Assembly (NCBI GenBank): GCA_963701095.1
Contig: OY969564.1
Location: forward strand, 800,001 to 864,000
Reading direction: 5' to 3'
Source: an uncultured Methanoregulaceae archaeon
Lineage (GTDB): Archaea > Halobacteriota > Methanomicrobia > Methanomicrobiales > Methanospirillaceae
DNA: 64,000 bases
The translations under genes were made by a program, and so were the position numbers. The notes below the pieces were generated by a model. The model saw only the letters and a program-made list of their open reading frames with translations, did no database searches and was not told where the DNA came from. Positions 1 to 64,000 of the stretch are shown here, piece after piece (positions within the stretch are counted from its first letter, which is position 1; the number at the start of each line of letters is the position of its first letter).

Positions 1-218
1 TCGATAGCAGACTACACGTGGACCCGGTTCAACAACATCTCCGGCTTGGTCCCTGGAGTCACGACTTTCGGAAGCGAATTGACCCTTCTGTATTCCCCGT
101 CAGTCATCGCCACTTCCAGCCTTGCTGGCATGGTAAGTTATCTGTGGAATGGAACGACTTTCGCAAGCCAATAGGGGGCACGTTGCAATCAAGCCAGACT
201 TCAAAAGGTGAAAACGAT

Positions 219-1997
219 ATGGCCTTATATCCTGGAGCACAATGGCGCGGCCCTGTTCCGAATCAGACTACTGATGGCATGACTGGTTATATGTTCGTGG
301 TCTTGCACATCATGGAGGGCACCTTAAAGGGAACGGACGCGTGGTTTCATGACGCCACGTCAAAGGTTTCTGCACATTTCGGCGTTGGTAAGGATGGCAC
401 AGTTTACCAGTGGGTGGACACCAGGGATGAAGCCTGGGCCCAAGCTGGTGGCAACCCCGTGGGCATTTCCATCCAACACGAGGGGTCAGTGCCTGATGGC
501 TTGACTCCCCAGCAAATCGCCGCCGATGGTAAGCTGCTGGCATGGATCTTCAGCACTCATGGAACTCCATTACAGATCACCGATGACCCGGTTCAAGGCA
601 CCGGCATCATCGGGCATTCCGACGGGGGCGCTGCCTGGGGTGGCGACTCGCTCTGTCCCGGCACAAACATCATGGGGCAGCGGCAGGCCATGATCGATGC
701 GGCTGCGCCACAAGTGTCCGTTGTCTCCCCTTCCCTAGGTCTGCCGGGGGGCGGAACAGCGGTCACCGTCACAGGCACAGGCTTCACCGGTGCCACGAGC
801 ATAGCTTTTGGAACGGCCGGCGCATCCAATATGGTCGTGGTTTCCGACTATGAGATCACCGCAGTGAGCCCTGCGGGAAGTGGTACGGTCGACGTACGCA
901 TCACGGGTCCTACAGGAATGAGCCCTGTTACATTATCGGACAAGTTCATCTACAGCACCGGCACTCCAACCATTACCAGCGTAAGCCCGTCCTCGGGTGA
1001 TTTACACGGGGGAACAATCGTCGTCATAACCGGCAGTGGCTTGGCACTGGTCTCAGAGCTGACCTTCGGTTCGACCCCCTGCATCACCTTTAATGTCGAC
1101 AGCGACACCCAGATCACGGCTCTGACCCCACCCGGCACCGGATCCGTGATGCTCGGCTTCACTACTCCCACCGTATGTGGCACATCCGGAACGCTTACCT
1201 TTATCTATACTCCTTCCGTGGCACTACCGCAGATCACCTCGGTCACGCCAATCACCGGAAGCACGGACGGAGGTACTTCGGTTGTCATCACGGGAAGTGG
1301 CTTCACGGGAGTCGTGGCGCTCTCCTTCGGCGCGATTCCCGCGGGGAGCTTCATCATTAATAACGATACCCAGATCACCGCCACGAGCCCCGCGTCCGCG
1401 GCTGGCACCGTTGATCTGTCGGTCACGGGGCTATCTGGCACCTCCACGGCCAGTCAAATGGATCGCTTCACCTTCGAGCCCCCGCCACCTGCCGTCACTT
1501 CAGTCGCTCCTAACTCCGGACAGCAGGCCGGAGGTATAATTGTCACAGTCACCGGCAGCGGCTTCACTGGCGCGACATCGGTAGACTTCGGAGCAGTTGA
1601 TGCACCTGCTTTCACCGTGGCAACTGATAAGCTGATCACCGTCACGTCCCCCGCTGGCTCGGGGACAGTCGACGTCACGGTCATTGGTCCATCGGGTATA
1701 TCGGCAACCAGTGCCGTCGACCAGTTCACCTACATGGCTGCCCACTCAACGCCCGTCATCCAAAGCATCAACCCTGCAACAGGAAATGCGGGCACAAGCA
1801 TCGTGATCACCGGCAGCGGTTTTACGGGTGCGACAGAAGTGAATTTCGGGAGCATAGCTGCGACTTCCTTCACCGTGGATTCGGATGCGCAGATCACTGC
1901 CACCTGCCCCATCGGTGCCAGCACCGTTAATGTGACCGTAACCACGCCCTTCGGTCACTCCACGACCAACGTAGCGGACCTGTTCTCCTACGTATGA
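219..1997 (+). CDS. N-acetylmuramoyl-L-alanine amidase (Amidase_2/PGRP-like) domain fused to five IPT/TIG repeats
   Basis: Motifs VVLHIM, SAHFGVGKDGTVYQWVD..AWA and IIGHSD..CPG; five P-x-I/V-x-S-V-x-P...ITGSGF repeats; ATG 219 follows RBS-like AAGGTGA (ORF track starts at 18). Confidence 0.8.
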   Translation: MALYPGAQWRGPVPNQTTDGMTGYMFVVLHIMEGTLKGTDAWFHDATSKVSAHFGVGKDGTVYQWVDTRDEAWAQAGGNPVGISIQHEGSVPDGLTPQQIAADGKLLAWIFSTHGTPLQITDDPVQGTGIIGHSDGGAAWGGDSLCPGTNIMGQRQAMIDAAAPQVSVVSPSLGLPGGGTAVTVTGTGFTGATSIAFGTAGASNMVVVSDYEITAVSPAGSGTVDVRITGPTGMSPVTLSDKFIYSTGTPTITSVSPSSGDLHGGTIVVITGSGLALVSELTFGSTPCITFNVDSDTQITALTPPGTGSVMLGFTTPTVCGTSGTLTFIYTPSVALPQITSVTPITGSTDGGTSVVITGSGFTGVVALSFGAIPAGSFIINNDTQITATSPASAAGTVDLSVTGLSGTSTASQMDRFTFEPPPPAVTSVAPNSGQQAGGIIVTVTGSGFTGATSVDFGAVDAPAFTVATDKLITVTSPAGSGTVDVTVIGPSGISATSAVDQFTYMAAHSTPVIQSINPATGNAGTSIVITGSGFTGATEVNFGSIAATSFTVDSDAQITATCPIGASTVNVTVTTPFGHSTTNVADLFSYV

Positions 1998-2013
1998 TCC
2001 CAGACGTATAACT

Positions 2014-5000
2014 GTGAAAAAAATAACAGGCAAATCAGATGGAAGTATTCTTATGACGAAAAAAAATGAAAATGTAAATTTGTCCACCTCGTCGAACACA
2101 AGCTCGACTGCGGCTAGAGTTGTCCCTAAACTCAACCTACAGCGCATTCCGCTCACGGTTGATCCCCTTGGCCAGCAAGGTGCTTCCCTGGCGAGTACCT
2201 TGCAGCCCTTCCGAATCGCTGCCCAAAGCAAAATTTTCCTGGGGTTTAATCAGATTCAATCGAATCTCGGGAATATCATATCCCTCCTGGCCCAGCCGAC
2301 CATCCCAACCACCCTAACAGGAGTTCTGCTCCAACCGGACGGATCCCTTGCGGTCTCGGTGCAATTACAGTTCGATCCCCAGTCTTATGGCAGTAGCGCT
2401 CAACCTGTGACGACGATCACCGGCGGGCAGGGGGATTTCACCCTGAACGTTCCATCCGGCCTAGCCCTTCCTGCCAGTGGTATCGTACTCACCGCTCATG
2501 GGGCCAACAACAACGCGCAGGTTACGATCCAGGCTCCGCAGATCGCTGCCAATGGGGTGGTAGGTTCCATTTCCCTGCCTGTGCTGCTGCAGGCGCTGCC
2601 GGTTTCCATTCTGCAGTCTCTTCAAAACATCACATCTGGTCCGGGTGTACAGACATCCCCGGCGACTGTTCCCGACCCGGGAGTGTTGCCCACACTGAAG
2701 TTGGGGGAAGCCGGGACCAACGACCTGATCATTCGTGCATATCAGGGCGTTGACAAATATCCATACGGCGTATTCTTCCGCTTGGTCGAACCGCAATTAA
2801 GTATCGTCCAGCAGATCGATCGGGTCGTAGGGGCCAACAACAACTCGTTCTATCCCATGCCGGTGTACAACACCCAGACCGATACCGCCAGTTCCCAGAC
2901 AACGGACTACATCGACCGTATCCCCGTCGAGCAACCTCTGTCGGCAGATGGATTCCGGGAAAGCCTGATGGGTCTTGGCAGTGACGGCCTCTTCGTCGGG
3001 GATGAAACAGTGCCAATGGCCGGCACCCTTGGCCTCGGCTACGTGCTTTGGATGTCCCAACAATGGAATTATCGCGGCATCGGCCTTGGAAACCTGGTGT
3101 ATTCCCTGCCCCTGGCGCCGGGAGAACAGCAGCAGATCGCTGTCTTCGAGCGTGTAGACACAGCGGGGGTGTCAGAGAGCGAATCTCTGACCGACGAACA
3201 AACCCAAGAACAACAGGCGCTCGCTGACACATCCACGGCAGCGACCTTCAATTCTGCCTTCAACGAAGCTGCCAGCGGCGGCAGCGCCTTCGCTACTAAG
3301 TCGGATACCTCGAGCTCTGGCTTTAGCATCCTGATCGCGAGCGGCGGGGGCGGTAGCTCCAGCTCGAGCGGATCCAGTCAGCTCCTGGCTTCAGGGACAG
3401 CGAGACAGCGCGCAACAGGCCGCCGAAGCGACACACTCATCAGCAGAGAACCAAGCGTCAGCCCGTCGCACCGCAGCCCGCACCGGCATACGCTTGGCAA
3501 CCGCGAGCGAGAGCGAGTCCGTTACCACCCGAACGATCACCAACCACAATCATGGCCATGCTCTGACGCTCCAGTATTGGGAAGTACAGCGTCTCTACGA
3601 TGTGTCCACGGCTATTGACGGACTCACCCTGGTATGTTTGGTGCCGATGCAGATCGTCCGCTTCATGTCGCCCGGCCAGCCATTGACGATCACCGATCCT
3701 TCCATGGTGTCGTCCCGTACTGACGTACTGACGCGCTACAGCGAGATCATCAAGCATATTGATGTCCTGAAAGTGGCGCTTCCGCGCGTCTTCCAGCCCG
3801 GACTCAACCTGCTTCACCAATTCGCGGCAGATCCTACGGCTAATGTCGAATCCAGCGGCGGTGTGGCCGAGGATGTCATCAACTTTATCCTTACCGGAAC
3901 TTTCGTTCCCTGTGAGGATATTTCTATCACGGCAGTCACGGACAGAAATACCCGAGTCGGACCGGCTCAATTGAGCCCCCAGCAATCCAATTTTACCATT
4001 CCGGATGACACTTATGCGAGCCAGGATGGCCTGCTCGCAGGCCTCAGTATGCAGCGTGCGCAGTTGCCGGGAATGACCTTTACCGGAGCTCTTGCCCTGC
4101 CTCCCTCCTTGAACCGCGCCAACATCATAGGCTTCGAGATCAGCCGCAGCTTCCGCAGGGTAGACTATACACTGCTCTCCCCCGAACAGGCGGCTCTAAT
4201 GGCGCTCCAAAGCCAGTTCGACAGCTCGGGCACCAGTTGGATCAATTCAGCCATCCAGTACACGATGGGGACGGACACTGCCGCCAACGTTCGCAGCACG
4301 GTCCACATAAGTCCGAAGGATCTGGAGAATACTCTAGGCGGACCGATGCTGGTCTCGTTCTCAGCGACCATCGAGGAACTCAATGCGTCTGGCACCGGGA
4401 GCGAGACGTACGCCAATAATGCGCTTTTCGGCACTGTCCTCCCACAGCAGCCCTATCCGGTGCCGGCATTGCAGGTAGCACCGGTACTCAGATACAATGA
4501 GATCCTGACCATCGAGGCGATGGCACAGCATGTGGTGAGGAATACGATGAGGTATTCGAAAGCCGTCTGGGCCTCACTGACCAATGAAGAACGTGCAATC
4601 CTGCTTGATTTCTACACGATTGGAGTTCCTCCAGGAGGCGTGGAGGATGCCAGCCAAATGGTACCATTGCTGAACTGCGTGCAAAACAAAGTGCTTGGCT
4701 TCTTTGGCAATTCAATGATATTGCCTTTCATCATCCCCCAGATCGTGGCCGACACGATAAAAGGGGCCGACCAGACTAAGATTGATCCTGTAAAGATTCA
4801 GCAATCACTCCTCGCTTATCAGAAGGCGACCTTTGATCCTCCGCGATCGATGATCTCACTTCCGACCCAGGGTGTCTTGGGAGAGGCTGTGCTTGGCCAG
4901 TCCCCGTCAGCGGAGAAGATCGATCTGACCCGATTCTGGAACTGGCAGGACAGCCCCTCGGACAGTGCCCCACAGATCTCGCCCGTTACCCTGCCCACCA

Positions 5001-5584
5001 CGACCTCTTCCATCGCGGGGGGACTCACGGCTCCAAATTCGCTCGGCCAGCTTCCCAGCCTGATCAATAATGTCCTGACCGCTCCGACACCCAACACAAG
5101 CCTCCTACAGGCCATGGGGCAGGCAGCAGCGAGCCAGCAGGACTTCAGTTCCTCGTTGACCGGCCAGGCGCAATTGGCCTCCTTGATGACCAACGCCCAG
5201 AACGTCTCGAACGCGGCCAGGGCCGATGCACTTAATACCACCAAGCAGCTGCAGTCCCAAGCCATGGCGACTGTCGGCAACATTGTCGGCGGCATGATGG
5301 GCGGCAACACGAACGCAGGTTCTTCCGCCGCTTCGGCAGCCATGGGTACGGGATCCGGCAGTTCCGGTACGTCATCGGGTACGGGATCCGGCAGTTCCGG
5401 TACGTCCGCGAATAAAAGTGGCAAGTCCTCGGGCACGAGCGCTAAAGGATCAGGATCGACTTCCCAAGGCTCAACAGCACCGCCCGCAGGAAGCTCTCAG
5501 TCCGGCGCCTCGAACCTGAACTCGGCCGGTTCCAGTCAGGCGAACTCCACTCCAAGCTCCGATCCCTCTGATCCGGGTTACTAG
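2014..5584 (+). CDS. Large uncharacterised protein, one gene split by a frameshift near 3380; Ser/Gly-rich C-terminus
   Basis: ORFs 2014-3618 and 3494-5584 join via the frame SWLQGQRDSAQQAAEATHSS; conserved-looking motifs YSLPLAPGE, NHNHGHALTLQYWEV, EKIDLTRFWNWQDSP. Confidence 0.6.
5344..5406 (+). repeat. 33-bp-period tandem repeat (two copies of GGGTACGGGATCCGGCAGTTCCGGTACGTC) encoding GTGSGSSGTS
   Basis: Directly visible. Confidence 0.8.
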
Positions 5585-5946
5585 TTTCATTCCTTCACTA
5601 ATTTTTAACGATAACTAAGACCGACCGTAAGATCTTAATCGTCGGTGGGCGCTGCATATGTCCAACAGACGGCAAATTGCCCGCCAAAGAAAGAATAATA
5701 TCCGAGCAGAAGATTGTTCCGAAATTGCAGCTGAAGCAATCAACCGGCACCTCACGATTTCCATCAACGGGAAACTAAACCAAAGACGCTTATCCGGACC
5801 ATCCGGGATGGTGGCAGGTGCGGGCATGCCCGATATTTTCTGTTCCCCACTACAAACACACATTCCACCGGAAAAGCGAACGGAAGATAAGGCAGGATGT
5901 GGGCCGGCCGAGACTTCGCAAGATTGTTTAAAAGGATTGGGGATTG

Positions 5947-5963
5947 GGCTCTGTAGAAATCCT
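5947..5963 (+). repeat. Dispersed repeat GGCTCTGTAGAAATCCT, copy 1 (possible IS/MITE end)
   Basis: Identical 17-mer at 52150-52166; 15-bp reverse complement at 35696-35710. Confidence 0.6.
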
Positions 5964-6080
5964 AATGCTCCTTCATTCATTTGGCAATACAGAAAATTTT
6001 GATACTTTTGTTGGTTCTGAAAGGTCTTCGGGAGATAGATAACCCTTGGAAAATCTGTCAAAAATCGGTAGGTGGAAAAA

Positions 6081-6296
6081 TCAGCGTTTCATTGAACGGT
6101 TGCTTAAAATCAGTGTTACGATTAGCACAATTATTGAAAGAGCTAAAATGTACAAATCATATTGATATAGTGTCTGATGAAGAGCGGTTCTTGCAATACT
6201 AATGAGCGTTATTACTATGATACCTGACCAAAACCCGATTATCACATTCCAGTTAACTTTCATCATACTCACGACCAACAATTGAATGTTGGACAA
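6081..6296 (-). CDS. Small two-TM membrane protein
   Basis: Two hydrophobic stretches in a 71-aa ORF. Confidence 0.35.
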   Translation of the reverse strand: MSNIQLLVVSMMKVNWNVIIGFWSGIIVITLISIARTALHQTLYQYDLYILALSIIVLIVTLILSNRSMKR

Positions 6297-6462
6297 TCGA
6301 CCTTATTATTTCTTCATTTTCATATCCTGTTTTCTGATCCACCATTTCCACAACATTTATGGTAACCCCCGTATGCACCGGGTCAACCGCATCCCCCGTC
6401 AACAGGTAAACACCGTACGAAAACTCATAGGGTATTAGTAAGATACATCTTACTGATCTGTC

Positions 6463-6729
6463 ATGGATGTTGCAATAACAAGGATGAGTTCTAAAGGTCA
6501 GGTTGTCATCCCAGCTTCGATGCGAACCGATCTCCCCGAAGGAGAAAAGATCCTGATCATCAGGGAAGGAGCACGGATCATCCTCAAACCACTCAGCGAT
6601 ATTGAACCAGCGTTACGGGAAGATATCCTGTTTGCAGAAAAAACCGAAACTGCATTCGGGGAATATGCGAAAGGAAACTTCACGAAGAAAAAAGCAGGTG
6701 ACTTCATCAAAGAGATGGATTCATGGTAA
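6463..6729 (+). CDS. AbrB/MazE/SpoVT-family antitoxin or DNA-binding protein
   Basis: MSSKGQVVIPASMR...EGARIILKP signature. Confidence 0.85.
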   Translation: MDVAITRMSSKGQVVIPASMRTDLPEGEKILIIREGARIILKPLSDIEPALREDILFAEKTETAFGEYAKGNFTKKKAGDFIKEMDSW

Positions 6730-6848
6730 CGGTTGCTTACCACCCGCACTTTGAAAAGACAATCCGGAAGATCAGTGTTGCCCGAATCAGCCTGAAAACA
6801 GGGATCCTGGCGGGTAAAAGAAGAGGGAATGATAGAGGGAAGAAATGA
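6723..6848 (+). pseudogene. Truncated RelE/ParE-like toxin remnant
   Basis: Overlaps antitoxin stop; begins MVTVAYHPHFEKTIRKI (RelE-like N-terminus) then loses similarity. Confidence 0.5.
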
Positions 6849-6890
6849 TCCTCGTTAGAAAGAGATAAAAACTATTAAGCAAACGTTGGG

Positions 6891-7217
6891 ATGGTGATGA
6901 CTTGCCATTCTATGCCCTATTATTCAAAGGCGGTTTGCGGCATTCAGAGCTTTCGAAGGAATACTCTGATCGGTTTGTCGCATGGGCCAAGAAAGTCAGC
7001 TTCAAGCAGTGTTCCAGGAAGCAGATTCATGCAAGAGGGAAGGCTCGTCTCTACAAATGGGGTAACGAACCTGAAATTTGATAAGGACACCATAGGGGGT
7101 TACATAACGGTAGAATCAGAAAGTTACGAAAAAGCAGTTGCAATAGCAAAGCAATGCCCGATATTAGAGAATAACGGATATGTTGAGGTCAGGGAGATAA
7201 TTAAGCCGGACTCCTAA
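6891..7217 (+). CDS. YciI-family protein (5' end uncertain or degenerate)
   Basis: KDTIGGYITVESESYEKAVAIAKQCPILENNGYVEVRE matches the YciI/DGPF-type C-terminus. Confidence 0.55.
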   Translation: MVMTCHSMPYYSKAVCGIQSFRRNTLIGLSHGPRKSASSSVPGSRFMQEGRLVSTNGVTNLKFDKDTIGGYITVESESYEKAVAIAKQCPILENNGYVEVREIIKPDS

Positions 7218-7456
7218 ACTCTACCCATTAAATATCTTTTCAATGCCTGCATAATCTTTTTTACCTTTATAATTTTTGAATCATAATCCCGTCTCCGGAT
7301 GCCGGAGATACCCCTGCCCGGTTCGCTTCACTCGTATGCCGTAGCTGCCCTGCTCTCTAAAGGCCCTCTTTTCACCACAAATACGGTCTCCAAAAACCAG
7401 CACCGAAAAATAACGAACAGGAATCGCATGTCGTTTACGTATGCCGGGAGATCTTC

Positions 7457-7921
7457 TTGACCAAAAAGAAACCCGCCCGGAAAAAGAAGAAAATGGGAGG
7501 GCAATCCGTTTACGAACCCGATTTTCACCCGGTAAAGGCAGGAGAACTTGCCCTGATGGGATTAACCGATGCGCAGATGGCAGCTGTCTTTGGCATAGGT
7601 GAAACTACCCTGAACCGATGGAAAAAACGCTATCCCGATTTTCTTGCATCCCTTAAAGGAGGAAAAGAGCAGGCGGACGCTCCGGTAGTCAAATCCCTGT
7701 ACCAACGGGCACTTGGTTATACCCTCATTGAAAAGAAGATGATCCTGAATCCCGACGGCAGCACCCGTAAAGAGGTCACGGAAAAAGAAATTGCACCGGA
7801 TGTAATCGCGTGTATGTTCTGGCTCAAGAACCGGCAGTCCAAGGACTGGCGAGACAAGCACGACGTTTCGCATACCGGGGATATCATCCTGCACTTTGAC
7901 CGGGAGGATGAGGGCCGGTGA
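7457..7921 (+). CDS. terS: Terminase small subunit
   Basis: HTH (GLTDAQMAAVFGIGETTLNRWKKRYPDF), SLYQRALGY, PDVIACMFWLKNR..WRDK; overlaps terL start. Confidence 0.85.
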   Translation: MTKKKPARKKKKMGGQSVYEPDFHPVKAGELALMGLTDAQMAAVFGIGETTLNRWKKRYPDFLASLKGGKEQADAPVVKSLYQRALGYTLIEKKMILNPDGSTRKEVTEKEIAPDVIACMFWLKNRQSKDWRDKHDVSHTGDIILHFDREDEGR

Positions 7922-9276
7922 CCCTTCCCAAAACGCCGGACCAGAAAAAGGCGCTGGCGTTACTCAACGGCCCGTACAAGTGGGTCCTCCTGCATGGCGG
8001 CAGCCGGTCGGGGAAGACGTTTATTATCGTGCGGCAGATCATCATCCGGGCGCTCGAATCCCCGGGATTCCGGCATGTCATTTTCCGGCTCAGGTTCAAC
8101 CATATCAAGCAGTCCATTTTCATGGAAACGCTGCCGGAACTGTTCAAGAAAGATCCGCAGTTAGCATTGATCCGGGACAAGGTCGTATGGAACCGGTCGG
8201 ACTATTTTATCACCCTGCCAAACGGTTCCGAGATATGGATGGGCGGCCTGGACGATAAAGAACGCACCGAGAAGGTGCTCGGCAAAGAATACGCCACGAT
8301 CTACTTCAACGAAAGCAGCCAGATCCCGTACTCGTCCGTCACTATTGCCCAGACCCGGTTAGCCCAGAACGTACCGAAGATTGCGAACAAGTTCTATTTT
8401 GACTGCAACCCGCCGACAAAAAGCCACTGGCTGTACTCGCTTTTCTTTCTGGGTATCGACCCCGAGACGAAAACAGCCCTCGCCCGGCCTGACCTGTACG
8501 CAGAACAGCGGATGAACCCCGACGGCAACCGGGCAAACCTTCCCGCCGATTATATCGAAACCGTCCTGAACGCTTTGCCGGAGAGAAAACGGAAGCGGTT
8601 CCGGGATGGCGAATGGCTGGAGGATGTCGAAGGCGCCCTCTGGAAACGTGAGATCATTGATGCCGCCCGGGTGGTCCGGATACCGTCTGACCTGACCTAT
8701 GTTGATGTGAGCGTCGACCCCGCCGTTACGGCTAAACCGGGCAGCAACAGTACCGGGATTATTGTTACCGCCGTTGATTCCCGCGGCCATTATTATGTGT
8801 TAGCTGACCGCACCCAGGAACGGGCTTCACCGAAGATCTGGGGGACGGCTGCGGTTACTGCCTATAACGAGTTCGCTGCCGATGCGATGATCGGCGAAGT
8901 CAACAACGGCGGGGATCTGGTTGAGAGGAATATCAAGGTTATCGATCCCCGGATCAATTTCCGGGCGGTCCATGCCACCCGGGGTAAGATCCTCCGGGCG
9001 GAACCTGTCGCCGCACTCTACGAGAAAGGCATCGTGCACCATGTCGGCGAGTTTCCGGAACTGGAGGAGCAGATGTGCAGTTTTGCGCCGCTGATCCAGC
9101 ACGAACAGGACTCGCCGGACAGGCTGGACGCGCTGGTCTGGGGAATAACCGACCTGATCGAGAAGGCAAAGCCGGGGATGAAGATTCCGTTGTCGATGCT
9201 TTCCGGCGGAACCTACGGCCGACCAGATTGTGACAACAAGTTCTACGGCAGGGACCGTTCGGAATTCGGCCTCTGA
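7918..9276 (+). CDS. terL: Terminase large subunit
   Basis: Walker A GGSRSGKT, Walker B IYFNE, DCNP, nuclease motifs VSVDPA and SPDRLDALVW. Confidence 0.93.
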   Translation: MTLPKTPDQKKALALLNGPYKWVLLHGGSRSGKTFIIVRQIIIRALESPGFRHVIFRLRFNHIKQSIFMETLPELFKKDPQLALIRDKVVWNRSDYFITLPNGSEIWMGGLDDKERTEKVLGKEYATIYFNESSQIPYSSVTIAQTRLAQNVPKIANKFYFDCNPPTKSHWLYSLFFLGIDPETKTALARPDLYAEQRMNPDGNRANLPADYIETVLNALPERKRKRFRDGEWLEDVEGALWKREIIDAARVVRIPSDLTYVDVSVDPAVTAKPGSNSTGIIVTAVDSRGHYYVLADRTQERASPKIWGTAAVTAYNEFAADAMIGEVNNGGDLVERNIKVIDPRINFRAVHATRGKILRAEPVAALYEKGIVHHVGEFPELEEQMCSFAPLIQHEQDSPDRLDALVWGITDLIEKAKPGMKIPLSMLSGGTYGRPDCDNKFYGRDRSEFGL

Positions 9277-9289
9277 TTGAGGATTCACT

Positions 9290-10756
9290 ATGAGCAGGAA
9301 ACAAAAACGACAATTCCAAAAACCCTCTGCTTCACCGGCACAGGGAAGCGAAGTATACGCCGGTTCCCTTACGGCGGGATTCAAGGGCTTCGCTACGCCC
9401 CGGATTGACACTCTTTTGATTGCCCGGTACGAACAGAACGCCGTGCTTGCCGATCCCGTACGGAACCTGAAACGGCTGATGTTCAAGGACGAGCCGACGT
9501 ATACGGTCTACGATCCCAAAGGCGAGGAAGACGCCGGACTGTCACAAGCGGCTAAAAACCTCGGTCGGTCTTTGGATTTGTTTGCGAAAGCCCAGTGGTG
9601 TTTCCATGACCGGGTGTTTGGCGGGTGTTCGGTCTTCTCCTGCGGCTGGGGGAACATTCCCGTCGAGGTTGGACAGAAAACCTTTATGATGAAGGTTCCT
9701 ACCGAGTTCCGGCACCTTCCCTGGAACTCGTTCTGGCAGCAGCCGCCGGGCTACATGACGACCTATAACCCGATTATGCCGGGGATTGTGGTTGACCCGC
9801 TGATGGTCGTCCATGTGTTCCAGGCAGTGGACCAGTTTGTGGATCTCGGCCGGGTTGGTGGTACGCCTTCGGGGCAGTACCATCTGGTCGAGATCTGGCC
9901 CCGGCACCCGAAAGAGGGGACGAACGAGGCTGCGGCTCTTGCTACGTGGCTTGCAAACCCTTCGCTTGGTACGCGTCCCACGCTGACCGGCCCGACGTGT
10001 TTTAAGATTATTAAGGATCCCTCTGCCCAGGATCCGTCAGGTTTACCGGATTGTCTGCCGCTTGTGCCACTGGTAACGATGTACGACCATGCGAACCAGG
10101 CAGAAAACCAGCGTATCGGCCGGGTGGGTTCCCCGGTGATTTTCCCGAAGGTAGACAGGCTTACTGCTGACAATACCGAGTACGCCCAGGCAATGATGCA
10201 GAAATGGGGTAAGGACACGGTGTTTCTCTGCAGTTCGGATGGGGTTTACGAGTTTCTTGATCCGCATATCCATGACAATGCCTCTGCCTTGGAACGCATG
10301 ACGTATCTCAAGGACATGATCACGGCCTATTTCAACCCGGCGACGCCGCTGAAACAGGCGACCGGCGGCAGTTCGATAGGCCGCAATGATTCCGGTGCGG
10401 CTGATATGCTGAACGGCTACATCAACAATACCCTCGCATGGATTGAAGACGGGTTCGAGGATGTGTTCAACGAGTGGCTTGACCTCAACGGGTTCTCTAA
10501 ATATTATTGTACGATTGAGTTCCCGCGGCAGTCGAACCGCAACGATGTCGAGATTACGAATACGTTGAACATGCTCGCGAACCACGGCGCTGTGTCACCC
10601 AATGATTTGCGACAGAACGCTCCTGGATTGAATTTACCTCGACTTGATGATCCGGCCTATGACTTGCCGGTACCGGCGACGCAGAATCCGGGGAGTGGTG
10701 TACCGGTGCCGCCCGGGAGTGTGCCGGTGGGGAATGTTGGCCGGGGTGAGGATTGA
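9290..10756 (+). CDS. Putative portal protein
   Basis: 488 aa immediately after terL; size and position. Confidence 0.7.
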   Translation: MSRKQKRQFQKPSASPAQGSEVYAGSLTAGFKGFATPRIDTLLIARYEQNAVLADPVRNLKRLMFKDEPTYTVYDPKGEEDAGLSQAAKNLGRSLDLFAKAQWCFHDRVFGGCSVFSCGWGNIPVEVGQKTFMMKVPTEFRHLPWNSFWQQPPGYMTTYNPIMPGIVVDPLMVVHVFQAVDQFVDLGRVGGTPSGQYHLVEIWPRHPKEGTNEAAALATWLANPSLGTRPTLTGPTCFKIIKDPSAQDPSGLPDCLPLVPLVTMYDHANQAENQRIGRVGSPVIFPKVDRLTADNTEYAQAMMQKWGKDTVFLCSSDGVYEFLDPHIHDNASALERMTYLKDMITAYFNPATPLKQATGGSSIGRNDSGAADMLNGYINNTLAWIEDGFEDVFNEWLDLNGFSKYYCTIEFPRQSNRNDVEITNTLNMLANHGAVSPNDLRQNAPGLNLPRLDDPAYDLPVPATQNPGSGVPVPPGSVPVGNVGRGED

Positions 10757-10910
10757 TCCCGGGGCATTCGTATGTTAGTATGGTTGTGCCGCCAGTTGAG
10801 CGAATGTCTTTTGCGATCGGGCTTGGGGTTGTGGCTGTGGTTAAGGGGTATCTGCTAGTCCGGGGGTTGATCCTGTATGCGGCTTTTCGAGAGCGTGAGA
10901 GTTAGATAGG

Positions 10911-11117
10911 ATGCTCCCCGAACATAAGCTGTCCGAGGCAGAGAAACGGTGGATCGTCAGCCATTCCGAACCTGCGATGAGTCCGCAGATGACCAATGGG
11001 GAGGTTGCTAAAATATTGGCTCGGCTGTATTCAAGGACGAATTTTGGGAGAAGGAGCCGGGTTACGGTGTTTCTGTTCCGGAAATCTGAGGAGTTCAAGG
11101 GGATGGTGAAACAATGA
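10911..11117 (+). CDS. Small HTH-like protein
   Basis: LSEAEKRWI...MTNGEVAKIL; last gene of the first virion block. Confidence 0.45.
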   Translation: MLPEHKLSEAEKRWIVSHSEPAMSPQMTNGEVAKILARLYSRTNFGRRSRVTVFLFRKSEEFKGMVKQ

Positions 11118-11241
11118 TGGGGAAACAAAATTTTTATTTCAATTCAATTTCACACCGCCCGGCCGGAATTTAATATAAACAATTTAAAATCATACAGAAT
11201 ACATTTGTTTAAGATTCACAAAAATTTGGCAGCAGAAAAAT

Positions 11242-11817
11242 ATGCAGCAAGACAATACAACGGATACGAGATTACGGGCGCTTGAACATTTAATCCTCTT
11301 ACTTTTGGGTGCACGGGATCAGAAAATTTCCCTTCTTCATCTTGAAAAGGAGGCATTTTTCTTATGGAATTTTCATCCTGATATTAAAAATTTCATGACT
11401 TTCATATCGCATTATCGCGGACCGTACTCGGAAGAGATTCAGCAGATAATTCGAAGTCCGTTCAATCTTATAGATTGCTGGAAATATTCTCCTCCGGCTC
11501 GGTATGACGCGATGAGCGGCGGATATGTTGAACTTACTCCCCACGGACGGAGAGAGTACAAACGTCTCTATACTGCCAGTTTGGCAAATCCCCAGATGAC
11601 TCCAATTCTTGCCGCTATGACGATGGTTAGGGAATTGTACGATAATTTGTCATTAGAAGAACTGTTGCTTCTCATCTATGATACCTATCCGGAGTACCAG
11701 AAGAAATCGGATGTTTTTGAATCGATCCGTAAATCAAAGAAGAGATTAGCAGAAAATCTTGTGAAAAAGGGTTATATCGACGAAGAACGATACGAAGACC
11801 TCATGGCGAGCAACTGA
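11242..11817 (+). CDS. Winged-helix protein resembling SocA/Panacea (DUF4065)/YwgA-type antitoxins
   Basis: LHLEKEAFFL...FISHYRGPYSEEI and YVELTPHG motifs. Confidence 0.55.
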   Translation: MQQDNTTDTRLRALEHLILLLLGARDQKISLLHLEKEAFFLWNFHPDIKNFMTFISHYRGPYSEEIQQIIRSPFNLIDCWKYSPPARYDAMSGGYVELTPHGRREYKRLYTASLANPQMTPILAAMTMVRELYDNLSLEELLLLIYDTYPEYQKKSDVFESIRKSKKRLAENLVKKGYIDEERYEDLMASN

Positions 11818-11818
11818 A

Positions 11819-12397
11819 ATGAGAAATTGCGTCGTAGCAGATTCAACATTTTACAGTTGTTGTACCTGTGATATCAAACGAAAAGACATTCTTTTCAAGT
11901 TCCTCTCGTTGTACCCCTTCTACCTCGGGAAAAAAATTTTGGGTGAGCTTCCAAAATCCCTCATGAACGATGATGATTTTTCACGACGCATTAGTGAATA
12001 TGATTTCGATTATTTCCAGCTCATCAAGCCCTTTTTCGGGAGGAATCCAAGTCATATCAATGATGGCGAGTACGAAGCTATTGGAATCGGGTATATGCTC
12101 GATGTTCAGGATAAACTACGTTTCCTCATTCTTGATGATCGCCGTCCCAATAAGTTTGCAAAAGCACATTTTGTCCGAATGGCACCCCGTGTGACCGGCA
12201 CGATCGGATTTGTCAAAGAGGGATGCTGTACTGACGGGAAGATCTCTGTTGAACACGCACTTGAATTTCTTGATGAAATTAAACGATCAGTAAGTGAAGG
12301 CAGGAAGCAGCGCCCATGCAGCATCACACCAGATGCCTGTAGGGCAATCCTTAAGCCTGCGATCGAATATATTAGACAATATCATGTCGACGCGTGA
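11819..12397 (+). CDS. PIN-domain protein (putative nuclease)
   Basis: VVADSTF, DGEYEAI, LILDDRR, VTGTIG acidic PIN pattern. Confidence 0.7.
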   Translation: MRNCVVADSTFYSCCTCDIKRKDILFKFLSLYPFYLGKKILGELPKSLMNDDDFSRRISEYDFDYFQLIKPFFGRNPSHINDGEYEAIGIGYMLDVQDKLRFLILDDRRPNKFAKAHFVRMAPRVTGTIGFVKEGCCTDGKISVEHALEFLDEIKRSVSEGRKQRPCSITPDACRAILKPAIEYIRQYHVDA

Positions 12398-13685
12398 TTT
12401 TGATCCTCATATCTCTGTTGAAAAGATATCACACGCGAAAGATGGTGATTATTTCATCAAACAGATTGAAATCGAACATTTACGGCAGAAAATCCAAACA
12501 CCATTAAAGATCCTCTCCGGAAACGGGATCACTGAACAAGACATCTGCACTATTCCGGGTCTCCCTTCACAACCATTCATAGAATACCAGAAGTTTGTAT
12601 CTAGTATACGCAGCTGGGTTGCTCTGCATACCCTTCTCACGGAGAAATCAAGTTCAGAACGAGTTCAGGGCCTTGATTCGTTTTTCAATATCAAAAAGAG
12701 GCCGTGGGAATCCGCATTGACAACCCTTTCCCTCGTATTCCCGAAAAATCCGTTTATTTCCTTCTCGGCCGGTATTGATGAAACGAGAAAAACTTTTCCC
12801 GGTCTCGACGAAAACAGTTATATCTGTCTTCTCGACTATATCCATTCGGCATCGAAAGCATTTGTGTTGTGCCCTGATGTCCGACTTGAGAAACGTGATG
12901 ACATTTCCACGGCGGGATATTTATCTTTTGTTGATCAGAGCATCAAAATTCTCAAAGACCGGAACAGCAAGCCGATTTTTGCCCCTCTGCATATAGAACT
13001 TTCAAAAAAGAATCTCGAAGAAGTTCTCACTCATTACAAAACACAAGGATACTCAAATATATGGATAAATTTCGATGCGAAATCTTGCCATGGAATGTAT
13101 GCTTCCCGATTGAGAACCATCATTCACCTTATCGATAAAATTCTTGAAAATCCGGATGCTACCCTGTATTTCTCACATATCAAAAAGGAGATTCTGCCTA
13201 ATATCATGGCTGATAAAGCGCCGGCATCAGACATCCTCACTCAATTCCATGGAGCGGATTTCATCGGAACAGACCGCGAGCCATGGCATCCGGTTCAAAC
13301 TGACTGGAACAACGATGACGCCATGCGTGAACTAGCGAGCAAACACAATTTCGAATCCGTAGAAGAATACAAAACAGCCCATGCACTCCACAAACACCGG
13401 ATCTTCGATCCCGAATCTTACTATTACCGGAATCTCGATCACTACCCGCAGAAACTTCCTATCGCCACTCCTACGCTTTTACGTGACAACGCAGTTAATC
13501 AGTTCATGAATAGCACCTTGATGCATTTCGAAGTCGAAAAAGCAAAGAAATCAATCGGTGAGACGCAATCTGTGAAAAAGTACCTCAAGGGCAAGGAAGC
13601 ATTCCAGGAGAATCCCGGCCTTATGGGAGACATTGTCATCCAGAAGCTGCAGTCGGGGCTCGTGGATTTTTTGGGAAATTTGTGA
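12384..13685 (+). CDS. tRNA-guanine transglycosylase (TGT)-like TIM-barrel protein
   Basis: IQTP near N-terminus, LCPD, KPIFAPL, GADFIG recall the TGT fold; no CxCxxC zinc motif; ATG 12384 overlaps PIN gene end. Confidence 0.45.
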   Translation: MSTRDFDPHISVEKISHAKDGDYFIKQIEIEHLRQKIQTPLKILSGNGITEQDICTIPGLPSQPFIEYQKFVSSIRSWVALHTLLTEKSSSERVQGLDSFFNIKKRPWESALTTLSLVFPKNPFISFSAGIDETRKTFPGLDENSYICLLDYIHSASKAFVLCPDVRLEKRDDISTAGYLSFVDQSIKILKDRNSKPIFAPLHIELSKKNLEEVLTHYKTQGYSNIWINFDAKSCHGMYASRLRTIIHLIDKILENPDATLYFSHIKKEILPNIMADKAPASDILTQFHGADFIGTDREPWHPVQTDWNNDDAMRELASKHNFESVEEYKTAHALHKHRIFDPESYYYRNLDHYPQKLPIATPTLLRDNAVNQFMNSTLMHFEVEKAKKSIGETQSVKKYLKGKEAFQENPGLMGDIVIQKLQSGLVDFLGNL

Positions 13686-13825
13686 AATAAATTACTTCAT
13701 AGAGATGGATTCCCTCCCGGACAGAATCCATGACCTCGACAAGCTCCACGGCAGACCGGTTGTCTTCTGATAGGTACTCTTTGAGAAGAAGAAGGAGTAA
13801 CTGGTGGTGATTATCTTCAGAGCCG

Positions 13826-16800
13826 TTATTTTACATATGGACAAGAACCGCGCTTTTTTACTTTATTGCGGTTGAATCCCGGGGGGGTTGGTTTAAATCT
13901 GTCATCATCCGTTGATGCAAGTGGATGGGATACAAGTTGAGCTGGATAGTCTAATGATTGAAATTTTCTTAATTTTCCAATGTTTAATTCCGCAGTCAAA
14001 ATTGTATTATCATCGCCTCCTGATACGCGAAGTATATCCATTCTATCTTTTCTAGTAGGTTGAACGATCCTTGAATCTCCGAATTCTGAACAATTTACTT
14101 GGATGACATAGCAATGTAAATCCTTCACAACAGATTCCACTATCGAAGAAAAGTAATTTGTATCTTTATTTAATACACAAGCTATGAGTAAATCCAATTC
14201 TGATCTGAAAATGGCTCTGTGTTTAATATCAGAAACTTCATAGCAATTATAAATTGAGAATTGGCAGCCTCTCCACTTAAAAAGGTCGTATCTCGAACAT
14301 TTGTTTTCAGGAATCACTAATTTTTGTTCTTTTAAGTTCTCAATCTCTCTTGGTGCAAAATGATTTTTACATCGAATCGAGAGGCAACATGTCTTATATT
14401 TTTCCTTATTTTTTACGGGAAGAGCCGACACAATAAAATTATTTGCAACGCTCTCTTCTTTTTTAACTATCCAATATTCCATCCCGAAGATTAATGCCAT
14501 CTGATGATTACGTGCATATTTGACTAAAAAAGGCAACCATCGATATGGGATAGATAATTCTGGGAGTACAAGAAGGTCACAGCTTCGTTTTTTTGCTTGG
14601 TTAATAATTGAAAATAATTCTTTTTGACGTTTAAAAGTCAGATTAGGTTTTTCATTTTGATGATAACTTCTATTGACATCATCGTCAGCTATTTTGATAT
14701 TCGCCACACCCACCTTAATTTTTCCGGTCGGCTTCTCTGAATGCATTGAATATTTTTTTGGCACACAATGCTCAATTACTTCTATAATATCGTCATGATC
14801 AGAATAGGACAATTCCTTATTTTTCCTAATCGATATCGGAAAATTTTTATTGACGTGAGAAATCTCATTATAGTCTTCTTCAAGAGAATCTAATTTGATT
14901 TTATCTCCATGCAAAACTTGCTTGAGAAATTGAAAAAGGAAATATTCATCAAAATGAATGAATCTGGGGGATAATTCAAGTTTTTTCAGATTTAATTTAA
15001 ACGATTTTTCCGTAAACCTAGTCTCAAATCTATCCCACTCAATAAGGGATGATTCATAATTTGTATAATTAATCAAAGGATATGCAACGTAATTATGTTT
15101 GATAAGATTAGATTGTCTGAATTTTTTTGCATAATTACTGATTTTTTCAGACTGAGAATGAGAATCTCTAGCAAATGAATAACGTCGAAAAGATTCTTCG
15201 TTATGCTTTTCAAGATAAATATCCTTATCATTTCCTAGGAGACCAACGGGAATAGAAATTGCAATTAGTAGATATTCAAAAAGATTATTTTTTAGTTTTT
15301 TAAGTATTCCTTCATTAATTTGAGGGGTATTTTTGATTCCACAATCTTGATTTTTGATATTTTCCTCTGGGAAAAATTTTGTAATCTTAAGAATTGTTTC
15401 CTGAACATCGAAGAAAAATCTAGCTCCCTCTTTTTCTTGATTTGTCAATATTGTGAAAGAGAACAGTTTCTCCCATGTTTTACAAAAAGCAACGAAATTT
15501 TTTCCTTTGTAAAACTTAAACAACTGATCTGAAATTTTCTTTAAATCCTTATCATCAATTTCACTCTGATTTAAACCCGTAATTATATTTGTTAAATTCT
15601 TTGAGAATTCGGTAATATTCTCTACAATTCCAATAATATTTCTCCATTTGTTCGTTGATCCATCAAACAAAATATTGTAAGACTTTCTCGTTCACGTAAT
15701 ATTGCAGATTATCATCGGGTAAGAAAAAGAACGCACTTGCATTGTCATCTATTTTTTTCTTAAATGAATCTAACAACGCTTGGGATTGATCAGCTAAAAA
15801 GAAATGTAGAATCAATTTTTTCTCTTGAATTTGTAGCATGTCATCGCTAACAAGAAAATATGATTTCTTTTTTGGATCATAATTAAAAATTTCAGTCTTG
15901 CAAAAAAAATTATTCATAAAATTATAAATTTTATTATCCGGTTCAATTATTGGATCTCTCATAACTATAAGTATATCATCAACATACCTACCGTAATATT
16001 CCGGCTTCACCACTTTCAAAATTTTTTCATCCAAATCTTTCAGATGCCAGTTGCAAAGTAAACTTGATGAGGCTAACCCAATTGGCAATGGTAGAATATT
16101 ATTTGGAATGTGATTATGCGAATGACGAAATATCTCTCGAATACTTTTTTGATATTGCTGATGAATTCTTTCTAAAATATCGGTTAGTTTTATAGCGAAT
16201 TCTAACTCGTTGAAATCTCTTATTTTCCTTTTTAAGACCTTGCGGATATTATCGAAATCCGTATTAATGCAATAAAAACATTGCTTTAAGTCTAATGAAA
16301 GAATTGCAACATTCTCTTTATCAATATTAAGAATATTTTCTGCAGTTTTTAGAGCATTATTCCTCCAATCCTGGTATTGTGTATTATACAGTTTGAAAAT
16401 GTGGCTGCTGTGATCTTCGGATCTGAACAGACTGTCATTTAATCTGGATGCGTAACAGGATTTTGATAGTTCAGATTCTAGTTTAACACCCGCTTTCATT
16501 AACCAGATGACACTAATTAAGTGTAATTCAATGGGGGCATCAATGAAAAAATTTACACCCTCTAGATAGTATTCTTCAGAAGATTTCTGATTTGTTAAAA
16601 AATGTTCGTCGTGGTTTTTTGTTTTATTCTTTGAATCCTCCCTTTTTTTATCCTCTTGTGTTTTTACGGATTTTGGGAGTAAATTGTACCCAATTTTTTC
16701 AATATATGGATCTAAAATTGTGATATCGTTTTGTGAATTATCTTTTAAGGTATCAATTATTGAAGCAAAATTTATTAGTTTCTCTTGAAATTCCTCTGAG

Positions 16801-16907
16801 CATTCAAAATCGGCTAATTTTTTAATTTGAAATAAATTCAATGTTTCAAAATAAACCGTCTGTTTGAGTTTTTTATATGCGACATTTACTAAATCAGTTG
16901 AATCCAT
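13826..16907 (-). CDS. Reverse transcriptase-nitrilase fusion (DRT1/UG1/UG5-like defence RT); frameshift near 15685
   Basis: RT motifs SLDLKQCFY, LPIGLASS, YGRYVDDILI; nitrilase-fold motifs LVLPELSIP, KNHFAPRE, YNCYE; removing one A in GAGAAAGTC fuses the two ORFs (KSYNILFDGSTNK). Confidence 0.85.
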
Positions 16908-17099
16908 TCTAGCCTTCTAGAAGATAAAATGAAATTTTATTATATATAAATTAGGTACTATCGTATCAAAATTAAACTAGTTAGGATATTCGCAATTGAG
17001 TTAACGGAGAAAGTTACACTCCATTCCGGGTTTGTCCTATCCTCAATTGGTTTTATTAGCCCTTAGCCTTTTCAGTCGAAGTCAAATGCATAATTCTTA

Positions 17100-17960
17100 T
17101 TAATGATTTAGAATTTTTTCCGGGCAGACCTCTGCATACTTACAACTCATACACTCCCTTTGCGAAGGCCGTGCCGGGAAATTCCCGAATTCGTAACTCG
17201 TGTTCATCGCCGCAAACTCACGGAGGATCATTTCCTGCACATTGTGTAACTGATCCTCATAGAAGGCGTAGGGTTTCGTTACGCCGGTTTTCAGGTAAAC
17301 AAGTTCTGTGCCAATATTATCGATACTCATCTTGTAGTATTCTTTTGCCCAGAGCACATATGCCATCATCTGAAGTTCCGTTTCGTACTCATCATCGTCC
17401 CTGCCGGTCTTCCAGTCCGTGAGGATGAGAGTGCTTTCAGGCATCCTCCCGACAAAATCAACCTTGACTGTTACCTCGACATCCTCAATATAGAAATGAT
17501 CATACTGCTCATGCCTTAGGCACCCCCGATTCTCATAGGCTGGCCATTTTCCGAAAAATGTCTGCAGGCATGTCTTTCCGTTCTCGTAGATATATGTAAA
17601 GAAAGTGCTGGGGATCTTCTCGCCGTTGTGGTATTCGGTGAAGGTCTCGCCGCCGATATTTTCGTACAGCGAAACTTTTTTCGAGAATGCATCTAGTGCC
17701 TCGGCAAGATCAATCGGCTTGTTCTCGCAATGGAGCTGGATCTGCTGGTCGATGATATCGTGGATGAGCTGTCCCTGAACGACAAATTTGGACGTGAAGT
17801 TCTTGAGCCACCGGATTTTATCCGGATCAACGACCACCTCACTTTTCACATACGGTGCGATGTACTCGTAATAATATTGCCTCTGGCACCGGTTCCAAAC
17901 CCTGTGTTTGGTAAACGACCACGTGTTGATCTTGAAGAAAAAGGGATCGAGATCCGGCAT
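17100..17960 (-). CDS. PD-(D/E)XK nuclease, Cas4/AddB-like with four Cys
   Basis: WSFT..CQRQYYY, GQLIH, KVDF, LTDWKTG, QMMAY, CMSCKYAEVC. Confidence 0.85.
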   Translation of the reverse strand: MPDLDPFFFKINTWSFTKHRVWNRCQRQYYYEYIAPYVKSEVVVDPDKIRWLKNFTSKFVVQGQLIHDIIDQQIQLHCENKPIDLAEALDAFSKKVSLYENIGGETFTEYHNGEKIPSTFFTYIYENGKTCLQTFFGKWPAYENRGCLRHEQYDHFYIEDVEVTVKVDFVGRMPESTLILTDWKTGRDDDEYETELQMMAYVLWAKEYYKMSIDNIGTELVYLKTGVTKPYAFYEDQLHNVQEMILREFAAMNTSYEFGNFPARPSQRECMSCKYAEVCPEKILNH

Positions 17961-18203
17961 ATGGTTCTGTTGCAAGGGAATCCCGAAATATGTTTCCTTT
18001 AAAGGGTCTAGTGGTTCTGTTAACTTAGTCAGGGATCGGATATTTTATTAGGAGTTGGAAAATTTGATAATCCCATAACAAGTTGACGGAGCCTTAGGAA
18101 CGATGATTGGGTTGGCGGTAAAATAAATCCCAATATCTTATTCAAATCATTAAACAATAAGTTTATTTTGTTATTTTCCCTTCATCTGAATAACAGATAT
18201 TAT

Positions 18204-18884
18204 ATGACACTTGTAGTTGTATTTCCAGCAAAAGACGGGGTTGTTATTGGTTCTGATACGCAATTAACAAGAGGAAGTACACGTTGTCAAGATCTGAAAA
18301 TTATAGGATTCAGTCCCAATTGTTTATGGGCTGCTGCGGGTGATATTCCTCTTATTCAACGATTTAAAAAAGAACTAAACAAAACACCTGCAAAAAAGAA
18401 ATCTTTGGAATCAACAAGAGATGAAATAAGTCAAATAATAAAGAAAGTAATGAGTCAAGCGATGAAAACCGACGTTCGTTTTGATATGGTTAGTCATCCA
18501 ACTGACCTTTTACGCCTATATAATCTTGAAATAATTTTTGCTGAGTACACTAATACACCCACAATATATCATTACTTAAATACAGGTGTTTCTGAAATTT
18601 TAGAGCGCCCTCATGCTATTGGTGTAGGCCATGATTTTGCATTTGCACTTTTACAAAAATACGAAAATACTATTCGTGAGTTTGATACAGATAAAGCCTT
18701 AATTTTAGTATATAAAATTCTTAACGAAGCCATTAAGGTTGGAGCCTATGATATTAATTTCCCTATTGATATTTGGGTTATAAAATCGAATGGAGCAAAG
18801 CCTATTCAAGGGGAAGAACTTGATACACTTCATAATAAATTTCAAGAATTGCAAGATAAAGAAGTAAAACTATTAATTCCGTAA
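18204..18884 (+). CDS. Proteasome beta-subunit-like Ntn hydrolase
   Basis: MTLVV..KDGVVIGSDTQLT..LKI (Thr1, Asp17, Lys33 equivalents), AAGD. Confidence 0.75.
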   Translation: MTLVVVFPAKDGVVIGSDTQLTRGSTRCQDLKIIGFSPNCLWAAAGDIPLIQRFKKELNKTPAKKKSLESTRDEISQIIKKVMSQAMKTDVRFDMVSHPTDLLRLYNLEIIFAEYTNTPTIYHYLNTGVSEILERPHAIGVGHDFAFALLQKYENTIREFDTDKALILVYKILNEAIKVGAYDINFPIDIWVIKSNGAKPIQGEELDTLHNKFQELQDKEVKLLIP

Positions 18885-19019
18885 TTAGCCCAATCTTCTA
18901 TAACCACATCTACTGCAATAATAAACTTGAACCATCCGTTCCCTATTTGTTAAGGGATTTTTTTGCTTCAACTGCCCCGCCCTATGCATGGGGGATCCGC
19001 AAATCGGGCATTTCTCCAT
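18885..19019 (-). CDS. Small zinc-ribbon protein (CPxCG type)
   Basis: MEKCPICGSPM...YYCSRCGY. Confidence 0.6.
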   Translation of the reverse strand: MEKCPICGSPMHRAGQLKQKNPLTNRERMVQVYYCSRCGYRRLG

Positions 19020-19175
19020 CTTATTTCCAACAGTATCTTTCTTATTCGCTGGATTATTATTATTTTCTAATATTTGTCCTTCTGTTTGTTCTTTTGCGAC
19101 AACCCGTGACTTATCACTTAATTCCAAATTTATCAACCTGTCGTTAACTTATAAGAACCCCACGATCCATCCCCA

Positions 19176-19257
19176 TTCCCCAATCCCTCCCCATTCCTTC
19201 CTTTTCTGCCGAATTCATACCCAGATATAACCCCACAAAACACCAATATATTCAATG
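19176..19257 (+). promoter_or_regulatory. Conserved virion-gene promoter module, copy 1
   Basis: CT-rich tract, GCCGAATTCAT (19208), GATATAA, ATATTCA-ATG; ATG 47 nt after motif start. Confidence 0.8.
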
Positions 19258-20376
19258 CCCGATTCTCAAAAACTCGCCGCGGTCGACAACGAAGGGACGT
19301 TCTCCCACTCTTCTCATGATGTCCGGCTCCAGCGGCTCGACACGTACCTTCCCTACACCGGCACCCCATCCGGGAAACTGAAGTATACCGTAGACAACTT
19401 CGCCGGTACAGAAAAAGCCTGGGACAACGCTCTCGCCGTCTTTGTCCCGGAAGGCGTCCCCGTCCAGCACGTAGACCATACCCGGTTCGCCCATGATGCA
19501 CATGCGGAGGCTGCCCGGTTAGGGTACAGAATTGTCGGGCACCATGCAGATACGAAAGTCATAGACCAAGGCCCCGGAGAGCCGCGGGTCATGACCAAAG
19601 CCGTCTTCACCGACCCCGCAGTAGACCGGCTCGCACGTGAAGGAAAACTCTCCGTCTCAAGCGGCTTCGACGCCGAAATCATCCCCGGGGAAGACCGCAT
19701 GGCCGGTACCGTAACCCCCAACCACGTCCTCTACTTCATCAGGAACGAACCTACCGCCTTTGGCACAAAAGCCACGCCAAACGACCTCGGCGCCATGGTC
19801 GACAACCTCCAGGAACAAACCCCCGAAAACACGCTCCCAGGAACTCGCATGATAGAAACTGAAGAAACCAAAACGCTCCTTGAAAAGATCGCAAAGAAAG
19901 TCGACAACATCAGGGAACACGTCGTACCGAAACCCGAAGACCTCCAGGCCGCGGTTGACAACCTCAGGAAAGAAAGCGAGGACAAGACAGCAGAGATCAC
20001 CACCCTCAGACACCAGGTCACGGAGAAAGACACCACGATAACCGAGCTCCAGAAAAGCAAAGACCAGCTCGACAACCTCCTTGCACAGAAAGCCGAGGAA
20101 ACCAGGAACCAGCGGTGGCAGGAGGTCAAGAACCTGTACAAACCGGCACTCTTCCACAAGACCGACGACGAAACCCGGCTCCGGAACGAATTCGAACAGG
20201 ATCCCGCCGGGTTCGTTCTTGCAAACGTCAGTAACCTCGCACCCGCCCCGGCCAAACAGGAAGCACAAGGAAAATCAGCGATAGGAAACGTCGATAGCAT
20301 GGAAAAAATCGATACCCGCAAAGCCGCCGGCGTCTACGATGCCACGACCAAATCCATGAGACCGCTGGAGGGATAG
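19255..20376 (+). CDS. Prohead protease/scaffold (DUF2213-like)
   Basis: LSVSSGFDA, PNHV, C-terminal coiled coil; precedes capsid genes. Confidence 0.7.
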   Translation: MPDSQKLAAVDNEGTFSHSSHDVRLQRLDTYLPYTGTPSGKLKYTVDNFAGTEKAWDNALAVFVPEGVPVQHVDHTRFAHDAHAEAARLGYRIVGHHADTKVIDQGPGEPRVMTKAVFTDPAVDRLAREGKLSVSSGFDAEIIPGEDRMAGTVTPNHVLYFIRNEPTAFGTKATPNDLGAMVDNLQEQTPENTLPGTRMIETEETKTLLEKIAKKVDNIREHVVPKPEDLQAAVDNLRKESEDKTAEITTLRHQVTEKDTTITELQKSKDQLDNLLAQKAEETRNQRWQEVKNLYKPALFHKTDDETRLRNEFEQDPAGFVLANVSNLAPAPAKQEAQGKSAIGNVDSMEKIDTRKAAGVYDATTKSMRPLEG

Positions 20377-20380
20377 ATCC

Positions 20381-20845
20381 ATGCCGTCACTGTTCAACAA
20401 ACCGCTGAACCGCATCGTCCAGAACGATTTCGGCGGTGCCCTGTTCGCCCAGATCGGCCCGAACGCAACCCTCGCGTACATGATCCCCGGTGCTGTTGTC
20501 GCAAACGACACCTATGACAACTGTTTCAAGGAAGCCACCGATCCCAGCAACAACATCGGGGTGCTCGGGTACGAAGAAACCCTCCCGGCAAACCAGCCGC
20601 TCTCCATCACGAGCGCCTATACGGCCACCGGTACCAAGGTCGCCATCCACAACACCCCCGGTATGCGGTTCCATGCCTGGATCGCGGCAAACCAGAGTGT
20701 CAAACCGGGTACCCGGCTGAAATGCACCGCCGCCGGCCAGCTCACCCAGACGACTTCACCCACCGACCCTGTCAACGCGGTTGCCCTGGAGACGGTAACC
20801 AGCACCAGCGCATTCCAGGCGTGGTGTATCTGGACCATGAGGTGA
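20381..20845 (+). CDS. Putative head decoration/cement protein
   Basis: 154 aa between protease and capsid; VKPGTRLKCTAAGQL..AVALE. Confidence 0.55.
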   Translation: MPSLFNKPLNRIVQNDFGGALFAQIGPNATLAYMIPGAVVANDTYDNCFKEATDPSNNIGVLGYEETLPANQPLSITSAYTATGTKVAIHNTPGMRFHAWIAANQSVKPGTRLKCTAAGQLTQTTSPTDPVNAVALETVTSTSAFQAWCIWTMR

Positions 20846-20853
20846 TCTAAACC

Positions 20854-21758
20854 ATGACTTCCGATCTTACGTTTATTGAACGGACTTTTGACAAGGCCAT
20901 TGTCCAGGTCCTGCGTGAACCGACCGTGGGCTACAAGCTCATGCCGATGAACACCGATTTCCGGGGTATAGGAAAAGAGAGCGTTGAGTACTTCAACTAC
21001 AAACAGCGGGGCAGCGCGAAGATCGCGTACAGTTTTGACCGCAACGGTCCCGACACGATTGACGCCAACGGCACGATCATCAAGGTACCGATCCTCCAGA
21101 CCCAGGTCAAGATCCCGCGCCGGTCGTTCCAGATGATGGTCGACAACGGCGTCCCGTTATCCAACGATATCGCGTTCGATATGATCCGGGCGATCAATAT
21201 CCAGGTTGACGGGCTGGTGATCAACGGCTGGACAGAAGACGGCGTTACCTACGAATCGTTAGGCATGAGCCAGATTGCCGGGACTGCCGTTACCGGTGCG
21301 ACCGTCCAGACCTTCGGGAACACGTACAAGGCTATCCAGAAAGCCATTGCTGCGATGGTGCTTGCCGGTATTGATGCACCGGCCTACAACGCCCTCATGA
21401 ACCCTGTCCAGGCCGGGATCCTGAAAGGGTCTTTGAACGCGAACTCGGGCAACCCGGAAATGGCGATGGTTCTGGATGCGTTGAACCCGAACGGCGGCAA
21501 TACCGGGCAGTTCTTCCAGCGGTCTAACGTGCCGGCGGGATACATGATCGTTGCCCGGCACCGGTGGAAACGTCAAAGGCGTATTTCGATCTTATTGAGA
21601 CTGTGGCTCCCATGCACAACGCCTGGTTTGACAACGGGAACGAAAATACCGGTGATGTGTGGATCGAGCAGTATACCTGTCTTGTTCCCCGGTTCAAGCA
21701 CAAGGATCCTGTATTGCAAACCGATCCGGCTATCGCGTACGTATCTTCGATGACCTGA
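20854..21758 (+). CDS. Major capsid protein (HK97/encapsulin-like); frameshift near 21570
   Basis: Size, position, VPILQTQVKIPRR, DGLVING, PAYNALMNP; C-terminus continues in ORF 21564-21758. Confidence 0.75.
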
Positions 21759-21768
21759 GGTTTTTACC

Positions 21769-21972
21769 ATGAAACTCAAGGTTATCAAGAATACGCTGGT
21801 TCTGGCCGATGGTACCGTGGTTAAAGCCCACGCTCTTTTTGAGGCGGAGGAGCCCTATGCGAGTGAGTATATCAAGGGGAGAATAGCTGTGGCTGTACCG
21901 AGCTCTTCTGGTGAGAGTGTGGTACCGGAGGAAGAGAGGGTACGTCCGGGAAGACCAAGCGGGAAAAAATGA
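21769..21972 (+). CDS. Small hypothetical virion-block protein
   Basis: RBS GAGG, follows capsid, then T-rich tract. Confidence 0.55.
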   Translation: MKLKVIKNTLVLADGTVVKAHALFEAEEPYASEYIKGRIAVAVPSSSGESVVPEEERVRPGRPSGKK

Positions 21973-22300
21973 TACTTTAATCTTAAACAACTTTTTTTAA
22001 AAAATTACACTATATTTAGTGAACACTTTTTTTAGAGTATAACTCAAATATTGGTCCTCAGATATTCTTCAATTGAGATTCTCTCTCTTGAGTGCAATCG
22101 GTAAAAAGGCTGGTACAGGATAAATATTAGATTGTTAGTAGCTGATTTGCTTTCCTTTAATTGCGGTTAAATTCTCCGTTGAGGAATTCAAATATTTTGA
22201 GGATTCTTTGGCCGGGATCCTCTATGAGATTAAAATTAAGATCAATTATCACTTTATCAGAATCGGTTTAAAAATTATCAAATTATCATCAAATAAGAAA

Positions 22301-25300
22301 TTATTGGATGGTATTAGTGGTTCCTCCATTGATGGTATATTGAACTGATGTTCCATTTGCATATTTGAATTGATAGATATTGGGGAGCAGTTCAATACCG
22401 TTTGAGAATGTTCTCCAGCCATTCGCATAATATTGAGTAACATTTCCTGAGCTTGAAATCACTTGGCCTGTCTGGAAATTAACAATTAAATTGACGGAGG
22501 TATTTTGAATCAGCGTGTTTGTCCCACCTGCATAGGTCATTTGAAATGAATACGCTCCAGGTAGCATATTAAACATTGTCGAACCTGTTGAATCAGTTGT
22601 TCCAAACGGTTTCCATCCGTTGGCGTAATATGTTACAATTCCAGAGGATAGCGGGTTTCCGGCGCTATTCACCAATTTTACAGTTGCATTAGGAGCTTGG
22701 AATATTACTAACGAATTTTGACTGATATTCTGGGGAATATTGTTTGAGGTTCCAACGTAAACCATCTGGAATGTATACGATACAGGAAGAAGCTCAAGCG
22801 AGCAAGAGCCTCCGTTTGTTGATCCAAACGTCTTCCAACCGTTTGCGTAATACTGGACCGAACCGGCATTTGCAGCAGTAATAAGATTTCCATTACCGTC
22901 AATCAACTCTGTGGTGACATTAGTCGTCTGGAAGGTGACAGTGGGACTTACGCTTACGTTCTGAAGGAGGTTTTGCGCCCCTCCTGCATAGTCCATCTGG
23001 AACGTGTACGATAGAGGAAGGAGTTCTAGTGAACATATTCCGGCATTTGTGGATCCGAATGTCTTCCAGCCATTTGCGTAATATTGGACAGAACCGGCGC
23101 CTGGACCGGTTATGAGGTTGTTCTTACTGTCGAGTAATTTTACGGTCACATTTGTCGTCTGGAATGTTACAACAGATGATGAAATTACTGTTTGGAGCAG
23201 ATTTTGGGTTCCTCCACCATAATTCATTTGGAATGTATAGGTTCCCGGTGCAATATTCGATGTTGCAAGACCGTTTGCATTTGTCGTTCCAAAAGATTTC
23301 CAACCATTTGAGTAGTAATTGACTGTCGCACCAGAGATGCCTTGTCCCAGGCTATTCTTAAGAGCAACTGTAACACCTTGGGAGGTTTGGGGTGCATTCA
23401 CTTGAATATAATTAATGATGGTATCGGTATTGCTCCCACCTGCATTTGTAACCGTCAAACTCACAGTATAGTTACCAGCTGTACCAAAGGTGTGAGTGAC
23501 ATTCTGGAGGGAAGAATATGTACCGTCTCCGAAACTCCAGCTCCACGAAGTCGGTGAGTTCAGTGAGGTATCATTGAACTGTACAGTTAACGGAGCCGTT
23601 CCTGAAGTTGCATTTGATACAAACGAAGCAACCGGGGCGACGACGGGTGCTGAGACATTGATGTATTGAGTGACGGAGGTCATTCCTGCGTCATTTCCTG
23701 CAGTCAGAGTAACCGTGTAATTACCAACATTGCTATACGTATAGGTTGGATTTTGGAGAACTGATGAGTTCCCATCACCAATATTCCAAATCCAATAAGT
23801 GGGAGAATTCGTAGAGATGTCGGAAAATTGAACAGTCAATGGGGCCGCTCCCGTTGTCACATTAGAAGTGAAATTAGCATCGGGCGGATAAAACCCATCA
23901 ACGATAATATAATTATACTGTGTTCTTGTATCACTCCCAAGACCATTGCTTGCCGTTAATGAGACGGTATAATTTCCTGGATTTTGATAAGTATGTACCG
24001 GATTTTCCAAATTTGATTCCTGACCGTCCCCGAAATCCCATGACCATTGCGTTGAATTGCGAATGGATTCATCAGTAAATGTAACGGTCAACGGGCCAAA
24101 TCCTGAGGTAACATCTGAAGTAAATTGGGCACTTGGAGGGGCTGAAACGTTTAATTCCGTTGCATATTGGTTATTTAACTCTTGATCTTGTTGTTGAGAG
24201 AGATTGATGAGATTTGGAATTGTCTCATTATAATTAACAATTAATGATGTTGGTGCCATTAAAGTAAGATTCTTAATTGAATTTATCTCATGATCATTAT
24301 ATCCCATCTCCTTCAAGATCTGGATGTAATCCGATGGTAGACCGTTCTGACCGATTGCATTCTCTGCAGATATAATATCAGATTCAGTGGGCTGATACCC
24401 GATAGCTTGTAAATAATTTAATGCGGGACCTGACAAGACATTTTCTGTTTGATCATCATTCACCATTTTACTAGTATAATTGTAACATTCTATCTGTAAT
24501 TTTGCAGCCCAAATTGTATCATTAGCATCTAAAGCGCCTTCGTATTTGGCATATGCCTCTGCATAAGCCGAAGTGTCTGCTGCTGAAACGAGACTCTGTT
24601 GGGCAAATTTCTTTAATGGAGTATTCGGTGACTGATCAAGTTGTGGGATATCTATTGGTGTATCATTGATAGGCAAGGTGTAATTTGGATCCGGATCTGA
24701 GGCTGCCACATTATACTCTTCGCTTGTTTTAAATTCTGCAGCAGCCATTGTATACAGATCGGGATTATAAGTAGTAGTGGATATAGACTGTATAGATCCA
24801 CCTTCTTCTCCTTCATTCCCTCCGAACTCTATTACCAAAGTTGCGGTGGCTTGTAAAGACCAAATATCGCTAACTATTGAATGATAAAAACCTTGGGCAA
24901 GATCTATATCTTTTTCAAATGGTACAATTATTGGTACTATTATCGAAGTGCCTTGAGAAATATCGGGGGAGTTAAATTCATATTCATAATCAACCCCGTT
25001 ATCGGCAGCAATTAGGTTGCCGGCTTGAAGACCTGTCGATAAAATACTTAATAGTCTATCTACTTTATCTATTGCTTGCTGGAAAGGAGTACCTTCGTTT
25101 ATTGTTAGAGCATTCCCTACAGCATTTGCCATATCTGCGTCATTCGCAACATTATCAACGATCTCCTGCCCATTTTCATAATAGGTGTTACTTTCGAGCC
25201 ATAACCAATTCCAATCGTGTTGATAGTCCCCGCAAACAGGTCCTGTCAAATGGCGATGTTACCGTTACTGGGTGAGTTTCGTTATGTGTAGGTTGTATAG

Positions 25301-25859
25301 GACTGTGAGCAGTTATCCAATATGGCAATTCGGTTATGGTAATAGTGGTTGGGATAGAATAAGGCATCCCGTACGGATCGTGTAACTGTGCACATACTTG
25401 ATACGGCTGGTTCTTGTATAAAATAGGATTAATTACTGGGGAACAAATGCCATAAAGATTACATTGCCCAGCTTGCGAGTATACTTCATCGAAGGTGAGA
25501 GTCCCTATCCATGTAAGCTCGGCATTAATGGTATACGGGCCACTACTTTCAACATCAACCGTTGTTGACCAATCTTGGTATCCATAAAGCTTCACTGTAA
25601 TAGTATGAGTGCCATATTGTAAGAAATAGGCACCCGGAGTCACACCAGCAATCCCTGAACCATCCACAAAAAATTCAGCTCCAGCAGGAGTGGATGATAT
25701 ATCAACTTCTCCAGTGGGCGGTGGCGGGGTAGGAGTAGGGCCTCCAGATGGGGGGAGTGTAGCAGGTACCATCGGCATCATGCCTGCCGCCGATACAAAA
25801 TTGCTCATCATTACAACCATAAAAATTGCAAAAAATGAAATTATAAGTAGTCTTTTCAT
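22301..25859 (-). CDS. Secreted surface protein: signal peptide, PEGA, three PKD domains and YY(A/S)NGW repeats; frameshift near 25200-25250
   Basis: MKRLLIISFF signal; ISSTPAGAEFFVDG (PEGA); WSWDFGDG PKD repeats; five YY(A/S)NGW(K/R)xF repeats. Confidence 0.75.
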
Positions 25860-26012
25860 AAAATCAATATATTCATTAAAAAAATATACTATTTAACTTT
25901 TATCATTTAAATCTCTCATAATTTTGTCGATCATAAAATGAAAGAAAATGCTTCTTATACTGTAAAAACTTATTATAAATTTTAACAAAAAGTTTGTATA
26001 TCGTTATTTAAT

Positions 26013-26870
26013 CTATTTAATGCCATTCAATGCTACGAATATGAGTCCACTGATAAAAGTAATAATACCTAAGGAGATAATGAGGTAAATCGGTTTTGCT
26101 TTTTTTGCTATGTTCATGAGGAAATCTATCGCTAAATAACTGACGACAGTTGCGATAATTATTGTTATAACAATGCCAAGAATACCGGGACCAGCAATTG
26201 ATGCCATTAAATTAGCCGAATCAATACTAATCAACTCGCCTAAACTGGTGACGACTACGCATGCCAAAATAATTAGCGGCAAAAAAGAAAGGCGAAATGC
26301 TTCTTTTCCTTTGACATTTAATAATACAAGTGCGATTGTTGTTACCCCGGGAAGGCTTATCCCGGGAAGAAGGCAAAGATCTTGTATTATGCCAATAAGT
26401 ACGTATTCTCCGAATTTTATATCTAATAGCTGTCGCCTGAAATTATCATCTGTATATTTCGATTTAGAATACCAAATTACAAACGTATAAATAAAGAGGA
26501 TTATTCCAAGAAATGTTATGGGTAATCCGTCATTATACCACGAAAGTTGTCTAAGAACAAGCAATGGAAGAAAAAATACGAGACTAACAATACCTGTAAC
26601 AAGTATATATTTGAATAATCCCCACTCATCAGAGGTTCCCTTCCCAAGAAGTGCTTTAATGAGCGATATTATATCTTTCCTGAAATAAACAAGACCTGAT
26701 AAAGCAGTGCTGATATTTAGAATTAATACAAAATCAGATGCCTGAAGATTATTCAAGCCAAGAAGGTGTTGTGATAAAATGAATGCCTGACCACCAACTG
26801 GTAACCAAACGGTTACTGCCTGAATTACCCCAATAACTATTGAAAAGAAAATTTGTACAAGATTTAACAT
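26013..26870 (-). CDS. UppP/BacA-family membrane protein with degenerate catalytic motifs
   Basis: IGVIQAVTVWLPV, LVYFRKDI, IGIIQDLCLLPGIS, EAFRLSFL. Confidence 0.75.
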   Translation of the reverse strand: MLNLVQIFFSIVIGVIQAVTVWLPVGGQAFILSQHLLGLNNLQASDFVLILNISTALSGLVYFRKDIISLIKALLGKGTSDEWGLFKYILVTGIVSLVFFLPLLVLRQLSWYNDGLPITFLGIILFIYTFVIWYSKSKYTDDNFRRQLLDIKFGEYVLIGIIQDLCLLPGISLPGVTTIALVLLNVKGKEAFRLSFLPLIILACVVVTSLGELISIDSANLMASIAGPGILGIVITIIIATVVSYLAIDFLMNIAKKAKPIYLIISLGIITFISGLIFVALNGIK

Positions 26871-27196
26871 AATATCAAAATATTGTATGACAAATTTTAT
26901 ATAATTTATTGTTATATTTGGGTCTACGAAAATTCTGCATCGCGTTGAAACTTTGCTCCTCCTGAAGACTTTTCAGAACCACAAAAAATAGCGATAATAA
27001 TTCCAATTATCCATAAACCGGTTTGATTATTCGATATATTAGATAAAGTTCCATTGATATCCATTGATAGAATAGCCTCACGGTATGATGCAATATAATT
27101 ACCGTTATTAAATAGCACACTTCATTTTCTATTGAATTAATCGGATAACTCCGAACTGAGGTGCCAATTTTCCCAAATTCAATCAATCCAACCGCT

Positions 27197-27280
27197 TTTT
27201 CCCCAATCCATCCCTTTTCCTCCCGTTTTTGCCGAATTCATACCCAGATATAACCCCATACAACCCCAATATATTCAATG
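27197..27280 (+). promoter_or_regulatory. Conserved virion-gene promoter module, copy 2
   Basis: GCCGAATTCATACCCAGATATAACCCCA (27231) ... ATATTCA-ATG (27278). Confidence 0.8.
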
Positions 27281-27894
27281 CCCGATGCGCCGATAGCCTC
27301 CAAACCAACCGTCGTCAACATCCTCATGCCGGATGGTACAATAAAGCCCTGGAACCGGGCAACCGAACCCAAACCTGACAGTATAGGCAACCAGAGCCGG
27401 AACGGGTTCCTGTTCAACTGTTATTTTCATCCGCTCGGCCGGTTTTTCCAGAATACCATCAAAGCCGGGATCCTCTCGGTTATCCGGCGCATCCATGACA
27501 AGGAAATCCCCCGGTACGACCGGCAGGCATACGTCTACGAAGATAAACGGCTCCAGGTCTTAGACAAAATCATTACGGACGCAATCGAACGCACCATCCA
27601 GGACGCAGACAAAGACCGCAAACAGGAGATCCTCAACCAGTGCAAGGATATCTGCCTGTTCATGCTCAAGGAAGACGCCTTCTACCGGCCCCGGGTATCG
27701 AAGCAACCGTCCGGGCAGCAGAACAGATCCTGGAGAACAAAAATCTGCTCCTTTCCCTGACCGATTACGAAGCCTACAACATGACCCGGTTCGCGGACGG
27801 CACCAACCATGCCGGTGACTTTTCCGATCTTCCCGAAGATGAACGCTCGAAGCTCCCCAAACACTGGACGGACGGGAGCGTGTACGGCAGATGA
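27278..27894 (+). CDS. Hypothetical viral protein; frameshift near 27710
   Basis: ORFs 27278-27760 and 27640-27894 join; ATGA overlap with next gene. Confidence 0.55.
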
Positions 27895-28376
27895 CGACCG
27901 TCTTTGACACCTCCGGCAATATCATGCAGGAAGTTACGGATATCAGCAACTACACGGTCCCCGGCACCATCTCCATTCCAACATTCCTGCGGTTCCTGGC
28001 CAAAGCCGAAGAACAGGTCACCCTCGATGACCCCGGGTTCCAGCTCGCACAATGCACCGAAGCCGTGGCTCTCTACATCTGCCACCAGATTTACCGGAAG
28101 ACCGGGAAAAGCGGCGTAACCTCGGAACGGTTGGGAAGTTACAGTTTTTCCCGGGGTAAAGGGGTGCAGCTCACTCCCTGGCTGGACGATTACTACGATC
28201 TCATCGAACGGGTCCGGGCACCGGTGATCTCGCTCAGTACGCTCGATACCAACGGTGTCCGGCGCGACGATGCAACCATGAACCTGCTCCGGCCCGACCA
28301 GGCATGGGTTGTGGGAAGCGACGAGCAAACAAACCCGCCGACCGGAGGCATGGGCGATCTCATGGGGTACCGGTGA
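27891..28376 (+). CDS. Head-tail connector/adaptor
   Basis: EAVALYICH..GVTSERLGSYSFSR typical of gp6/gp15-type adaptors. Confidence 0.65.
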   Translation: MTTVFDTSGNIMQEVTDISNYTVPGTISIPTFLRFLAKAEEQVTLDDPGFQLAQCTEAVALYICHQIYRKTGKSGVTSERLGSYSFSRGKGVQLTPWLDDYYDLIERVRAPVISLSTLDTNGVRRDDATMNLLRPDQAWVVGSDEQTNPPTGGMGDLMGYR

Positions 28377-28630
28377 TGGCTGACGCCACAAAACCACAAA
28401 CCGACCGCGAATGGCTGGTCCAGATTGACGGCAAGGTGGACTCTATCCTTTCCCGGCTGGAAAAAGGGGATTCCTGTATGAAAGATTACAGTGACCGGCT
28501 CGATGCCCTGGAGAAGTTCCAGGCGAAGCTCATCGGCATTGCCATAAGTGTGTCTTTACTCGCATCGTTCTGCGGGTACTGGATACTCTGCAAGTTAAGC
28601 GAACTGGGTATCGGCGGCGGTGGTCGCTGA
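28376..28630 (+). CDS. Small coiled-coil plus TM protein (holin-like)
   Basis: MADATKP..RLDALEKFQAKLIGIAISVSLLASF; start overlaps previous stop. Confidence 0.5.
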   Translation: MADATKPQTDREWLVQIDGKVDSILSRLEKGDSCMKDYSDRLDALEKFQAKLIGIAISVSLLASFCGYWILCKLSELGIGGGGR

Positions 28631-28975
28631 ATGGATATCACCAGTGGCCTGCTTGCCCAGACGGTAACTATCGCACCGTTCCTTTCCCTGAGCCAGAACG
28701 GTGACCGCAGTTTTGGGACACCGGTTACCTATCCCTGCCGGGAAGAAAACGAGATCCGGGTGATCAAGAACAAGCAGGGCGAAGATGCGGTGAATTCAAG
28801 CCAGCTCTATCTTTCGCCAACCTACACCGACGCTTCCGGGAACGTGTGGCCTACAGTGATTGGCTATTATGACCGGATTACGCTCCCCAGCGGTACGCAA
28901 CCGCCGGTAATCCTGAAGATTAACAGTTATACCGACCTTGACGGATCGGTGGCATACATCGAGGTCGATACCTGA
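28631..28975 (+). CDS. Head closure protein
   Basis: QTVTI..GDRSFGTPVTYPCR..NKQGEDAVNSSQLYL; position. Confidence 0.6.
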   Translation: MDITSGLLAQTVTIAPFLSLSQNGDRSFGTPVTYPCREENEIRVIKNKQGEDAVNSSQLYLSPTYTDASGNVWPTVIGYYDRITLPSGTQPPVILKINSYTDLDGSVAYIEVDT

Positions 28976-29399
28976 TGACGGTGACGTTCACCCTTGAAGG
29001 AACTGACGAGGTTGTGGCAAACGTGAATCGAGCCCTGCAGGAAGTCCCGGAACTGGTGTTCGGGGAACTGGTGGGATATGCCGACCAGATACTTCTGGCA
29101 TCCGAACCACAGGTACCATGGAAGACCATGCACCTTGAAGAGACGGGAACGGTTGAACCGGTAGATGACGACCCCAACGCCGTCCAGATTGTGTATGATA
29201 CTCCCTACGCCGCTAAGCAGCACGAGGATTTGACCCTGCACCACCCGAAACCCGGGACCAAAGCGAAATACCTGGAGGATCCCGCGATGGCTATGGTACC
29301 GGAGATTGTACCGGGATTGTGGATAAACTGCAGGATTATTTCGATACTGGGGTTCCGGATGTGACTGCGTTATCTGCATGGGAACACTTGGATGAATAA
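28975..29399 (+). CDS. HK97 gp10-like neck/tail completion protein; probable frameshift near 29320
   Basis: VPWKTMHL, YDTPYAAKQHE, GTKAKYLEDP; alternative frame ends DKLQDYFDTG..EHLDE*. Confidence 0.7.
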
Positions 29400-29540
29400 T
29401 CCCACGACGGTTCAGTTTCTTCGCCGGGACTTTTAAATAGTCAGCATTGATCAGATAATCCCGCTCTGAAGCAAATGTGAAGAAACAGCACTTGAGGACA
29501 TTGTATTGGGACAAAGAAAAGTTGCGCAGATACGTTTTGT

Positions 29541-30290
29541 CTATTTTTGAAGACCAAATATTATATTTGTTATTCGACTAGTTCCTATTCCACAACATCC
29601 AGTGTAAAATGATTCCCCTACTGGAATTTCCAAACCTTCAATAAAAATTCTTCCATGAAGATGAAACCCTACAACTTCGATCCAAGAATTATCAACCAAC
29701 ACCTCAATATCTCTAACCATAAGTTCTTTTGTATCGTTTTCTTCGTTGTTTTTTATAGAAATGCGTGTAGTTAATCCAAGATTTGATAGTGTGTTTTCTA
29801 AATTTTTCATTAATTCGCTCAAAATAAATTTTGCTTCATCAATTGGAGCGAACCATACGCATTCTATCCTTTGAAACTCGAATAGCCTATAATCATTTAC
29901 ATCTTTTTCAACTCTATAAGTCCATCCCGATTTATCAAAAAATTTTATCGTTTTATGGGGCTTCCTATTTTTTAAGAAATAGTAAAATGGTTCACATTGC
30001 CAATGTGATAAAGTATATTTTTTTGGATAATTCCGTGAACTCATTCCTTCTTCGGTGTTAATTATTTCTTTTGACCATTCTTTAGCAAATCGAGGGACAA
30101 CATTTTTTAAGTTACAAAATTGATCAAACATAAGTAATTTGGGAAAGAGACACTCTTCAAACCCAGCTTCAGTTAAAGATTGCGCTAATTTTGATTCAAC
30201 TGCTCTAAATTTTGAAGTATATTCTGGCAAATATAGTCTTTGACCCTGCCACCCAATTTCTTCCCATAACTCTTTCTTTTTATTTTTCAT
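29541..30290 (-). CDS. Stand-alone catalytic domain of methanogen-type seryl-tRNA synthetase (class II aaRS paralogue)
   Basis: EECLFPKL, QCEPFY, FDKSGWTYR, EFQRIECVW, TGCCGIGTSR; only 249 aa, no tRNA-binding domain. Confidence 0.8.
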   Translation of the reverse strand: MKNKKKELWEEIGWQGQRLYLPEYTSKFRAVESKLAQSLTEAGFEECLFPKLLMFDQFCNLKNVVPRFAKEWSKEIINTEEGMSSRNYPKKYTLSHWQCEPFYYFLKNRKPHKTIKFFDKSGWTYRVEKDVNDYRLFEFQRIECVWFAPIDEAKFILSELMKNLENTLSNLGLTTRISIKNNEENDTKELMVRDIEVLVDNSWIEVVGFHLHGRIFIEGLEIPVGESFYTGCCGIGTSRITNIIFGLQK

Positions 30291-30293
30291 ATT

Positions 30294-31271
30294 TTAAACC
30301 TTCCGAATTTTTTCAAAATGTTCTAATAAATATTTAAGCGCCGTTTCTTTAATAACTGGTTTTCCAGAATGATCTTTTACAATGTTTTCATACGAAGAAT
30401 AATCATTATCGCCAATTTTTATTGTTTTATACATTTGAAAAACTATGTAATCAAAAATTAATTTAATGAATTCGTTTGAACATTTATTAATAATATCTGC
30501 AATCACCTCAGGATCTTGATCACTATATATTGAATTTGAGGATTTCCCAGTGGAAAGGGGCAAGGAGTCAGTTCCACATAAAGTGTCAAAGTACAAGATT
30601 AATGGGGCATTATAATCGGGAAGGCCGCCATCAACAACAACCTTCCTCATTAATCCGCCCCAAATTGTTTCAACATCACCTTTTCCTGTCAACAACACTT
30701 GGCTTTTAACAATGTTTCCATAGGAAATTTCACAAAAATTATTTATTAAATCCCTAATCGGATTTTCCCTAACAATCCATTTTTTAATCCATTCTTCGTT
30801 GAAATCACATTTATACGCAATTGATAAGAGTGTGTTTGAAAATTTTTCATAACCTATATATTCCAAAATATTAGATTCTGTTAAAAATTCTGTTTTGGTT
30901 GGTGTCAATCCAGCTTGTATGTACCTTTTAATACAAGTTTCAACTCTCTTATCTATAGTTGGTTTTGGGATATGTTGTTGTTTTTCAATTAATTGGTCAT
31001 AAAATAACACCACACAATTAAATCCCTGATCTATACATTGCTTAATTTTTAGGCAAAATATTGCATGGAGAAGGTTATACTCTTCTGATGGTTGAACATT
31101 CCAAATTAAAATTGGGGCTTCTTTTTTATCATTGATTTTATCCCAAATAATATGTAACTCCGAATCTGCGGAACCAGACGTAGAATAGCGAGATAATTCT
31201 ACCTTTGGTGAAATTATTAAAATTTTATTTTTAAATTCCTGAAATGTTTCAGCTTTTTCAATCATGTTCAT
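30294..31271 (-). CDS. TyrRS/TrpRS-like class I aaRS paralogue with degenerate HIGH/KMSKS motifs
   Basis: IWNVQPSEEYNLLH, CVVLFYD, LLTGKGD, TLCGTD..LSTGKSSNSIYSDQDPEVI align by eye with the archaeal TyrRS core. Confidence 0.6.
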   Translation of the reverse strand: MNMIEKAETFQEFKNKILIISPKVELSRYSTSGSADSELHIIWDKINDKKEAPILIWNVQPSEEYNLLHAIFCLKIKQCIDQGFNCVVLFYDQLIEKQQHIPKPTIDKRVETCIKRYIQAGLTPTKTEFLTESNILEYIGYEKFSNTLLSIAYKCDFNEEWIKKWIVRENPIRDLINNFCEISYGNIVKSQVLLTGKGDVETIWGGLMRKVVVDGGLPDYNAPLILYFDTLCGTDSLPLSTGKSSNSIYSDQDPEVIADIINKCSNEFIKLIFDYIVFQMYKTIKIGDNDYSSYENIVKDHSGKPVIKETALKYLLEHFEKIRKV

Positions 31272-31698
31272 TCGACCCCAGATAATTTTTCAGGAATTGC
31301 TTTATCTCATCAAAGGATTTGAAAATAAAAAATATGATGGTTAAAATAATGCCTATTATTCCAATATAGAAATCAAATATAGGTACTGTAACAAATTCAT
31401 TTTTCCATAAATAATTCAAAATCTCAATAATTAGGACTACTAGTGAAAGAAAAGTTATTATTAAACATAATAATCTGATTTTAATAATCTTTTCTGAAGA
31501 AATATTGTATCGTTTTTCTTTAGATAATATATATCTATTAAAACCATTTCTCGTAACTTTAATATTAGGATTCTTAAACACATCAAATATTTTGCTTGCA
31601 TTTTCGTTTGGAATCTCAATTTTTATTTCCACATCACCAGATAATGTTAATATCAACTGCTCAAGACTACTGATATCATTAATTATTTTTTGTTCCAT
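31258..31698 (-). CDS. Two-TM membrane protein, first gene of the aaRS-like operon
   Basis: Two hydrophobic helices; overlaps downstream gene start. Confidence 0.65.
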   Translation of the reverse strand: MEQKIINDISSLEQLILTLSGDVEIKIEIPNENASKIFDVFKNPNIKVTRNGFNRYILSKEKRYNISSEKIIKIRLLCLIITFLSLVVLIIEILNYLWKNEFVTVPIFDFYIGIIGIILTIIFFIFKSFDEIKQFLKNYLGSNEHD

Positions 31699-31892
31699 AG
31701 GTCATGATTGATAATGTTACTAACGATATCTCCACTTACATGATATAATTTTTGAATCAATCAATCGTATTGTGTTAAGGGGAATTTAGACGTCCCTTTG
31801 ATGCGGAGTAATGTTGACCAAACACAATAAAATAATCTTTTGAGAATATTAGACTTAAAAAGAGGGTTGTAAAATTCTTTTAAAAAGTCTTC

Positions 31893-31974
31893 TTTTCCAA
31901 AATCCCCCATTTTCCTCCCGATTTTGCCGAATTCATATTCAGATATAACCCGTAAAACACCACTATATTCAATG
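31893..31974 (+). promoter_or_regulatory. Conserved virion-gene promoter module, copy 3
   Basis: GCCGAATTCATATTCAGATATAA (31926) ... ATATTCA-ATG (31972). Confidence 0.8.
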
Positions 31975-32021
31975 GCCTATTTTCAGCTCGCATTGGTCAA
32001 TAACCAAAGAGGCCGGTTTTC

Positions 32022-32416
32022 ATGACCGCTGAGACTGATATCGCCACCTATCTCGCAGCCCAGGGATTTGGTACCCTCGGTTCTAATATTTTCGTCAACG
32101 ACCGGCCTGCCTCACCGGATGCCCTTATTGCAGTCTTCGGGTATACTGGCCAGGCCCCGGAACGTACCCACGATACTTCAGGTAATTCCAAGCCCGGAAT
32201 CCAGGTCTGGGTACGGGGAGCGGTAGATGGTGCCGGGCAGCCCGGGCACAGATCGAAAGCATCTTTGCCGCACTCGACGGCATGACGAACACTACCATCA
32301 ACGGGACGTTTTACGTTGGCATCAACGGCATCCAGTCCGGGGCAACCCCGATGGGCAAAGACGAGGTCAACCGTCCCGAATACGTGTGGAACTTTACCTG
32401 TACCGTGAGGCGGTAA
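32022..32416 (+). CDS. Tail terminator/minor capsid-family protein; frameshift near 32240
   Basis: DIATYLAAQGFG, PGIQVWVRG, second frame PMGKDEVNRPEYVWNF. Confidence 0.7.
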
Positions 32417-32515
32417 ATGCAGGCCCGGAAAGCACCACACGAGAAAACGCCGCAGCCGGCAAAAAAGCCGCATTTTACGACGCACAAACCCCGTAAACGG
32501 AGAACCTGAAAAACC

Positions 32516-32926
32516 ATGTCATCTTTAGCCCAGAGAGGACAGGGCACGACCCTGTCAAAGACCGGTAGTCCCTACCACATCGCCGAAATCACCAAGATAG
32601 GAGCTTTTGGCGCGAAACGTACGATGGTCGACGTAACCAGCCACGACACCGCCGGGAATGCCGACGACTGGATCTCCGGCCAGCTCCAGGGCGGCGACCT
32701 CAAGATCACCGCGAACATGATCCACACCGACACCAGCGGCCAGGTGCAGGCTGTGACCGACATGCTTGCCGGGAACAAGACCTCGTACACTATCACGCTG
32801 CCAACCGGGTCGACCTGGGTGGCGACCATGACCTGCCAGGAATACCAGGTCACCACTGATCTCAAGAACGCGATCACCATCGACCTGTCGTTCAAAGTCA
32901 GCGGTGTACCCGTCTGGACGCCCTGA
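32516..32926 (+). CDS. Major tail tube protein
   Basis: IAEITKIG..VDVTSHD..WISGQLQGG..SFKVSGVP siphoviral tube pattern. Confidence 0.85.
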   Translation: MSSLAQRGQGTTLSKTGSPYHIAEITKIGAFGAKRTMVDVTSHDTAGNADDWISGQLQGGDLKITANMIHTDTSGQVQAVTDMLAGNKTSYTITLPTGSTWVATMTCQEYQVTTDLKNAITIDLSFKVSGVPVWTP

Positions 32927-32934
32927 GGTAAACC

Positions 32935-33364
32935 ATGACCGTCCCTTCCGTAAAAGTGAGCCTTGACAAAGAATACGAACTACGGTTCGAGCAGGACGAT
33001 GTCATTGCCTGCGAAGACGAGATGAAGATGGGCTATGTCTTCTTTTTCCGGGTCGAGCGGCTGAACGGTATCCTTGTTCCGACTGTACCTCAGCCTGAGG
33101 CTGCTCCGGACACTCATTCATCACGGCCTGAAAAGCCGGAACGACCGCGGCGATTTCGTGTATGCTCTGCCGCAATCCAGCGAAGGAAAGAAAATGGCCG
33201 GAGATCTCATCCAGCAGTTCAAGCAGGCCGGCGGCCATGATATCGATCTCTGGGAGAAATGCCGGCAGGCATTCGCAGACTGGTTTGCCACACCGAAGGA
33301 GGGGGAGGTTTCCCAACCGGAACCCACAGGAGAGGAATCAAAAAATGTGCCCGGCGCTGGATAA
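32935..33364 (+). CDS. Tail assembly chaperone (gpG-like); indel near 33075
   Basis: Position after tube gene; LDKEYELRF; ends at slippery A AAA AAT. Confidence 0.65.
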
Positions 33365-33684
33365 CGAGCGCCGAACCGTTCGCATACGGGATATGTGGGT
33401 TAACTCGTGACCAGTTCCGGCATTACACTCCGGCAGAATTCGATGTGCTCTACCAAGCCCGGTGTAAAGCGAGAGATGAGCCGCTGTTTGCTTTCGACGC
33501 CATGAACGCGGTGCTGTGCATGGTGATAGCCCGGTGTGCCGGAAACAAGGACGCAAAGCCAGACGATTTCCTGACCCTTCTGCGGGAAACGAATGAAAAT
33601 GACGAGGTACCGGCAATGGGCGATAGTCCGGCTACAATACAACGGAAACTGGAACTTATGGCAGTATCGATGAGGCAACGGTAA
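33340..33684 (+). CDS. Tail assembly chaperone extension (gpT-like, -1 frame)
   Basis: GLTRDQFRHYTPAEF motif, -1 frame relative to upstream chaperone. Confidence 0.65.
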   Translation, partial: KKCARRWITSAEPFAYGICGLTRDQFRHYTPAEFDVLYQARCKARDEPLFAFDAMNAVLCMVIARCAGNKDAKPDDFLTLLRETNENDEVPAMGDSPATIQRKLELMAVSMRQR

Positions 33685-33770
33685 TGGGAATGGCGATAAA
33701 TTGGAGAACTTAGCATAGTAGAAGAAAATGGAGAATATCAAGGGGTTTTAGCTAAAAAAGAGAATAGGAG

Positions 33771-34475
33771 TTATCCCCAGCCCATAAGCTCGTACGTGAT
33801 GGAACCACTTGGGAAATTTGAAATCATCTTGACAGGAACCGGAATGCCTGATGCTGACCAATAGGTAAAGGTCGTTTCATTCACCAATCTGGTATATTTG
33901 CTAGCATTAGGATAGGATCCCGCCGGCACTGAAACTGGTTCAATGTCTACAAAAGTGAGCGGTGTTGCCGTGTTGAAACTTGTTACTGCATCTAGTGAGG
34001 TCTGACCTGGAGGAATGTTCGTTGTTGTTTTCTGGCCATTGAACGTAATTGTCATCGTCCCACCGAGTAAAGAGTTCATCGACAAATCATAGTAAGTATC
34101 ATAAACCGTGTTTAAACCGTTTGTCGAAGATGTCATGGTAATTTTTGAATGGATTGCCGATTGCCCTTGATAAGTTCCGATGGACCTCTCCACCTTCATA
34201 TCCATCACTATAGTGTTACCACCAGTCGCTGTTGTAGCCTGATATTCAAACCAATTGAAGTTCGTTCCGAAGACCGATGAGGAATTTACGATCGAACCTG
34301 CTTGAGGCAATGCCAACGAAGGATTTGATGGCGGGCTGGTCGCAGAAGGAGTGCCCGACGATGTGGGAACGGATACATTCGAAGATGGAGGGGTAGTTTG
34401 AGATGTACAACCCATAAAAGTGATCGCAATAACCACAAGCATAACTGAAATTATACCGACAAATGCTGATTTCAT
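33771..34475 (-). CDS. Putative lipoprotein/surface protein (cargo)
   Basis: Signal with lipobox FMGC, Ser/Pro/Thr linker, VSVPAGSY. Confidence 0.7.
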   Translation of the reverse strand: MKSAFVGIISVMLVVIAITFMGCTSQTTPPSSNVSVPTSSGTPSATSPPSNPSLALPQAGSIVNSSSVFGTNFNWFEYQATTATGGNTIVMDMKVERSIGTYQGQSAIHSKITMTSSTNGLNTVYDTYYDLSMNSLLGGTMTITFNGQKTTTNIPPGQTSLDAVTSFNTATPLTFVDIEPVSVPAGSYPNASKYTRLVNETTFTYWSASGIPVPVKMISNFPSGSITYELMGWG

Positions 34476-34662
34476 TGGTATCCTCCAAAGATTTGAACAG
34501 AAATCACAAAAATCCGTTTTCGTGTATTTGAAATCTTGAATGTTAGGATTGATTGATAATAGTTCATATTTCGGAAATATTTAATAATTTCCAAATTATT
34601 CAAACAAACATTATCGCGACACCTATCCCCATGATTCAGTAATTTATTCAAAATTAAACCTT

Positions 34663-34776
34663 TTTTCCCAATCCCTCCATTTTCCGTGCGATTTTGCCGA
34701 ATTCATGCTCGGCTATAATCCGGCAAAACACCACTATATTCAATGGAAGCAGGCGCTATCATCGTCCGGTTGAATC
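34663..34776 (+). repeat. Promoter module copy 4 plus first 11 codons of tape measure gene (114-bp direct repeat of 35766-35879)
   Basis: Three mismatches over 114 bp by eye; offset 1103 bp. Confidence 0.9.
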
Positions 34777-34820
34777 GCTCTTACTACTTTTGGTCTGGGC
34801 GGTCCTTGCTGGAATAATTC

Positions 34821-35657
34821 TTACACATTCAACATTTCCGGCAACTTTCTCGCCCATGACTTGATCTTATCTCCCTCCTGAAAATCCGTTGAGGGAATAT
34901 TTTTGTTTTTTGCGAAACGTGTCGTGAAGCTAAGTTTTTTCTGACCCGGTGCAGCGGTAAAAAAGATTGAGGAGACCGGAGAGATTGGAGATAATGCCAT
35001 TTTCACGTTTGTCATCACAGAGTCAGGATTCATTCCCTCAAGACCAACAGCAAAAATGGCTACCGGCATGTGTGACAACTGTTCGCTAAAACGTTTTTTT
35101 GTAAAATTTCCAATATCCCCTAAACCTGTTGGTCCGGTAAAAATCGGTACTCCGATAATAACCGCAGAATAATTTTCCAGCGAGGACACGTTTTTCATAT
35201 CAGCTACATCAATAGTATATTCTGCCGTACGCAGTTCGTTTCCGATCTCCTGCGCGATTTCTGGTGTTGATCCGAGGAGTGATGAATAGGTAATGAGAAT
35301 ACGATTGCCGTAAAACTCTCCTCCGTTGTAAGATTCCCCGGATAAGGGCATATTTGTCTTTGTATATCTGTCACTCCAGGAATCCGGAACATATATTCCA
35401 TTGCCTGATGTCGACAACGAAGTCCGGTTTTGACGTTTCAATTCCTGCAGAAGGTGCGAGTGTACAAAATGCCATCGGCAATAATCTAAACATATAGCCC
35501 CAGAAAGTAAAACGACAAAGATGCCGATGTCAAAACCCCTAAAAGGAAGGATTGTAAAACGAAGCTGTGGAATAATGAAGAATAAAATAACAGCTGTCAC
35601 GAGTACTTTCAGAACAAATATTTTCCAATTATTGAAGTATCCAGTAATATAATCCAT
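34821..35657 (-). CDS. Membrane-anchored flavodoxin-domain (HemG-like) protein (cargo)
   Basis: Two N-terminal TMs; ILITYSSLLGSTPEIA, YSAVIIGVPI, PVAIFAVG. Confidence 0.75.
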   Translation of the reverse strand: MDYITGYFNNWKIFVLKVLVTAVILFFIIPQLRFTILPFRGFDIGIFVVLLSGAICLDYCRWHFVHSHLLQELKRQNRTSLSTSGNGIYVPDSWSDRYTKTNMPLSGESYNGGEFYGNRILITYSSLLGSTPEIAQEIGNELRTAEYTIDVADMKNVSSLENYSAVIIGVPIFTGPTGLGDIGNFTKKRFSEQLSHMPVAIFAVGLEGMNPDSVMTNVKMALSPISPVSSIFFTAAPGQKKLSFTTRFAKNKNIPSTDFQEGDKIKSWARKLPEMLNV

Positions 35658-35695
35658 GAATTAACAAATACTATTCACATTAAATTTATAAAGAT

Positions 35696-35710
35696 GATTT
35701 CTACAGAGCC
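35696..35710 (-). repeat. Dispersed repeat GGCTCTGTAGAAATC, inverted copy
   Basis: GATTTCTACAGAGCC on + strand. Confidence 0.6.
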
Positions 35711-35765
35711 AAAAAAAAATCCTAATAAGTGATTTCGAAATAAATTATTCTCCTCAAACCACCCC

Positions 35766-35848
35766 TTTTCCCAATCCCTCCATTTTCCGTGCGATTTTGC
35801 CGAATTCATGCTCGGCTATAATCCGGCAAAACACCACTATATTCAATG
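35766..35848 (+). promoter_or_regulatory. Conserved virion-gene promoter module, copy 5
   Basis: GCCGAATTCATGCTCGGCTATAA (35799) ... ATATTCA-ATG (35846). Confidence 0.8.
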
Positions 35849-37642
35849 GAAGCTGGCGCTATCACCGTCCGGTTAAATCTGGATGCGTCCGGGATGCAGG
35901 GCGGTATCTCCAGCCTCAACCAGGGCATAACCGGCGTTGCTGCACAGTTCGATGTCCTCCAGTATGCGGCATCGGCCGTGTTCGGGTACGTCGAACAGGG
36001 ATTCAGTGATACCGTCGGTACTGCCATTGCGTACTCTGACCAGATGCAGCACGTCTCTGATGTAACCGGCATGAGTGCTGAATCTGCGCAGAAATGGAAC
36101 GCCGCCAATATCTCGGTTGGCGGTTCCCTGGATTCGATGCTCTCTTCGCTCCAGATGGTACAGGGTAAGATCGCCGACACAACCACCGCTGGCAATACCT
36201 ACCGGAAAACCCTGGACGATCTGGGCATCGCGTACAAAGATGTCAACGGCAATTATCTCGACGCCGATACCCTCCAGAAAAACATCCTTGAAAGCCTCAG
36301 CAAAGTAACCGATGCCACCCAGCGGGACTCGGATGCCCGGCTTATCTATGGCCGGGGATGGGCAAGCAATGCCGAACTTATCACGAACGCCACTAAAGCC
36401 CTCCAGACCTATAACGCGACCCCGGCGCCATTCTCCGACGACCAGATAGCCGCTGCCCACAACATGGGAATCGAGCTTGACGAGTTCAATGCCAAACTCT
36501 CCATTACCCAGACCACCCTTGGCATGGAACTGTTACCATCGGTAAACACCTTGGTAACCACATTCAGTTCGGCTTTCAATGAGGACAGCCCGGTCATCAC
36601 CTTTTTCTCATGGCTTGATGGAGCGATTGAAGATTCCGTCGAAGGGTTCGCAAAACTCGTTGGCGGTATCGAAGCCGGCACCATCGCCGTCGCGGATATT
36701 ACCAGCGGGAAAGGACTTGCCCAGGCAACGGCAGATTTCCAGGCCCAGGAAAACAAGACCACCGCTTACATCACCAACCTCCACGGTCAGTTCGATCTCT
36801 CAAAAGAGGCGATGGCTCAAACCTCATCGCCCGCCGAAGCCGCAAGTACCCCTGCCGCCACAACGCCGTCAGATACCACGCCTGCCAAAGCGGCAAAGAG
36901 TACCAAAACCACCACACCAAAAACTGGCTCCGGGTGGGACGATGCCGCCATTGGTCCACCGGGTTCCGAAATGAACCAGTTCATGATGCAGGCAGAGGCA
37001 GCGGGGCAATCCTATAGCGATGCCCTTGACCTCTGGGCCGGAGAAGGCCAGGGTACCCCGGCAAACATTGCGTTCCTGCAGCAGTTCCAGGCCGGACAGG
37101 CAAACCAGGGCATGAATGAGCGGGCAGCCGCAGATTCCGGTAGCACGAGTACAACCACCCCGGCCAGCACGACAAAGACCGCCGATGCCCCGAGCCAGTA
37201 CGATACCCAGCTCAAAGCCGCCCAGAAATTTTACAGCGACCTGCAGGCACTGGAGACCACGCAGCTTACGGCCTTAAACAAGATCGAACAGACGTACTGG
37301 ACAAACGTTACCCAGATGGCTCAGGCAGCGCTTGCCGACTGGCAGAGCATCGCCACCCAGATCTCCAGTATCATTGCGTACGAGAATACAATAACGGCGA
37401 AAAACGGGGTGGCACAGTCCCAACCTTTGGCTGCCCAGACCGTCACCGGTTCTTCCATCAGCACCGCGAACCCAAACACGTCGATAACCGCAGGAAGTCC
37501 CGGTGGAAATACAGCGCCATCCGCTCCGGCGATAACCGTCAACGTCACCGCTCCCTCAACCGACGCCGGCGATATCGTCAACGCTGCAAGGAACGCCCTC
37601 CAGGTAGCCGGTAACAGTGTATCGGCAGGGAGCCTGTACTGA
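35846..37642 (+). CDS. Tape measure protein
   Basis: GAITVRLNLDAS N-terminus, Ala/Thr-rich helical, follows chaperones. Confidence 0.8.
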   Translation: MEAGAITVRLNLDASGMQGGISSLNQGITGVAAQFDVLQYAASAVFGYVEQGFSDTVGTAIAYSDQMQHVSDVTGMSAESAQKWNAANISVGGSLDSMLSSLQMVQGKIADTTTAGNTYRKTLDDLGIAYKDVNGNYLDADTLQKNILESLSKVTDATQRDSDARLIYGRGWASNAELITNATKALQTYNATPAPFSDDQIAAAHNMGIELDEFNAKLSITQTTLGMELLPSVNTLVTTFSSAFNEDSPVITFFSWLDGAIEDSVEGFAKLVGGIEAGTIAVADITSGKGLAQATADFQAQENKTTAYITNLHGQFDLSKEAMAQTSSPAEAASTPAATTPSDTTPAKAAKSTKTTTPKTGSGWDDAAIGPPGSEMNQFMMQAEAAGQSYSDALDLWAGEGQGTPANIAFLQQFQAGQANQGMNERAAADSGSTSTTTPASTTKTADAPSQYDTQLKAAQKFYSDLQALETTQLTALNKIEQTYWTNVTQMAQAALADWQSIATQISSIIAYENTITAKNGVAQSQPLAAQTVTGSSISTANPNTSITAGSPGGNTAPSAPAITVNVTAPSTDAGDIVNAARNALQVAGNSVSAGSLY

Positions 37643-38523
37643 TGTATTTTACCTGGACGCCGCCGGGAGGCTCGCCGGGCCTGACCTTCTCCGGAAGTGC
37701 CCCGGATTACCGGCTGCTCAAGGGATACGACGGCCTTGAGGCAATGGCCAGTGTCGTCATGACCGCGAAATCCCTGTATCTGGACGGGGAATTTATAATC
37801 GCTACCCCGTGGCTGGACGACCGGTCAATCACCATCCCGCTCATGATTATCTCCACCGACGGCACTCTCCCCACCCTCCAGGCCGAAGTCCTCACGCTGG
37901 TTTCTGCCTTAAATCCGAAAAATGGCATCGGAACTCTGACTTTCTACAACGATGCCGGGGCGGCCTATGCCATCAATTGCGTCAACGATACCGGTTCCCC
38001 GGCCATGGATACCAACGTCCGGGGGCTGACGTACTGGCAGTGCACCCTCAAGTTCAAGGCATACGATCCAACGTGGTACAACCCGGTCGCCGGGACAAAC
38101 CCGTTCCAGACCTTCTATAACGGGTGGTCATATCCCCGCAGTTATCCCGAAAGTTACGGGATGGCAAACACGACTCTGGGATGCACCAACAACGGCAACA
38201 CGCCCACATGGTTTACGGCCGTGGTGACCGGCCCTGTGGCCAATCCCGTTATCACGAACCTTGCCACCGGGGAATTCCTCCAGTCAAGCCAGATCCTCTC
38301 GGCGGGGGACACCCTCACCATCAGCACGAAACCCCGGGCATGCACCGCGACCTACACCCCCTCCGGTGGCAGCCCAATAAACGCCATGAAAACAATGTCG
38401 CTCAACAGCACCTTTTTCCTGCTTCCTTCCGGGGTAACCGCGATCACCTACGCTTCGAGCCTGAACATCCAGAGCGGATCCACTATGACCATTACCTGGA
38501 ACGACCGGTGGGCGGCGATCTAA
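37642..38523 (+). CDS. Distal tail (Dit-like) protein
   Basis: LKFKAYDPTWY, NNGNTPT..GPVANPVITN, FFLLPSG. Confidence 0.8.
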   Translation: MYFTWTPPGGSPGLTFSGSAPDYRLLKGYDGLEAMASVVMTAKSLYLDGEFIIATPWLDDRSITIPLMIISTDGTLPTLQAEVLTLVSALNPKNGIGTLTFYNDAGAAYAINCVNDTGSPAMDTNVRGLTYWQCTLKFKAYDPTWYNPVAGTNPFQTFYNGWSYPRSYPESYGMANTTLGCTNNGNTPTWFTAVVTGPVANPVITNLATGEFLQSSQILSAGDTLTISTKPRACTATYTPSGGSPINAMKTMSLNSTFFLLPSGVTAITYASSLNIQSGSTMTITWNDRWAAI

Positions 38524-38541
38524 ATCCCGGCAGCGAATCCT

Positions 38542-40870
38542 ATGCCCCTCTGGGTCTTTGACCCGACCTTAAACGCCATCGGCATCATCGACGGGTACCA
38601 GTACCTGTCCTGGACGCGGGACTTCCGGGGCGTCGGTGCGATGAAATTAGAGGTAGCCAAAGGTCTCGCCCGCGACAACCTGGGGAATTCCCTGGTCCAG
38701 CCGGGGAACTTCTTTGGCCTGTACCGGAACGGCTGGTGGCGGATAGCCCGGATCACGCAGGGAAGCATTGCGTGGAAAGCGGACGACACCACGAATTCAG
38801 ACCTCTGGACGATTACCTGCGCTGACGGCAAAGGTATTCTCAACCAGCGGCTGTGCCTTACCGACACAACGACCGGCACCGGATACAATTCCCTTGCCAC
38901 CGATGCGGAGACGGTCATCCGGACACTGATTACCGAAGAGATGATGGCCAATGCTAATCCCGACCGCAACATCCCCCAGCTCGTCCTTGAGACAATCAAC
39001 CAAAGCCGTGGCGGGACCGTCACGATTGACGCCCGGTTTGACTATGTTATGGATACGATCACGGAGGTACTCAACCAGAGCGGGTTTCTCGGCCTGGAAG
39101 TCCGGATGAACCCCGCCGTAACGCCGCCAACGCTTGTCCCGACCATGATCGTCGGCACCGACCGCACCCAGTCCGTGTTTTTCACCCCGAAGTTCTCCAA
39201 CGTCCGGGAACTGGACTATTCCTTCGATATTTCTAAGTCCCGGAACGCGGCTCTCGTGGCCGTTCCGGTACCGGCGCCGCACGGACACAGTCCTGGGTAA
39301 CCGTCGATAATTCCTTCTACCCGATGGGACGCCTTGGTTTCTCAACCACAGTCTGTTCTCTTGCAGACTGCGGGAACGGGATCCTGGTCTTCGGTGCCAA
39401 TGACGGGTTCATCTACCGGAGCACCACCAACGGCAGTACGTGGACGCAGATCACCGGGCTGGACTCCGGATCCGTTTCCGCACTCCTGTTCGTCAACAAC
39501 ATGGTTATCGCAGGAACCTCCCCGAACGCGAAACTCTGGGTATCGTATGACCTCGGCCTGACGTGGACACTTCTGGCAACGCTTCTTACCCAGGATGGAT
39601 CGACCACCATCAGCTGCCTTGCCTGCGACGGCCGGCCCGATGTGCTCACGACCACAGTAACCGCTACCACGGGTATTAACGACAGCCCGGGCATGATCAA
39701 CGATAGCGAAACGGTGGGCTGGACGGGTGCCATCAATATCTATGCCGGCACTGGCGGAAGCGGCAAAGGGACCGCCTGGATGGCGAACCTGAATTCCCTC
39801 TCGTCGTGGTCAAGCCTCGGTGCTCTCACCGGCGGCGATACGGCTGTGAGCGCCATGATCTATGCCGGCGTAGCCGGTGCCAACGGTGCCCCCACGTGGT
39901 CAACGCACGTCACCACCGATTCCAATCCCATCCCCGCATGCCCCCGGGGTGTATGGCCGCCGCGGGAAGCTCGGGAAACCTGTACTGGTTCGGGCAGGTA
40001 CTGGCCGGGATCGATGCGGTCTACCTGCAGGAGGGGCCGCAGAGCGTTGGCTACCAGACGGCGGTATGGGGGCCGTTGCAATGGAACCTCATTTACACCT
40101 TTCCCGGGGTGACGGCTGTACCGGTGCTTCTCGCAGCAGCGAACGGCGATGTCCTTGCTGGCTGTGCACCCGGCGGCGAGCTCTTCCGGTGTTCGGGGGG
40201 TCTTGTGTCCTGCCAGAACCTGATCAACCCTAACCAGTGGGCGTACGTGACCCGGCTTGGTACCGGGAAGCTGACGGTCAGCTGCATGGTTGACGGCGGG
40301 CAGGGGCTGTTGTATGCCGGGGTCAGCGGCGGTACCAATGCCCAGGTGTACCGGAGCCTGGATTACGGGGCTACCTGGGTATCGCTCGGGAACGTAGGGA
40401 CGGAAACCGGGGTCTTTGTGCTCAACCTATCGCCGACGGGGTACCTGGTGCTGGGCACATCTCCTTCCGGCGCCATCTACCAGGCCATGAACGTCAGCCT
40501 TGGTAAAATCCCGACCGGCATGAACCGTTCGGAAATCCTGGTGGACGCTTCCGACGCCCAGAGCGCCGGCACTATCACGGCACAGGGAGCCCAGACGATC
40601 ACCGATCTCGCGGAAGTGGATACCCTTACCTGTATCCTCCAGCCGGGAAGCGATACGTTTGTTTACGGGACGGATTTTGATCTCGGCGATATGGTCACCG
40701 TCGTGTACCCGGGCATCGTGCAGAAAAGCGCCCGGATCCTGACGATCCTTGAAGAATATTCCTTAACTGACGGCGAACAGGACACGATCACGCTCGGGAG
40801 CACCGGTACCGATCTGGTCAGTATCGTCAAGAAAGCGAACAAAGCAAACACGAAAGCCAGGAGGAAATGA
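38542..40870 (+). CDS. Tail tip/hub protein (ReqiPepy6 Gp37-like) with inserted Asp-box/BNR region; frameshifts near 39260 and 39950
   Basis: GIIDGYQYLSWTRDFRGVG N-terminus; YGTDFDLGDMVTV C-terminus; SxDxGxTW repeats between. Confidence 0.7.
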
Positions 40871-42150
40871 CGATGACGATTACCTACGGTTACTTTGCAT
40901 CAGCCACCGGCGATATCCGGCAGTATCTCCAGACCGACGACGCGAACCTGTTCCGGCAGTGGTGGACGAACGGCATCATGAACAGTTTTACGAATTCGCT
41001 CCAGGTAACGGCTCTCGCCAGCCCGAATATGTCAGTGAACATTGCGATAGGCGGCTGCCTTATTGACGGGTACTGGATGTACAGCAATGCCGTCGTGAAC
41101 CTGCCGATTGCGCCGAATACCTCCGGGAACCCGCGTATCGACCGGGTCATTGTGACCATCGATGAAGTAAATGCTCGTGCCATCCAGATCACGGTTCTTC
41201 TGGGTACTCCGGCTGCATCCCCGGTACCGCCAACCCTTACCCAGAATACCGGCACAACCTTCCAGTTGTCGCTTGCCCAGGTCGCGGTCGCCAGCGGTAC
41301 AAACCAGATCCTGGCAGGAAACATCACCGACGAACGCTGGACCCAGGTACTGCGGCGTAATGGCAGCGACAATGGGGAAGTTCTCCATACAATCGGATGG
41401 TTCCCTGAACGGCGGCGGGATGAATATCCATAACATTGCCGATCCGGTGAGCCCTCAGGACGCGGCGACACTTCATTATGTAACCAATCTCATGGGCTCG
41501 AATCAGACCCGGTAAAAATATCCACGCTGACTTCCGGGACCTCGTTTACAATCCAGGCTTCCACGCAGTATGTAGATATTATTCTTGTAGGTGGATGCGG
41601 CGGCGGAGGTGGTGGCGGTGGAGGATACTCTGGCGGTACGTGGGCTGCTGGGGGTGGTGGCGGTGGAGGTACAGGAGCCTGTCTCCAGGAATATGGTATC
41701 CCCGTCTCCGGAAATATACCGTATACCATCGCAATCGGCATGGCTGGCACGGGGGGTAGTGGCGGTGGCGTAAACAGTGCCGGTGGGGCTGGCGGAAGCG
41801 GTGGAAGCACATCAATCACTATCAATGGCATCACGTACATTGCAGGAGGAGGCGGTGGCGGTGGTGCCGGATCACCGGCGGGATCCAATCGTGCAGGAGG
41901 TGCATCATCTGGTGGAGGGGGAGGAGGTGTATCCGGCGGTTCTACTGTTCTGGGTATCTTAGGATCGTCCGGCGTCGGTGGCAGTGCCGGATCCGGTGCC
42001 TATCCCGGTGGTGGCGGTGGCGGCTGCTACGGGTTTTATTCTGCCACCTGTTACGGTGGTTCTGGTGGTTCTGGAGGAGGCCCCGGAGGGGGCGGAAATG
42101 CAGGATCTGCCGGAACGGCCGGGTTTATGATTATTGTGGAATGGTCATAA
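40867..42150 (+). CDS. Tail fibre/baseplate protein with Gly-rich C-terminus; frameshifts near 41350 and 41505
   Basis: NPRIDRVIV..GTPAASPVPPTL..ITDER; IHNIADPVSPQDAATLHYV; LVGGCGGGGG..GFMIIVEW. Confidence 0.7.
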
Positions 42151-42355
42151 TCCTTTTTTTAATAATACATTGTTAAAAACGAATCAATGAAAAACTGTTA
42201 GGCCAACGAAATCGCTGCCGGATTAAAATATTTTTCTAAGTCTAAATCACCTTACAAAACAAATATTTTATTGAGTGAAAGTGTCTCAAAAATTCTTAAC
42301 GCATTTAAATTTTTCATTCAGAGCGTTAATATGATAAATAATCAAATTAGGAAAT

Positions 42356-42871
42356 ATGAGTGGCACTCTTGATGACAAGGACATGTGGCAATATGCGCTT
42401 CAACAAGATTTACACATGATTACCGAGTTTGGCTTGGGAATTGTTGGTATAGGTGCATTATTTGTTGCGTACACATCAGCCGACCCCGTTAAATTTCCCG
42501 GCTTACAAGGAATTATCGCAGTTATTGGCCTTGCTGGATCATTGATAATATTTTGTCATATTGTTGAAACTGGATTGGATTTTTGGAATTTTAAAAAAAC
42601 TCTAACGGCCACAAATAGATGTTTCTTTTATAGATTTGATAAATCCCGAGGACAATTGCGGAATTTTTCGTTTGGAAAATTATTCAGGTGTTTTCCTATA
42701 ACTCTTTTAATGGGATATTTCATGTTCATGGTAGCGTTGGCATGGATTGTGTTACTAATCGATCTACCGGCATTTGGAGTTACATTATCACCTTTATTTC
42801 TGGTTTATATTTCCATAGTAGTATTTGTTATGTTTGCAATAGTTTACAATTTAAAAATAAGGGAGTTATGA
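42356..42871 (+). CDS. Four-TM membrane protein (cargo)
   Basis: Hydrophobic helices, AT-rich. Confidence 0.6.
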   Translation: MSGTLDDKDMWQYALQQDLHMITEFGLGIVGIGALFVAYTSADPVKFPGLQGIIAVIGLAGSLIIFCHIVETGLDFWNFKKTLTATNRCFFYRFDKSRGQLRNFSFGKLFRCFPITLLMGYFMFMVALAWIVLLIDLPAFGVTLSPLFLVYISIVVFVMFAIVYNLKIREL

Positions 42872-42950
42872 GATTAAGTTTGCTGTTGTGTTTACTGTTG
42901 ATTCCAATTCTTTACCTCATTAATTTTATTAAATAACTAAAACACACCAG

Positions 42951-43307
42951 ATGAGAAATAATTTATATTCAAATAGCCTTTTCCAGAATATGTATCAAAT
43001 ATCCCCACGTGATTTTTCCCAATTAAATGCTGAAATTAACAGCGAAATTGAGAAAGTCTTATTAAAATTTGTAGCCGACGGGAAAATCAAAATGATTACC
43101 GAGGGAAAATCATTAACATCCTCTGGCGACGGCGAGAAACGAAAAAGAGGCAGGCCACGTAAGGTAAAAATCGAATTGAAAGAGAAAAGACCGCGGGGCA
43201 GACCGCGTAAAATCAAAACTGCTGAAACAAAACCCGCCGACGGTCAAAAACGCAAACCCGGCAGACCGAAAAAACTTGTAATTGCAGAATCTGATCATTA
43301 CGATTGA
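42951..43307 (+). CDS. Small protein with three AT-hook motifs
   Basis: KRGRPRK, PRGRPRK, KPGRPKK. Confidence 0.7.
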   Translation: MRNNLYSNSLFQNMYQISPRDFSQLNAEINSEIEKVLLKFVADGKIKMITEGKSLTSSGDGEKRKRGRPRKVKIELKEKRPRGRPRKIKTAETKPADGQKRKPGRPKKLVIAESDHYD

Positions 43308-43444
43308 TGGCAGGACATCTCGCATCTTTTAACGTTTTTATTCAGTGTTTATCTCATGACTATGAAAATGAGAATATATAGCGTAAACTTATTAATATGA
43401 ATGATATATCATATTTTGTCTTTATTCATCTAAAATTATAGGAG

Positions 43445-44047
43445 GTGAACTATTTGACAACGTTGTTAGATTTTTTGTCGATTGGAAAGCAATTAGATGA
43501 GCTGTACGAATTCCTAAAGAAAGTTAAAAGCGATATTAGTGAATACTCTCGGGAATTGTCAAATAAAGAGATAAAACAAGTCCTTAAGGATTTCAAGAAG
43601 GGGGTGGCAGAAACCCATATAATTTGTATTAAAATTATTGAAGCCGACGAAGTTGAAAAACAAATGCTTGGTAAATCACTAAATATAAGCAAAAAAGAAC
43701 GAGAAGAGATTGGCCAAAAAATAGGGTTAATAGCACAAGAATTGGAAAGAATTGTTAAAATCCCAGCTGTCGATCATTTCATAGGAGAAAGACCGGTGTT
43801 ATCAAAGCAGATGTATCGAACTATGAAGATGAGGGCGATGGTAAAGAGGGTATGGTTTGAAGAAGCAGAATCTCTTAAGGCTATTCCTGATGAGGAATTA
43901 TACGATAGGAAAATAAGAATTAAGAATGATCCTACGTATGATATTGAACATGCGTTACAAATCCTTTTTATTAAACACATGAAACAACTGGATAGAAGTG
44001 CTGTGGAATTGATAAAAGTTTTAGATACAACAATTGATTCACTTTAA
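43445..44047 (+). CDS. Hypothetical helical protein
   Basis: RBS AGGAG before GTG; 200 aa. Confidence 0.55.
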   Translation: MNYLTTLLDFLSIGKQLDELYEFLKKVKSDISEYSRELSNKEIKQVLKDFKKGVAETHIICIKIIEADEVEKQMLGKSLNISKKEREEIGQKIGLIAQELERIVKIPAVDHFIGERPVLSKQMYRTMKMRAMVKRVWFEEAESLKAIPDEELYDRKIRIKNDPTYDIEHALQILFIKHMKQLDRSAVELIKVLDTTIDSL

Positions 44048-44110
44048 AAATATGATAGGGAAAATCCCTACAATATTTTGAAAATTGATTTAGGTAACCA
44101 TCATCTAAAT

Positions 44111-44782
44111 CTAAAAAAGTCCCTTTACGGGCTCAATCAATTTCTCATCATCCGCATCCGTTTTGTTTACCCTCTCCGACACCGGGTATGCTACCATTTC
44201 CTCGGCCGGAAACTGCGCAAGGATCCGGTTGATCTCTTCAGCAGGAATCACTTCGCTGGACAACCACCGCATCTCGTCATCCTGTTTAAGGATAACCGGC
44301 ATCCGGTCGTGGAGAGGAGCAACCATCTCATTAGCGGCAGTCGTGATGATTGTATACGTCTGGAGGATTGCACCAGCCGGGTTCCGCCAGGTATCGTAAA
44401 GCCCGGCAAAGCTAAAAACCGGGTCATCTTTTACGTGGATATAGAAGGGAACTTTACGCCTGCCCTCATTTTTCCATTCATAAAACCCACTCGCAGGAAC
44501 AAGGCAGCGTTGGGATTTCAGGAGATCACTGAACATTGGTTTCTCATCGAGATTTTCTGCCCGGGCATTAATGGGCCGGTGCGTTGTCGTGATATCTTTT
44601 GTCCAGTGCGGAACGAGTCCCCACTGCATCATCACTGCTTCTGCCCGCTCATGAGCAACTATAACCGGGTTCGAACTTCCAGGGGCGATGTTGAAGTGAG
44701 ACCGGAAACCGAGTGTCGGGTCGAGAAGTCGGAACCTGCCGCAGAGGTCATCAATACACCAGAGGGAGTACCGGCCACACAT
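44111..44782 (-). CDS. SOS response-associated peptidase (SRAP/YedK/HMCES family)
   Basis: MCGRY, WGLVP, INARAE, RCLVPASGFYEW, HDRMPVIL. Confidence 0.95.
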   Translation of the reverse strand: MCGRYSLWCIDDLCGRFRLLDPTLGFRSHFNIAPGSSNPVIVAHERAEAVMMQWGLVPHWTKDITTTHRPINARAENLDEKPMFSDLLKSQRCLVPASGFYEWKNEGRRKVPFYIHVKDDPVFSFAGLYDTWRNPAGAILQTYTIITTAANEMVAPLHDRMPVILKQDDEMRWLSSEVIPAEEINRILAQFPAEEMVAYPVSERVNKTDADDEKLIEPVKGLF

Positions 44783-44876
44783 GATAAATGGTCTTTATTG
44801 AGTGGGGAGGCATCAAAGTTTGCAATGAACTCGTTGAATTTTCATCTAATTCTAACCAATGCAAAGAATTCGTGTA

Positions 44877-45932
44877 TTACAATTCACCCTGTTTCGCAAG
44901 ATGAACAAATGGATCTACTTTTGTGATGGTTCCATAGCATTGTTCGGAGGCCGCTTTGCATCCTCCCTTACAAATATCTTTCAATTCAGGAGCACACGAA
45001 ACACATTCATCCGGATATGTTGTCCGGAAATTACAGACATAAGGATGGTGTAAATAAATTTCCTTGATGCTGTCTTTCCTGATATTGCCAAGAATTACAG
45101 GGGAATGGTTGCATATCCGGATATTTCCGTAAGGATCGATAGTGAAATAAGAATTTTCGCCTGCTTTGGGGCAAAATCCTATCAGAATATGTTTGTATTC
45201 TCTTGGGGGAACAACACACGGCTCCAGAACTACTGCAGCGACACTCCGCATGCCATATGTCTCACCGATTTTCTCTAATGTCTCCAAATTTTCCTGAATC
45301 ATAGTTGGCGATGGAAGAAGTTCACGCCAAAAGTGAATATTGTGCGTACCCAGATTGATACGGTTATACATTAATGAATTAGCACCGAGAATAAGTGCAA
45401 GCTCTGCGGTTTTTTGGATATCCTGATAATTCAGTTTTGTTGCTACAAATACAACCGCAAAATTTCCCCCGGCTTTGGAAATATGAATCATGGCATTTAC
45501 GGCAGCGTCCCAAGCACCGGGTCGCCCGGCTAAATGATCATGAACCTCCTTTTTATGACTTAACAATGTGATTTGGTAGGTATTTACAGAATGAACCGTG
45601 GCTGCGATCAGTTCTTTGGTGAGGAGGGTCCCGTTCGTTATAATGACTACAGCGATCCCCCGTTCCTTTACAAACGAAATTAAATCCGGTAAATCGGAAC
45701 GGAGGAGTGGCTCTCCTCCAGAGAAACCAATGATCTCTATCGGGAATTCTTTCTGGAGTTTAATGATGACTTCTTTTATCTCATCTGTTGTCATCTCTTC
45801 CAGAGAGGGTGATGGATTATATTGTTCGTTATCACCCCATACGGTATAGCAATACAAACATCGATTGTTACAACGTTGCGTTACTTCGATGACAACATAC
45901 TTTGGTAAGGTTTCAGGCGTATTTCCATTCAC
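44877..45932 (-). CDS. Radical SAM/SPASM domain protein
   Basis: CNNRCLYC, SGGEPLLR, IDPYGNIRIC, CVSC..CKGGC. Confidence 0.9.
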   Translation of the reverse strand: MNGNTPETLPKYVVIEVTQRCNNRCLYCYTVWGDNEQYNPSPSLEEMTTDEIKEVIIKLQKEFPIEIIGFSGGEPLLRSDLPDLISFVKERGIAVVIITNGTLLTKELIAATVHSVNTYQITLLSHKKEVHDHLAGRPGAWDAAVNAMIHISKAGGNFAVVFVATKLNYQDIQKTAELALILGANSLMYNRINLGTHNIHFWRELLPSPTMIQENLETLEKIGETYGMRSVAAVVLEPCVVPPREYKHILIGFCPKAGENSYFTIDPYGNIRICNHSPVILGNIRKDSIKEIYLHHPYVCNFRTTYPDECVSCAPELKDICKGGCKAASEQCYGTITKVDPFVHLAKQGEL

Positions 45933-45940
45933 GCTGATTC

Positions 45941-46294
45941 CTATTGAGAAAGCTCTTTCGCAGTTTCTTTCGAGATTATTCCCTCATCGACAAACTGTTT
46001 CACCAGGGATTCCTTAACTGCCGTGTCAATCGTCGGTGAGATTACATCTATGACTGGATAGTAGCACAAGATAGGCCGATGCCCCCAAATGAACCCGACA
46101 ACAAATTGCTGAGGTTCGGATAGCAGCACTTCAACCTCTGTTCCTACAAGTGAGGCAATGGTCTTTTTATCGATCTGCGGCCCAAGTGGAAGCAGCTGTT
46201 TTTTCTGCTTTCCTTTCAGGCTTGGAATCTCGAGATAATGTTCTCCACCCTCAACAACAACTTTCCCCTTTACTTTGTTGGACGACATGTTCAT
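45941..46294 (-). CDS. Small protein co-transcribed with the radical SAM gene
   Basis: 8-bp gap to rSAM start; RPILCYYP. Confidence 0.6.
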   Translation of the reverse strand: MNMSSNKVKGKVVVEGGEHYLEIPSLKGKQKKQLLPLGPQIDKKTIASLVGTEVEVLLSEPQQFVVGFIWGHRPILCYYPVIDVISPTIDTAVKESLVKQFVDEGIISKETAKELSQ

Positions 46295-46542
46295 TCACCC
46301 GATTCAGATCATTTCAGTTATAGTATTTAATTATTTATATTCTACACAATTGAAATTTTACAATGCTATTAAAATTTTTAATGTGATTGCTACGAATAAT
46401 GTGAAACTAAACTTGTACCCGGTGCCGATCACTTTCACTCTCCGTATGGCCGGATCCTTATCCACATCAGTGCAGCAGGGATCCGGTGCTATGCACATCG
46501 AGATCCTCGAGCACCCGTACCATGACACTCAGGAGAAGGATC

Positions 46543-48495
46543 GTGTGGATCCTTGACTCCGCGTACCGGGACCGTGGTATCGATCTCTGGATTAAGGACG
46601 GACCAGTAACAAAAACCCATTACGATTACCGGCCGCCTTTTTACGTCCACTTCCACGACCCTCACGTTCATCAGGAGATGATCGAAGCACTGGAAGAGCG
46701 GCATGATGCGGAAGAGTGCGCCATCAAAACCGTCTTTGGCGAACTCCCCGGGTATGCAGTTACCGCAGGCCGGGATGTGGCCGAAGCGATAGAACGTCAG
46801 GCACAATTCGATGTCGATATCTTCAACGTTGATGTACGCAGGGACCAGCGGTTCATGGCCGAACGTGGGATCTGTCCGTGTATGGGAAAAGGGGATGACC
46901 GGTTTTCCCCGGAAATCGTACACAATCTTACCGTAATGGAGATTGAGATCCAGGGCAACCCGGCACTCTCCTCGCAGTTCACGGAAATTGAAATAAAAGG
47001 AATCCACACGGAACGGCTCACCGGTGAGAACCATGAAGTCCTCGCTGAACTCTTCGGCCTCGTCAATTCGCTTGACCCTGATGTCATCCTCATGCCGGAT
47101 GCCGATACCTGGATGCCGAAGATCCGGAAACTGGCACAACAATATGATCTGGTCATGCCTTTCTCGCGGAACGGCAAGTACCGGCAGATGGACGCCCGAT
47201 CGTACTGGAGTTACGGCAGGATGGAACACAAGGAATCTGCGCTTATTCCCGATGGGCGTATCCTGATCGATACCGAACAGTCGTTCGTGTACCGGGAGGG
47301 TGGTCTGGATGCAGTCCTCATGGCCGCCCGGCTTACAGGACTCTCGCCGAACTTAGCGTCCCGGTTCACGCCCGGAACCCTCATCAGCAGTGACGAGGTC
47401 TACGAAGCAGTAAAACGTGGGATTGCAGTGCCGTTCCGCAAAAGGGATCCGGAGCAGAGCCGTAAGCTCTCAGTTCTCCAGACCGCTGACCGGGGAGGTA
47501 TGATGTTCCAGCCAGAGCCAGGGACATTTGAGAATGTCGAGGAGATCGATTATACATCCATGTATCCCTCCATCATTGTAAAATCAAACCTCTCGCCGGA
47601 GACGGTCGGGCATCAGGAACGTGCGGGATTCCTTCCTGCGGTGCTCAAGCCGCTGCTCGAACTCCGTGTCAAAACCAAGCAGCTCAAGAAGACCGATCCA
47701 CGATTTGCCGGTACTGATGCAATTCTCAAGTGGATGCTCGTCACCTGTTTCGGGTACACGGGTTACAAGAATGCGAAGTTCGGGAGAATAGAGGTGCATG
47801 AGGGGATCACCGGCCGTTCCCGGGAAATCCTGATACAAACCAAAGAGATCGCCGAAAAGATGAATTTCCGGGTACTGCATGGGATCGTAGATTGTCTCTG
47901 GGTGCAGGGATCTCCGATCAAAGCACTCAGGGAACGGGTCGAGCGTGAAACTGATCTGCTCCTTGAAATTGACCACTTCGACTGGATCGTTTTTCTGCCT
48001 CTCGCGGATGGTTTTGGTGCCTATAACCGGTATTATGGCAGGCAACCGGATGGTAGTATCAAGGTCCGGGGAATTGCCGCTCGGAAACATGACACGCCAG
48101 AGTACATCCGGGAGATGCAACGCCGGATGCTGGATGTCATGGCCCGGGCAAAAACGATCGCTGAACTCAAAGTGACACAGGATGAAGTCACAGCAATTTA
48201 CCGGGAAACGATAAACAGACTGCCATCAGCGGACCCAAAGGAAATGATGATCAACCGCCGGATTAGCCGGCTCACGTATGCGCACCGGTGCATTGAAGGC
48301 GCAGCAGTGCAGGCATACCGGGATAACAAGATAGAGATCGCACCCGGTATGAAGATCCAGTACGTGGTGACCGATGCCCGGCGGTACAAGGTGGAACCTT
48401 CATGGTGCGCATCATCGTTTGATGTCGGATATTACCGGGAATTGATCGATAAGGCATATGGCGAGATCACGTTCGCATTTTCTCAGGCAGGATAA
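46543..48495 (+). CDS. Family B DNA polymerase, PolB2-like
   Basis: [30 protein letters not shown] in place of YGDTDS; GTG start after AGGAG. Confidence 0.85.
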
Positions 48496-48569
48496 TATAA
48501 TCTGAGGTTGGGTGGTTTCGAACCCATTACCTCAAAACCCTGATATTTATTGCACACAAATGTGACTGC

Positions 48570-48728
48570 ATGACAATCCAAAGTGAGCAAACTACCCTCC
48601 CATTTGAGCAAAATGTCCACCCCTTAAATGTTACAATGAGTGATCTGAAGCAGTTTGAAGAACTCACAGGTCTCCCCGGAATAGCAAAACAAATGATTCG
48701 AGAAAAAATCGTAAAGGTTAAAGATTGA
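48570..48728 (+). CDS. Small hypothetical protein (52 aa) next to tRNA
   Basis: MTIQSEQTTLPF..FEELTGLPGIAKQMIREK; below the ORF track cutoff. Confidence 0.35.
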   Translation: MTIQSEQTTLPFEQNVHPLNVTMSDLKQFEELTGLPGIAKQMIREKIVKVKD

Positions 48729-48759
48729 TACAAAAAGAGTGAATATCCTTTTTAATTCA

Positions 48760-48833
48760 AGCCTATGGCGAGATTTGAACTCGCGACTTCTTCCTTACCA
48801 AGGAAGCACACTGCCGGGCTGTGTCACATAGGC
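48760..48833 (-). tRNA. tRNA-Thr(GGT), complete
   Basis: GCCTATG/CATAGGC acceptor stem, ACAC/GTGT D-stem, CTTCC-TTGGTAA-GGAAG anticodon arm, TTCAAAT T-loop, U73. Confidence 0.9.
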
Positions 48834-49043
48834 AATTGCTTTTTCATTTTTGGTTTTTCTTCTATTTATGCTAAGGAGGAACTCATTTCCACGACGTCTT
48901 TACCAAGGAAGCACACTGCCGGGCTGTGTCACATAGGCAATTGCTTTTTCATTTTTGGTTTTTCTTCTATTTATGCTAAGGAGGAACTCATTTCCACGAC
49001 GTCTTTACCAAGGAGGTACTCTGCCGGGCTGAGTCACTTAGGC
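48795..49043. repeat. 105-bp tandem repeat of tRNA-Thr 5' half plus 66-bp spacer (two copies plus a divergent third half-tRNA); probable attachment site
   Basis: TTACCAAGGA recurs at 48795, 48900 and 49005. Confidence 0.9.
49005..49043 (-). pseudogene. 5' half of a different tRNA-Thr(GGT) allele, broken just after the anticodon loop
   Basis: GCCTAAGTGACTCAGCCCGGCAGAGTACCTCCTTGGTAA followed by non-tRNA spacer. Confidence 0.8.
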
Positions 49044-49201
49044 GTGTTTCTTCTACATCCTGCTCCTGTGAGGAATCAATTGGTTTTTACCGGAACATAA
49101 TACCGGCTTTAATCGCACAGGCAGGTTGCCTAGATACATTGTCGGTGAATATTATAAAATATTGCGGAGACTCTCTGGATTTCCCGGAGTTTACGCTCTA
49201 T

Positions 49202-49915
49202 TCAGAGCATCCGTTCCAGCATATGCATACTTGCGACCGCACCTGCGAAGTCTTCAACCTCAATTACCGGGGATCCGCCACTTTTTTTAACGGCACTCAT
49301 GACGGGTGAAAAATCGATAGTGCCCCTGCCAACAGCCCAGTGTGAATCGGCAGAGCTATCATTGTCATGCAGATGGTAGTGCCGGGCAGGGATGGAAAGA
49401 AATGATGCCAGGCAGTGATTCTGGTGCGCATGCCCTACATCGAGGGTAAAACCATAACCTTCGATCAAGTGGAGCTCATCTGGTGTTTTCAGGAAGAAAT
49501 ATTCCCAGTCCCCCATGTTCTCGACCGAAAACGATACACCGTATTCTTGTGCTGCGGCAGAAAGGTGCCTAAGCGATACCGCAAGCTGTTGTGCTGCCTG
49601 CGCTCGTTCCTCAGGCCACGCAAAGTACCCGGGGTGTACGACAACTTCCGCCCCTACTTCCGCTGCGATGGCAAAACATTCCTCCATCACCACAACACTT
49701 CCCCGCCGGATAGGTTCGAGCAGGCTTGCAAGATTCGTCCCCCGGCAGGGAGCATGGATGGAGAAGGTACAGGAGTAGGATAACAGCGGTTCAGCACTGC
49801 TAAGGAAATGGAGACCTTCATCCATCACTTCGATTGATCCTGTTACGTTGGAGATCCTTTCCAATGCTACCGGAAGGGGTTCGTGGTGGAGGCAGAGCGT
49901 GGAGATGCCAATCAT
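49202..49915 (-). CDS. Sugar phosphate isomerase/epimerase (AP endonuclease 2 TIM barrel)
   Basis: SIHAP, VVVHPG, VENM, LDVGHAH, HLHDN..DSH. Confidence 0.85.
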   Translation of the reverse strand: MIGISTLCLHHEPLPVALERISNVTGSIEVMDEGLHFLSSAEPLLSYSCTFSIHAPCRGTNLASLLEPIRRGSVVVMEECFAIAAEVGAEVVVHPGYFAWPEERAQAAQQLAVSLRHLSAAAQEYGVSFSVENMGDWEYFFLKTPDELHLIEGYGFTLDVGHAHQNHCLASFLSIPARHYHLHDNDSSADSHWAVGRGTIDFSPVMSAVKKSGGSPVIEVEDFAGAVASMHMLERML

Positions 49916-50050
49916 TCAAGGAGCATGTACGGTCAGATCCCCATAAACATGCTGATCCAATTTGGGGAGTGACGAGCGTTGCGAATCCACGTGAAGTCAT
50001 TCCGTTTTTTAGTACCGGGCCATCTCCTGAGGAAAAAAGAGATTATTGTT

Positions 50051-51072
50051 TCATATGTACATCAACTGCGGGAACGGGATTTCGATTCCTTCACGTGAGA
50101 ACCGGTGTGCAACCCTGACGTTGATGGCATCCTTGACCTCGTCCGGGAGGTTATAGGCTTTTGCCCAGACATAGATCACAAATTTCAGGCTTGAATCCCC
50201 GAACTCCTGGAAAAAAATCCTCGGTCCCGGTTCATCAGCAAAATAATCGGTATTTTTAATCGCATCTTCGACAATCTCGAAAAGCACTTCCTTGACGCGG
50301 GAGACATCGTTCCCGTAAGCGACAGTTACCGGGATCGTATACCGGACTTGGGGATTGGGTTCTGAGTAATTGACAACACTACTTGACGTAATCTTGTTGT
50401 TAGGGATCGTGACAATCTTACCGTCAACGGTCCGGACCGGGTGCTCCGCGTACCGATCGCAACCACGTCACCGCAGAAGGCATCTATCTCGATACGGTCA
50501 CCTGTTTTGAAAGGTTTATCGACCGTGATAATCGCGCCGCCAAAAAAGTTGGAGATCAGATCCTGTGCAGCAAGGGCAAAGGCCAGACCAGCGATACCGG
50601 CACCGGCAAGGAAAGGGGTAATATTGATCTCGAGGTTGACAAAGACCAGCATGATCCCGGCAAACCAGACCACGTACCGCACGGCAAGTTCAAGGAGATC
50701 AACAATCCGGTCATCCGCGTCCCCCTCAGTCATTGCGGCAAGCTGGCGGCCGTAGATCCGGATGATATCATGAAGAAAAGAGGAGGCGATCCAGGTCCCC
50801 AGCAGAATAAGGATCGAATTGAGCACCTTATCGGAGATAATCCAGGCATATTGCTCCGGAACGATGTTAAAATCCTTAAGGGCGATATAGACCGAGATAG
50901 CAACGATCCCGATCTGAACCGGCGTGCCAATAGCGGCAACGATGATATCATCCCATTTTGTGTTGGTCGTTTCGGCATATTTCCGGAGCCACCGCACGAT
51001 CATCCGTGCAATGCCAGCTACGGCAAGACCGGGAAGAAGGCTCAGGGCCGCGAAGAGGACGTTATCATCCAT
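50051..51072 (-). CDS. mscS: Small-conductance mechanosensitive channel; frameshift near 50435
   Basis: AGAGIAGLAFALAAQD..NFFGG..DKPFKTGD; FGDSSLKF; GIEIPFPQ. Confidence 0.9.
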
Positions 51073-51115
51073 ACGTAAACTTATGTTGCAGGGTTCTAAA
51101 TAAGTATAAGATAGT

Positions 51116-52143
51116 ATGGCGACGGGAAACGATATTGCAGCAGCGCTCCGCGGGCTTGTGGACCGGGATATGACTTTTATGCACATCTGCGGTACGCATG
51201 AAGCTGCGATTGCCCGTACGGGTTTACGCAGTATCCTGCCCGCCGGGTTAAAGATCGTTATGGGCCCCGGATGCCCTGTATGCATCACGCCCCAGGGGGA
51301 GATCGACGCTGCGCTCGATCTTGTGGAAAAGGACTGTATTATCGCGACCTACGGCGACCTGCTCAGGGTACCCGGCTCCAAGGGATCTCTTGAATCCTGC
51401 GGCGGGGATGTGCGGATTGTGCAGGGAATTCATAAAGCGGTCGAAATTGCCGGAAAGACCGATAAAGAAGTCGTTTTTATCTCGGTTGGTTTTGAAACAA
51501 CTGCACCTACCGTCGCTGCATCTATTCTGACAAGGCCACCGGAAAATTTCTCCATCCTTTCCTGTCACCGTGTCGTTCCCCCGGCGATGAAATGGCTGCT
51601 TGAACAGGGAGAGGCTAAACTTGACGGTTTTGTTCTTCCCGGTCACGTCTGCACGGTCATGGGGTACGAAGAATACGAACAGTTCCCGGTCCCCCAGGTC
51701 GTTGCCGGTTTCGAAGCCGAAGACATCCTGCTTGGTCTTGTCATGCTCGTCGAGCAGATCCGCGAAGGGACGCACCGGGTCGACAACGCATACCCGCGTG
51801 CAGTCACCAGGGAAGGAAACATAAAAGCAAAGAAGATCATGTATGACGTCTTCGAACCTTCCGATGTCGAATGGCGGGGGTTCCCGGTCATCCCGCACTC
51901 CGGGCTCAGGCTCAAAAAAGAGTTCGAAAAGTACGATGCCCAGAAGAAGTTTGATATCGTATACAGGAAAGTGAGCAAGCACTCCGCTTGCATCTGCGAC
52001 CGAGTACTGCGTGGTATCGCCGAACCAACAGACTGCAAACTTTTCGGAAAAGTCTGCACACCCCGGACCCGGTCGGGCCGTGTATGGTAAGCCACGAGGG
52101 CGCCTGCAAAATCTGGCATCTCTACCATGTAAAAAAGCAGTAA
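51116..52143 (+). CDS. hypD: Hydrogenase maturation protein HypD; frameshift near 52070
   Basis: CGTHE, GPGCPVC, GFETTAP, PGHV; second frame PVGPCMVSHEGAC. Confidence 0.95.
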
Positions 52144-52149
52144 GAAATT

Positions 52150-52166
52150 GGCTCTGTAGAAATCCT
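52150..52166 (+). repeat. Dispersed repeat GGCTCTGTAGAAATCCT
   Basis: Identical to 5947-5963. Confidence 0.6.
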
Positions 52167-52273
52167 CACGGACCTTTTTTTACTCTCGATAATATCCCCA
52201 TAGTTCCTTTTTCTCATATGAAAGAAGTCTTAAAAAACGATTGGGGGTTGCCCGGTCTTTCAAGGGTTCCGCA

Positions 52274-55200
52274 TCAATCGTAGTCCCGGAACAACGACGG
52301 GTTCTGGCGCTGGATCCACCAGCGGCGGATGTACCAGCCGGATCCGATAAGCGTTATACCACTTCCTCCTACCAATACAACGAACATATACGGGAAACCT
52401 CCAGATGGGGTAGGTGCTCGGTACGCAGCCACGGTCTGCTGGGCCAATTCGGACCCTGTGACACTAGGTGGTATTTCCTGTTGTTGCTGCTGGACGGCCG
52501 GTGGGGAGGGAGGTTGCTCGGCCGGGCCGGTATAACCCTGTCCATTCGTACCGGATCCGGACCAATAGTCGGATCCCGACCGACTACCGTATGATGACGA
52601 CCCACTTCCTCCAGGACTGCCTGACGAGCTTGATGAGACTGCCACTAAGGCGAACGTCGAAAGACCGGTGGGCGAGACTGCGGTAAAGACATCGTTACCG
52701 CTTGAATCCGTACCAACAAACGTGGTTGTCAGTAACGTAGTCGTGCCGGTATCGGTCTGGTGCATAATCAGGATATGGGACGTTCCACCGTTAACCGCCA
52801 CCCATGCAGGGCTTGCTGCCATCGTGATGGTCGCACTTAAGATGATCCCGCCATTTGCTGAGTTATCAATACCGGTCTTGGAAAACGAAATTGTGTATGC
52901 CAGAGCGTCGATCTTGTCTCCGGCACTTGATGCTGCAAGAGTAAACGAACTCTGGGCAGAGGGTGATGGACTGGATGATATCGTGCTTGTAATAGATGCA
53001 TCTGATCCCGGTACCTGGGTCATATCAAGACTTACGGAGACGTTAGGGTTACCTAAACTCGATATCGGAACGATCTCCGGCTGGATCGAGGCCTGAACAC
53101 TACTAACGGTTCCGGTATAATTCCCGGCATTCTGTTGAGGCGGCCTGGTGAAGGTCACGGAAAGGTTGCTCCAGCTGCTGCCCGGGTTGTTAACCGTAAC
53201 TGTGTTCCCGGAGGCCGGGTTGCCCATAGTGCTGATATTCACCTGCTGCGTGGTACCTGCAGAAGTAATATTTACACCAGTAAACGAGCAGCTGTTGGTA
53301 ATAATGACCGGTGCAGAGACATTGATATACCCGGTTTTGGATGTAATGTTGCTGCCACCGCTGTTGGATGCGGTGAGGTTGACGGTATAAGTTCCTGCAA
53401 ATGAATAGGTATACGACGGGTTCTTGCTGGTCGAGGTATTACCATCCCCAAACGCCCATAACCAGCCGGTCGGTAAACCGGTTGACGTATCCGCGAACTG
53501 GACAGTTACCGGTGCTATCCCGGTCAAAGGTGTAGCCGTAAAAAATGCAACGGGTGCGGTCCCGCTAATTACCGCCGGCGAGACGATGATCGGGGTCAGG
53601 TTGGTAAAAGTATTGCTGCCTGACTCATTGCTGACGGTCAGAGATACGGAGTATGTGCCTATAGAATACAAGACGTTCGGATTCGATGAAACAGTGGTAT
53701 TATACCAGACGCCGTCACCAACACTCCAGTTCCACATTGTCCCTTTGTAGACTAACGAATGGTCTGTGAACTGGACAAGAACCGGGGAACTACCGGACGA
53801 AGGAGTGAACGTAAAAGCAGCTGTTGGCGGATGGGATATACTATACGTGAAAAGGTCGGCAGATGAGGTCAGGCTCGTACCTCCAGCTGTAGTAACGGTA
53901 ATATCAACCGTTCCGCTTGTGTTTGCAGGAGAGATCGCGTCTATCGACGTATCTGAATTCACCACAAATGACACGGCAGGAACTGTACCGAATTCTACGG
54001 CTGTTGCACCGGTAAACCCGTTACCGGTTAATACAACCGGGGTACCACCTGCAGTGATACCGTTTGTCGGGTTGATACTGCTGACTACAGGTACAGATGC
54101 ATACGTAAACGTCCCTGTTGTCGAGTCTGGCATATTGCCTTCCACATATACCGAAACCGGACCTGCAATGGTGCTTGAGGGTGATTCAATCTTAACCATC
54201 GTGTCTGAGAGATAGATCGGAGGCGAAACAAAAGTATTACCAAAAAAGACCCCCATTGCCTTCGTGAACCCGCTTCCTGTTATGGTCACAAGAGTATTCC
54301 CATTCAAAGAACCGCTTGCAGGAGATATGCTCGTAATAATTGGCTGGTAATGAATGGTAATCGTGTTCGTATTTCCATAGATCGTTTTCACAGCAACGTC
54401 TAAAGTGGTGTAACTGGAACTTGACGGAGCGGCAGCTGCAATCGTGGAGTCGTTAACGATGGTAAATCCGGTTGTCGGTATACCGCCAAACATGACCGCT
54501 GACGCCCCGGTAAAACCGCCACCGGTGATAGATACCGTACCTCCCGAGAGAGGCAGTGCGGTAGGATTCACGCTGGTTATCACCGGGACATAGGTAAACG
54601 TTTCCGGCTGGCTGGTACCTCCCGGTGTTGTTACCACGATATTTACATTTCCAGCGCCAGTCGTACTGGGCGGAAGGGTAACCGAAATATCCGAATCGGA
54701 CACTACTGTAAAACCGGGTGCCGGGTTATTCCCAAACGATACGTTGGTCGTCCCGGATAACCCGGTGCCGTAAATATCCATAGGAGACAGGCTACCTCCA
54801 GGTACATACCCGCTGGACATACTCAGGCCGGTAATATGGGGGACTGGTGGAAGGGAATAGGTATAGGTTACCGTATCACTAAAACCGCTACCCTGACCAC
54901 CTTTCACAGCGACATTTACCGGACCGGTCCCGGATGAACTGGTCGGTGTGGTCACCGTGATCTCCGTATCTGACACCACATTGAAATTGGACCCCCAATT
55001 CGAGCCAAAAAGGACACCTGTTGCCCCGGTAAATCCAACACCCGTGACCATTATTGGTGTACCCCCGGTGGATTGGCCGCTGGTCTGATCCAGCGAGGTT
55101 ATCACCGGGTCATAGACAAAGGTCAGCGGGTTGAGCGACCCTGACGTATCTGATACATGCATGGTAACCGCACGAGCACCAGTAACCGGAGGTGATAGTG

Positions 55201-56110
55201 CAGTTACTTCTCCATCATTGACTACCTGAAAACTTTGGGCAGGGGTACTACCAAAAGTAACGCTATTTACGTCGCTCATGGCGTCGCTGCAGGCATCGCT
55301 TAATGATAGCGTCGTTCCTCCGGTTACGGGTCCGGAGAACGGAGTCATAGAACTGTCCTGGCCGTAAAGAATATCCTGGCCCGATCCCAAACATCTCTCT
55401 GACACTACATTTAACGCGTAATGATAGGTGGCCGGGGGGCTGGTTCCCTGTGGGCTTGTTACTACCAGGTTTACATCGCCTTCACCCGTTGTGCTTGGAG
55501 GGGCTGTAGCAATTATCTCGGTATCAGAGACAACGGTATAACCAAGCGCCGGGTTATTCCCGAAAAGGACGCTGGTTGCACCGGCAAACCCGCAACCGTT
55601 GATGGTTGTCGGGTTTCCGCCATAAAGATACCCGCCGTTTGTTTCGGTTTCATAAATAGTGGTGATGTCTACCGGCAGATAGGTGAAATTGCCAACATTA
55701 TACGGCGGGACTTTTACTTCTACCGTTCCTGCACCAGTCGCGCTTGCCGGTGCAGTAGTGGTAATCTTTGTTCCGTCAGGTGAGATGGTAAAAGAAGAGA
55801 CGGCAGTACTACCGAAAAGTACCTGGGTTGCACTGCTGAAACTACCTCCGCTGCAGGTAATGGTGACCGGTGTTCCTCCGGTTTTTGGTCCTTGTGTTTG
55901 GGTCATCGAAAAGGTAACAGGGGCAAGGGTATAGACAACAATTGTTGGCTGGATCGTTACAATACTGATTGTCGGCTGAACTGTTTCCACTCCGACTGTT
56001 GTACTAACTGTGACGACATCTTGGGCACCTACCGGTACTGTAAACATCAGCGCAATAATCAACAATAATCCAAGAACCAGATCATACCGTTTTGAACCCG
56101 TCAGCCTCAT
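52274..56110 (-). CDS. Cell-surface glycoprotein with IPT/TIG repeats, PKD domains and C-terminal TM anchor
   Basis: Signal peptide, repeated GGTPVxITGxGF, WLWAFGDG, FTAVSPTGLSTFAL, TM plus RRWWIQRQNPSLF. Confidence 0.85.
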   Translation of the reverse strand: MRLTGSKRYDLVLGLLLIIALMFTVPVGAQDVVTVSTTVGVETVQPTISIVTIQPTIVVYTLAPVTFSMTQTQGPKTGGTPVTITCSGGSFSSATQVLFGSTAVSSFTISPDGTKITTTAPASATGAGTVEVKVPPYNVGNFTYLPVDITTIYETETNGGYLYGGNPTTINGCGFAGATSVLFGNNPALGYTVVSDTEIIATAPPSTTGEGDVNLVVTSPQGTSPPATYHYALNVVSERCLGSGQDILYGQDSSMTPFSGPVTGGTTLSLSDACSDAMSDVNSVTFGSTPAQSFQVVNDGEVTALSPPVTGARAVTMHVSDTSGSLNPLTFVYDPVITSLDQTSGQSTGGTPIMVTGVGFTGATGVLFGSNWGSNFNVVSDTEITVTTPTSSSGTGPVNVAVKGGQGSGFSDTVTYTYSLPPVPHITGLSMSSGYVPGGSLSPMDIYGTGLSGTTNVSFGNNPAPGFTVVSDSDISVTLPPSTTGAGNVNIVVTTPGGTSQPETFTYVPVITSVNPTALPLSGGTVSITGGGFTGASAVMFGGIPTTGFTIVNDSTIAAAAPSSSSYTTLDVAVKTIYGNTNTITIHYQPIITSISPASGSLNGNTLVTITGSGFTKAMGVFFGNTFVSPPIYLSDTMVKIESPSSTIAGPVSVYVEGNMPDSTTGTFTYASVPVVSSINPTNGITAGGTPVVLTGNGFTGATAVEFGTVPAVSFVVNSDTSIDAISPANTSGTVDITVTTAGGTSLTSSADLFTYSISHPPTAAFTFTPSSGSSPVLVQFTDHSLVYKGTMWNWSVGDGVWYNTTVSSNPNVLYSIGTYSVSLTVSNESGSNTFTNLTPIIVSPAVISGTAPVAFFTATPLTGIAPVTVQFADTSTGLPTGWLWAFGDGNTSTSKNPSYTYSFAGTYTVNLTASNSGGSNITSKTGYINVSAPVIITNSCSFTGVNITSAGTTQQVNISTMGNPASGNTVTVNNPGSSWSNLSVTFTRPPQQNAGNYTGTVSSVQASIQPEIVPISSLGNPNVSVSLDMTQVPGSDASITSTISSSPSPSAQSSFTLAASSAGDKIDALAYTISFSKTGIDNSANGGIILSATITMAASPAWVAVNGGTSHILIMHQTDTGTTTLLTTTFVGTDSSGNDVFTAVSPTGLSTFALVAVSSSSSGSPGGSGSSSYGSRSGSDYWSGSGTNGQGYTGPAEQPPSPPAVQQQQQEIPPSVTGSELAQQTVAAYRAPTPSGGFPYMFVVLVGGSGITLIGSGWYIRRWWIQRQNPSLFRDYD

Positions 56111-56842
56111 CCCGTCTGCTCCCTAACAACTACCCGGGGTGACATATGATTCCTGTGGATGCGGTCCCATCCAAGACGCCTGCACACCCCGATTGCTAGA
56201 TCTCTGGGGCAATGGGTGATAAATTTTGGGAAATATATTTGTCAATTTGATAGATACCGTGAAAACCTGAACTAAACAGGAGTGATGCCGGCGATCCAGA
56301 GAGCCAGGGTACAGCTTCTTTACATTAGTATGCTGATAACTGGCGAGGAGGTAAATAATGTCAGCAAACCGGTATGTCAGGTATGTTGATGTATCTCCCG
56401 GATTGATCCGCGATTCCGAATTTTTCTCTTCTCGTGAAATTCTTAAAAAAAAGACCTGTGCCCAGCACCAGGTAATAAATCTTCTTCTCTAGAAAGAATG
56501 CCTGTCTGAGAAGACTGTAAATCCCCTCGTCCTTCCATTTATCGCATTCTTTTCCTCTGGATGGAACCAAACTCGTGGGGAGAGAGAAGAAAGTGGGTTA
56601 AAAATAACAAAAATTAATCTGCATCTCTATTATATTCTTAATTTCAGTTGCTGGTGCGTAAATCATGCTCAAAAAACGGTAATAAGCGGCAACCAAACCT
56701 TTCTCATGCCGCGTCGACAAAAGTTTATCTGCGTATAACACGCTGTTAATATGGAACGGCTTGCCGTTCTTGGTAGATGATTTCCACATAAGCTTTCATC
56801 AAACCTGAACAATAAAAGCACTTTGAACATTATATACCGCAT

Positions 56843-56913
56843 GCCTCGGTAGGGTAGTGGACATCCTAGAAGCCTCCGGAGCTTTTGACCGGGTTCGAAT
56901 CCCGGCCGAGGCG
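56843..56913 (+). tRNA. tRNA-Arg(CCG)
   Basis: GCCTCGG/CCGAGGC acceptor, GAAGC-CTCCGGA-GCTTT anticodon arm, CCGGG-TTCGAAT-CCCGG T arm. Confidence 0.9.
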
Positions 56914-57017
56914 CTTTTCTTTTCAATCAGGGCCGGTTCATGAGAACAGTACCATACAGAAGTACTTAAACCCGTATAGCATTGTTAATATGACAGTTTT
57001 ACTGTTTTGTGAAAACC

Positions 57018-57194
57018 ATGTATGGATCATCTAATTTTGGCGGTCGCGGTCCCAGAGACTCCGGCCCACGTGAAATGACAAAAGTAACTTGTTCCGACTG
57101 CGGAAAAGAATGCGAAGTACCCTTTAAGCCAACCGAAGGCAGACCCGTGTATTGCCAGGATTGCCTGCCAAAACACCGGAAGCCCCGGTTCTAA
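57018..57194 (+). CDS. CxxC-x17-CxxC zinc-binding domain protein
   Basis: CSDCGKECEVPFKPTEGRPVYCQDC. Confidence 0.9.
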   Translation: MYGSSNFGGRGPRDSGPREMTKVTCSDCGKECEVPFKPTEGRPVYCQDCLPKHRKPRF

Positions 57195-57353
57195 ATACTT
57201 TAATCATTTGTTCTCTTTTTTCGTTGACATTGCCGAAAAGATATCGTCAAATATCCAGATTGACCGTTTTAATAGTCTTTACGAAACAGCGTCACATCCC
57301 GTAAGGGTAATGCATCTCTTTATCGTGATACACCCCAATATAGCACCATCCCT

Positions 57354-57542
57354 ATGTTACATACTGAAAAAAAGATAAAATTAATCCGTGATAAGTTAAG
57401 CAGGATTGGCATCAGAGAAAAAGACCTCGATGACGAAACCATCCTTACGTCTTACAGTATTAACAGTTGCGGCAACCTGTGTTCGATCAAAGCGAGGGTA
57501 GGCGAACCATCAGGCGCTGATGCTGACACTTCTTTGCTGTGA
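57354..57542 (+). CDS. Small hypothetical protein
   Basis: 62-aa ORF only. Confidence 0.4.
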   Translation: MLHTEKKIKLIRDKLSRIGIREKDLDDETILTSYSINSCGNLCSIKARVGEPSGADADTSLL

Positions 57543-57574
57543 GTATTCATCCTGCGGTTAAAATCGCAGGTATT

Positions 57575-59266
57575 CTACCTGTTTTTTTCATAAAAAACCG
57601 GGACGTCCCTGAACGCAATCCCGTCAAAAAGCCCGCGATCGGTAACCCGCAGTGCCGGGATCACCGTCAGGGCGATGAATGAGAGATACATAAACGGCTG
57701 GGCAATGCTACCCATCTCTGCAGTGACTTTGCCAAGTGCATCCAGTTTTGCTGTTACCTCATGTGCAGGGAGCGAAGACATAAGCCCGGCACAATCAAGA
57801 GTGAGCACGGTAAATTCGTTCCCGTTCACGGCAGCCATGCCCCCACCGGTCCTTATGATCGTGTCTATAGCTGAGAGAATTTCCTTATCGCTTGTTCCGG
57901 TCGCAACGATATTGTGCGCATCATGGGAGACACTTGCGGCGATCGCCCCGGTCTTAAACCCAAAACCGTGCACAATCCCGGTACCAACACCGCCACGCCC
58001 ATACCGGTTGCAGACTACCACTTTAAGGAGATCCCGTGGTATATCGGGAATGGTGTCAGGACTTATATCATAGGTGAGCGATTCGGTGAGGATCTGGCCG
58101 GGAACAAGCCCGATTACCCGTGCCGGTCCTTCGCCAGATAACCTGATCTGTTCCGGGGAAGGCGTCGTGCACCTGATTGAAGCCGAAAGGGAAGCGGCTG
58201 ACGGTGCGGATGTATATGATGATACCGGTTCTCCCAGGAAAAAGGTCTCTTTTACCCGGAACGTGCGAGGATTGTCGACAATACAAAAGTCAGCCCGCCG
58301 GCCCGGGGAGAGTGCGCCCCGGTCAGAAAGCCTGAACCGTTCCGCAGCTGACAGTGTTGCCATCCGGATCGCACATTCAGGCTCAAGCCCGCATCTCACT
58401 GCTTTCCTGATGCACCGGTCAATGTGACCTTCCCGGGAAAGCAGATCGGCGTGACAGTCATCGGTGGAAAAGCTGCACCGGGACACGTTGTACGGGGTTA
58501 TTATGGGAATAAGGGCCTCGATATTTTTCTCGGTCGACCCCTCCCGGACAAAAATATACATCCCGCGCCGGAGTTTTTCCTCTGCCTCGTTCTGCGTGAT
58601 ACATTCATGGTCGCTATCGGGGCCGGCCAGGATATAGGCATTTAAGTCCATGCCGGTAAGAAGCGGCGCATGACCGTCGCACATATCAGTTAGGGAAAGT
58701 TTTTCCATGACTTCCTTATCGCTTTCCAGCACGCCCGGCATATTCATCATCTCACCAAGACCGATAATCCCAGCCCTTCCTACGAACCCGGAAAGCATTC
58801 CAGATTCAAGCCTCGCCCCGCCGATATCGAGAGGTGTTGCCGGTACGCAGGAGGGTAGCATATACAGGATATCTACCGGTGCACCGGCTCGTTCAGCCAG
58901 CATGTATTCGATACCTTCTGACCCGGCAACGTTTGCAATCTCATGAGGATCGGCGATCACCGTTGTCGTTCCGCAGGAGGCAACCAGCCGGGCATATTCA
59001 TGGGGAACCAGAAGCGAACTTTCGATATGGACGTGGGCATCGATGAGACCCGGCACAACATATGCCCCGCAAAGATCGCGTTCACGGATCCCCCGGTAGG
59101 AACGACCAATCCCTACAATAATTCCGGATTTTACTGCCAGGTCGTTGTGTTCCCAGGTGCATGAAAAAGCATCGAAAATTTCGGCGTTCCGGTAAACCAT
59201 ATCAGCCGGCTCAATACCACGTGATGCCGGAATGAGGTTTTGCAGAGATTGTGGCATCCGGGTCAT
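57575..59266 (-). CDS. ade: Adenine deaminase
   Basis: PGLIDAHVHIESS, DPHEIANV, DGHAP, DHEC, SVSHDAHN. Confidence 0.95.
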   Translation of the reverse strand: MTRMPQSLQNLIPASRGIEPADMVYRNAEIFDAFSCTWEHNDLAVKSGIIVGIGRSYRGIRERDLCGAYVVPGLIDAHVHIESSLLVPHEYARLVASCGTTTVIADPHEIANVAGSEGIEYMLAERAGAPVDILYMLPSCVPATPLDIGGARLESGMLSGFVGRAGIIGLGEMMNMPGVLESDKEVMEKLSLTDMCDGHAPLLTGMDLNAYILAGPDSDHECITQNEAEEKLRRGMYIFVREGSTEKNIEALIPIITPYNVSRCSFSTDDCHADLLSREGHIDRCIRKAVRCGLEPECAIRMATLSAAERFRLSDRGALSPGRRADFCIVDNPRTFRVKETFFLGEPVSSYTSAPSAASLSASIRCTTPSPEQIRLSGEGPARVIGLVPGQILTESLTYDISPDTIPDIPRDLLKVVVCNRYGRGGVGTGIVHGFGFKTGAIAASVSHDAHNIVATGTSDKEILSAIDTIIRTGGGMAAVNGNEFTVLTLDCAGLMSSLPAHEVTAKLDALGKVTAEMGSIAQPFMYLSFIALTVIPALRVTDRGLFDGIAFRDVPVFYEKNR

Positions 59267-59613
59267 ACCGTAATATCCCGGATAACAGCGGTTTCGCGTT
59301 CACCGTTTTGAAAGATATACACGTACATTTTATATCTGCCCGGATCGAGATGCATCGGAATACTAACGTTAGTATCGGCACCGGTTAGGTTAGCAGTAAT
59401 TCCTGTTGTCAAAAGATCCTGCTGTGCAAATTGATCAAGCGTAAAGACCCGTACCTGGACATAAATCGTCTGGGGGGTCCCGGGACCAGCAACTGCAACG
59501 GTCAGGTTGTCGTTCCCGTACGAAATGGTTCCTACTGAAACGGAAGTGCAACCGGCAGTCACAATAAAAAGGATCAGTACGAAACCAATGAGAAGGCCCC
59601 AGTGTCCCGTCAT
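59263..59613 (-). CDS. Putative lipoprotein
   Basis: Signal with TAGC lipobox. Confidence 0.65.
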   Translation of the reverse strand: MTGHWGLLIGFVLILFIVTAGCTSVSVGTISYGNDNLTVAVAGPGTPQTIYVQVRVFTLDQFAQQDLLTTGITANLTGADTNVSIPMHLDPGRYKMYVYIFQNGERETAVIRDITV

Positions 59614-59864
59614 AGTTCTTTTGTCGGACTATATCCATAAAAACCTATACCTGAACGAGCGGATCATGTCAGATTGCTAATGAGTTATTGAATATTCATA
59701 TAAATATTATAAATTTTAGATTTTATGAACTGTTAAAAATTATCACAAAAACCAAAAATCGACATAATATTGCTGAAAAAATAAGAAAATCAATTGTCAA
59801 TCAATACTTTTGAAAAGGAAAGATTATTTAAGTAGACATTTATAAAAATTCATCAGGTGATATC

Positions 59865-60760
59865 ATAACAACTATCGCGTTCTGCCACCATAAAGGCGGA
59901 ACAGGGAAAACCACATCCTGCCTGAATATCGCCGGATTCTGTTCTCGCGCAGGAAAAAAAGTACTTGTGGTTGACTGCGATCCCCAGGCCAATGCAACAA
60001 CAGGACTTGGGATCAGCCCGGAATCGGCCCGGAAAAACATATATGACGTCTTTATGAGCCGGATTGAAGGGTTCACCCCGGTAAAAATGACCGATATCAT
60101 CTGCTCGACCGAATCCGGCATCGATCTTGCACCCGCAAACCTGGATGTTGTGGGTGCAGAACCGTACCTCTATGGAATTGAATCACGTGCAGAGGTCCTC
60201 AGGGATGCACTCATACCTGTTATAAAGAGTTATGACCTGATCCTTATCGATACACCTCCCAGTATGGGACAATTTGTGATAAACGGTCTCGTAGCCGCAG
60301 ATCATATTATTGTCACCCTCGATTCAGGATCATTCGCGTTCAACGGGGTAGGTTCGCTGTTTACCATTTTTGAGGATATTAAAGAAGATCTGGGGAAAAC
60401 CATCAGCGTCGATATGGCCATCATTTCCCGGTGGGGCGAAGCTGGAGAAATATGTAACCCCGTACAAAAAGAGGGAGAAAAAATACCCTGATCAGTTTAC
60501 TCAGGTCACTCTTTACCCCAAGGCACGAACCTACTGAAGAGGAAATGATCGCCCAGAAGGAACGCGAAAAAGAACATGAACGACTTGCCGGAATGCTTGC
60601 AGAAATCGGGAAAAAATTCCCCGATGTGCATACCGTGCCTTATTCCCCGGAGATTTACGAAGCCCAGAAACGCGGCATGCCAATCTCGCATGTTGCACCG
60701 GAAAGTTCCGCCGGCCACGCTTACAAGGTTATTGCAGATGAGGTTATGAAATGGACGTAA
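59865..60760 (+). CDS. ParA/MinD-family ATPase (chemotaxis-associated); frameshift near 60485
   Basis: [25 protein letters not shown]-terminus in ORF 60545-60760. Confidence 0.85.
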
Positions 60761-62742
60761 ATATGCTTGAACAGGCTGTAAAGAAAGCCGCAGACGGGGA
60801 CCTGAAGGTCCGAATTGATGAGAATCGTGCAGAGACTGAAATCAAGCCGCTGGTGCAACATCTCAACAGGCTCATTGCAAAAGCCGAGGACACGGCAGAG
60901 AAGAAACACCGGGCGGACGCAATGATAAAGTATAACCCGCTGGCTATTTCGATCCTGAAAAAAGACCGGGTTATAGTAAATATCAATAAAAAATATGAAT
61001 CACTCTGGCGTGGAACACGGGAAGAGCTGATGAAAAAGAGGTTGTATGATTTTGATATAACCGTCCTTTCCGGTGACCACCTCTACGCTTGCTTTGAGAC
61101 AAGGAAACTCTCGGTAAGTTCCTGCCTTGTAAAATGGCCTGACGGAACCCAGAAATACATGACCCTCCAGGCAATGCCGATGCTCGATGCAGTCGGCGAA
61201 GTTGACGGTGCGTTCTATTTCTGGGTAGACAATACCGACCTCCACAATAAAATTGCAGAATCGGAACGAGTCAAGCAGCGAGCAGATCGTATCATAGAGG
61301 AGAACCCGTACGCATTGTTCACTATCGATACAAGCCTTGCAGTACGTTCTGCTAACAATGCATTCCTGAAACTGACCGGGTATTCACGCGATGAAACTGG
61401 TCGTCTCTCGATGAAGGATTTCAAGTACAAGAAAAACAAAGGTGCCAGTGTCGAATCGACCATATCATCCAAACAACGGGGGCACGGCGAATCGGTGATC
61501 GAGTTCCCCGCCGGAATACTGACCCTTGACTGGTACTATATCCCGCTTCTCGATGAGGCAGGTGCTGTTGACAGCTTACTTGTGGTATACAACGATATTA
61601 CCGACCGGCGCCGGCAGGAACAGGAAATCCAGCATCTCATGGAGGATTCCAAGAATAAAGCCAAGGAAATTTCCGATAGTGCAGTCGAGTCTGAGACCGG
61701 GCTTTCACGGATGGCGGAAGGAGATCTTACTTTCGTCGCTGAGATAATTGAAAAAGATCCCCTGGTTTCCTTAAAGAAAGACTATAACAAGGCAATTTCA
61801 TCAATAAAAAGCGTTGTTGAGGAGATCGCAAAAGCCGCCCACCAGCTCGATCTCACCACTGCAGATACCGGAAAGAGTACCCAGGAGATCTCAAAATCGA
61901 CAGAACAGGTGGCGATTTCGACACAGGAATCCGCAGAAGGGGCTAAGAAGCAGCTTATCGAAATAGAGAAGGTCGGTAGCGACGTCTCGGATCTCTCTGC
62001 GTCCATTGAAGAGATTGCAAGCACCTCCCATGATCTTATGACCCATGCCCAGAAAGCGGCAAGCGAGGGGAACCAGGCGGCAGAACCGGGTAAGGTTGCC
62101 ACGGCAAAGATGAAGACCGTAGAGAAGATCTCCGGAGAAAGCGTCAACGAGATAACAGCACTCAACGAGCGCATGAAAGAGATTTCCAATATTGTCAAGC
62201 TGATTGCCGATATCTCAAGCCAGACAAACCTTCTTGCCTTAAATGCCGCAATTGAGGCTGCACGTGCCGGCGAACATGGACGCGGGTTTGCTGTAGTTGC
62301 CGGAGAAGTGCGTAACCTTGCCGGGGAGTCCAAAAGCGCAACCAATAACATCGAGTCCCTGATTGGTTCCATCCAGAACAACAGCGAAAAAACAGCGGCT
62401 GCAATCAAAAACTCCTATCTGGAAATCCAGACCGGTATCGAGAGCGTTAACCAGACCATCGATGTACTCAACCGGATTATATCAGAGGCAAACGTCGTTT
62501 CCCAGGGAGTGACTGAGATCACAAAGGCGACCGAAGCACAAGCCGAAGCAACAAACCGGGTTATGCAGGGTGTGGAACACACAAACACCCTGTCCCGGGA
62601 GACCCAGCAGCGCATGGAAGATATGGCAGCCCTTGCTGAGGAAACCAGTGCATCGACAGAAGAGATCGCCAGTGCTTCGGCAGAACTCTCGCGTATGGCT
62701 GAACGACTTAAGGCTGCAACAGACAGGTTCAAAACACGGTGA
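60751..62742 (+). CDS. Soluble PAS-domain methyl-accepting chemotaxis protein
   Basis: Two PAS-like repeats; [27 protein letters not shown]. Confidence 0.95.
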
Positions 62743-62745
62743 ACT

Positions 62746-63258
62746 ATGGCCGGTAACATAGATGTGGTAGAGTTCGAGCTTGGCGGGGAACGGTATGCCC
62801 TTGACATCAATCTTGCCCGTGAAATTGTAGAGATGATGCCCATCACGCCTATACCCCGGGCACCCGCCTATATCTCCGGAGTCATCAATCTCCGGGGAGA
62901 GATCACCAATATCATGAACCTTAACACGCTTCTGGGGTTACCTGACAAGGACATCCGGGAAAACCAGAAGATCATTGTCCTTGTTCCTGAAGCAGCAAAA
63001 GGAAACAACGTCGGGATCATTGTTGACGATGTCTCCAGTGTCCGGCAGGTAGCCGAGGCCGATATTGAGCATATCGGTGCCGGGATTTCTTCAGAATTCT
63101 CACAGTTTGTCAAAGGTATTATCAAGGTTTCGGCAGAAGACGCCGAGAAAAAGAGAAAGGATCTCATCATCTGGCTCGATATGGAAAAAGTGATCGTGGA
63201 TCTGGGCAGCCGGTCCAAAAACAGCCCGGGTGCAGGACTCATCCACGAATCAGATTAA
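62746..63258 (+). CDS. cheW: Chemotaxis coupling protein CheW
   Basis: TPIPRAPAYISGVINLRGEI, GIIVDDV. Confidence 0.95.
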   Translation: MAGNIDVVEFELGGERYALDINLAREIVEMMPITPIPRAPAYISGVINLRGEITNIMNLNTLLGLPDKDIRENQKIIVLVPEAAKGNNVGIIVDDVSSVRQVAEADIEHIGAGISSEFSQFVKGIIKVSAEDAEKKRKDLIIWLDMEKVIVDLGSRSKNSPGAGLIHESD

Positions 63259-63283
63259 TTTTTTTAAAAACGAAGGGAAAAGA

Positions 63284-64000
63284 ATGACCGAACAACGACC
63301 GGGAAGAAAAGCATTATTTGTCGGGGCACCGGCAGGACGAAGTGCTCCCGATGAGATCGCCGAGCATGTACGGGAGTTAAACGAGGAACTCGCCCTTGCA
63401 CTCAAAGGAGCTCTTGCAAACAAAACGGTAAAAACACTGGAATCAGCGCATTTTGGCAGCGAGTATGCGACACTTGTGGATGCAGTCAATATATCGTTGA
63501 CCCAGATGGCTGCTGCCGGGTCCGGACCTGCGGCTCCAGAAGGAGCATCCCCTGAGGTACTCGACGCATGCCTGACAAAAATTGACACGCTCGAACGAAG
63601 GCTCGAGTTTATGGAAAAGAACAACCCGGTCCCGATGCTTATTACGACGCCGACCCTGGACATTACCGAAGCTAATGCCGCATATATTGAAATGAGCGGG
63701 ATCCCCGAGACCAAAATCCTTTCAACAAATATCCGTGATTTTGCGGTTACAAGCAGGTCCGGTGAAGATGCCGGCGTTGCCCTTGATAAGAAACGGCGGG
63801 CCGTTGGCCAACTCACCATAATGTTCCCTTCAGGTGAACATACCCTTGAACAGTACCTGTATCCCGGTCGTTGACAGTACAGGAGAGGTTGCATCCCTGG
63901 TAATTCTCTACGATGATCTCACCACAAAGCGCAAAAAGAACCAGGAGATAGAACGGCTCAAGATCCGGTCTGAAATAATTGTCCAGCAGAACCCGATGCC
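63284..64000 (+). CDS. PAS-domain chemoreceptor-like protein, partial; frameshift near 63860, runs off window
   Basis: NPVPMLI..EANAAYIEMSG PAS motif; follows cheW. Confidence 0.7.

Follow-up and report, generated by a model that had tools for sequence, protein, structure and literature searches.

Putative head-operon promoter copies bound cargo slots in an archaeal provirus and punctuate virus-free arrays in two species

The nearest known systems to the locus described here are the PeSL (promoter-early stem-loop) cassettes of T4-type phages (PMC2839356, PMC4122927) and the class II intergenic repeats of halovirus HF2 and HF1-like viruses (PMC8707807, PMC7230728). In the cited excerpts, PeSLs combine a sigma-70 early promoter, a stable stem-loop terminator and a Shine-Dalgarno sequence, drive accessory genes mostly in the hyperplastic regions of lytic phages, allow gene swapping by recombination between copies, and give rise to excised, encapsidated mini-circles. 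The class II repeats are 29-bp TATA promoters of the late morphogenesis module, reporter-active and conserved in the virus group, and the excerpts describe for them no flanking cargo and no role in recombination. Morons are accessory transcription units between the virion genes of tailed phages, one SPP1 segment being reported as bracketed by transcription signals (PMC6316719). Relaxed homologous recombination with defective prophages underlies phage mosaicism and, as excerpted, was described for active-defective exchange in E. coli phages with Rad52-like recombinases, where ‘two HR traces’ leave a high-identity segment between two partly identical arms (PMC3945230). Integron arrays and CALINs, including archaeal ones, carry co-oriented repeats between unrelated accessory genes. 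In integrons, the attC site folds into a conserved single-strand hairpin.

We analyzed a window of 64,000 nt, whose element is an intact tailed provirus in a host of the genus Methanoregula. Its probable right attachment site is a tRNA-Thr gene (48760..48833, - strand) with a partial copy at position 786606 of the host genome (G000), beside an integrase, which gives a provirus of about 62 kb; one relative occupies a 40-kb contig that is not necessarily complete. The virion genes all lie on the + strand: terminase small and large subunits and portal (7457..10756); a 373-aa prohead protease-scaffold protein, head decoration, major capsid protein and a 67-aa gene at 21769-21972 (19255..21972); a head-completion/connector block (27278..29381); tail terminator, tail tube and tail assembly chaperone genes (32022..33692); and tape measure, Dit and minor tail genes (35846..41433). 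The N-domain of the scaffold protein aligns with the T4 gp21 protease fold (Z 6.6, rmsd 3.5, 118 aligned), the top of a wide search at a middling Z, and Foldseek returned no match to the scaffold model at E<=0.001. Five frameshifts interrupt virion genes and a sixth lies in cargo; we rejected the view that they mark decay of the provirus, as they are assembly errors wherever sequencing runs give coverage. In relatives, portal is followed by a MuF gene, for which no counterpart was found here, and read depth shows no sign of induction of the provirus, which for these reasons may not be infectious.

Five AT-rich cargo blocks, of 30-41% GC versus 56-59% for virion genes, interrupt this order, and 12 of the 16 cargo ORFs taken as real are antisense. 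Slot 1 (11140..19170, 37% GC) holds a three-gene sense block, a UG5/DRT-type reverse transcriptase with a nitrilase, a PD-(D/E)XK nuclease, a proteasome-subunit-like gene and a small zinc-finger ORF. The other slots lie on the - strand: slot 2 (21990..27190, 38% GC) encodes a PKD surface protein, a PEGA protein and a BacA-family protein; slot 3 (29400..31890, 30% GC) has three genes, one weakly matching a class II tRNA-synthetase core; slot 4 (33700..34655, 41% GC) has a predicted lipoprotein with a weak SlpA_N match and a paralogue elsewhere in the genome; and slot 5 (34778..35760, 39% GC) is a membrane-anchored flavodoxin cassette. Runs of six or more T number 39 in 17,660 nt of cargo versus none in 15,379 nt of virion genes, with none in slot 4 and only three in slot 2. 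Related viral loci lack the cargo of slot 2 (8/8), slot 3 (8/8) and slots 4 and 5 (6/6), which bears out the cargo-slot architecture suggested at the outset. The blocks thus resemble morons, being absent from relatives, placed between conserved late genes and different in base composition.

Each block ends, on its right, in a copy of one module. The motif GCCGAATTCAT occurs exactly five times in the window, always on the + strand (starts at 19208, 27231, 31926, 34696 and 35799), and each time TATAA and then ATATTCA-ATG follow, the ATG lying 47, 47, 46, 47 and 47 nt beyond the motif and TATAA starting 28-29 nt before the ATG. A preliminary description had placed these copies, their spacing and the mostly antisense blocks beside them correctly in every case. 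Pairwise identity among the copies is 76-100% across 85 nt, with nhmmer E-values of 1e-20 to 1e-28 under a model built from the same copies, and the left edge, near -37, is sharp (mean pairwise identity 0.25-0.30 outside versus 0.59 inside). The inverted repeat GCCGA-N8-TCGGC is present, as described, in copies 4 and 5; these are the only two window copies to have it, and it is not a conserved feature of the module. Folding of 12 strands with DNA parameters gave no conserved fold or hairpin (z-scores +1.8 to -1.9, the best ranking 11 of 200 shuffles), and no Rfam family matched positions 19000-36000 at E<=1.

The copies join the next gene in different ways. Copy 1 (19171..19257) consists of a pyrimidine tract, GCCGAATTCAT, TATAA, a 23-nt spacer and the ATG of the scaffold gene at 19255. 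In copy 2 (27194..27286), ATGCCCGAT, the first three scaffold codons and common to copies 1 and 2 as previously noted, has joined the reading frame of the conserved virion-block gene at 27278, whose product begins MPD, while its homologues begin MAD or MAT. In copy 3 (31889..32025) the ATG opens a leader ORF of 17 codons (31972-32025), which derives from a scaffold-gene start in decay; the leader and the tail-terminator gene overlap at ATGA, where the stop TGA of the former shares bases with the start ATG of the latter. The ATG of copy 5 (35762..35848) is the tape-measure start at 35846. Copy 4 (34659..34776), which retains 34 nt from the beginning of the tape-measure gene, matches copy 5 at 111 of 114 nt, the modules themselves being 100% identical; its ATG opens only a 24-codon ORF running into the 3' end of the flavodoxin gene, and therefore restarts no virion gene. 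The proposal that virion transcription restarts after every slot could hold for copies 1, 2 and 5, which open virion ORFs, and for copy 3 through its leader; copy 4 is a duplication or integration scar.

Like the HF2 class II repeats, the module is a repeated TATA promoter within a virion morphogenesis module, as judged by sequence and conserved spacing, but it spans about 85 bp, is lineage-specific and is tied to cargo insertions. It differs from PeSLs in that the predicted promoter is of TATA type, with 23 nt from the TATA 8-mer to the ATG, lacks a conserved fold matching their stem-loop terminator, would drive virion genes after cargo rather than accessory genes, and occurs in a temperate virus and host arrays. 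The difference from morons is that the same head promoter appears to be reused after each insertion and fused to the next virion gene.

By comparison with related viruses, copy 1 is the putative ancestral head-operon promoter, ahead of the prohead protease-scaffold gene. TATAA lies 28-32 nt before the orthologous scaffold ATG in eight of nine related viral loci, the spacing of copy 1, and each of the nine has a single such promoter, in keeping with the promoter reading first put forward. Among the loci compared in this work, some are not independent: L024, L025 and L026 largely repeat G116 sequence, L049-L051 are near-identical, as are L045 and L046. Scaffold homologues mostly start MP or MS at the equivalent position. 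As regulator of the module, our best candidate is the 68-aa ORF at 10911..11117 (+ strand). Related viruses keep it immediately ahead of the scaffold promoter, in seven of ten loci at the same position and with 37-42% identity; the other regulator proposed initially, at 42951-43307, occurs in none of the ten and has three paralogues in the host genome. The 17 terminase-linked viral loci gave no match to the other virion-block genes of the window and one weak promoter look-alike (L032, E 0.01).

Searches for a second intact virus with several modules found none across viral contigs, genome contigs and phage records. The scaffold protein gave five candidates in viral contigs, none confirmed, and the module pattern gave none there; among genome contigs, 0 of 47 matches to a scaffold alignment were confirmed, and the strict pattern returned one stretch, the G116:C7 copy. 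Neither a search of 40 relatives with a 106-nt module nor blastn of a 126-nt module against 50,697 phage records, which short diverged homology, such as any to the 29-bp repeat of an HF1-group virus, would escape, gave a match.

The module also lies beyond the window. With a refined profile, the host genome yields 14 sites, nine of them outside the window (seven full-length, two partial), and a second species has five; the module is present in only two of 108 genomes of the genus. In both species, the copies outside the window sit within co-oriented arrays in which cargo lies between short virion-gene fragments; in the island at 669-712 kb, all 15 virus-derived arms share one orientation. All five window copies keep GCCGAATTCAT, TATAA and ATG, and five of the seven full-length copies elsewhere in G000 lack at least one of these. 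Scaffold-start remnants follow seven of the copies outside the window (six, plus the first three codons in G116:C70). Going beyond the first reading, the module is thus, by sequence, a copied head-gene promoter that also punctuates virus-free arrays in two species.

Taken together, we favor, with a probability of roughly 0.7, a reading in which the head-operon promoter was reused after cargo insertions and its copies then served as recombination arms. What sequence comparison supports directly is the ancestry of the promoter, its conserved spacing, the empty slots in relatives, the fusion junctions and a shared cassette with breakpoints at modules. The ancestor would have had one promoter before the protease-scaffold gene and one transcript running on through the tail genes; the module would be a TATA promoter, probably giving a leaderless mRNA from the ATG, with GCCGAATTCAT upstream as a regulator site. 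Leaderless mRNAs are reported to be a minority in methanogens, 11-16% (PMC4983044), and the host genes show only about a two-fold TATA excess at -26 to -36, on crude start calls. Foreign AT-rich blocks would then have entered three more operon junctions in this lineage. Reports from a methanogen indicate that polyU tracts end transcription (PMC10450193); cargo T-runs and antisense genes would silence the virion genes downstream, and hence surviving insertions would end in a promoter copy joined to the next gene, by start-codon fusion (copies 2 and 5) or a short coupled leader (copy 3). Promoter copying thus probably keeps virion genes expressed after each foreign block, with transcription from the copies and cargo polarity being what we infer. 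In this way an archaeal virus could take genes for defence, surface and redox functions into its virion operon and still express that operon. Once several copies were present, the 85-115-nt repeat could become a homology arm, and homologous recombination between diverged copies or short virion-gene fragments could move cargo between the provirus and the co-oriented chromosomal arrays, the recombinase and the direction of transfer being presumed. At copy 4, the flavodoxin cassette would have integrated at the tape-measure promoter, duplicating it. On this reading, the repeats of the integron-like host arrays would trace back to slot boundaries of one virus, a link in peat methanogens between the cargo of viruses, proviruses in decay and the accessory islands of the host.

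The flavodoxin cassette points to exchange. Another species has, in a virus-free array, a cassette identical to it at 943 of 983 nt (96%), while the flanking modules are 80% identical and the background between the two genomes is 83%. The recombination-point role proposed earlier finds support here: differences fall at 35 of 172 sites in the modules versus 23 of 337 interior synonymous and non-coding sites (Fisher p=1.3e-5), a full breakpoint test that covers one cassette only and in which copies 4 and 5 could have been made more alike by gene conversion alone. The contrast between interior and flanks supports movement of the cassette by recombination at modules, which would amount to gene flow between two Methanoregula species. 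It is the pattern of two HR traces, except that the donors here would be arrays with almost no viral sequence, and no Rad52-like or other recombinase, helicase or primase was matched among 18 early-region ORFs scanned. PeSL gene swapping is likewise matched by this one cassette, on comparative evidence. In L022/L026 another lipoprotein gene lies between the arms of slot 4 (the chaperone-gene end, and the module with the tape-measure start), and a second cargo gene beside a module (G000 703396-704296) is 92% identical to a G116:C70 gene between virion-gene fragments.

The slots do not turn over fast, as runs from four studies carry the same cargo at 99% identity or more. This comparison drew on assembled contigs of runs with larger shares and set aside those with small ones, among them the single RNA run (share 0.06) of 20. 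Neither a cleanly empty slot nor a circle closed from module to module appears in any contig, and with the stable cargo this indicates that exchange is slow or past; we saw no current swapping. Four joints that might have been empty slots (31986>33612, 35757>21819, 19263>27437 and 27525>21777) correspond to scars at other places in G000 or to ones in G116:C70 and are therefore not empty slots of this provirus.

A bolder extension, which we consider possible but doubtful, is that the lineage is a multi-slot cassette shuttle: host arrays would act as libraries from which homologous recombination loads the virus, to unload elsewhere, including in another species, in an integron-like manner without a site-specific recombinase. 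An operon cut into blocks that restart from the same promoter would tolerate any insert, and packaging may favor the 41 kb that carry the cargo and stretch from terminase as far as the right attachment site.

It is unlikely that the module only restarts transcription, with copies made by rare illegitimate events and kept by selection, the outside copies being debris of decayed proviruses and having no special part in moving cargo. The genome does contain several decayed proviruses, cargo is stable across the four studies, and in G116:C70 internal virion-gene fragments also border cargo, so the module is not the sole arm. Against this, between-species identity falls at both modules flanking the shared cassette, and nearest neighbours among the copies cross downstream-gene types. 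Array fragments are also repeated, decayed copies of the 67-aa gene recurring six times, and out of viral order (G116:C70); deletion from one provirus cannot produce such arrays.

Very unlikely, in our view, is the arrival in the provirus of a host element, be it a regulator site, an insulator, a miniature mobile element or a bidirectional promoter that also serves the divergent cargo gene. A divergent cargo gene does lie to the left of all five window copies, nine copies lie outside the provirus, and the HF2 class II repeats, described in excerpt as bidirectional (PMC8707807), offer a precedent. However, the left neighbour outside the window is often co-oriented, the module is rare in the genus, it has no terminal inverted repeats or conserved fold, and most outside copies carry virion-gene remnants. 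Bidirectional activity could supplement the favored reading of a reused promoter, not replace it.

Scarcely probable is an integron-like, attC-type site at which a tyrosine recombinase inserts cassettes: the co-oriented repeats between unrelated genes, the sharp left edge, the imperfect inverted repeat of copies 4 and 5 and several tyrosine recombinases in the genome fit it, but there is no conserved hairpin, a search for an integron integrase, an enzyme that a CALIN need not have, gave 10 weak matches, the best at 48 bits versus a cut-off of 265 in a genome 86% complete, the right-hand breakpoints are scattered between 9 and about 470 nt beyond the ATG with no fixed crossover, other virion-gene pieces also act as boundaries, and the module is the putative ancestral viral promoter. 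The late promoter, the candidate 68-aa regulator and a predicted 1,103-bp flavodoxin circle are directly testable. A sixth restart-like module of another type (7242..7357, + strand), derived from the head-protease gene of another provirus in the same genome and comprising that gene's promoter and 5' remnant, lies between cargo and the terminase small subunit.

The module copies sit among the late genes of a long-tailed provirus, where Pfam and PHROGs assign terminases, portal, decoration, capsid, connectors, tail terminator, tube, chaperone, tape measure and Dit. One end is marked by an integrase next to a partial copy of tRNA-Thr (genome positions 786606-787850) and the other by the tRNA-Thr itself (window 48760-48833), so that the provirus measures about 62 kb in a source genome of 2.63 Mb on a single contig; a 105-nt tandem duplication overlaps the tRNA (48792-49043). 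GC content is 56-59% in the virion blocks versus 30-41% in the five cargo blocks. The frameshifts at 21553, 27697, 29310, 32234 and 33088 are assembly errors, as judged by short-read contigs from four runs, and the virion genes are thus intact. We saw no sign of induction, as depth over the provirus in the metagenome run X1 (mostly 7-13) resembles that at host scars (9). DNA of the window is present in soil, peat, freshwater and unlabelled metagenomes. A MuF head-morphogenesis gene follows portal in eight related loci and has no match in the source genome, its expected place being 10756-10911; according to the available part of PMC6316719, about 25% of SPP1 virions without MuF are still infectious. 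Among 18 early-region ORFs scanned, none matched a recombinase or replication helicase.

GCCGAATTCAT has five occurrences in the window, at the positions given in the preliminary description, and each is followed by TATAA and ATATTCA-ATG, with a motif-to-ATG distance of 46-47 nt and the ATG 28-29 nt past the first T of TATAA. Over 85 nt, the five copies share 76-100% identity. When 17 copies from several sources are compared, the mean pairwise identity rises from 0.25-0.30 left of offset -37 to 0.59-0.62 in the pyrimidine tract, which gives the module a sharp left edge, and reaches 0.76-0.87 in the core.

That a virion gene restarts after every slot, as had been proposed, proved too general. 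The ATGs of copies 1, 2 and 5 are indeed the starts of the adjoining scaffold, 27278 and tape-measure genes, and copy 2 brings the three opening scaffold codons, ATGCCCGAT, into a gene that begins MAD or MAT in its homologues. At copy 3, a decayed scaffold-start piece is joined to native sequence upstream of the tail-terminator gene, and the TGA of a 17-codon ORF overlaps the tail-terminator ATG, an ATGA overlap of the kind known from translational coupling. Copy 4 serves no virion gene; its 24-codon ORF runs into the flavodoxin gene's 3' end. Plus-strand runs of at least six T number 39 in 17,660 nt of cargo versus 0 in 15,379 nt of virion genes; cargo 4 has none. As termination sites in Methanococcus carry polyU tracts (PMC10450193, available sections), transcriptional read-through across the T-rich cargo should be poor. 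Two observations count against promoter function of the copies: leaderless mRNAs make up 11-16% in two methanogens (PMC4983044, in the part available), and the host's TATA excess at the module's TATA-to-start distance is only modest.

Scanning with a module profile, as the preliminary description had suggested, confined the pattern to 2 of 108 genus genomes (the source genome and that of a second species, G116) and five metagenome loci. With a refined profile, the source genome has nine sites beyond the window, seven of them full-length; in five of these seven, 13-204 nt from the start of the scaffold, 27278 or tape-measure gene come next, after which the DNA is unrelated. In an island at 669-712 kb, all 15 virus-derived pieces (five modules, six copies of the 67-aa gene found at window 21769-21972, two chaperone ends, one connector-block end and one tape-measure start) are co-oriented between accessory genes. 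G116 holds five modules on three contigs and no match to a full-length virion gene. One second-species array runs module, PKD gene, chaperone end, lipoprotein, module, flavodoxin, module; another, on G116 contig C70, interleaves cargo with virion-gene fragments in broken viral order. As array fragments are repeated or interleaved out of viral order, such arrays, read from their sequence, cannot have been made by deletion from a single provirus. We favour, with a probability of roughly 0.7, a model in which the modules would both restart transcription and act as homology arms. It seems unlikely that they only restart transcription and that those outside are passive debris. Motif, TATAA and ATG are all retained in the five window copies, while at least one is lost in five of the seven full-length copies elsewhere in the genome, as expected if function were selected in the virus.

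The 373-aa gene after copy 1 (19255) is predicted, from its position and a protein model with a beta-rich N-domain and a long coiled coil, to encode a protease-scaffold; the N-domain's best wide-search match, T4 gp21 prohead protease, is middling (Z 6.6, rmsd 3.5, 118 residues). It has 39 homologues; with 28 of these 40 proteins aligned as query, ten viral loci were retrieved, which represent about seven distinct viruses, and nine of the loci include upstream sequence. TATAA lies 28-32 nt upstream of the scaffold ATG in eight of the nine, and GCGAATTC is also found upstream of the gene in three, near-identical to one another. None of the nine has a second promoter copy within the retrieved sequence, which in two extends less than 3.1 kb downstream. 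Related loci are cargo-free at slot 2 (8/8; start-to-start 1,113-1,576 nt versus 6,424 in the window), slot 3 (8/8; 419-521 versus 3,047) and slot 4/5 (6/6; 427-447 versus 2,587). As relatives keep TATAA at the scaffold gene, a single promoter and no cargo in slots 2-5, copy 1 is ancestral and copies 2-5 are derived. Origin of the module from a host element is very improbable. Slot 1, expanded in two of eight related loci, is a hotspot across the virus family. In one related virus (L046:2372-9577) it holds about 7 kb of glycosylation-like genes, labelled by reading the sequences without a family search.

The interior of the flavodoxin cassette is identical at 943 of 983 nt between the window and L026, a locus largely repeating G116 sequence, against a background of 83% for the two genomes (14 alignments, 52 kb). 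Differences affect 35 of 172 sites in the flanking modules versus 23 of 337 synonymous and non-coding interior sites (Fisher p=1.3e-5). In the window, copies 4 and 5 match at all 85 nt, and the L026 pair is 85% alike. The tape-measure-remnant/flavodoxin junction is common to both species; the right module leads to the full tape-measure gene in the window and to a 41-nt scaffold remnant in L026. This matches the known pattern of a mosaic segment between two homologous-recombination traces, as described in the available part of PMC3945230. Most simply, two modules would have recombined to release the cassette as a circle, which then integrated at the tape-measure promoter and left a 114-nt direct repeat behind; later gene conversion at the repeats around the cassette may have contributed. 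A second cargo gene adjoining a source-genome module is 92% identical to a gene between virion fragments on G116 contig C70. A contig from metagenome run X3 matches the capsid end and 67-aa gene at about 92% and changes sequence directly after the latter, which suggests another slot-2 filling. The same cargo and several junctions recur at 99%+ identity in four studies, whose contigs contained no empty slot; both points count against fast turnover. A site-specific attC/integron system is the least probable reading, as the module has no conserved hairpin, no integron integrase was found and the breakpoints vary.

Modules that restart transcription and serve as homology arms would work like T4-type PeSL cassettes but, as far as the available parts of PMC2839356 and PMC4122927 describe these, lack the PeSL stem-loop and sigma-70 features and serve core late genes, whereas PeSL serves accessory genes. 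They also resemble HF2 class II repeats, proven late promoters that the available parts of PMC8707807 and PMC7230728 do not present as cargo boundaries, as the module is here. Literature on methanogen proviruses, repeated promoters with morons and halovirus repeats, with subscription journals mostly outside its coverage, did not describe the arrangement. What this analysis adds is the tie of the host arrays to this provirus's slot boundaries.

Among the cargo genes are a UG5/DRT-type reverse transcriptase-nitrilase pair and those for surface proteins with PKD and PEGA domains, for BacA and for a flavodoxin. The reverse transcriptase and nitrilase (13826-16907) lie in two ORFs, a split that falls outside the read-checked stretch and may be an assembly error. 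A three-gene sense cassette (11242-13685), whose first gene has weak DarG/PDC-M19A matches and whose other two genes matched no family, is possibly an undescribed defence module. Three antisense genes at 29541-31698 have 24-31% GC, the last with a weak class II tRNA-synthetase-core match. Upstream of the terminases, a GC-rich block (18-5584) encodes an amidase-TIG protein and two large ORFs without family match.

Other repeats recur around the genome. An 80-nt intergenic repeat in cargo 1 (18013-18094), also found at four other source-genome sites, in L027 and at four G116 sites, is probably another cassette boundary. A 77-nt repeat 3' of another provirus's polymerase gene also bounds array cargo (L022:9693-9773 and 11891-11967; source genome 772977, 680531 and 2111992). 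The block of SRAP, radical SAM and family-B polymerase genes (44111-48495) is repeated at several genome sites, and the 80-nt region upstream of its polymerase recurs at eight others. A degenerate module (genome 2083751-2083834) lies in opposite orientation directly after a third provirus's portal gene, before defence cargo. The head-protease gene of the 108-136 kb provirus is the source of a second type of promoter, which was copied with a 5' gene remnant before this provirus's terminase small subunit (window 7242-7357; genome 122937-123054; only these two sites matched). At genome position 2359610, upstream of a terminase-small-like gene, there is a hybrid of the two promoter types.

Follow-up and report, generated by a model that had tools for sequence, protein, structure and literature searches.

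A rare, mobile cassette of a TyrRS-like protein, a minimal SerRS-like core and a membrane protein in a methanogen provirus

Described synthetase derivatives and the provirus cassette

Synthetase paralogues are a source of new chemistry, as seen in the carrier-protein ligases, the cyclodipeptide synthases, PoxA and HisZ, and defence operons of the CBASS and Pycsar type combine a nucleotide-using enzyme with a small two-TM effector on mobile or defence DNA. The locus presented here is related to two synthetase groups, namely the methanogen-type seryl-tRNA synthetases (mSerRS; PDB 3w3s, 2cim/2cja) and the archaeal/eukaryal-type TyrRS (PDB 2cyb, 1j1u). Amino acid:[carrier protein] ligases (Bradyrhizobium Bll0957; PDB 3mf1, 4h2w) are described in the available text of PMC9437257 as truncated mSerRS homologues in which a zinc-dependent class II core stands without a tRNA-binding domain, and the same text covers HisZ-HisG and SLIMP-SerRS, where a catalytically dead synthetase paralogue serves another enzyme as a subunit for regulation or binding. 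Cyclodipeptide synthases (CDPSs; AlbC, Rv2275) are TyrRS-like enzymes with a Rossmann fold and without the ATP motifs HIGH and KMSKS; according to the excerpted text of PMC3105412, their acyl-enzyme serine lies two residues past the G34 equivalent of TyrRS and they have no C-terminal tRNA-binding domain. Within the portion of PMC9437257 that tabulates paralogue functions, no non-canonical function of a TyrRS paralogue is listed. In HisZ-HisG and SLIMP-SerRS the paralogue partners a non-synthetase enzyme or a member of its own class, whereas here a class I paralogue is joined to a class II core, with a membrane protein as the third member, all on mobile DNA. A search of the main texts of articles returned no description of this trio or of a TyrRS-like/SerRS-like operon, nor of any class I synthetase paralogue paired with one of class II; by that measure the cassette has no described counterpart.

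The cassette was analysed within a 64,000-nt window (the whole stretch of DNA examined), where three minus-strand ORFs span 29541-31698, exactly where the sequence-only reading of this DNA had placed three tightly coupled, AT-rich antisense genes in a cargo slot. In the order of transcription they encode a 146-aa membrane protein (31258..31698; ORF and translation), a 325-aa TyrRS paralogue or pseudo-synthetase (30294..31271; ORF, family profile and AF2 fold), and a 249-aa minimal methanogen-type SerRS catalytic core (29541..30290; ORF, NCBIfam, PDB alignments and AF2 fold). The first two genes overlap by 14 nt, the spacer between the second and the third is 3 nt, and GC content drops to about 28-31% (0.28-0.31) over 30-32 kb, the flanks on both sides being at 0.57. 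In the methanogen host the trio is antisense cargo of a siphovirus-like provirus and lies between head-tail connector genes and a tail-terminator gene. Upstream of it on the minus strand, a non-coding leader (31699..31873; read from the sequence, with no Rfam match) contains an A/T-rich, TATA-like stretch about 45-50 nt ahead of the first ATG, which we infer to be a promoter. The adjoining slot boundary (31874..31975, unstranded) is a copy of a repeat of about 100-120 nt (repeat families D1, D2 and D4), five copies of which occur, each at the point past an antisense cargo slot where plus-strand viral genes restart. Neither tRNAs nor Rfam families were found in or next to the cassette across 27.0-36.5 kb of the window or in the other loci scanned. 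A few sub-gathering Rfam rows in locus L001 were judged to be chance.

The 146-aa protein has a soluble N-terminal head of about 70 aa followed by two transmembrane helices at about residues 69-99 and 101-132, and Kyte-Doolittle analysis gave two hydrophobic segments in all four family members (4/4). Homologues hold the same position in loci L082, L083, L085 and L086. No significant match was obtained in Pfam, NCBIfam, PADLOC or PHROG, and the ESM Atlas structure rows for this protein all had TM-scores below 0.5, the head showing no recognisable acceptor or carrier fold.

The two synthetase-like proteins

The 249-aa protein matched the NCBIfam model of methanogen-type SerRS (NF002120) with E=1.9e-26 and 92.7 bits against a cut-off of 611 bits, and a second score for that enzyme (TIGR00415 / NF002120) was likewise below its curated cut-off, at 79 against 489.55 bits. 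PDB 3w3s was matched with E=6.5e-21, the protein aligning to residues 207-485 of the 527-aa chain. Alignments with 3w3s and 2cim place the whole N-terminal tRNA-binding domain of about 200 aa outside the protein, and the stretch inserted between motif 1 and motif 2 is reduced in length relative to mSerRS; the class II motifs are kept, with FPKL as motif 1, R126/E128 in motif 2 and R239 in motif 3. In the zinc site, C99, E143 and C232 lie opposite the Cys, Glu and Cys of 2cim, the zinc ligands of M. barkeri SerRS. Across the 24 sequences of the family 38 columns are invariant, the class II catalytic and zinc residues (including R126, E128 and R239) are identical in 24/24 members, and the motifs QCEPFY, EFQRIE and GCCG, which had been picked out, with their probable zinc ligands and the missing tRNA-binding domain, before any database was searched, sit in invariant columns. 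This copy retains every strongly conserved family residue. For the AF2 model (pLDDT 90) Foldseek ranks 1-7 were mSerRS, and in a tree the family forms a separate clade on a long branch apart from housekeeping mSerRS (support 100/100, length 2.17). The protein is apparently an active, stripped-down seryl-tRNA-synthetase core. Its substrate-pocket strand carries an invariant G208-x-H210-x-H212 where M. barkeri SerRS has N-x-S-x-N, which suggests that the substrate is not serine.

The sequence-only reading had brought up, as background to this protein, the truncated mSerRS homologues that act as carrier-protein ligases; the protein is far closer to true mSerRS than to the ligase model. Structures 4h2w and 3mf1 are good fold matches to the 249-aa model (TM-score 0.77), but the ligase model NF005479 gave 15.5 bits against a cut-off of 357, compared with the 92.7 bits of the mSerRS model, and the partners in the cassette are a TyrRS-like and a two-TM protein where a carrier gene would be expected of a ligase. 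The absence of a visible carrier gene, already remarked on, was found to extend well beyond the cassette, with no PP-binding carrier gene among 46 window ORFs scanned, none in loci L001 and L082-L087, and 0 matches to PF00550 (PP-binding) or PF01648 (ACPS-type PPTase) in the host genome, a single contig of 2.6 Mb with a marker completeness of 86%. The host SerRS is bacterial-type (505.9 bits) and the host TyrRS is encoded elsewhere in the genome. Given this bacterial-type SerRS, and with no carrier or PPTase found, the genes are neither decayed housekeeping synthetases nor a classical amino acid:carrier-protein ligase, and both candidates were rejected.

The single 325-aa sequence matched PF00579 weakly (E=0.051, 13.3 bits; cut-off 21.1 bits). 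A profile of its family (29 representatives) searched against the PDB matched 2cyb with E=2.3e-15, residues 9-295 of the 323 of 2cyb being aligned, and the AF2 model (pLDDT 92.1) matched 2cyb in Foldseek with E=1.7e-15 and TM-scores of 0.78/0.79 over 338 columns, the top matches listed all being TyrRS. Whether this protein has a class I fold had been set beforehand as a refutation test, and the profile and the model both return one: it is a full-length archaeal-type TyrRS fold, comprising a class Ic Rossmann domain and the C-terminal domain. The earlier description as a TyrRS core with eroded HIGH and KMSKS was therefore right about the fold and the replaced motifs and too narrow in extent, since the C-terminal domain makes it more than a core. 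The equivalent of HIGH is N66-L67-L68-H69 (HLGH in 2cyb), where only the last His is conserved (96% of the family) and the other three of the four positions are lost, and KMSKS is replaced by P238-L-S-T-G-K243 (KMSSSK in 2cyb) in a family without a conserved Lys. Other TyrRS-conserved residues kept by the family, besides H69, are P61, D92, D199 and P223. At the tyrosine-binding residues of Mj TyrRS, given as Y32, Y151, Q155, D158 and Q173 in the available part of PMC3105412, the family has L56 (I in this copy), a variable residue, E181, Y184 and a variable residue, and the position of G34 is occupied by N. This copy also departs from its family at E185G, D191Q, R208M and P229D, positions at which conservation among the other 27 members is 89-100%; because of these departures it may be functionally altered. 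In the ESM Atlas the protein falls at 0.92 with an unnamed 443-aa cluster.

The protein shares with the CDPSs the TyrRS-like Rossmann fold without HIGH and KMSKS, and its E181 (89% of the family) occupies the TyrRS Q155 position where, according to PMC3105412, AlbC has the catalytic-pocket residue E182. The position of the acyl-enzyme serine described there is Q60 in this copy (consensus R), the C-terminal domain absent from CDPSs is present, and the listed top Foldseek matches were TyrRS with no CDPS among them. A CDPS identity of the 325-aa protein was rejected.

Co-conservation, mobility and genomic context

Co-conservation of the genes had likewise been set in advance as a refutation test. 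An ORF of the 325-aa family lies directly upstream, and on the same strand, of an ORF of the 249-aa family in every record with any upstream sequence (9/9, representing 7 distinct lineages), the TM ORF precedes the pair in every record that reaches far enough (5/5, 4 lineages), and gene overlaps or spacers of <=4 nt are conserved across loci. Both enzyme families are small, and their hosts include the methanogen provirus, a Chitinophagaceae MAG, an archaeal MAG and a contig of about 60% GC with Ku and LigD, among others, the GC content of the cassette being below that of its flanks in most loci. The trio is rare and recurs in unrelated bacteria and archaea; it is horizontally mobile and co-inherited. 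No family member was found among 40 related genomes, and no relative of the cassette was found in IMG/VR viral contigs by 249-family patterns or in phage and plasmid collections by tblastn. A 325-family search of proteins of 589-2000 aa gave no fused form, which is weak evidence. Complex prediction for the 325-aa and 249-aa proteins from family alignments returned a score of 0.00, which has no bearing either way.

Recognisable defence neighbours occur in just 2 of the 7 distinct lineages. In locus L084 the pair is followed by an ORF for an AriA/OLD/GajA-like ATPase, whose start lies about 300 nt further downstream, and in locus L086 a DUF433 gene lies upstream; the neighbours in locus L085 are Ku, LigD, a beta-lactamase-family protein and PadR/ABC genes. 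Another cargo slot of the same provirus carries a DRT UG5 RT-nitrilase (5e-134 and 2.6e-106) and a Cas4-like nuclease. Genes of the envelope type, for PKD, PEGA and UppP/BacA proteins, an SlpA_N-like protein and a flavodoxin membrane protein, occupy further slots, so that being cargo does not in itself imply defence. Searches of PADLOC-DB v2, which models described anti-phage systems, gave BrxB at E=0.019, too weak to be meaningful, as the best match of the 249-aa protein and none for the other two, and PHROG gave no match for any of the three. The sequence-only reading had put forward a defence signal generator or a peptide-forming pathway as candidate functions. Overall, the genomic context backs a role in defence only moderately.

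Possible functions of the cassette

A new activity is indicated by the combination, in a conserved mobile operon, of an intact class II core, a membrane protein and a TyrRS that is eroded in catalysis but complete in architecture; aminoacyl-adenylate chemistry might have a new acceptor here, or tRNA might be sensed by a new mechanism. Our leading interpretation, to which we assign a probability of roughly 0.4, is that the cassette is a virus-borne conflict module built from synthetase parts, acting in anti-virus defence or superinfection exclusion. The zinc-dependent 249-aa core would be the sole ATP user, making either an aminoacyl-adenylate or some nucleotide compound that derives from it. 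The 325-aa paralogue would have lost tyrosine activation while keeping its architecture, including the C-terminal anticodon-binding-type domain, and could supply tRNA or RNA recognition as a sensor or a substrate-presenting subunit in putative physical association with the core. Growth arrest in response to the signal would be brought about at the membrane by the two-TM protein, which is encoded first and translationally coupled and would serve as effector or anchor. The operon logic is shared with CBASS and Pycsar systems, although the cassette has no homology to any of their components in PADLOC-DB v2 and its signal molecule is purely hypothetical. Virus cargo slots are the kind of DNA in which immune systems occur, and few other cassettes seen in methanogen proviruses are candidates for an accessory or defence role. 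The existence of bacterial versions makes this one accessible to tests in laboratory strains.

Several other functions were weighed against the same observations. Minimal aminoacyl transfer or peptide-type biosynthesis, yielding a dipeptide, an aminoacyl-nucleotide or something similar, appears rather unlikely. The class II core would activate an amino acid, the TyrRS-like protein would act on aminoacyl-tRNA in the manner of a CDPS or take over the adenylate, and the TM protein would be an exporter or immunity factor. This has precedents in the known carrier-protein ligases (PMC9437257, available text), to whose structures the 249-aa model is a good fold match, and in the CDPSs, with the shared Glu at the Q155 position (PMC3105412, excerpt); it is opposed by the low NF005479 score, by the failure to find a carrier protein or an ACPS-type PPTase in the host genome, by loci none of which holds tailoring or transporter genes, by R/Q60 and the retained C-terminal domain in the 325-aa family, and by a 146-aa two-TM protein that makes an improbable exporter. 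Complementary losses in the two enzymes, one with catalysis and no tRNA-binding domain, the other with the architecture and no catalysis, would also fit a two-subunit non-canonical aminoacyl-tRNA synthetase, in which tRNA docked by the TyrRS-like protein receives a non-cognate amino acid from the SerRS-like core, reprogramming translation to the benefit of virus or host. Tight translational coupling in all lineages and the G/H/H pocket in place of N/S/N, suggestive of a non-serine substrate, are in its favour, but it leaves the conserved membrane protein unexplained, a scan of 8 loci and of the surrounding part of the window gave no tRNA gene dedicated to the cassette, and the distribution is very rare and patchy, so that we give it only an outside chance. 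A natural hybrid machine, in which the class II core and a TyrRS-derived class I tRNA-docking subunit act on one tRNA and, coupled to the membrane effector, sense or mis-acylate it in virus conflict, is decidedly doubtful; if true, it would have no precedent as a heteromer of class I and class II synthetase derivatives, and it would make aminoacylation chemistry the basis of an immune mechanism.

The envelope-type genes in neighbouring slots (UppP/BacA, PKD, PEGA and SlpA_N-like proteins) and the obligatory membrane protein of the trio would accord with lysogenic conversion of the envelope, whereby a TM-anchored complex would transfer an amino acid to a lipid, to a component of the S-layer or cell wall, or to the head domain of the TM protein itself. 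We consider this a long shot, as no transferase or flippase partner accompanies the trio, the envelopes of the hosts (methanogen, Bacteroidota and a high-GC bacterium) are very different, and the head resembles no acceptor or carrier in the Atlas rows. The truncated length, the eroded class I motifs and the four departures of the TyrRS-like copy could be taken as signs of non-functional remnants of housekeeping synthetase genes, a possibility also set beforehand as a refutation test; it is barely credible and already contradicted by intact ORFs in conserved families, by the separate, fully supported branch away from housekeeping mSerRS, by a bacterial-type host SerRS with TyrRS encoded elsewhere, and by confident AF2 models of both proteins. 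The cassette sequence is, moreover, identical across contigs from 4 public metagenome runs, which cover it in the same viral surroundings without indels, and metagenome contigs branch into loose ends at 31911-31985, around the slot-boundary repeat.

Setting and integrity of the cassette

The window covers positions 800001-864000 of one 2.63-Mb contig, and the presence of mcrA in the same genome (231 bits) identifies the host as a methanogen. A siphovirus-like provirus runs along the plus strand of approximately 1-42 kb and encodes a large terminase, Mu-type portal, major-head-like protein, head-tail connectors, tail terminator, tail tube, a tape-measure-sized ORF, and Dit and Gp37-like tail proteins. 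It is broken up by four AT-rich minus-strand cargo slots. The slot at 13826-17975 holds a DRT UG5 RT-nitrilase, two ORFs as assembled (414-aa RT, PADLOC 2.6e-106; 614-aa nitrilase part, 5.2e-134), together with a Cas4-like PD-(D/E)XK nuclease. The antisense slots at 22301-26870 and 33771-35657 carry envelope-type proteins, between them a 982-aa PKD-repeat protein, a PEGA-domain protein, UppP/BacA, a SlpA_N-like protein, and a membrane flavodoxin-domain protein; defence and envelope genes thus share the cargo space of this provirus. At its left end (18-1997, plus strand), the provirus of this methanogen encodes a 659-aa protein with an N-acetylmuramoyl-L-alanine amidase domain and five IPT/TIG repeats. 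A 238-aa provirus ORF (18168-18884, plus strand) matches the proteasome-subunit family (PF00227, 5.2e-08), an uncommon finding in a tailed virus; it may encode an Ntn-hydrolase-type protease.

The remaining slot (29541-31698, minus strand) contains the three ORFs exactly where the sequence-only reading had placed them, encoding proteins of 146 aa (31258-31698), 325 aa (30294-31271), and 249 aa (29541-30290), with a 14-nt overlap between the first two and a 3-nt spacer between the last two. GC content falls to 0.28-0.31 in the 30-32 kb bins versus 0.57 in the flanking bins. Contigs from four public metagenome runs join the same viral genes to the cassette (in runs X2 and X5, record 2 covers 27319-30668 and record 31 covers 31713-32073, respectively), and no indels within 29541-31698 were reported between them and the window.

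A repeat of ~100-120 nt occurs in five plus-strand copies that are 63-96% identical (19156-19288, 27179-27311, 31874-31975, 34644-34776, and 35747-35879), each at the right edge of an antisense cargo slot, right before the plus-strand viral genes resume. It may serve as a promoter used several times over, or as a slot-boundary or recombination element. At 31.9 kb, the repeat copy coincides with a branching of metagenome contigs. In one X2 contig, 31986 is linked to 33612 by 40 unrelated letters, so that the part with the tail terminator and tail tube is left out; the contig may come from a related virus or be an artefact of repeats. At 27697, 29310, 32234, and 33088, all within GC-rich viral genes, contigs of 2-4 runs differ from the window by a one-base indel. 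Site 32234 falls inside the tail-terminator ORF (32022-32285), which matches profile positions 1-56 of 118 only and is followed by an ORF in another frame (32282-32416); together, these observations suggest that the assembly contains errors or that viral genes of this genome are frameshifted.

Two synthetase paralogues and a membrane protein

The 249-aa protein matches the methanogen-type SerRS (mSerRS) models NF002120 (1.9e-26) and TIGR00415 (2.6e-22), both far under their cut-offs, and scores only 15.5 bits against the amino acid:[carrier protein] ligase model. Its alignment to solved structures is restricted to M. kandleri SerRS residues 207-256 and 310-485, that is, the catalytic domain, which bears out the proposed lack of a tRNA-binding domain; the motifs quoted for it (QCEPFY, EFQRIE, and GCCG) are likewise present. 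The 38 invariant columns of the 24-sequence family alignment include the motif 1 proline region, R126 and E128 of motif 2, E143, C99, C232, and R239 of motif 3. In alignment, M. barkeri SerRS has Cys, Glu, and Cys at C99, E143, and C232, respectively, positions which we take to be zinc ligands. The AF2 model (pLDDT 90) finds its best fold matches in mSerRS, then in ProRS and the Bll0957 ligases, and the class II adenylation site is, judging from these residues, intact. Where the pocket strand of M. barkeri SerRS reads N, S, and N, family members invariably have G208, H210, and H212, from which we infer that the activated amino acid need not be serine. The protein would work like the amino acid:[carrier protein] ligases, yet it is not a member of that family.

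As a single sequence, the 325-aa protein barely resembles TyrRS (PF00579, E = 0.051; 2cyb, E = 0.31), and only 29 relatives emerged when 1.84 billion representatives were searched exhaustively. A profile of 28 of the relatives, 12 of which match PF00579 individually, matches first Archaeoglobus TyrRS (2.3e-15; residues 9-295 of 323 aligned) and then dozens of TyrRS and TrpRS chains. The top Foldseek matches listed for the AF2 model (pLDDT 92.1) are all archaeal or eukaryal TyrRS at TM 0.78 over the whole length; the protein is therefore a full-length TyrRS paralogue, so that the TyrRS-like fold proposed earlier holds, and its description as a core does not. Both signatures thought to be eroded are indeed gone, with HLGH replaced by N-L-L-H69 and KMSSSK by P-L-S-T-G-K, while P61, H69, D92, D191, D199, R208, and P223 are kept in the family among TyrRS-conserved residues. 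Using the residue list in the excerpted text of PMC3105412, the family has L/I, N58, E181, Y184, and a variable residue at Mj TyrRS Y32, G34, Q155, D158, and Q173, respectively. This class I paralogue has thus lost the adenylation signatures and kept the architecture: it shares the TyrRS fold but fails the signatures that define TyrRS, and it falls outside the definition of cyclodipeptide synthases as excerpted from the literature.

The 146-aa protein consists of a mixed-charge head of ~70 aa and two hydrophobic segments, an organisation repeated in 3/3 aligned homologues, and was recognised by none of the libraries searched (Pfam, NCBIfam, PADLOC, PHROG, and ESM Atlas). The separate parts represent new subfamilies within known folds; in the literature searched, no description of such a TyrRS-like/SerRS-like/membrane trio was found, and nothing described there corresponds to the system as a whole.

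Co-conservation and spread

Pattern scans of the 249-aa family across 185,579 species genomes and JGI metagenomes gave mostly true mSerRS (~25-34% identity) and few short-family members (records L001, L002, and L081-L087). When HMMs of all three families were run on all ORFs of the window and these records, a TyrRS-like ORF lay immediately upstream of the SerRS-like gene in 9/9 records having upstream sequence, representing seven distinct lineages (the window, its copy L081, L001, L082, the nearly identical L083, and L084-L087); L002 begins 65 nt before its SerRS-like gene and is uninformative. A membrane-protein ORF preceded the pair in all five records that reach far enough (four lineages), but because the 146-aa profile was built from four of these, only the direct homologue alignment is independent for this gene. 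Hosts and flanks are diverse, including a Chitinophagaceae MAG, an archaeal MAG, a ~60% GC contig with Ku and LigD, and a contig with cytochrome-bd-sized ORFs, and cassette GC is below flank GC in most loci. The cassette combines a small membrane protein as an obligatory member with tight coupling of translation, and it is horizontally mobile, a virus cargo slot being among its locations.

A phylogeny built from catalytic domains (26 short-family and 14 housekeeping) separated housekeeping mSerRS by a branch 2.17 long with 100/100 support; the position of L087 and L002 is uncertain owing to their long branches. The host itself has a SerRS of bacterial type (505.9 bits), a second gene of mSerRS type is absent from its genome, and 40 related genomes gave TyrRS matches of housekeeping level only. 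In L084, an ORF opening with an AAA_15 ATPase domain (1403-1861, plus strand) lies ~300 nt downstream of the pair and best matches the AriA, OLD, and GajA models (3.1e-12); the contig ends inside it. In the Chitinophagaceae MAG (L001), the SerRS-like gene is followed by two short ORFs (1099-1498, plus strand) that overlap and include a hydrophobic stretch; they gave no family match and may be the membrane partner in a different position.

Possible functions

The complementary losses in the two soluble proteins suggest that they work together, in which case the TyrRS-like partner would recognise tRNA or another RNA. We tentatively favour a conflict or defence module, at a probability of about 0.4, because of a distribution that is both patchy and mobile, the presence of DRT genes in a sister slot and of an AriA/OLD-like neighbour in L084, and an operon logic that pairs an enzyme with a small membrane protein. 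Against this count the absence of any PADLOC or PHROG match for the trio, recognisable defence neighbours in only two of the seven lineages, and the envelope genes in other cargo slots.

A role in biosynthesis is unlikely; a phosphopantetheinyl carrier is an improbable acceptor in this host, since a search of its genome (marker completeness 86%) turned up no PP-binding protein and no ACPS-type PPTase. Still less credence goes to a two-subunit mischarging enzyme outside defence, and as little to aminoacylation of the envelope. Decay of the cassette we hold to be scarcely plausible. At four positions with 89-100% conservation among the other 27 members, the window copy of the 325-aa protein carries a different residue (E185G, D191Q, R208M, and P229D), which is a caveat on its function; the window copy of the 249-aa protein retains every strongly conserved residue of its family.

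Follow-up and report, generated by a model that had tools for sequence, protein, structure and literature searches.

Within a single genus of methanogens, tRNA-targeted integration recurs in a variant form in which the host gene is broken and a foreign gene takes over. It is described here from a window of 64,000 nucleotides, bases 800001–864000 of a single 2.63-Mb contig with 48% G+C (genome G000). The host is a methanogen, and its genome contains mcrA; the runs containing the window DNA are soil, peat, and freshwater metagenomes. The locus is probably the product of a virus-like element of about 62 kb which breaks its target and replaces it, and which is equipped with a palindromic att arm and its own complete tRNA-Thr(GGU). 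By means of its tyrosine integrase, the ~62-kb element would enter allele A, the one tRNA-Thr(GGU) gene of the host, at its anticodon loop. Its attP would lack a tRNA 3′ half, and would instead lead from the right arm of the palindrome through a TATA-like box to a complete allele B. Integration would then strand the host 5′ half behind the host promoter and leave the host 3′ half 62 kb away by the integrase, while the decoding of ACC and ACU would pass to the element's own gene B. Exact excision would rebuild A; if that end of the element were lost in any other way, the cell would forfeit its sole tRNA-Thr(GGU). This reading is built on the anatomy of the locus, on halves that match each other, on an allele still intact in relatives, and on a spacer that moves together with the tRNA; from these we infer the free attP, the choice of strand exchange, promoter use, and the expression of B.

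Read in the direction of the tRNA, the locus is made up of the following features (window coordinates):

49202–49915, minus strand: xylose isomerase-like TIM barrel gene of the host flank (Pfam), syntenic in relatives
49123–49167, minus strand: conserved host promoter of the tRNA-Thr(GGT) locus, CCGCAAT.TTTTATA plus 30 nt
49044–49122, minus strand: relic of an earlier round, a decayed 5′ half (49122–49084) followed by a 40-nt old spacer (49083–49044)
49043–49005, minus strand: 5′ half of allele A, the resident host tRNA-Thr(GGT), displaced and cut after the anticodon loop
49004–48939, minus strand: distal copy of the 66-nt spacer, the attL arm on the element side
48938–48900, minus strand: extra 5′ half of allele B, matching that of the complete B at 39/39 positions and ending at TTGGTAA
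48899–48834, minus strand: tRNA-proximal copy of the 66-nt spacer, with the same sequence as the distal one
48833–48760, minus strand: complete tRNA-Thr(GGT), allele B (ARAGORN; Rfam tRNA model, 63.3 bits)
48570–48728, plus strand: 52-aa ORF between the polymerase gene and tRNA B, inside the 243 nt that travel with the cassette

An earlier note on this DNA had already described the minus-strand order of A half, 66-nt spacer, B half, spacer, and complete B; the sequence, the repeats, and the ARAGORN and Rfam calls agree with it in every detail, and both halves are indeed seen to break after TTGGTAA. The A half is composed of the acceptor strand GCCTAAG, the D stem ACTC/GAGT, the anticodon-stem strand CCTCC, and the loop TTGGTAA, and the B half of GCCTATG, ACAC/GTGT, CTTCC, and a terminal TTGGTAA. 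Altogether the two alleles differ at five positions in the 5′ half and two in the 3′ half. In the complete allele B, every acceptor and anticodon-stem pair forms. The junction between host and element falls inside the TTGGTAA preceding the distal spacer. A repeat finder reports a 105-nt tandem repeat (48792–48896 and 48897–49001, 99% identity) and a 42-nt family present in three copies at 105-nt spacing (100, 98, and 86% identity); an exact head-to-tail copy of 105 nt cannot have arisen by chance.

Neither 5′ half with its spacer is called as a tRNA by ARAGORN or Rfam, the only call in the region being 48760–48833. Since the A half and the spacer do not make a tRNA, the host gene is not restored at the crossover; this upholds the earlier suggestion that the element destroys the resident gene and supplies a complete isoacceptor of its own. 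The complete gene starts 66 nt past the A half when one unit is counted, and 171 nt past it in the G000 assembly. It was also suspected that the host might depend on B, and ARAGORN finds no other Thr(GGT) gene in G000, with or without the intron search (53 and 48 tRNA genes, respectively). The 52-aa ORF has no Pfam or PHROG match. Two other ORFs overlapping the region were judged spurious: one of 68 aa (48527–48733, minus strand), with no family match and a composition that looks implausible by eye, and one of 111 aa (48765–49100, plus strand), also with no family match.

The missing part of allele A lies outside the window. A BLAST search of the region against the genome retrieves an orphan 3′ half at genome positions 786606–786647 on the minus strand (L001 6606–6647), at the far boundary, where it had been predicted, and by the tyrosine integrase. 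It is 42 nt long, 40/42 identical to the 3′ part of B, and reads TTGGTAA followed by GGAGG…CTTAGGC, the exact partner of the A 5′ half. It lies downstream in the tRNA orientation, 62.4 kb from its partner. The core TTGGTAA thereby occurs twice, at attL directly behind the A 5′ half and at attR ahead of the A 3′ half. When joined, the two A halves fold as a cloverleaf in which all acceptor and anticodon-stem pairs form. The hybrid of A 5′ and B 3′ halves has one mismatch in each of these two stems, and the reverse hybrid has a single T-T mismatch in the acceptor stem. A matching orphan for B (GGAAG…CATAGGC), also predicted, is absent from the G000 genome by BLAST.

The intact form of allele A is found in relatives. 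Among 108 genomes of the same genus (107 relatives plus G000), the 3′-half pattern is matched in 84, with two matches only in G000, G088, and G123. At the same locus, G020 (L014) and G104 (L078) have an intact tRNA identical to the rebuilt allele A, as had been anticipated, and it stands behind the same promoter and relic as in G000; G104 even has the promoter variant seen in G000. Next to tRNA-Thr in G104, G020, G101, and G088, synteny of the upstream flank is kept at 74–81% identity. Allele A was therefore the resident gene of the lineage, split by the insert. The downstream flank beyond the orphan half, which encodes a histidine kinase, is not beside the tRNA in these four genomes, so the empty site is demonstrated only on the upstream side. 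Other species of the genus have B-like alleles as their normal host gene, with 2–4 differences (the G073 gene has two, and the same CTTCC/GGAAG stem), but the nearest relatives do not. The objection that B might simply be the normal gene in relatives thus applies to other species and fails for the closest ones.

The DNA between the two A halves contains the genes of a virus:

Genome 786648–849004 (the part inside the window being 1–49004), no strand assigned: inserted element of about 62.4 kb, starting 13.35 kb before the window
L001 6708–7850, plus strand: tyrosine integrase, 380 aa (PF00589, 1.3e-8, 35.2 bits against a cut-off of 27.1)
7918–9276, in the element: large terminase (Pfam)
9290–10756, in the element: portal (Pfam)
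37642–38523, 38542–39300, and 39806–40870, in the element: three siphovirus tail proteins (Pfam)
46486–48495, in the element: family B DNA polymerase (Pfam)

With terminase, portal, and tail genes (PF04466/PF03237/PF17289, PF06074, PF22768, PF14594), the element appears from its gene content to be a provirus of a tailed archaeal virus (Caudoviricetes); no major capsid protein was identified in it. Its cargo includes GmrSD and HEPN proteins, a PD-(D/E)XK nuclease, a GGDEF protein, and a reverse transcriptase adjoining a carbon-nitrogen hydrolase (all by Pfam). G+C is patchy across the element, from 0.30 to 0.60, and the element may be composite. The predicted integrase gene starts 60 nt from the orphan half, on the opposite strand. 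The protein reaches 8.7e-12 against the archaeal XerA model, below the cut-off for that model; the XerA and XerC matches are weak, both below their cut-offs. It has no match among solved structures and no close relative in the 107 same-genus genomes, where the best identity is 30%. Among viral contigs, no relative of the integrase protein or of the B 5′-half pattern was found, and the contigs of the metagenome runs show no attP junction of a free or circular form. It is thus from the integrated state that the cassette would appear to travel inside the 62-kb virus.

The two ends of the element have complementary arms. The last 32 nt before the attR core are complementary to the first 33 nt of the spacer, with a folding energy of −19.5 kcal/mol; the mean of 1000 mononucleotide shuffles is −9.5, and only two of them reach the observed value. 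The element in G088 has the same att geometry (−17.1 kcal/mol, reached by 4/1000 shuffles). Because of this complementarity of the arms, attP would be an imperfect palindrome of about 71 nt centred on TTGGTAA. The spacer had been described as A-rich with a TATA-like ATAAATA; this box is present, as ATAAATA(G), but the first ~31 nt of the spacer (nt 1–31, 48899–48869) are better read as the P′ (right) arm of the predicted attP. The same 31 nt were also considered as a decayed tRNA 3′ half, a candidate given up as the resemblance is loose and by eye, whereas the palindromic arm is backed by two elements. The TATA-like box ATAAATAG occupies nt 31–38 of the spacer (48869–48862) and ends 28 nt before tRNA B. 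In the six genomes where the host promoter abuts the gene, its TTTTATA ends 28–30 nt before the tRNA, and many G000 tRNA genes have an A/T box at a similar distance (by eye). The spacer does not have the proximal ACAAT..TAGGCA-like box seen by eye before many host tRNA genes, and read-through from the host promoter may therefore drive B.

The same construction is found in an independent metagenome contig, L085, which carries the one-unit form: A half, spacer, and complete B. Its host flank is only 88.5% identical to that of G000 (1336/1510), whereas the A half plus spacer is identical at 105/105 positions, the spacer alone at 66/66, tRNA B at 73/74, and the 243 nt past the tRNA at 241/243, the two sequences being unrelated beyond that point. 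At 88.5% identity, the chance of finding 66 unchanged bases is about 3e-4 by our arithmetic. This contrast in identity indicates that spacer, tRNA, and some 243 nt moved together, recently, into a diverged host. Since the neighbouring DNA is unrelated beyond the 243 nt, the cassette is a module common to different neighbours, and in principle it could move apart from the 62-kb element. The L085 copy of tRNA B has a T-stem mismatch, which is an error or else points to weak selection on this gene. L085 also identifies a single unit as the primary product.

A second case uses other alleles. In G088 the conserved promoter is followed by older material and then by a clean 5′ half of the host gene, which a related spacer of 73 nt separates from a complete new allele with a different acceptor stem. 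The orphan 3′ half matching the displaced half is present on another contig. Beyond the module of half, spacer, and tRNA, nothing is common to the G088 and G000 elements, and the G088 ORFs are uninformative. A further metagenome contig, L084, has a host flank 80.6% identical to that of G000, and contains an A half, a spacer 92% like that of G000, and the complete gene of another allele with A-type acceptor and D stems and a CTTCC/GGAAG anticodon stem.

The 105-nt duplication is a matter of its own. The two-unit form is seen only in the G000 assembly, all other records having one unit or none. The junction of the duplication must lie in the last 10 nt of the half, which include the core, because the middle half is pure B and no difference between the A and B halves is found beyond position 29 of 39. 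This position fits the cutting site of the integrase and suggests a site-specific exchange in the B anticodon loop; slippage does not fit it, and a homologous exchange would be expected elsewhere. The extra unit most plausibly stems from another integrase-type exchange at the same core, within B. Either a second genome would have entered B, followed by homologous collapse of the tandem copies, or there would have been an unequal exchange between attL and B on sister chromosomes. As there is no orphan B 3′ half, no second element is present now.

It is also conceivable that the gene was broken and replaced just as proposed, with one unit as the common state and the second unit as an assembly artefact or a minority variant. 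We consider this unlikely, though it survives better than the other rivals. A contig from X1, a possible source run, has one unit and skips exactly 105 nt, from 48794 to 48900; L085, from another metagenome, has one unit as well; and the two units differ only at the forced junction base, so that nothing marks them as separate copies. The X1 contig is however expected either way, because contigs built from short words collapse exact tandem repeats, and the single 2.63-Mb contig suggests that G000 was assembled from long reads, which rarely add a repeat unit. Copy number also seems to vary in nature: an X5 contig from another study (611 nt, depth 3.7, no mismatches) contains neither unit, skipping 210 nt and joining the host flank directly to B. 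This zero-unit form illustrates a way for a replacement gene to end up directly behind the host promoter. One contig each of X6 and X7, with three other letters apiece, may be one-unit forms. Some parts of the window are not covered in X5–X7, a gap to which we attach no meaning. The earlier note had the replacement happening “apparently twice”; a second event would follow from the position of the duplication junction, while the extra unit may still be an assembly artefact.

The classical scheme fares much worse. A direct repeat in a tRNA gene is the standard signature for delimiting proviruses, and here a 42-nt direct repeat (40/42) does link the 3′ part of B to the orphan half. One could then imagine a virus carrying only the B 3′ half, the upstream halves and spacers being older tandem duplications of the host, produced by slippage or unequal crossing-over and unrelated to the virus. 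This is very improbable. The host gene would have been B 5′ plus A 3′, with its T-T mismatch in the acceptor stem, and the nearest relatives have an intact A exactly at the position of the A half. The spacer, unchanged over 66/66 positions in L085 against a flank at 88.5%, moved with mobile DNA. In G088 the arrangement recurs with two other alleles, and there too the orphan half matches. Slippage, finally, would not put both breaks exactly after the anticodon loop. More generally, an attP made of a 3′ half alone would often give a mismatched hybrid, because the alleles of the genus differ in their acceptor and anticodon stems.

In the split tRNA genes of Nanoarchaeum and Caldivirga, 5′ and 3′ halves lie far apart and have complementary flanks. 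The A halves of G000 share both traits, as the flank complementarity (−19.5 kcal/mol, 2/1000 shuffles; also in G088) and a co-fold into a cloverleaf with a long extended anticodon arm (−59.5 kcal/mol) attest. Yet it is hardly credible that they form a working split gene, with both halves transcribed, paired through their flanks, and trans-spliced as in Nanoarchaeum: a palindromic att site explains the complementarity equally well, the co-fold is a long helix with single-base bulges and no clear 3-4-3 bulge-helix-bulge (by eye), an intact isoacceptor B is present at 48760–48833, displaced 5′ halves decay in relatives, whose genomes keep no partner 3′ half (only 3/108 genomes have two 3′-half matches), and no promoter for the orphan 3′ half was found in G000, the TATA box to its left being placed, in our reading, for the integrase gene.

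How does integration that breaks the host gene and replaces it compare with known systems? According to a 2021 review of archaeal tyrosine recombinases, a partial tRNA copy in attP, running from the crossover to the 3′ end, rebuilds the gene “for all integration events” (PMC8371274), and replacement in G000 contrasts with this textbook rule. Crossover in the anticodon loop is itself an established class, exemplified by the SSV1 integrase in tRNA-Arg and defined among the sublocation classes of Williams (2002), as cited in PMC8371274. Classical integration as described there and the G000 case have in common a recombinase gene beside the att site, a 7-nt anticodon loop as the overlap, flanks with dyad symmetry, a displaced 3′ half at the far end by the integrase, and a gene that exact excision would restore. 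In G000, by contrast, what follows the core in the att site is no tRNA 3′ half, the host gene remains broken, and its function moves to a separate complete gene located 66 nt further in, with its own TATA-like box.

Integrases of the pTN3/TKV4 type use the 5′ half of a tRNA gene as attB (PMC8371274). As in G000, the host 5′ half is displaced and the working tRNA does not depend on it. In the account given in that review, the entire element separates the displaced 5′ half from a recombinant gene (element 5′ plus host 3′), which is expressed from the integrase promoter (PMC8371274). In G000, by contrast, the new gene follows the half at a distance of only 66 nt and is foreign throughout, with a B-type 3′ half, and both host halves are displaced, the 3′ half being 62 kb away.

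One of the nearest cases concerns the same isoacceptor. Caldiarchaeum subterraneum has a heterogeneous tRNA-Thr(GGU) locus at which a complete allele is preceded, further upstream, by a 5′ fragment of another allele, an arrangement attributed to a mobile element (Sugahara et al., 2012; PMC3293823). Unlike in G000, a 1.8-kb recombinase-bearing insert separates fragment and gene. The authors read the locus as a 5′-repeat integration reconstituting the gene, and link it to the origin of introns and split tRNA genes (PMC3293823). The available part of their account describes no matching orphan 3′ half, no self-contained tRNA cassette, and no serial stack of halves. In Thermococcaceae, tRNA fragments are left by restoring integrations, and the related literature, as far as it was available, describes restoring integrations only. 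No element that leaves its target tRNA broken and supplies a complete copy next to its att site was found in the literature searched, although the att tables of PMC8651126 and PMC11705971 could hold similar cases.

If the proposed mechanism is true, a virus would have a reason for carrying a tRNA that is unrelated to codon usage, given the mismatched hybrids that a 3′ half alone would often produce. As the host's only tRNA for ACC and ACU lies inside the insert, sloppy loss of the provirus should be selected against. There is a practical side too: the standard delimitation of proviruses from direct repeats would pick up the 42-nt repeat, take the locus for a classical one, and overlook the mechanism.

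A wider proposal, which we put forward tentatively and at somewhat less than even chances, is that the tRNA-Thr(GGU) of this genus evolves mainly by serial replacement through a portable module of palindromic att arm, promoter, and complete tRNA, carried by a family of elements; dead 5′ halves would record successive invasions, and each integration would be a natural starting point for split tRNA genes. With such a module, an element could enter whichever allele the host has and no mismatched hybrid would result; the cell would come to depend on the end of the element, and the module would outlive the element itself. If so, the stack of dead halves between the conserved promoter and the live gene amounts to a fossil record that can be counted across genomes, and each integration makes a physically split tRNA gene with complementary flanks. 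The fossil halves bear on two old ideas, one of which traces split tRNA genes to mobile elements, while the other sees introns as a protection of tRNA genes against integration.

In G000, the decayed half (49122–49084) begins exactly where a promoter-abutting tRNA would start. A census of 56 loci (54 genomes and two metagenome contigs) finds the promoter motif upstream of the tRNA in 55, abutting it in six and separated from it by 60–319 nt in 49. The gap opens, at the very base expected for a tRNA start, with a tRNA-Thr 5′-half match above the 99th percentile of shuffles in 18 of these 49, and with no recognisable 5′ half in the other 31; related genomes not being independent, the 18 loci stand for fewer events. 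At the position of the decayed half, G104 retains a well-kept one, by eye identical to the 5′ half found in G090, where the gene is intact and abuts the promoter. As the half in G104 is of the G090 type and is decayed in G000, the order of replacement in the G000 line would be from an F-type allele to A and then to B. Downstream of the tRNA, G104 and G020 have 20 kb of ordinary cell genes: nothing is left of the element that brought A except its tRNA and spacer. No observed step accounts for the disappearance of an element whose tRNA stays; a possible route would be the gradual decay of a provirus that cannot afford to lose its tRNA end.

The spacers were compared by scoring against 2000 mononucleotide shuffles. 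The score of the new G000 spacer against that of G088 is reached by 4/2000 shuffles, of G088 against G104 by 2/2000, and of G104 against G003 by 0/2000; for the old G000 spacer against G101 it is also 0/2000. A direct likeness of the new G000 spacer to those of G104, G003, and G017 was rejected (628, 1627, and 607 of 2000 shuffles reach the score). The family link between G000 and G104 is therefore transitive, by way of G088, as the direct score does not rise above the shuffles. A search of genome contigs with a 17-nt degenerate junction pattern returned at least 120 stretches, nearly all bacterial, the pattern being far too unspecific. Six of these loci (five archaeal, plus L166) were checked with ARAGORN: among the matches listed, only L166, which is G104, is relevant, L109 being a natural tRNA and the remaining four having no tRNA.

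Counted over the 108 genomes, 5′ halves number three in G000 and two each in G088, G053, G071, and G123. No orphan 3′ half was found in G053 or G071. At the G071 locus, an F-type half and an A half, with a spacer between them, are followed by an 89-nt spacer and then by a further, different allele. In G053, a decayed half is followed by a clean half, a 74-nt spacer which looks by eye to be of the same family as the others, and a gene with an 18-nt intron at 37/38. This intron falls exactly at the att core.

A further form of the junction comes from X5, a metagenome run from another study, where the fourth record, an independent metagenome contig, joins window positions 48534-48828 to 49039-49354. 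Here the host flank runs directly into tRNA B, the complete replacement gene, with no mismatch on either side of the joint, and just 5 nt of sequence are common to the two sides. This zero-unit form contains neither the half of allele A, the split resident tRNA-Thr(GGT), nor either of the 105-nt units that are made of a B 5' half and a 66-nt spacer.

Unusual copies of tRNA-Thr(GGT) are also found in four genomes of the same genus, and in L085, an independent metagenome contig carrying the one-unit form:

G053:C31, about 71540-71640 (L208 / L211): working gene
G044:C12, about 9990-10063 (L019): gene with mismatched stems
G123:C1, about 396250-396330 (L067): extra degenerate copy
G059:C3, about 172450-172530 (L210): extra degenerate copy
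L085, about 3074-3147: copy of tRNA B

The working gene of G053 is preceded by two dead halves and is itself a replacement. An 18-nt intron interrupts this gene at the canonical 37/38 position, exactly within the att core (the anticodon-loop TTGGTAA), a pattern matched by this genome only among the 108 of the genus that were searched, the one under study included. The position of this intron is relevant to the proposal that tRNA genes are shielded from integration by their introns. In G044, a 5' half with GCCTATG and CCTCC is followed by a 3' half with GGAAG and CACAGGC, leaving both the acceptor stem and the anticodon stem mismatched. This gene looks like a hybrid; either an anticodon-loop exchange or chimeric assembly may have produced it. 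The extra copies in G123 and G059 are full-length and degenerate, lie away from the main locus, and are without the host promoter motif, the one in G123 being directly preceded by another tRNA. Both may be relics of element-borne cassettes. As for tRNA B in L085, its T stem has a T in place of the required G (GCGAT for GCGAG), a change that would disrupt a conserved pair and reflects either decay or an error in sequencing.

When the 60 nt upstream of tRNA genes across the genome under study were compared by eye, many host genes were seen to have in common an A/T box some 30 nt upstream, along with a proximal ACAAT..TAG(G/A)GCA-type box immediately 5' of the gene. The A/T box is also present at the virus-borne tRNA, which lacks the proximal one. 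Downstream of the tRNA lies a conserved motif:

48731-48759, minus strand: motif of type TGAATTAAAAAGTTCAAATCTTTTGG, also 3' of the tRNA in relatives

Motifs of this type follow the tRNA in many genomes of the genus (for example at loci L079, L081, L082 and L064), and are found downstream of both the virus-borne tRNA B and the orphan host half (the displaced 3' half) of G088. Their centre resembles the T arm (AGTTCAAATC). They may be a trace left by a different class of element, one with its crossover in the T-loop.

Other genes of the insert and genome are as follows:

13826-15670: carbon-nitrogen hydrolase protein, adjoining the reverse transcriptase
15663-16907: reverse transcriptase, inside the insert
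17100-17975: PD-(D/E)XK nuclease, adjoining the reverse transcriptase
48570-48728, plus strand: 52-aa ORF flanked by the polymerase gene and the tRNA
L001 (the locus holding the provirus integrase), 12951-14515: GmrSD-N protein beside a RiboL-PSP HEPN protein
G000:C1:2069686-2070225, plus strand: second tyrosine recombinase gene, at another place in the genome under study

The group at 13826-17975 falls within a patch of 0.30-0.38 G+C, and its cargo, like that at L001 12951-14515, is defence-like and part of the insert. The 52-aa ORF, which gave no family match, is kept together with the cassette (spacer, tRNA and the next 243 nt) in L085; because it is small and adjacent to the att site, our guess is that it is a candidate recombination directionality factor. 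The second tyrosine recombinase is 29% identical to the provirus integrase.
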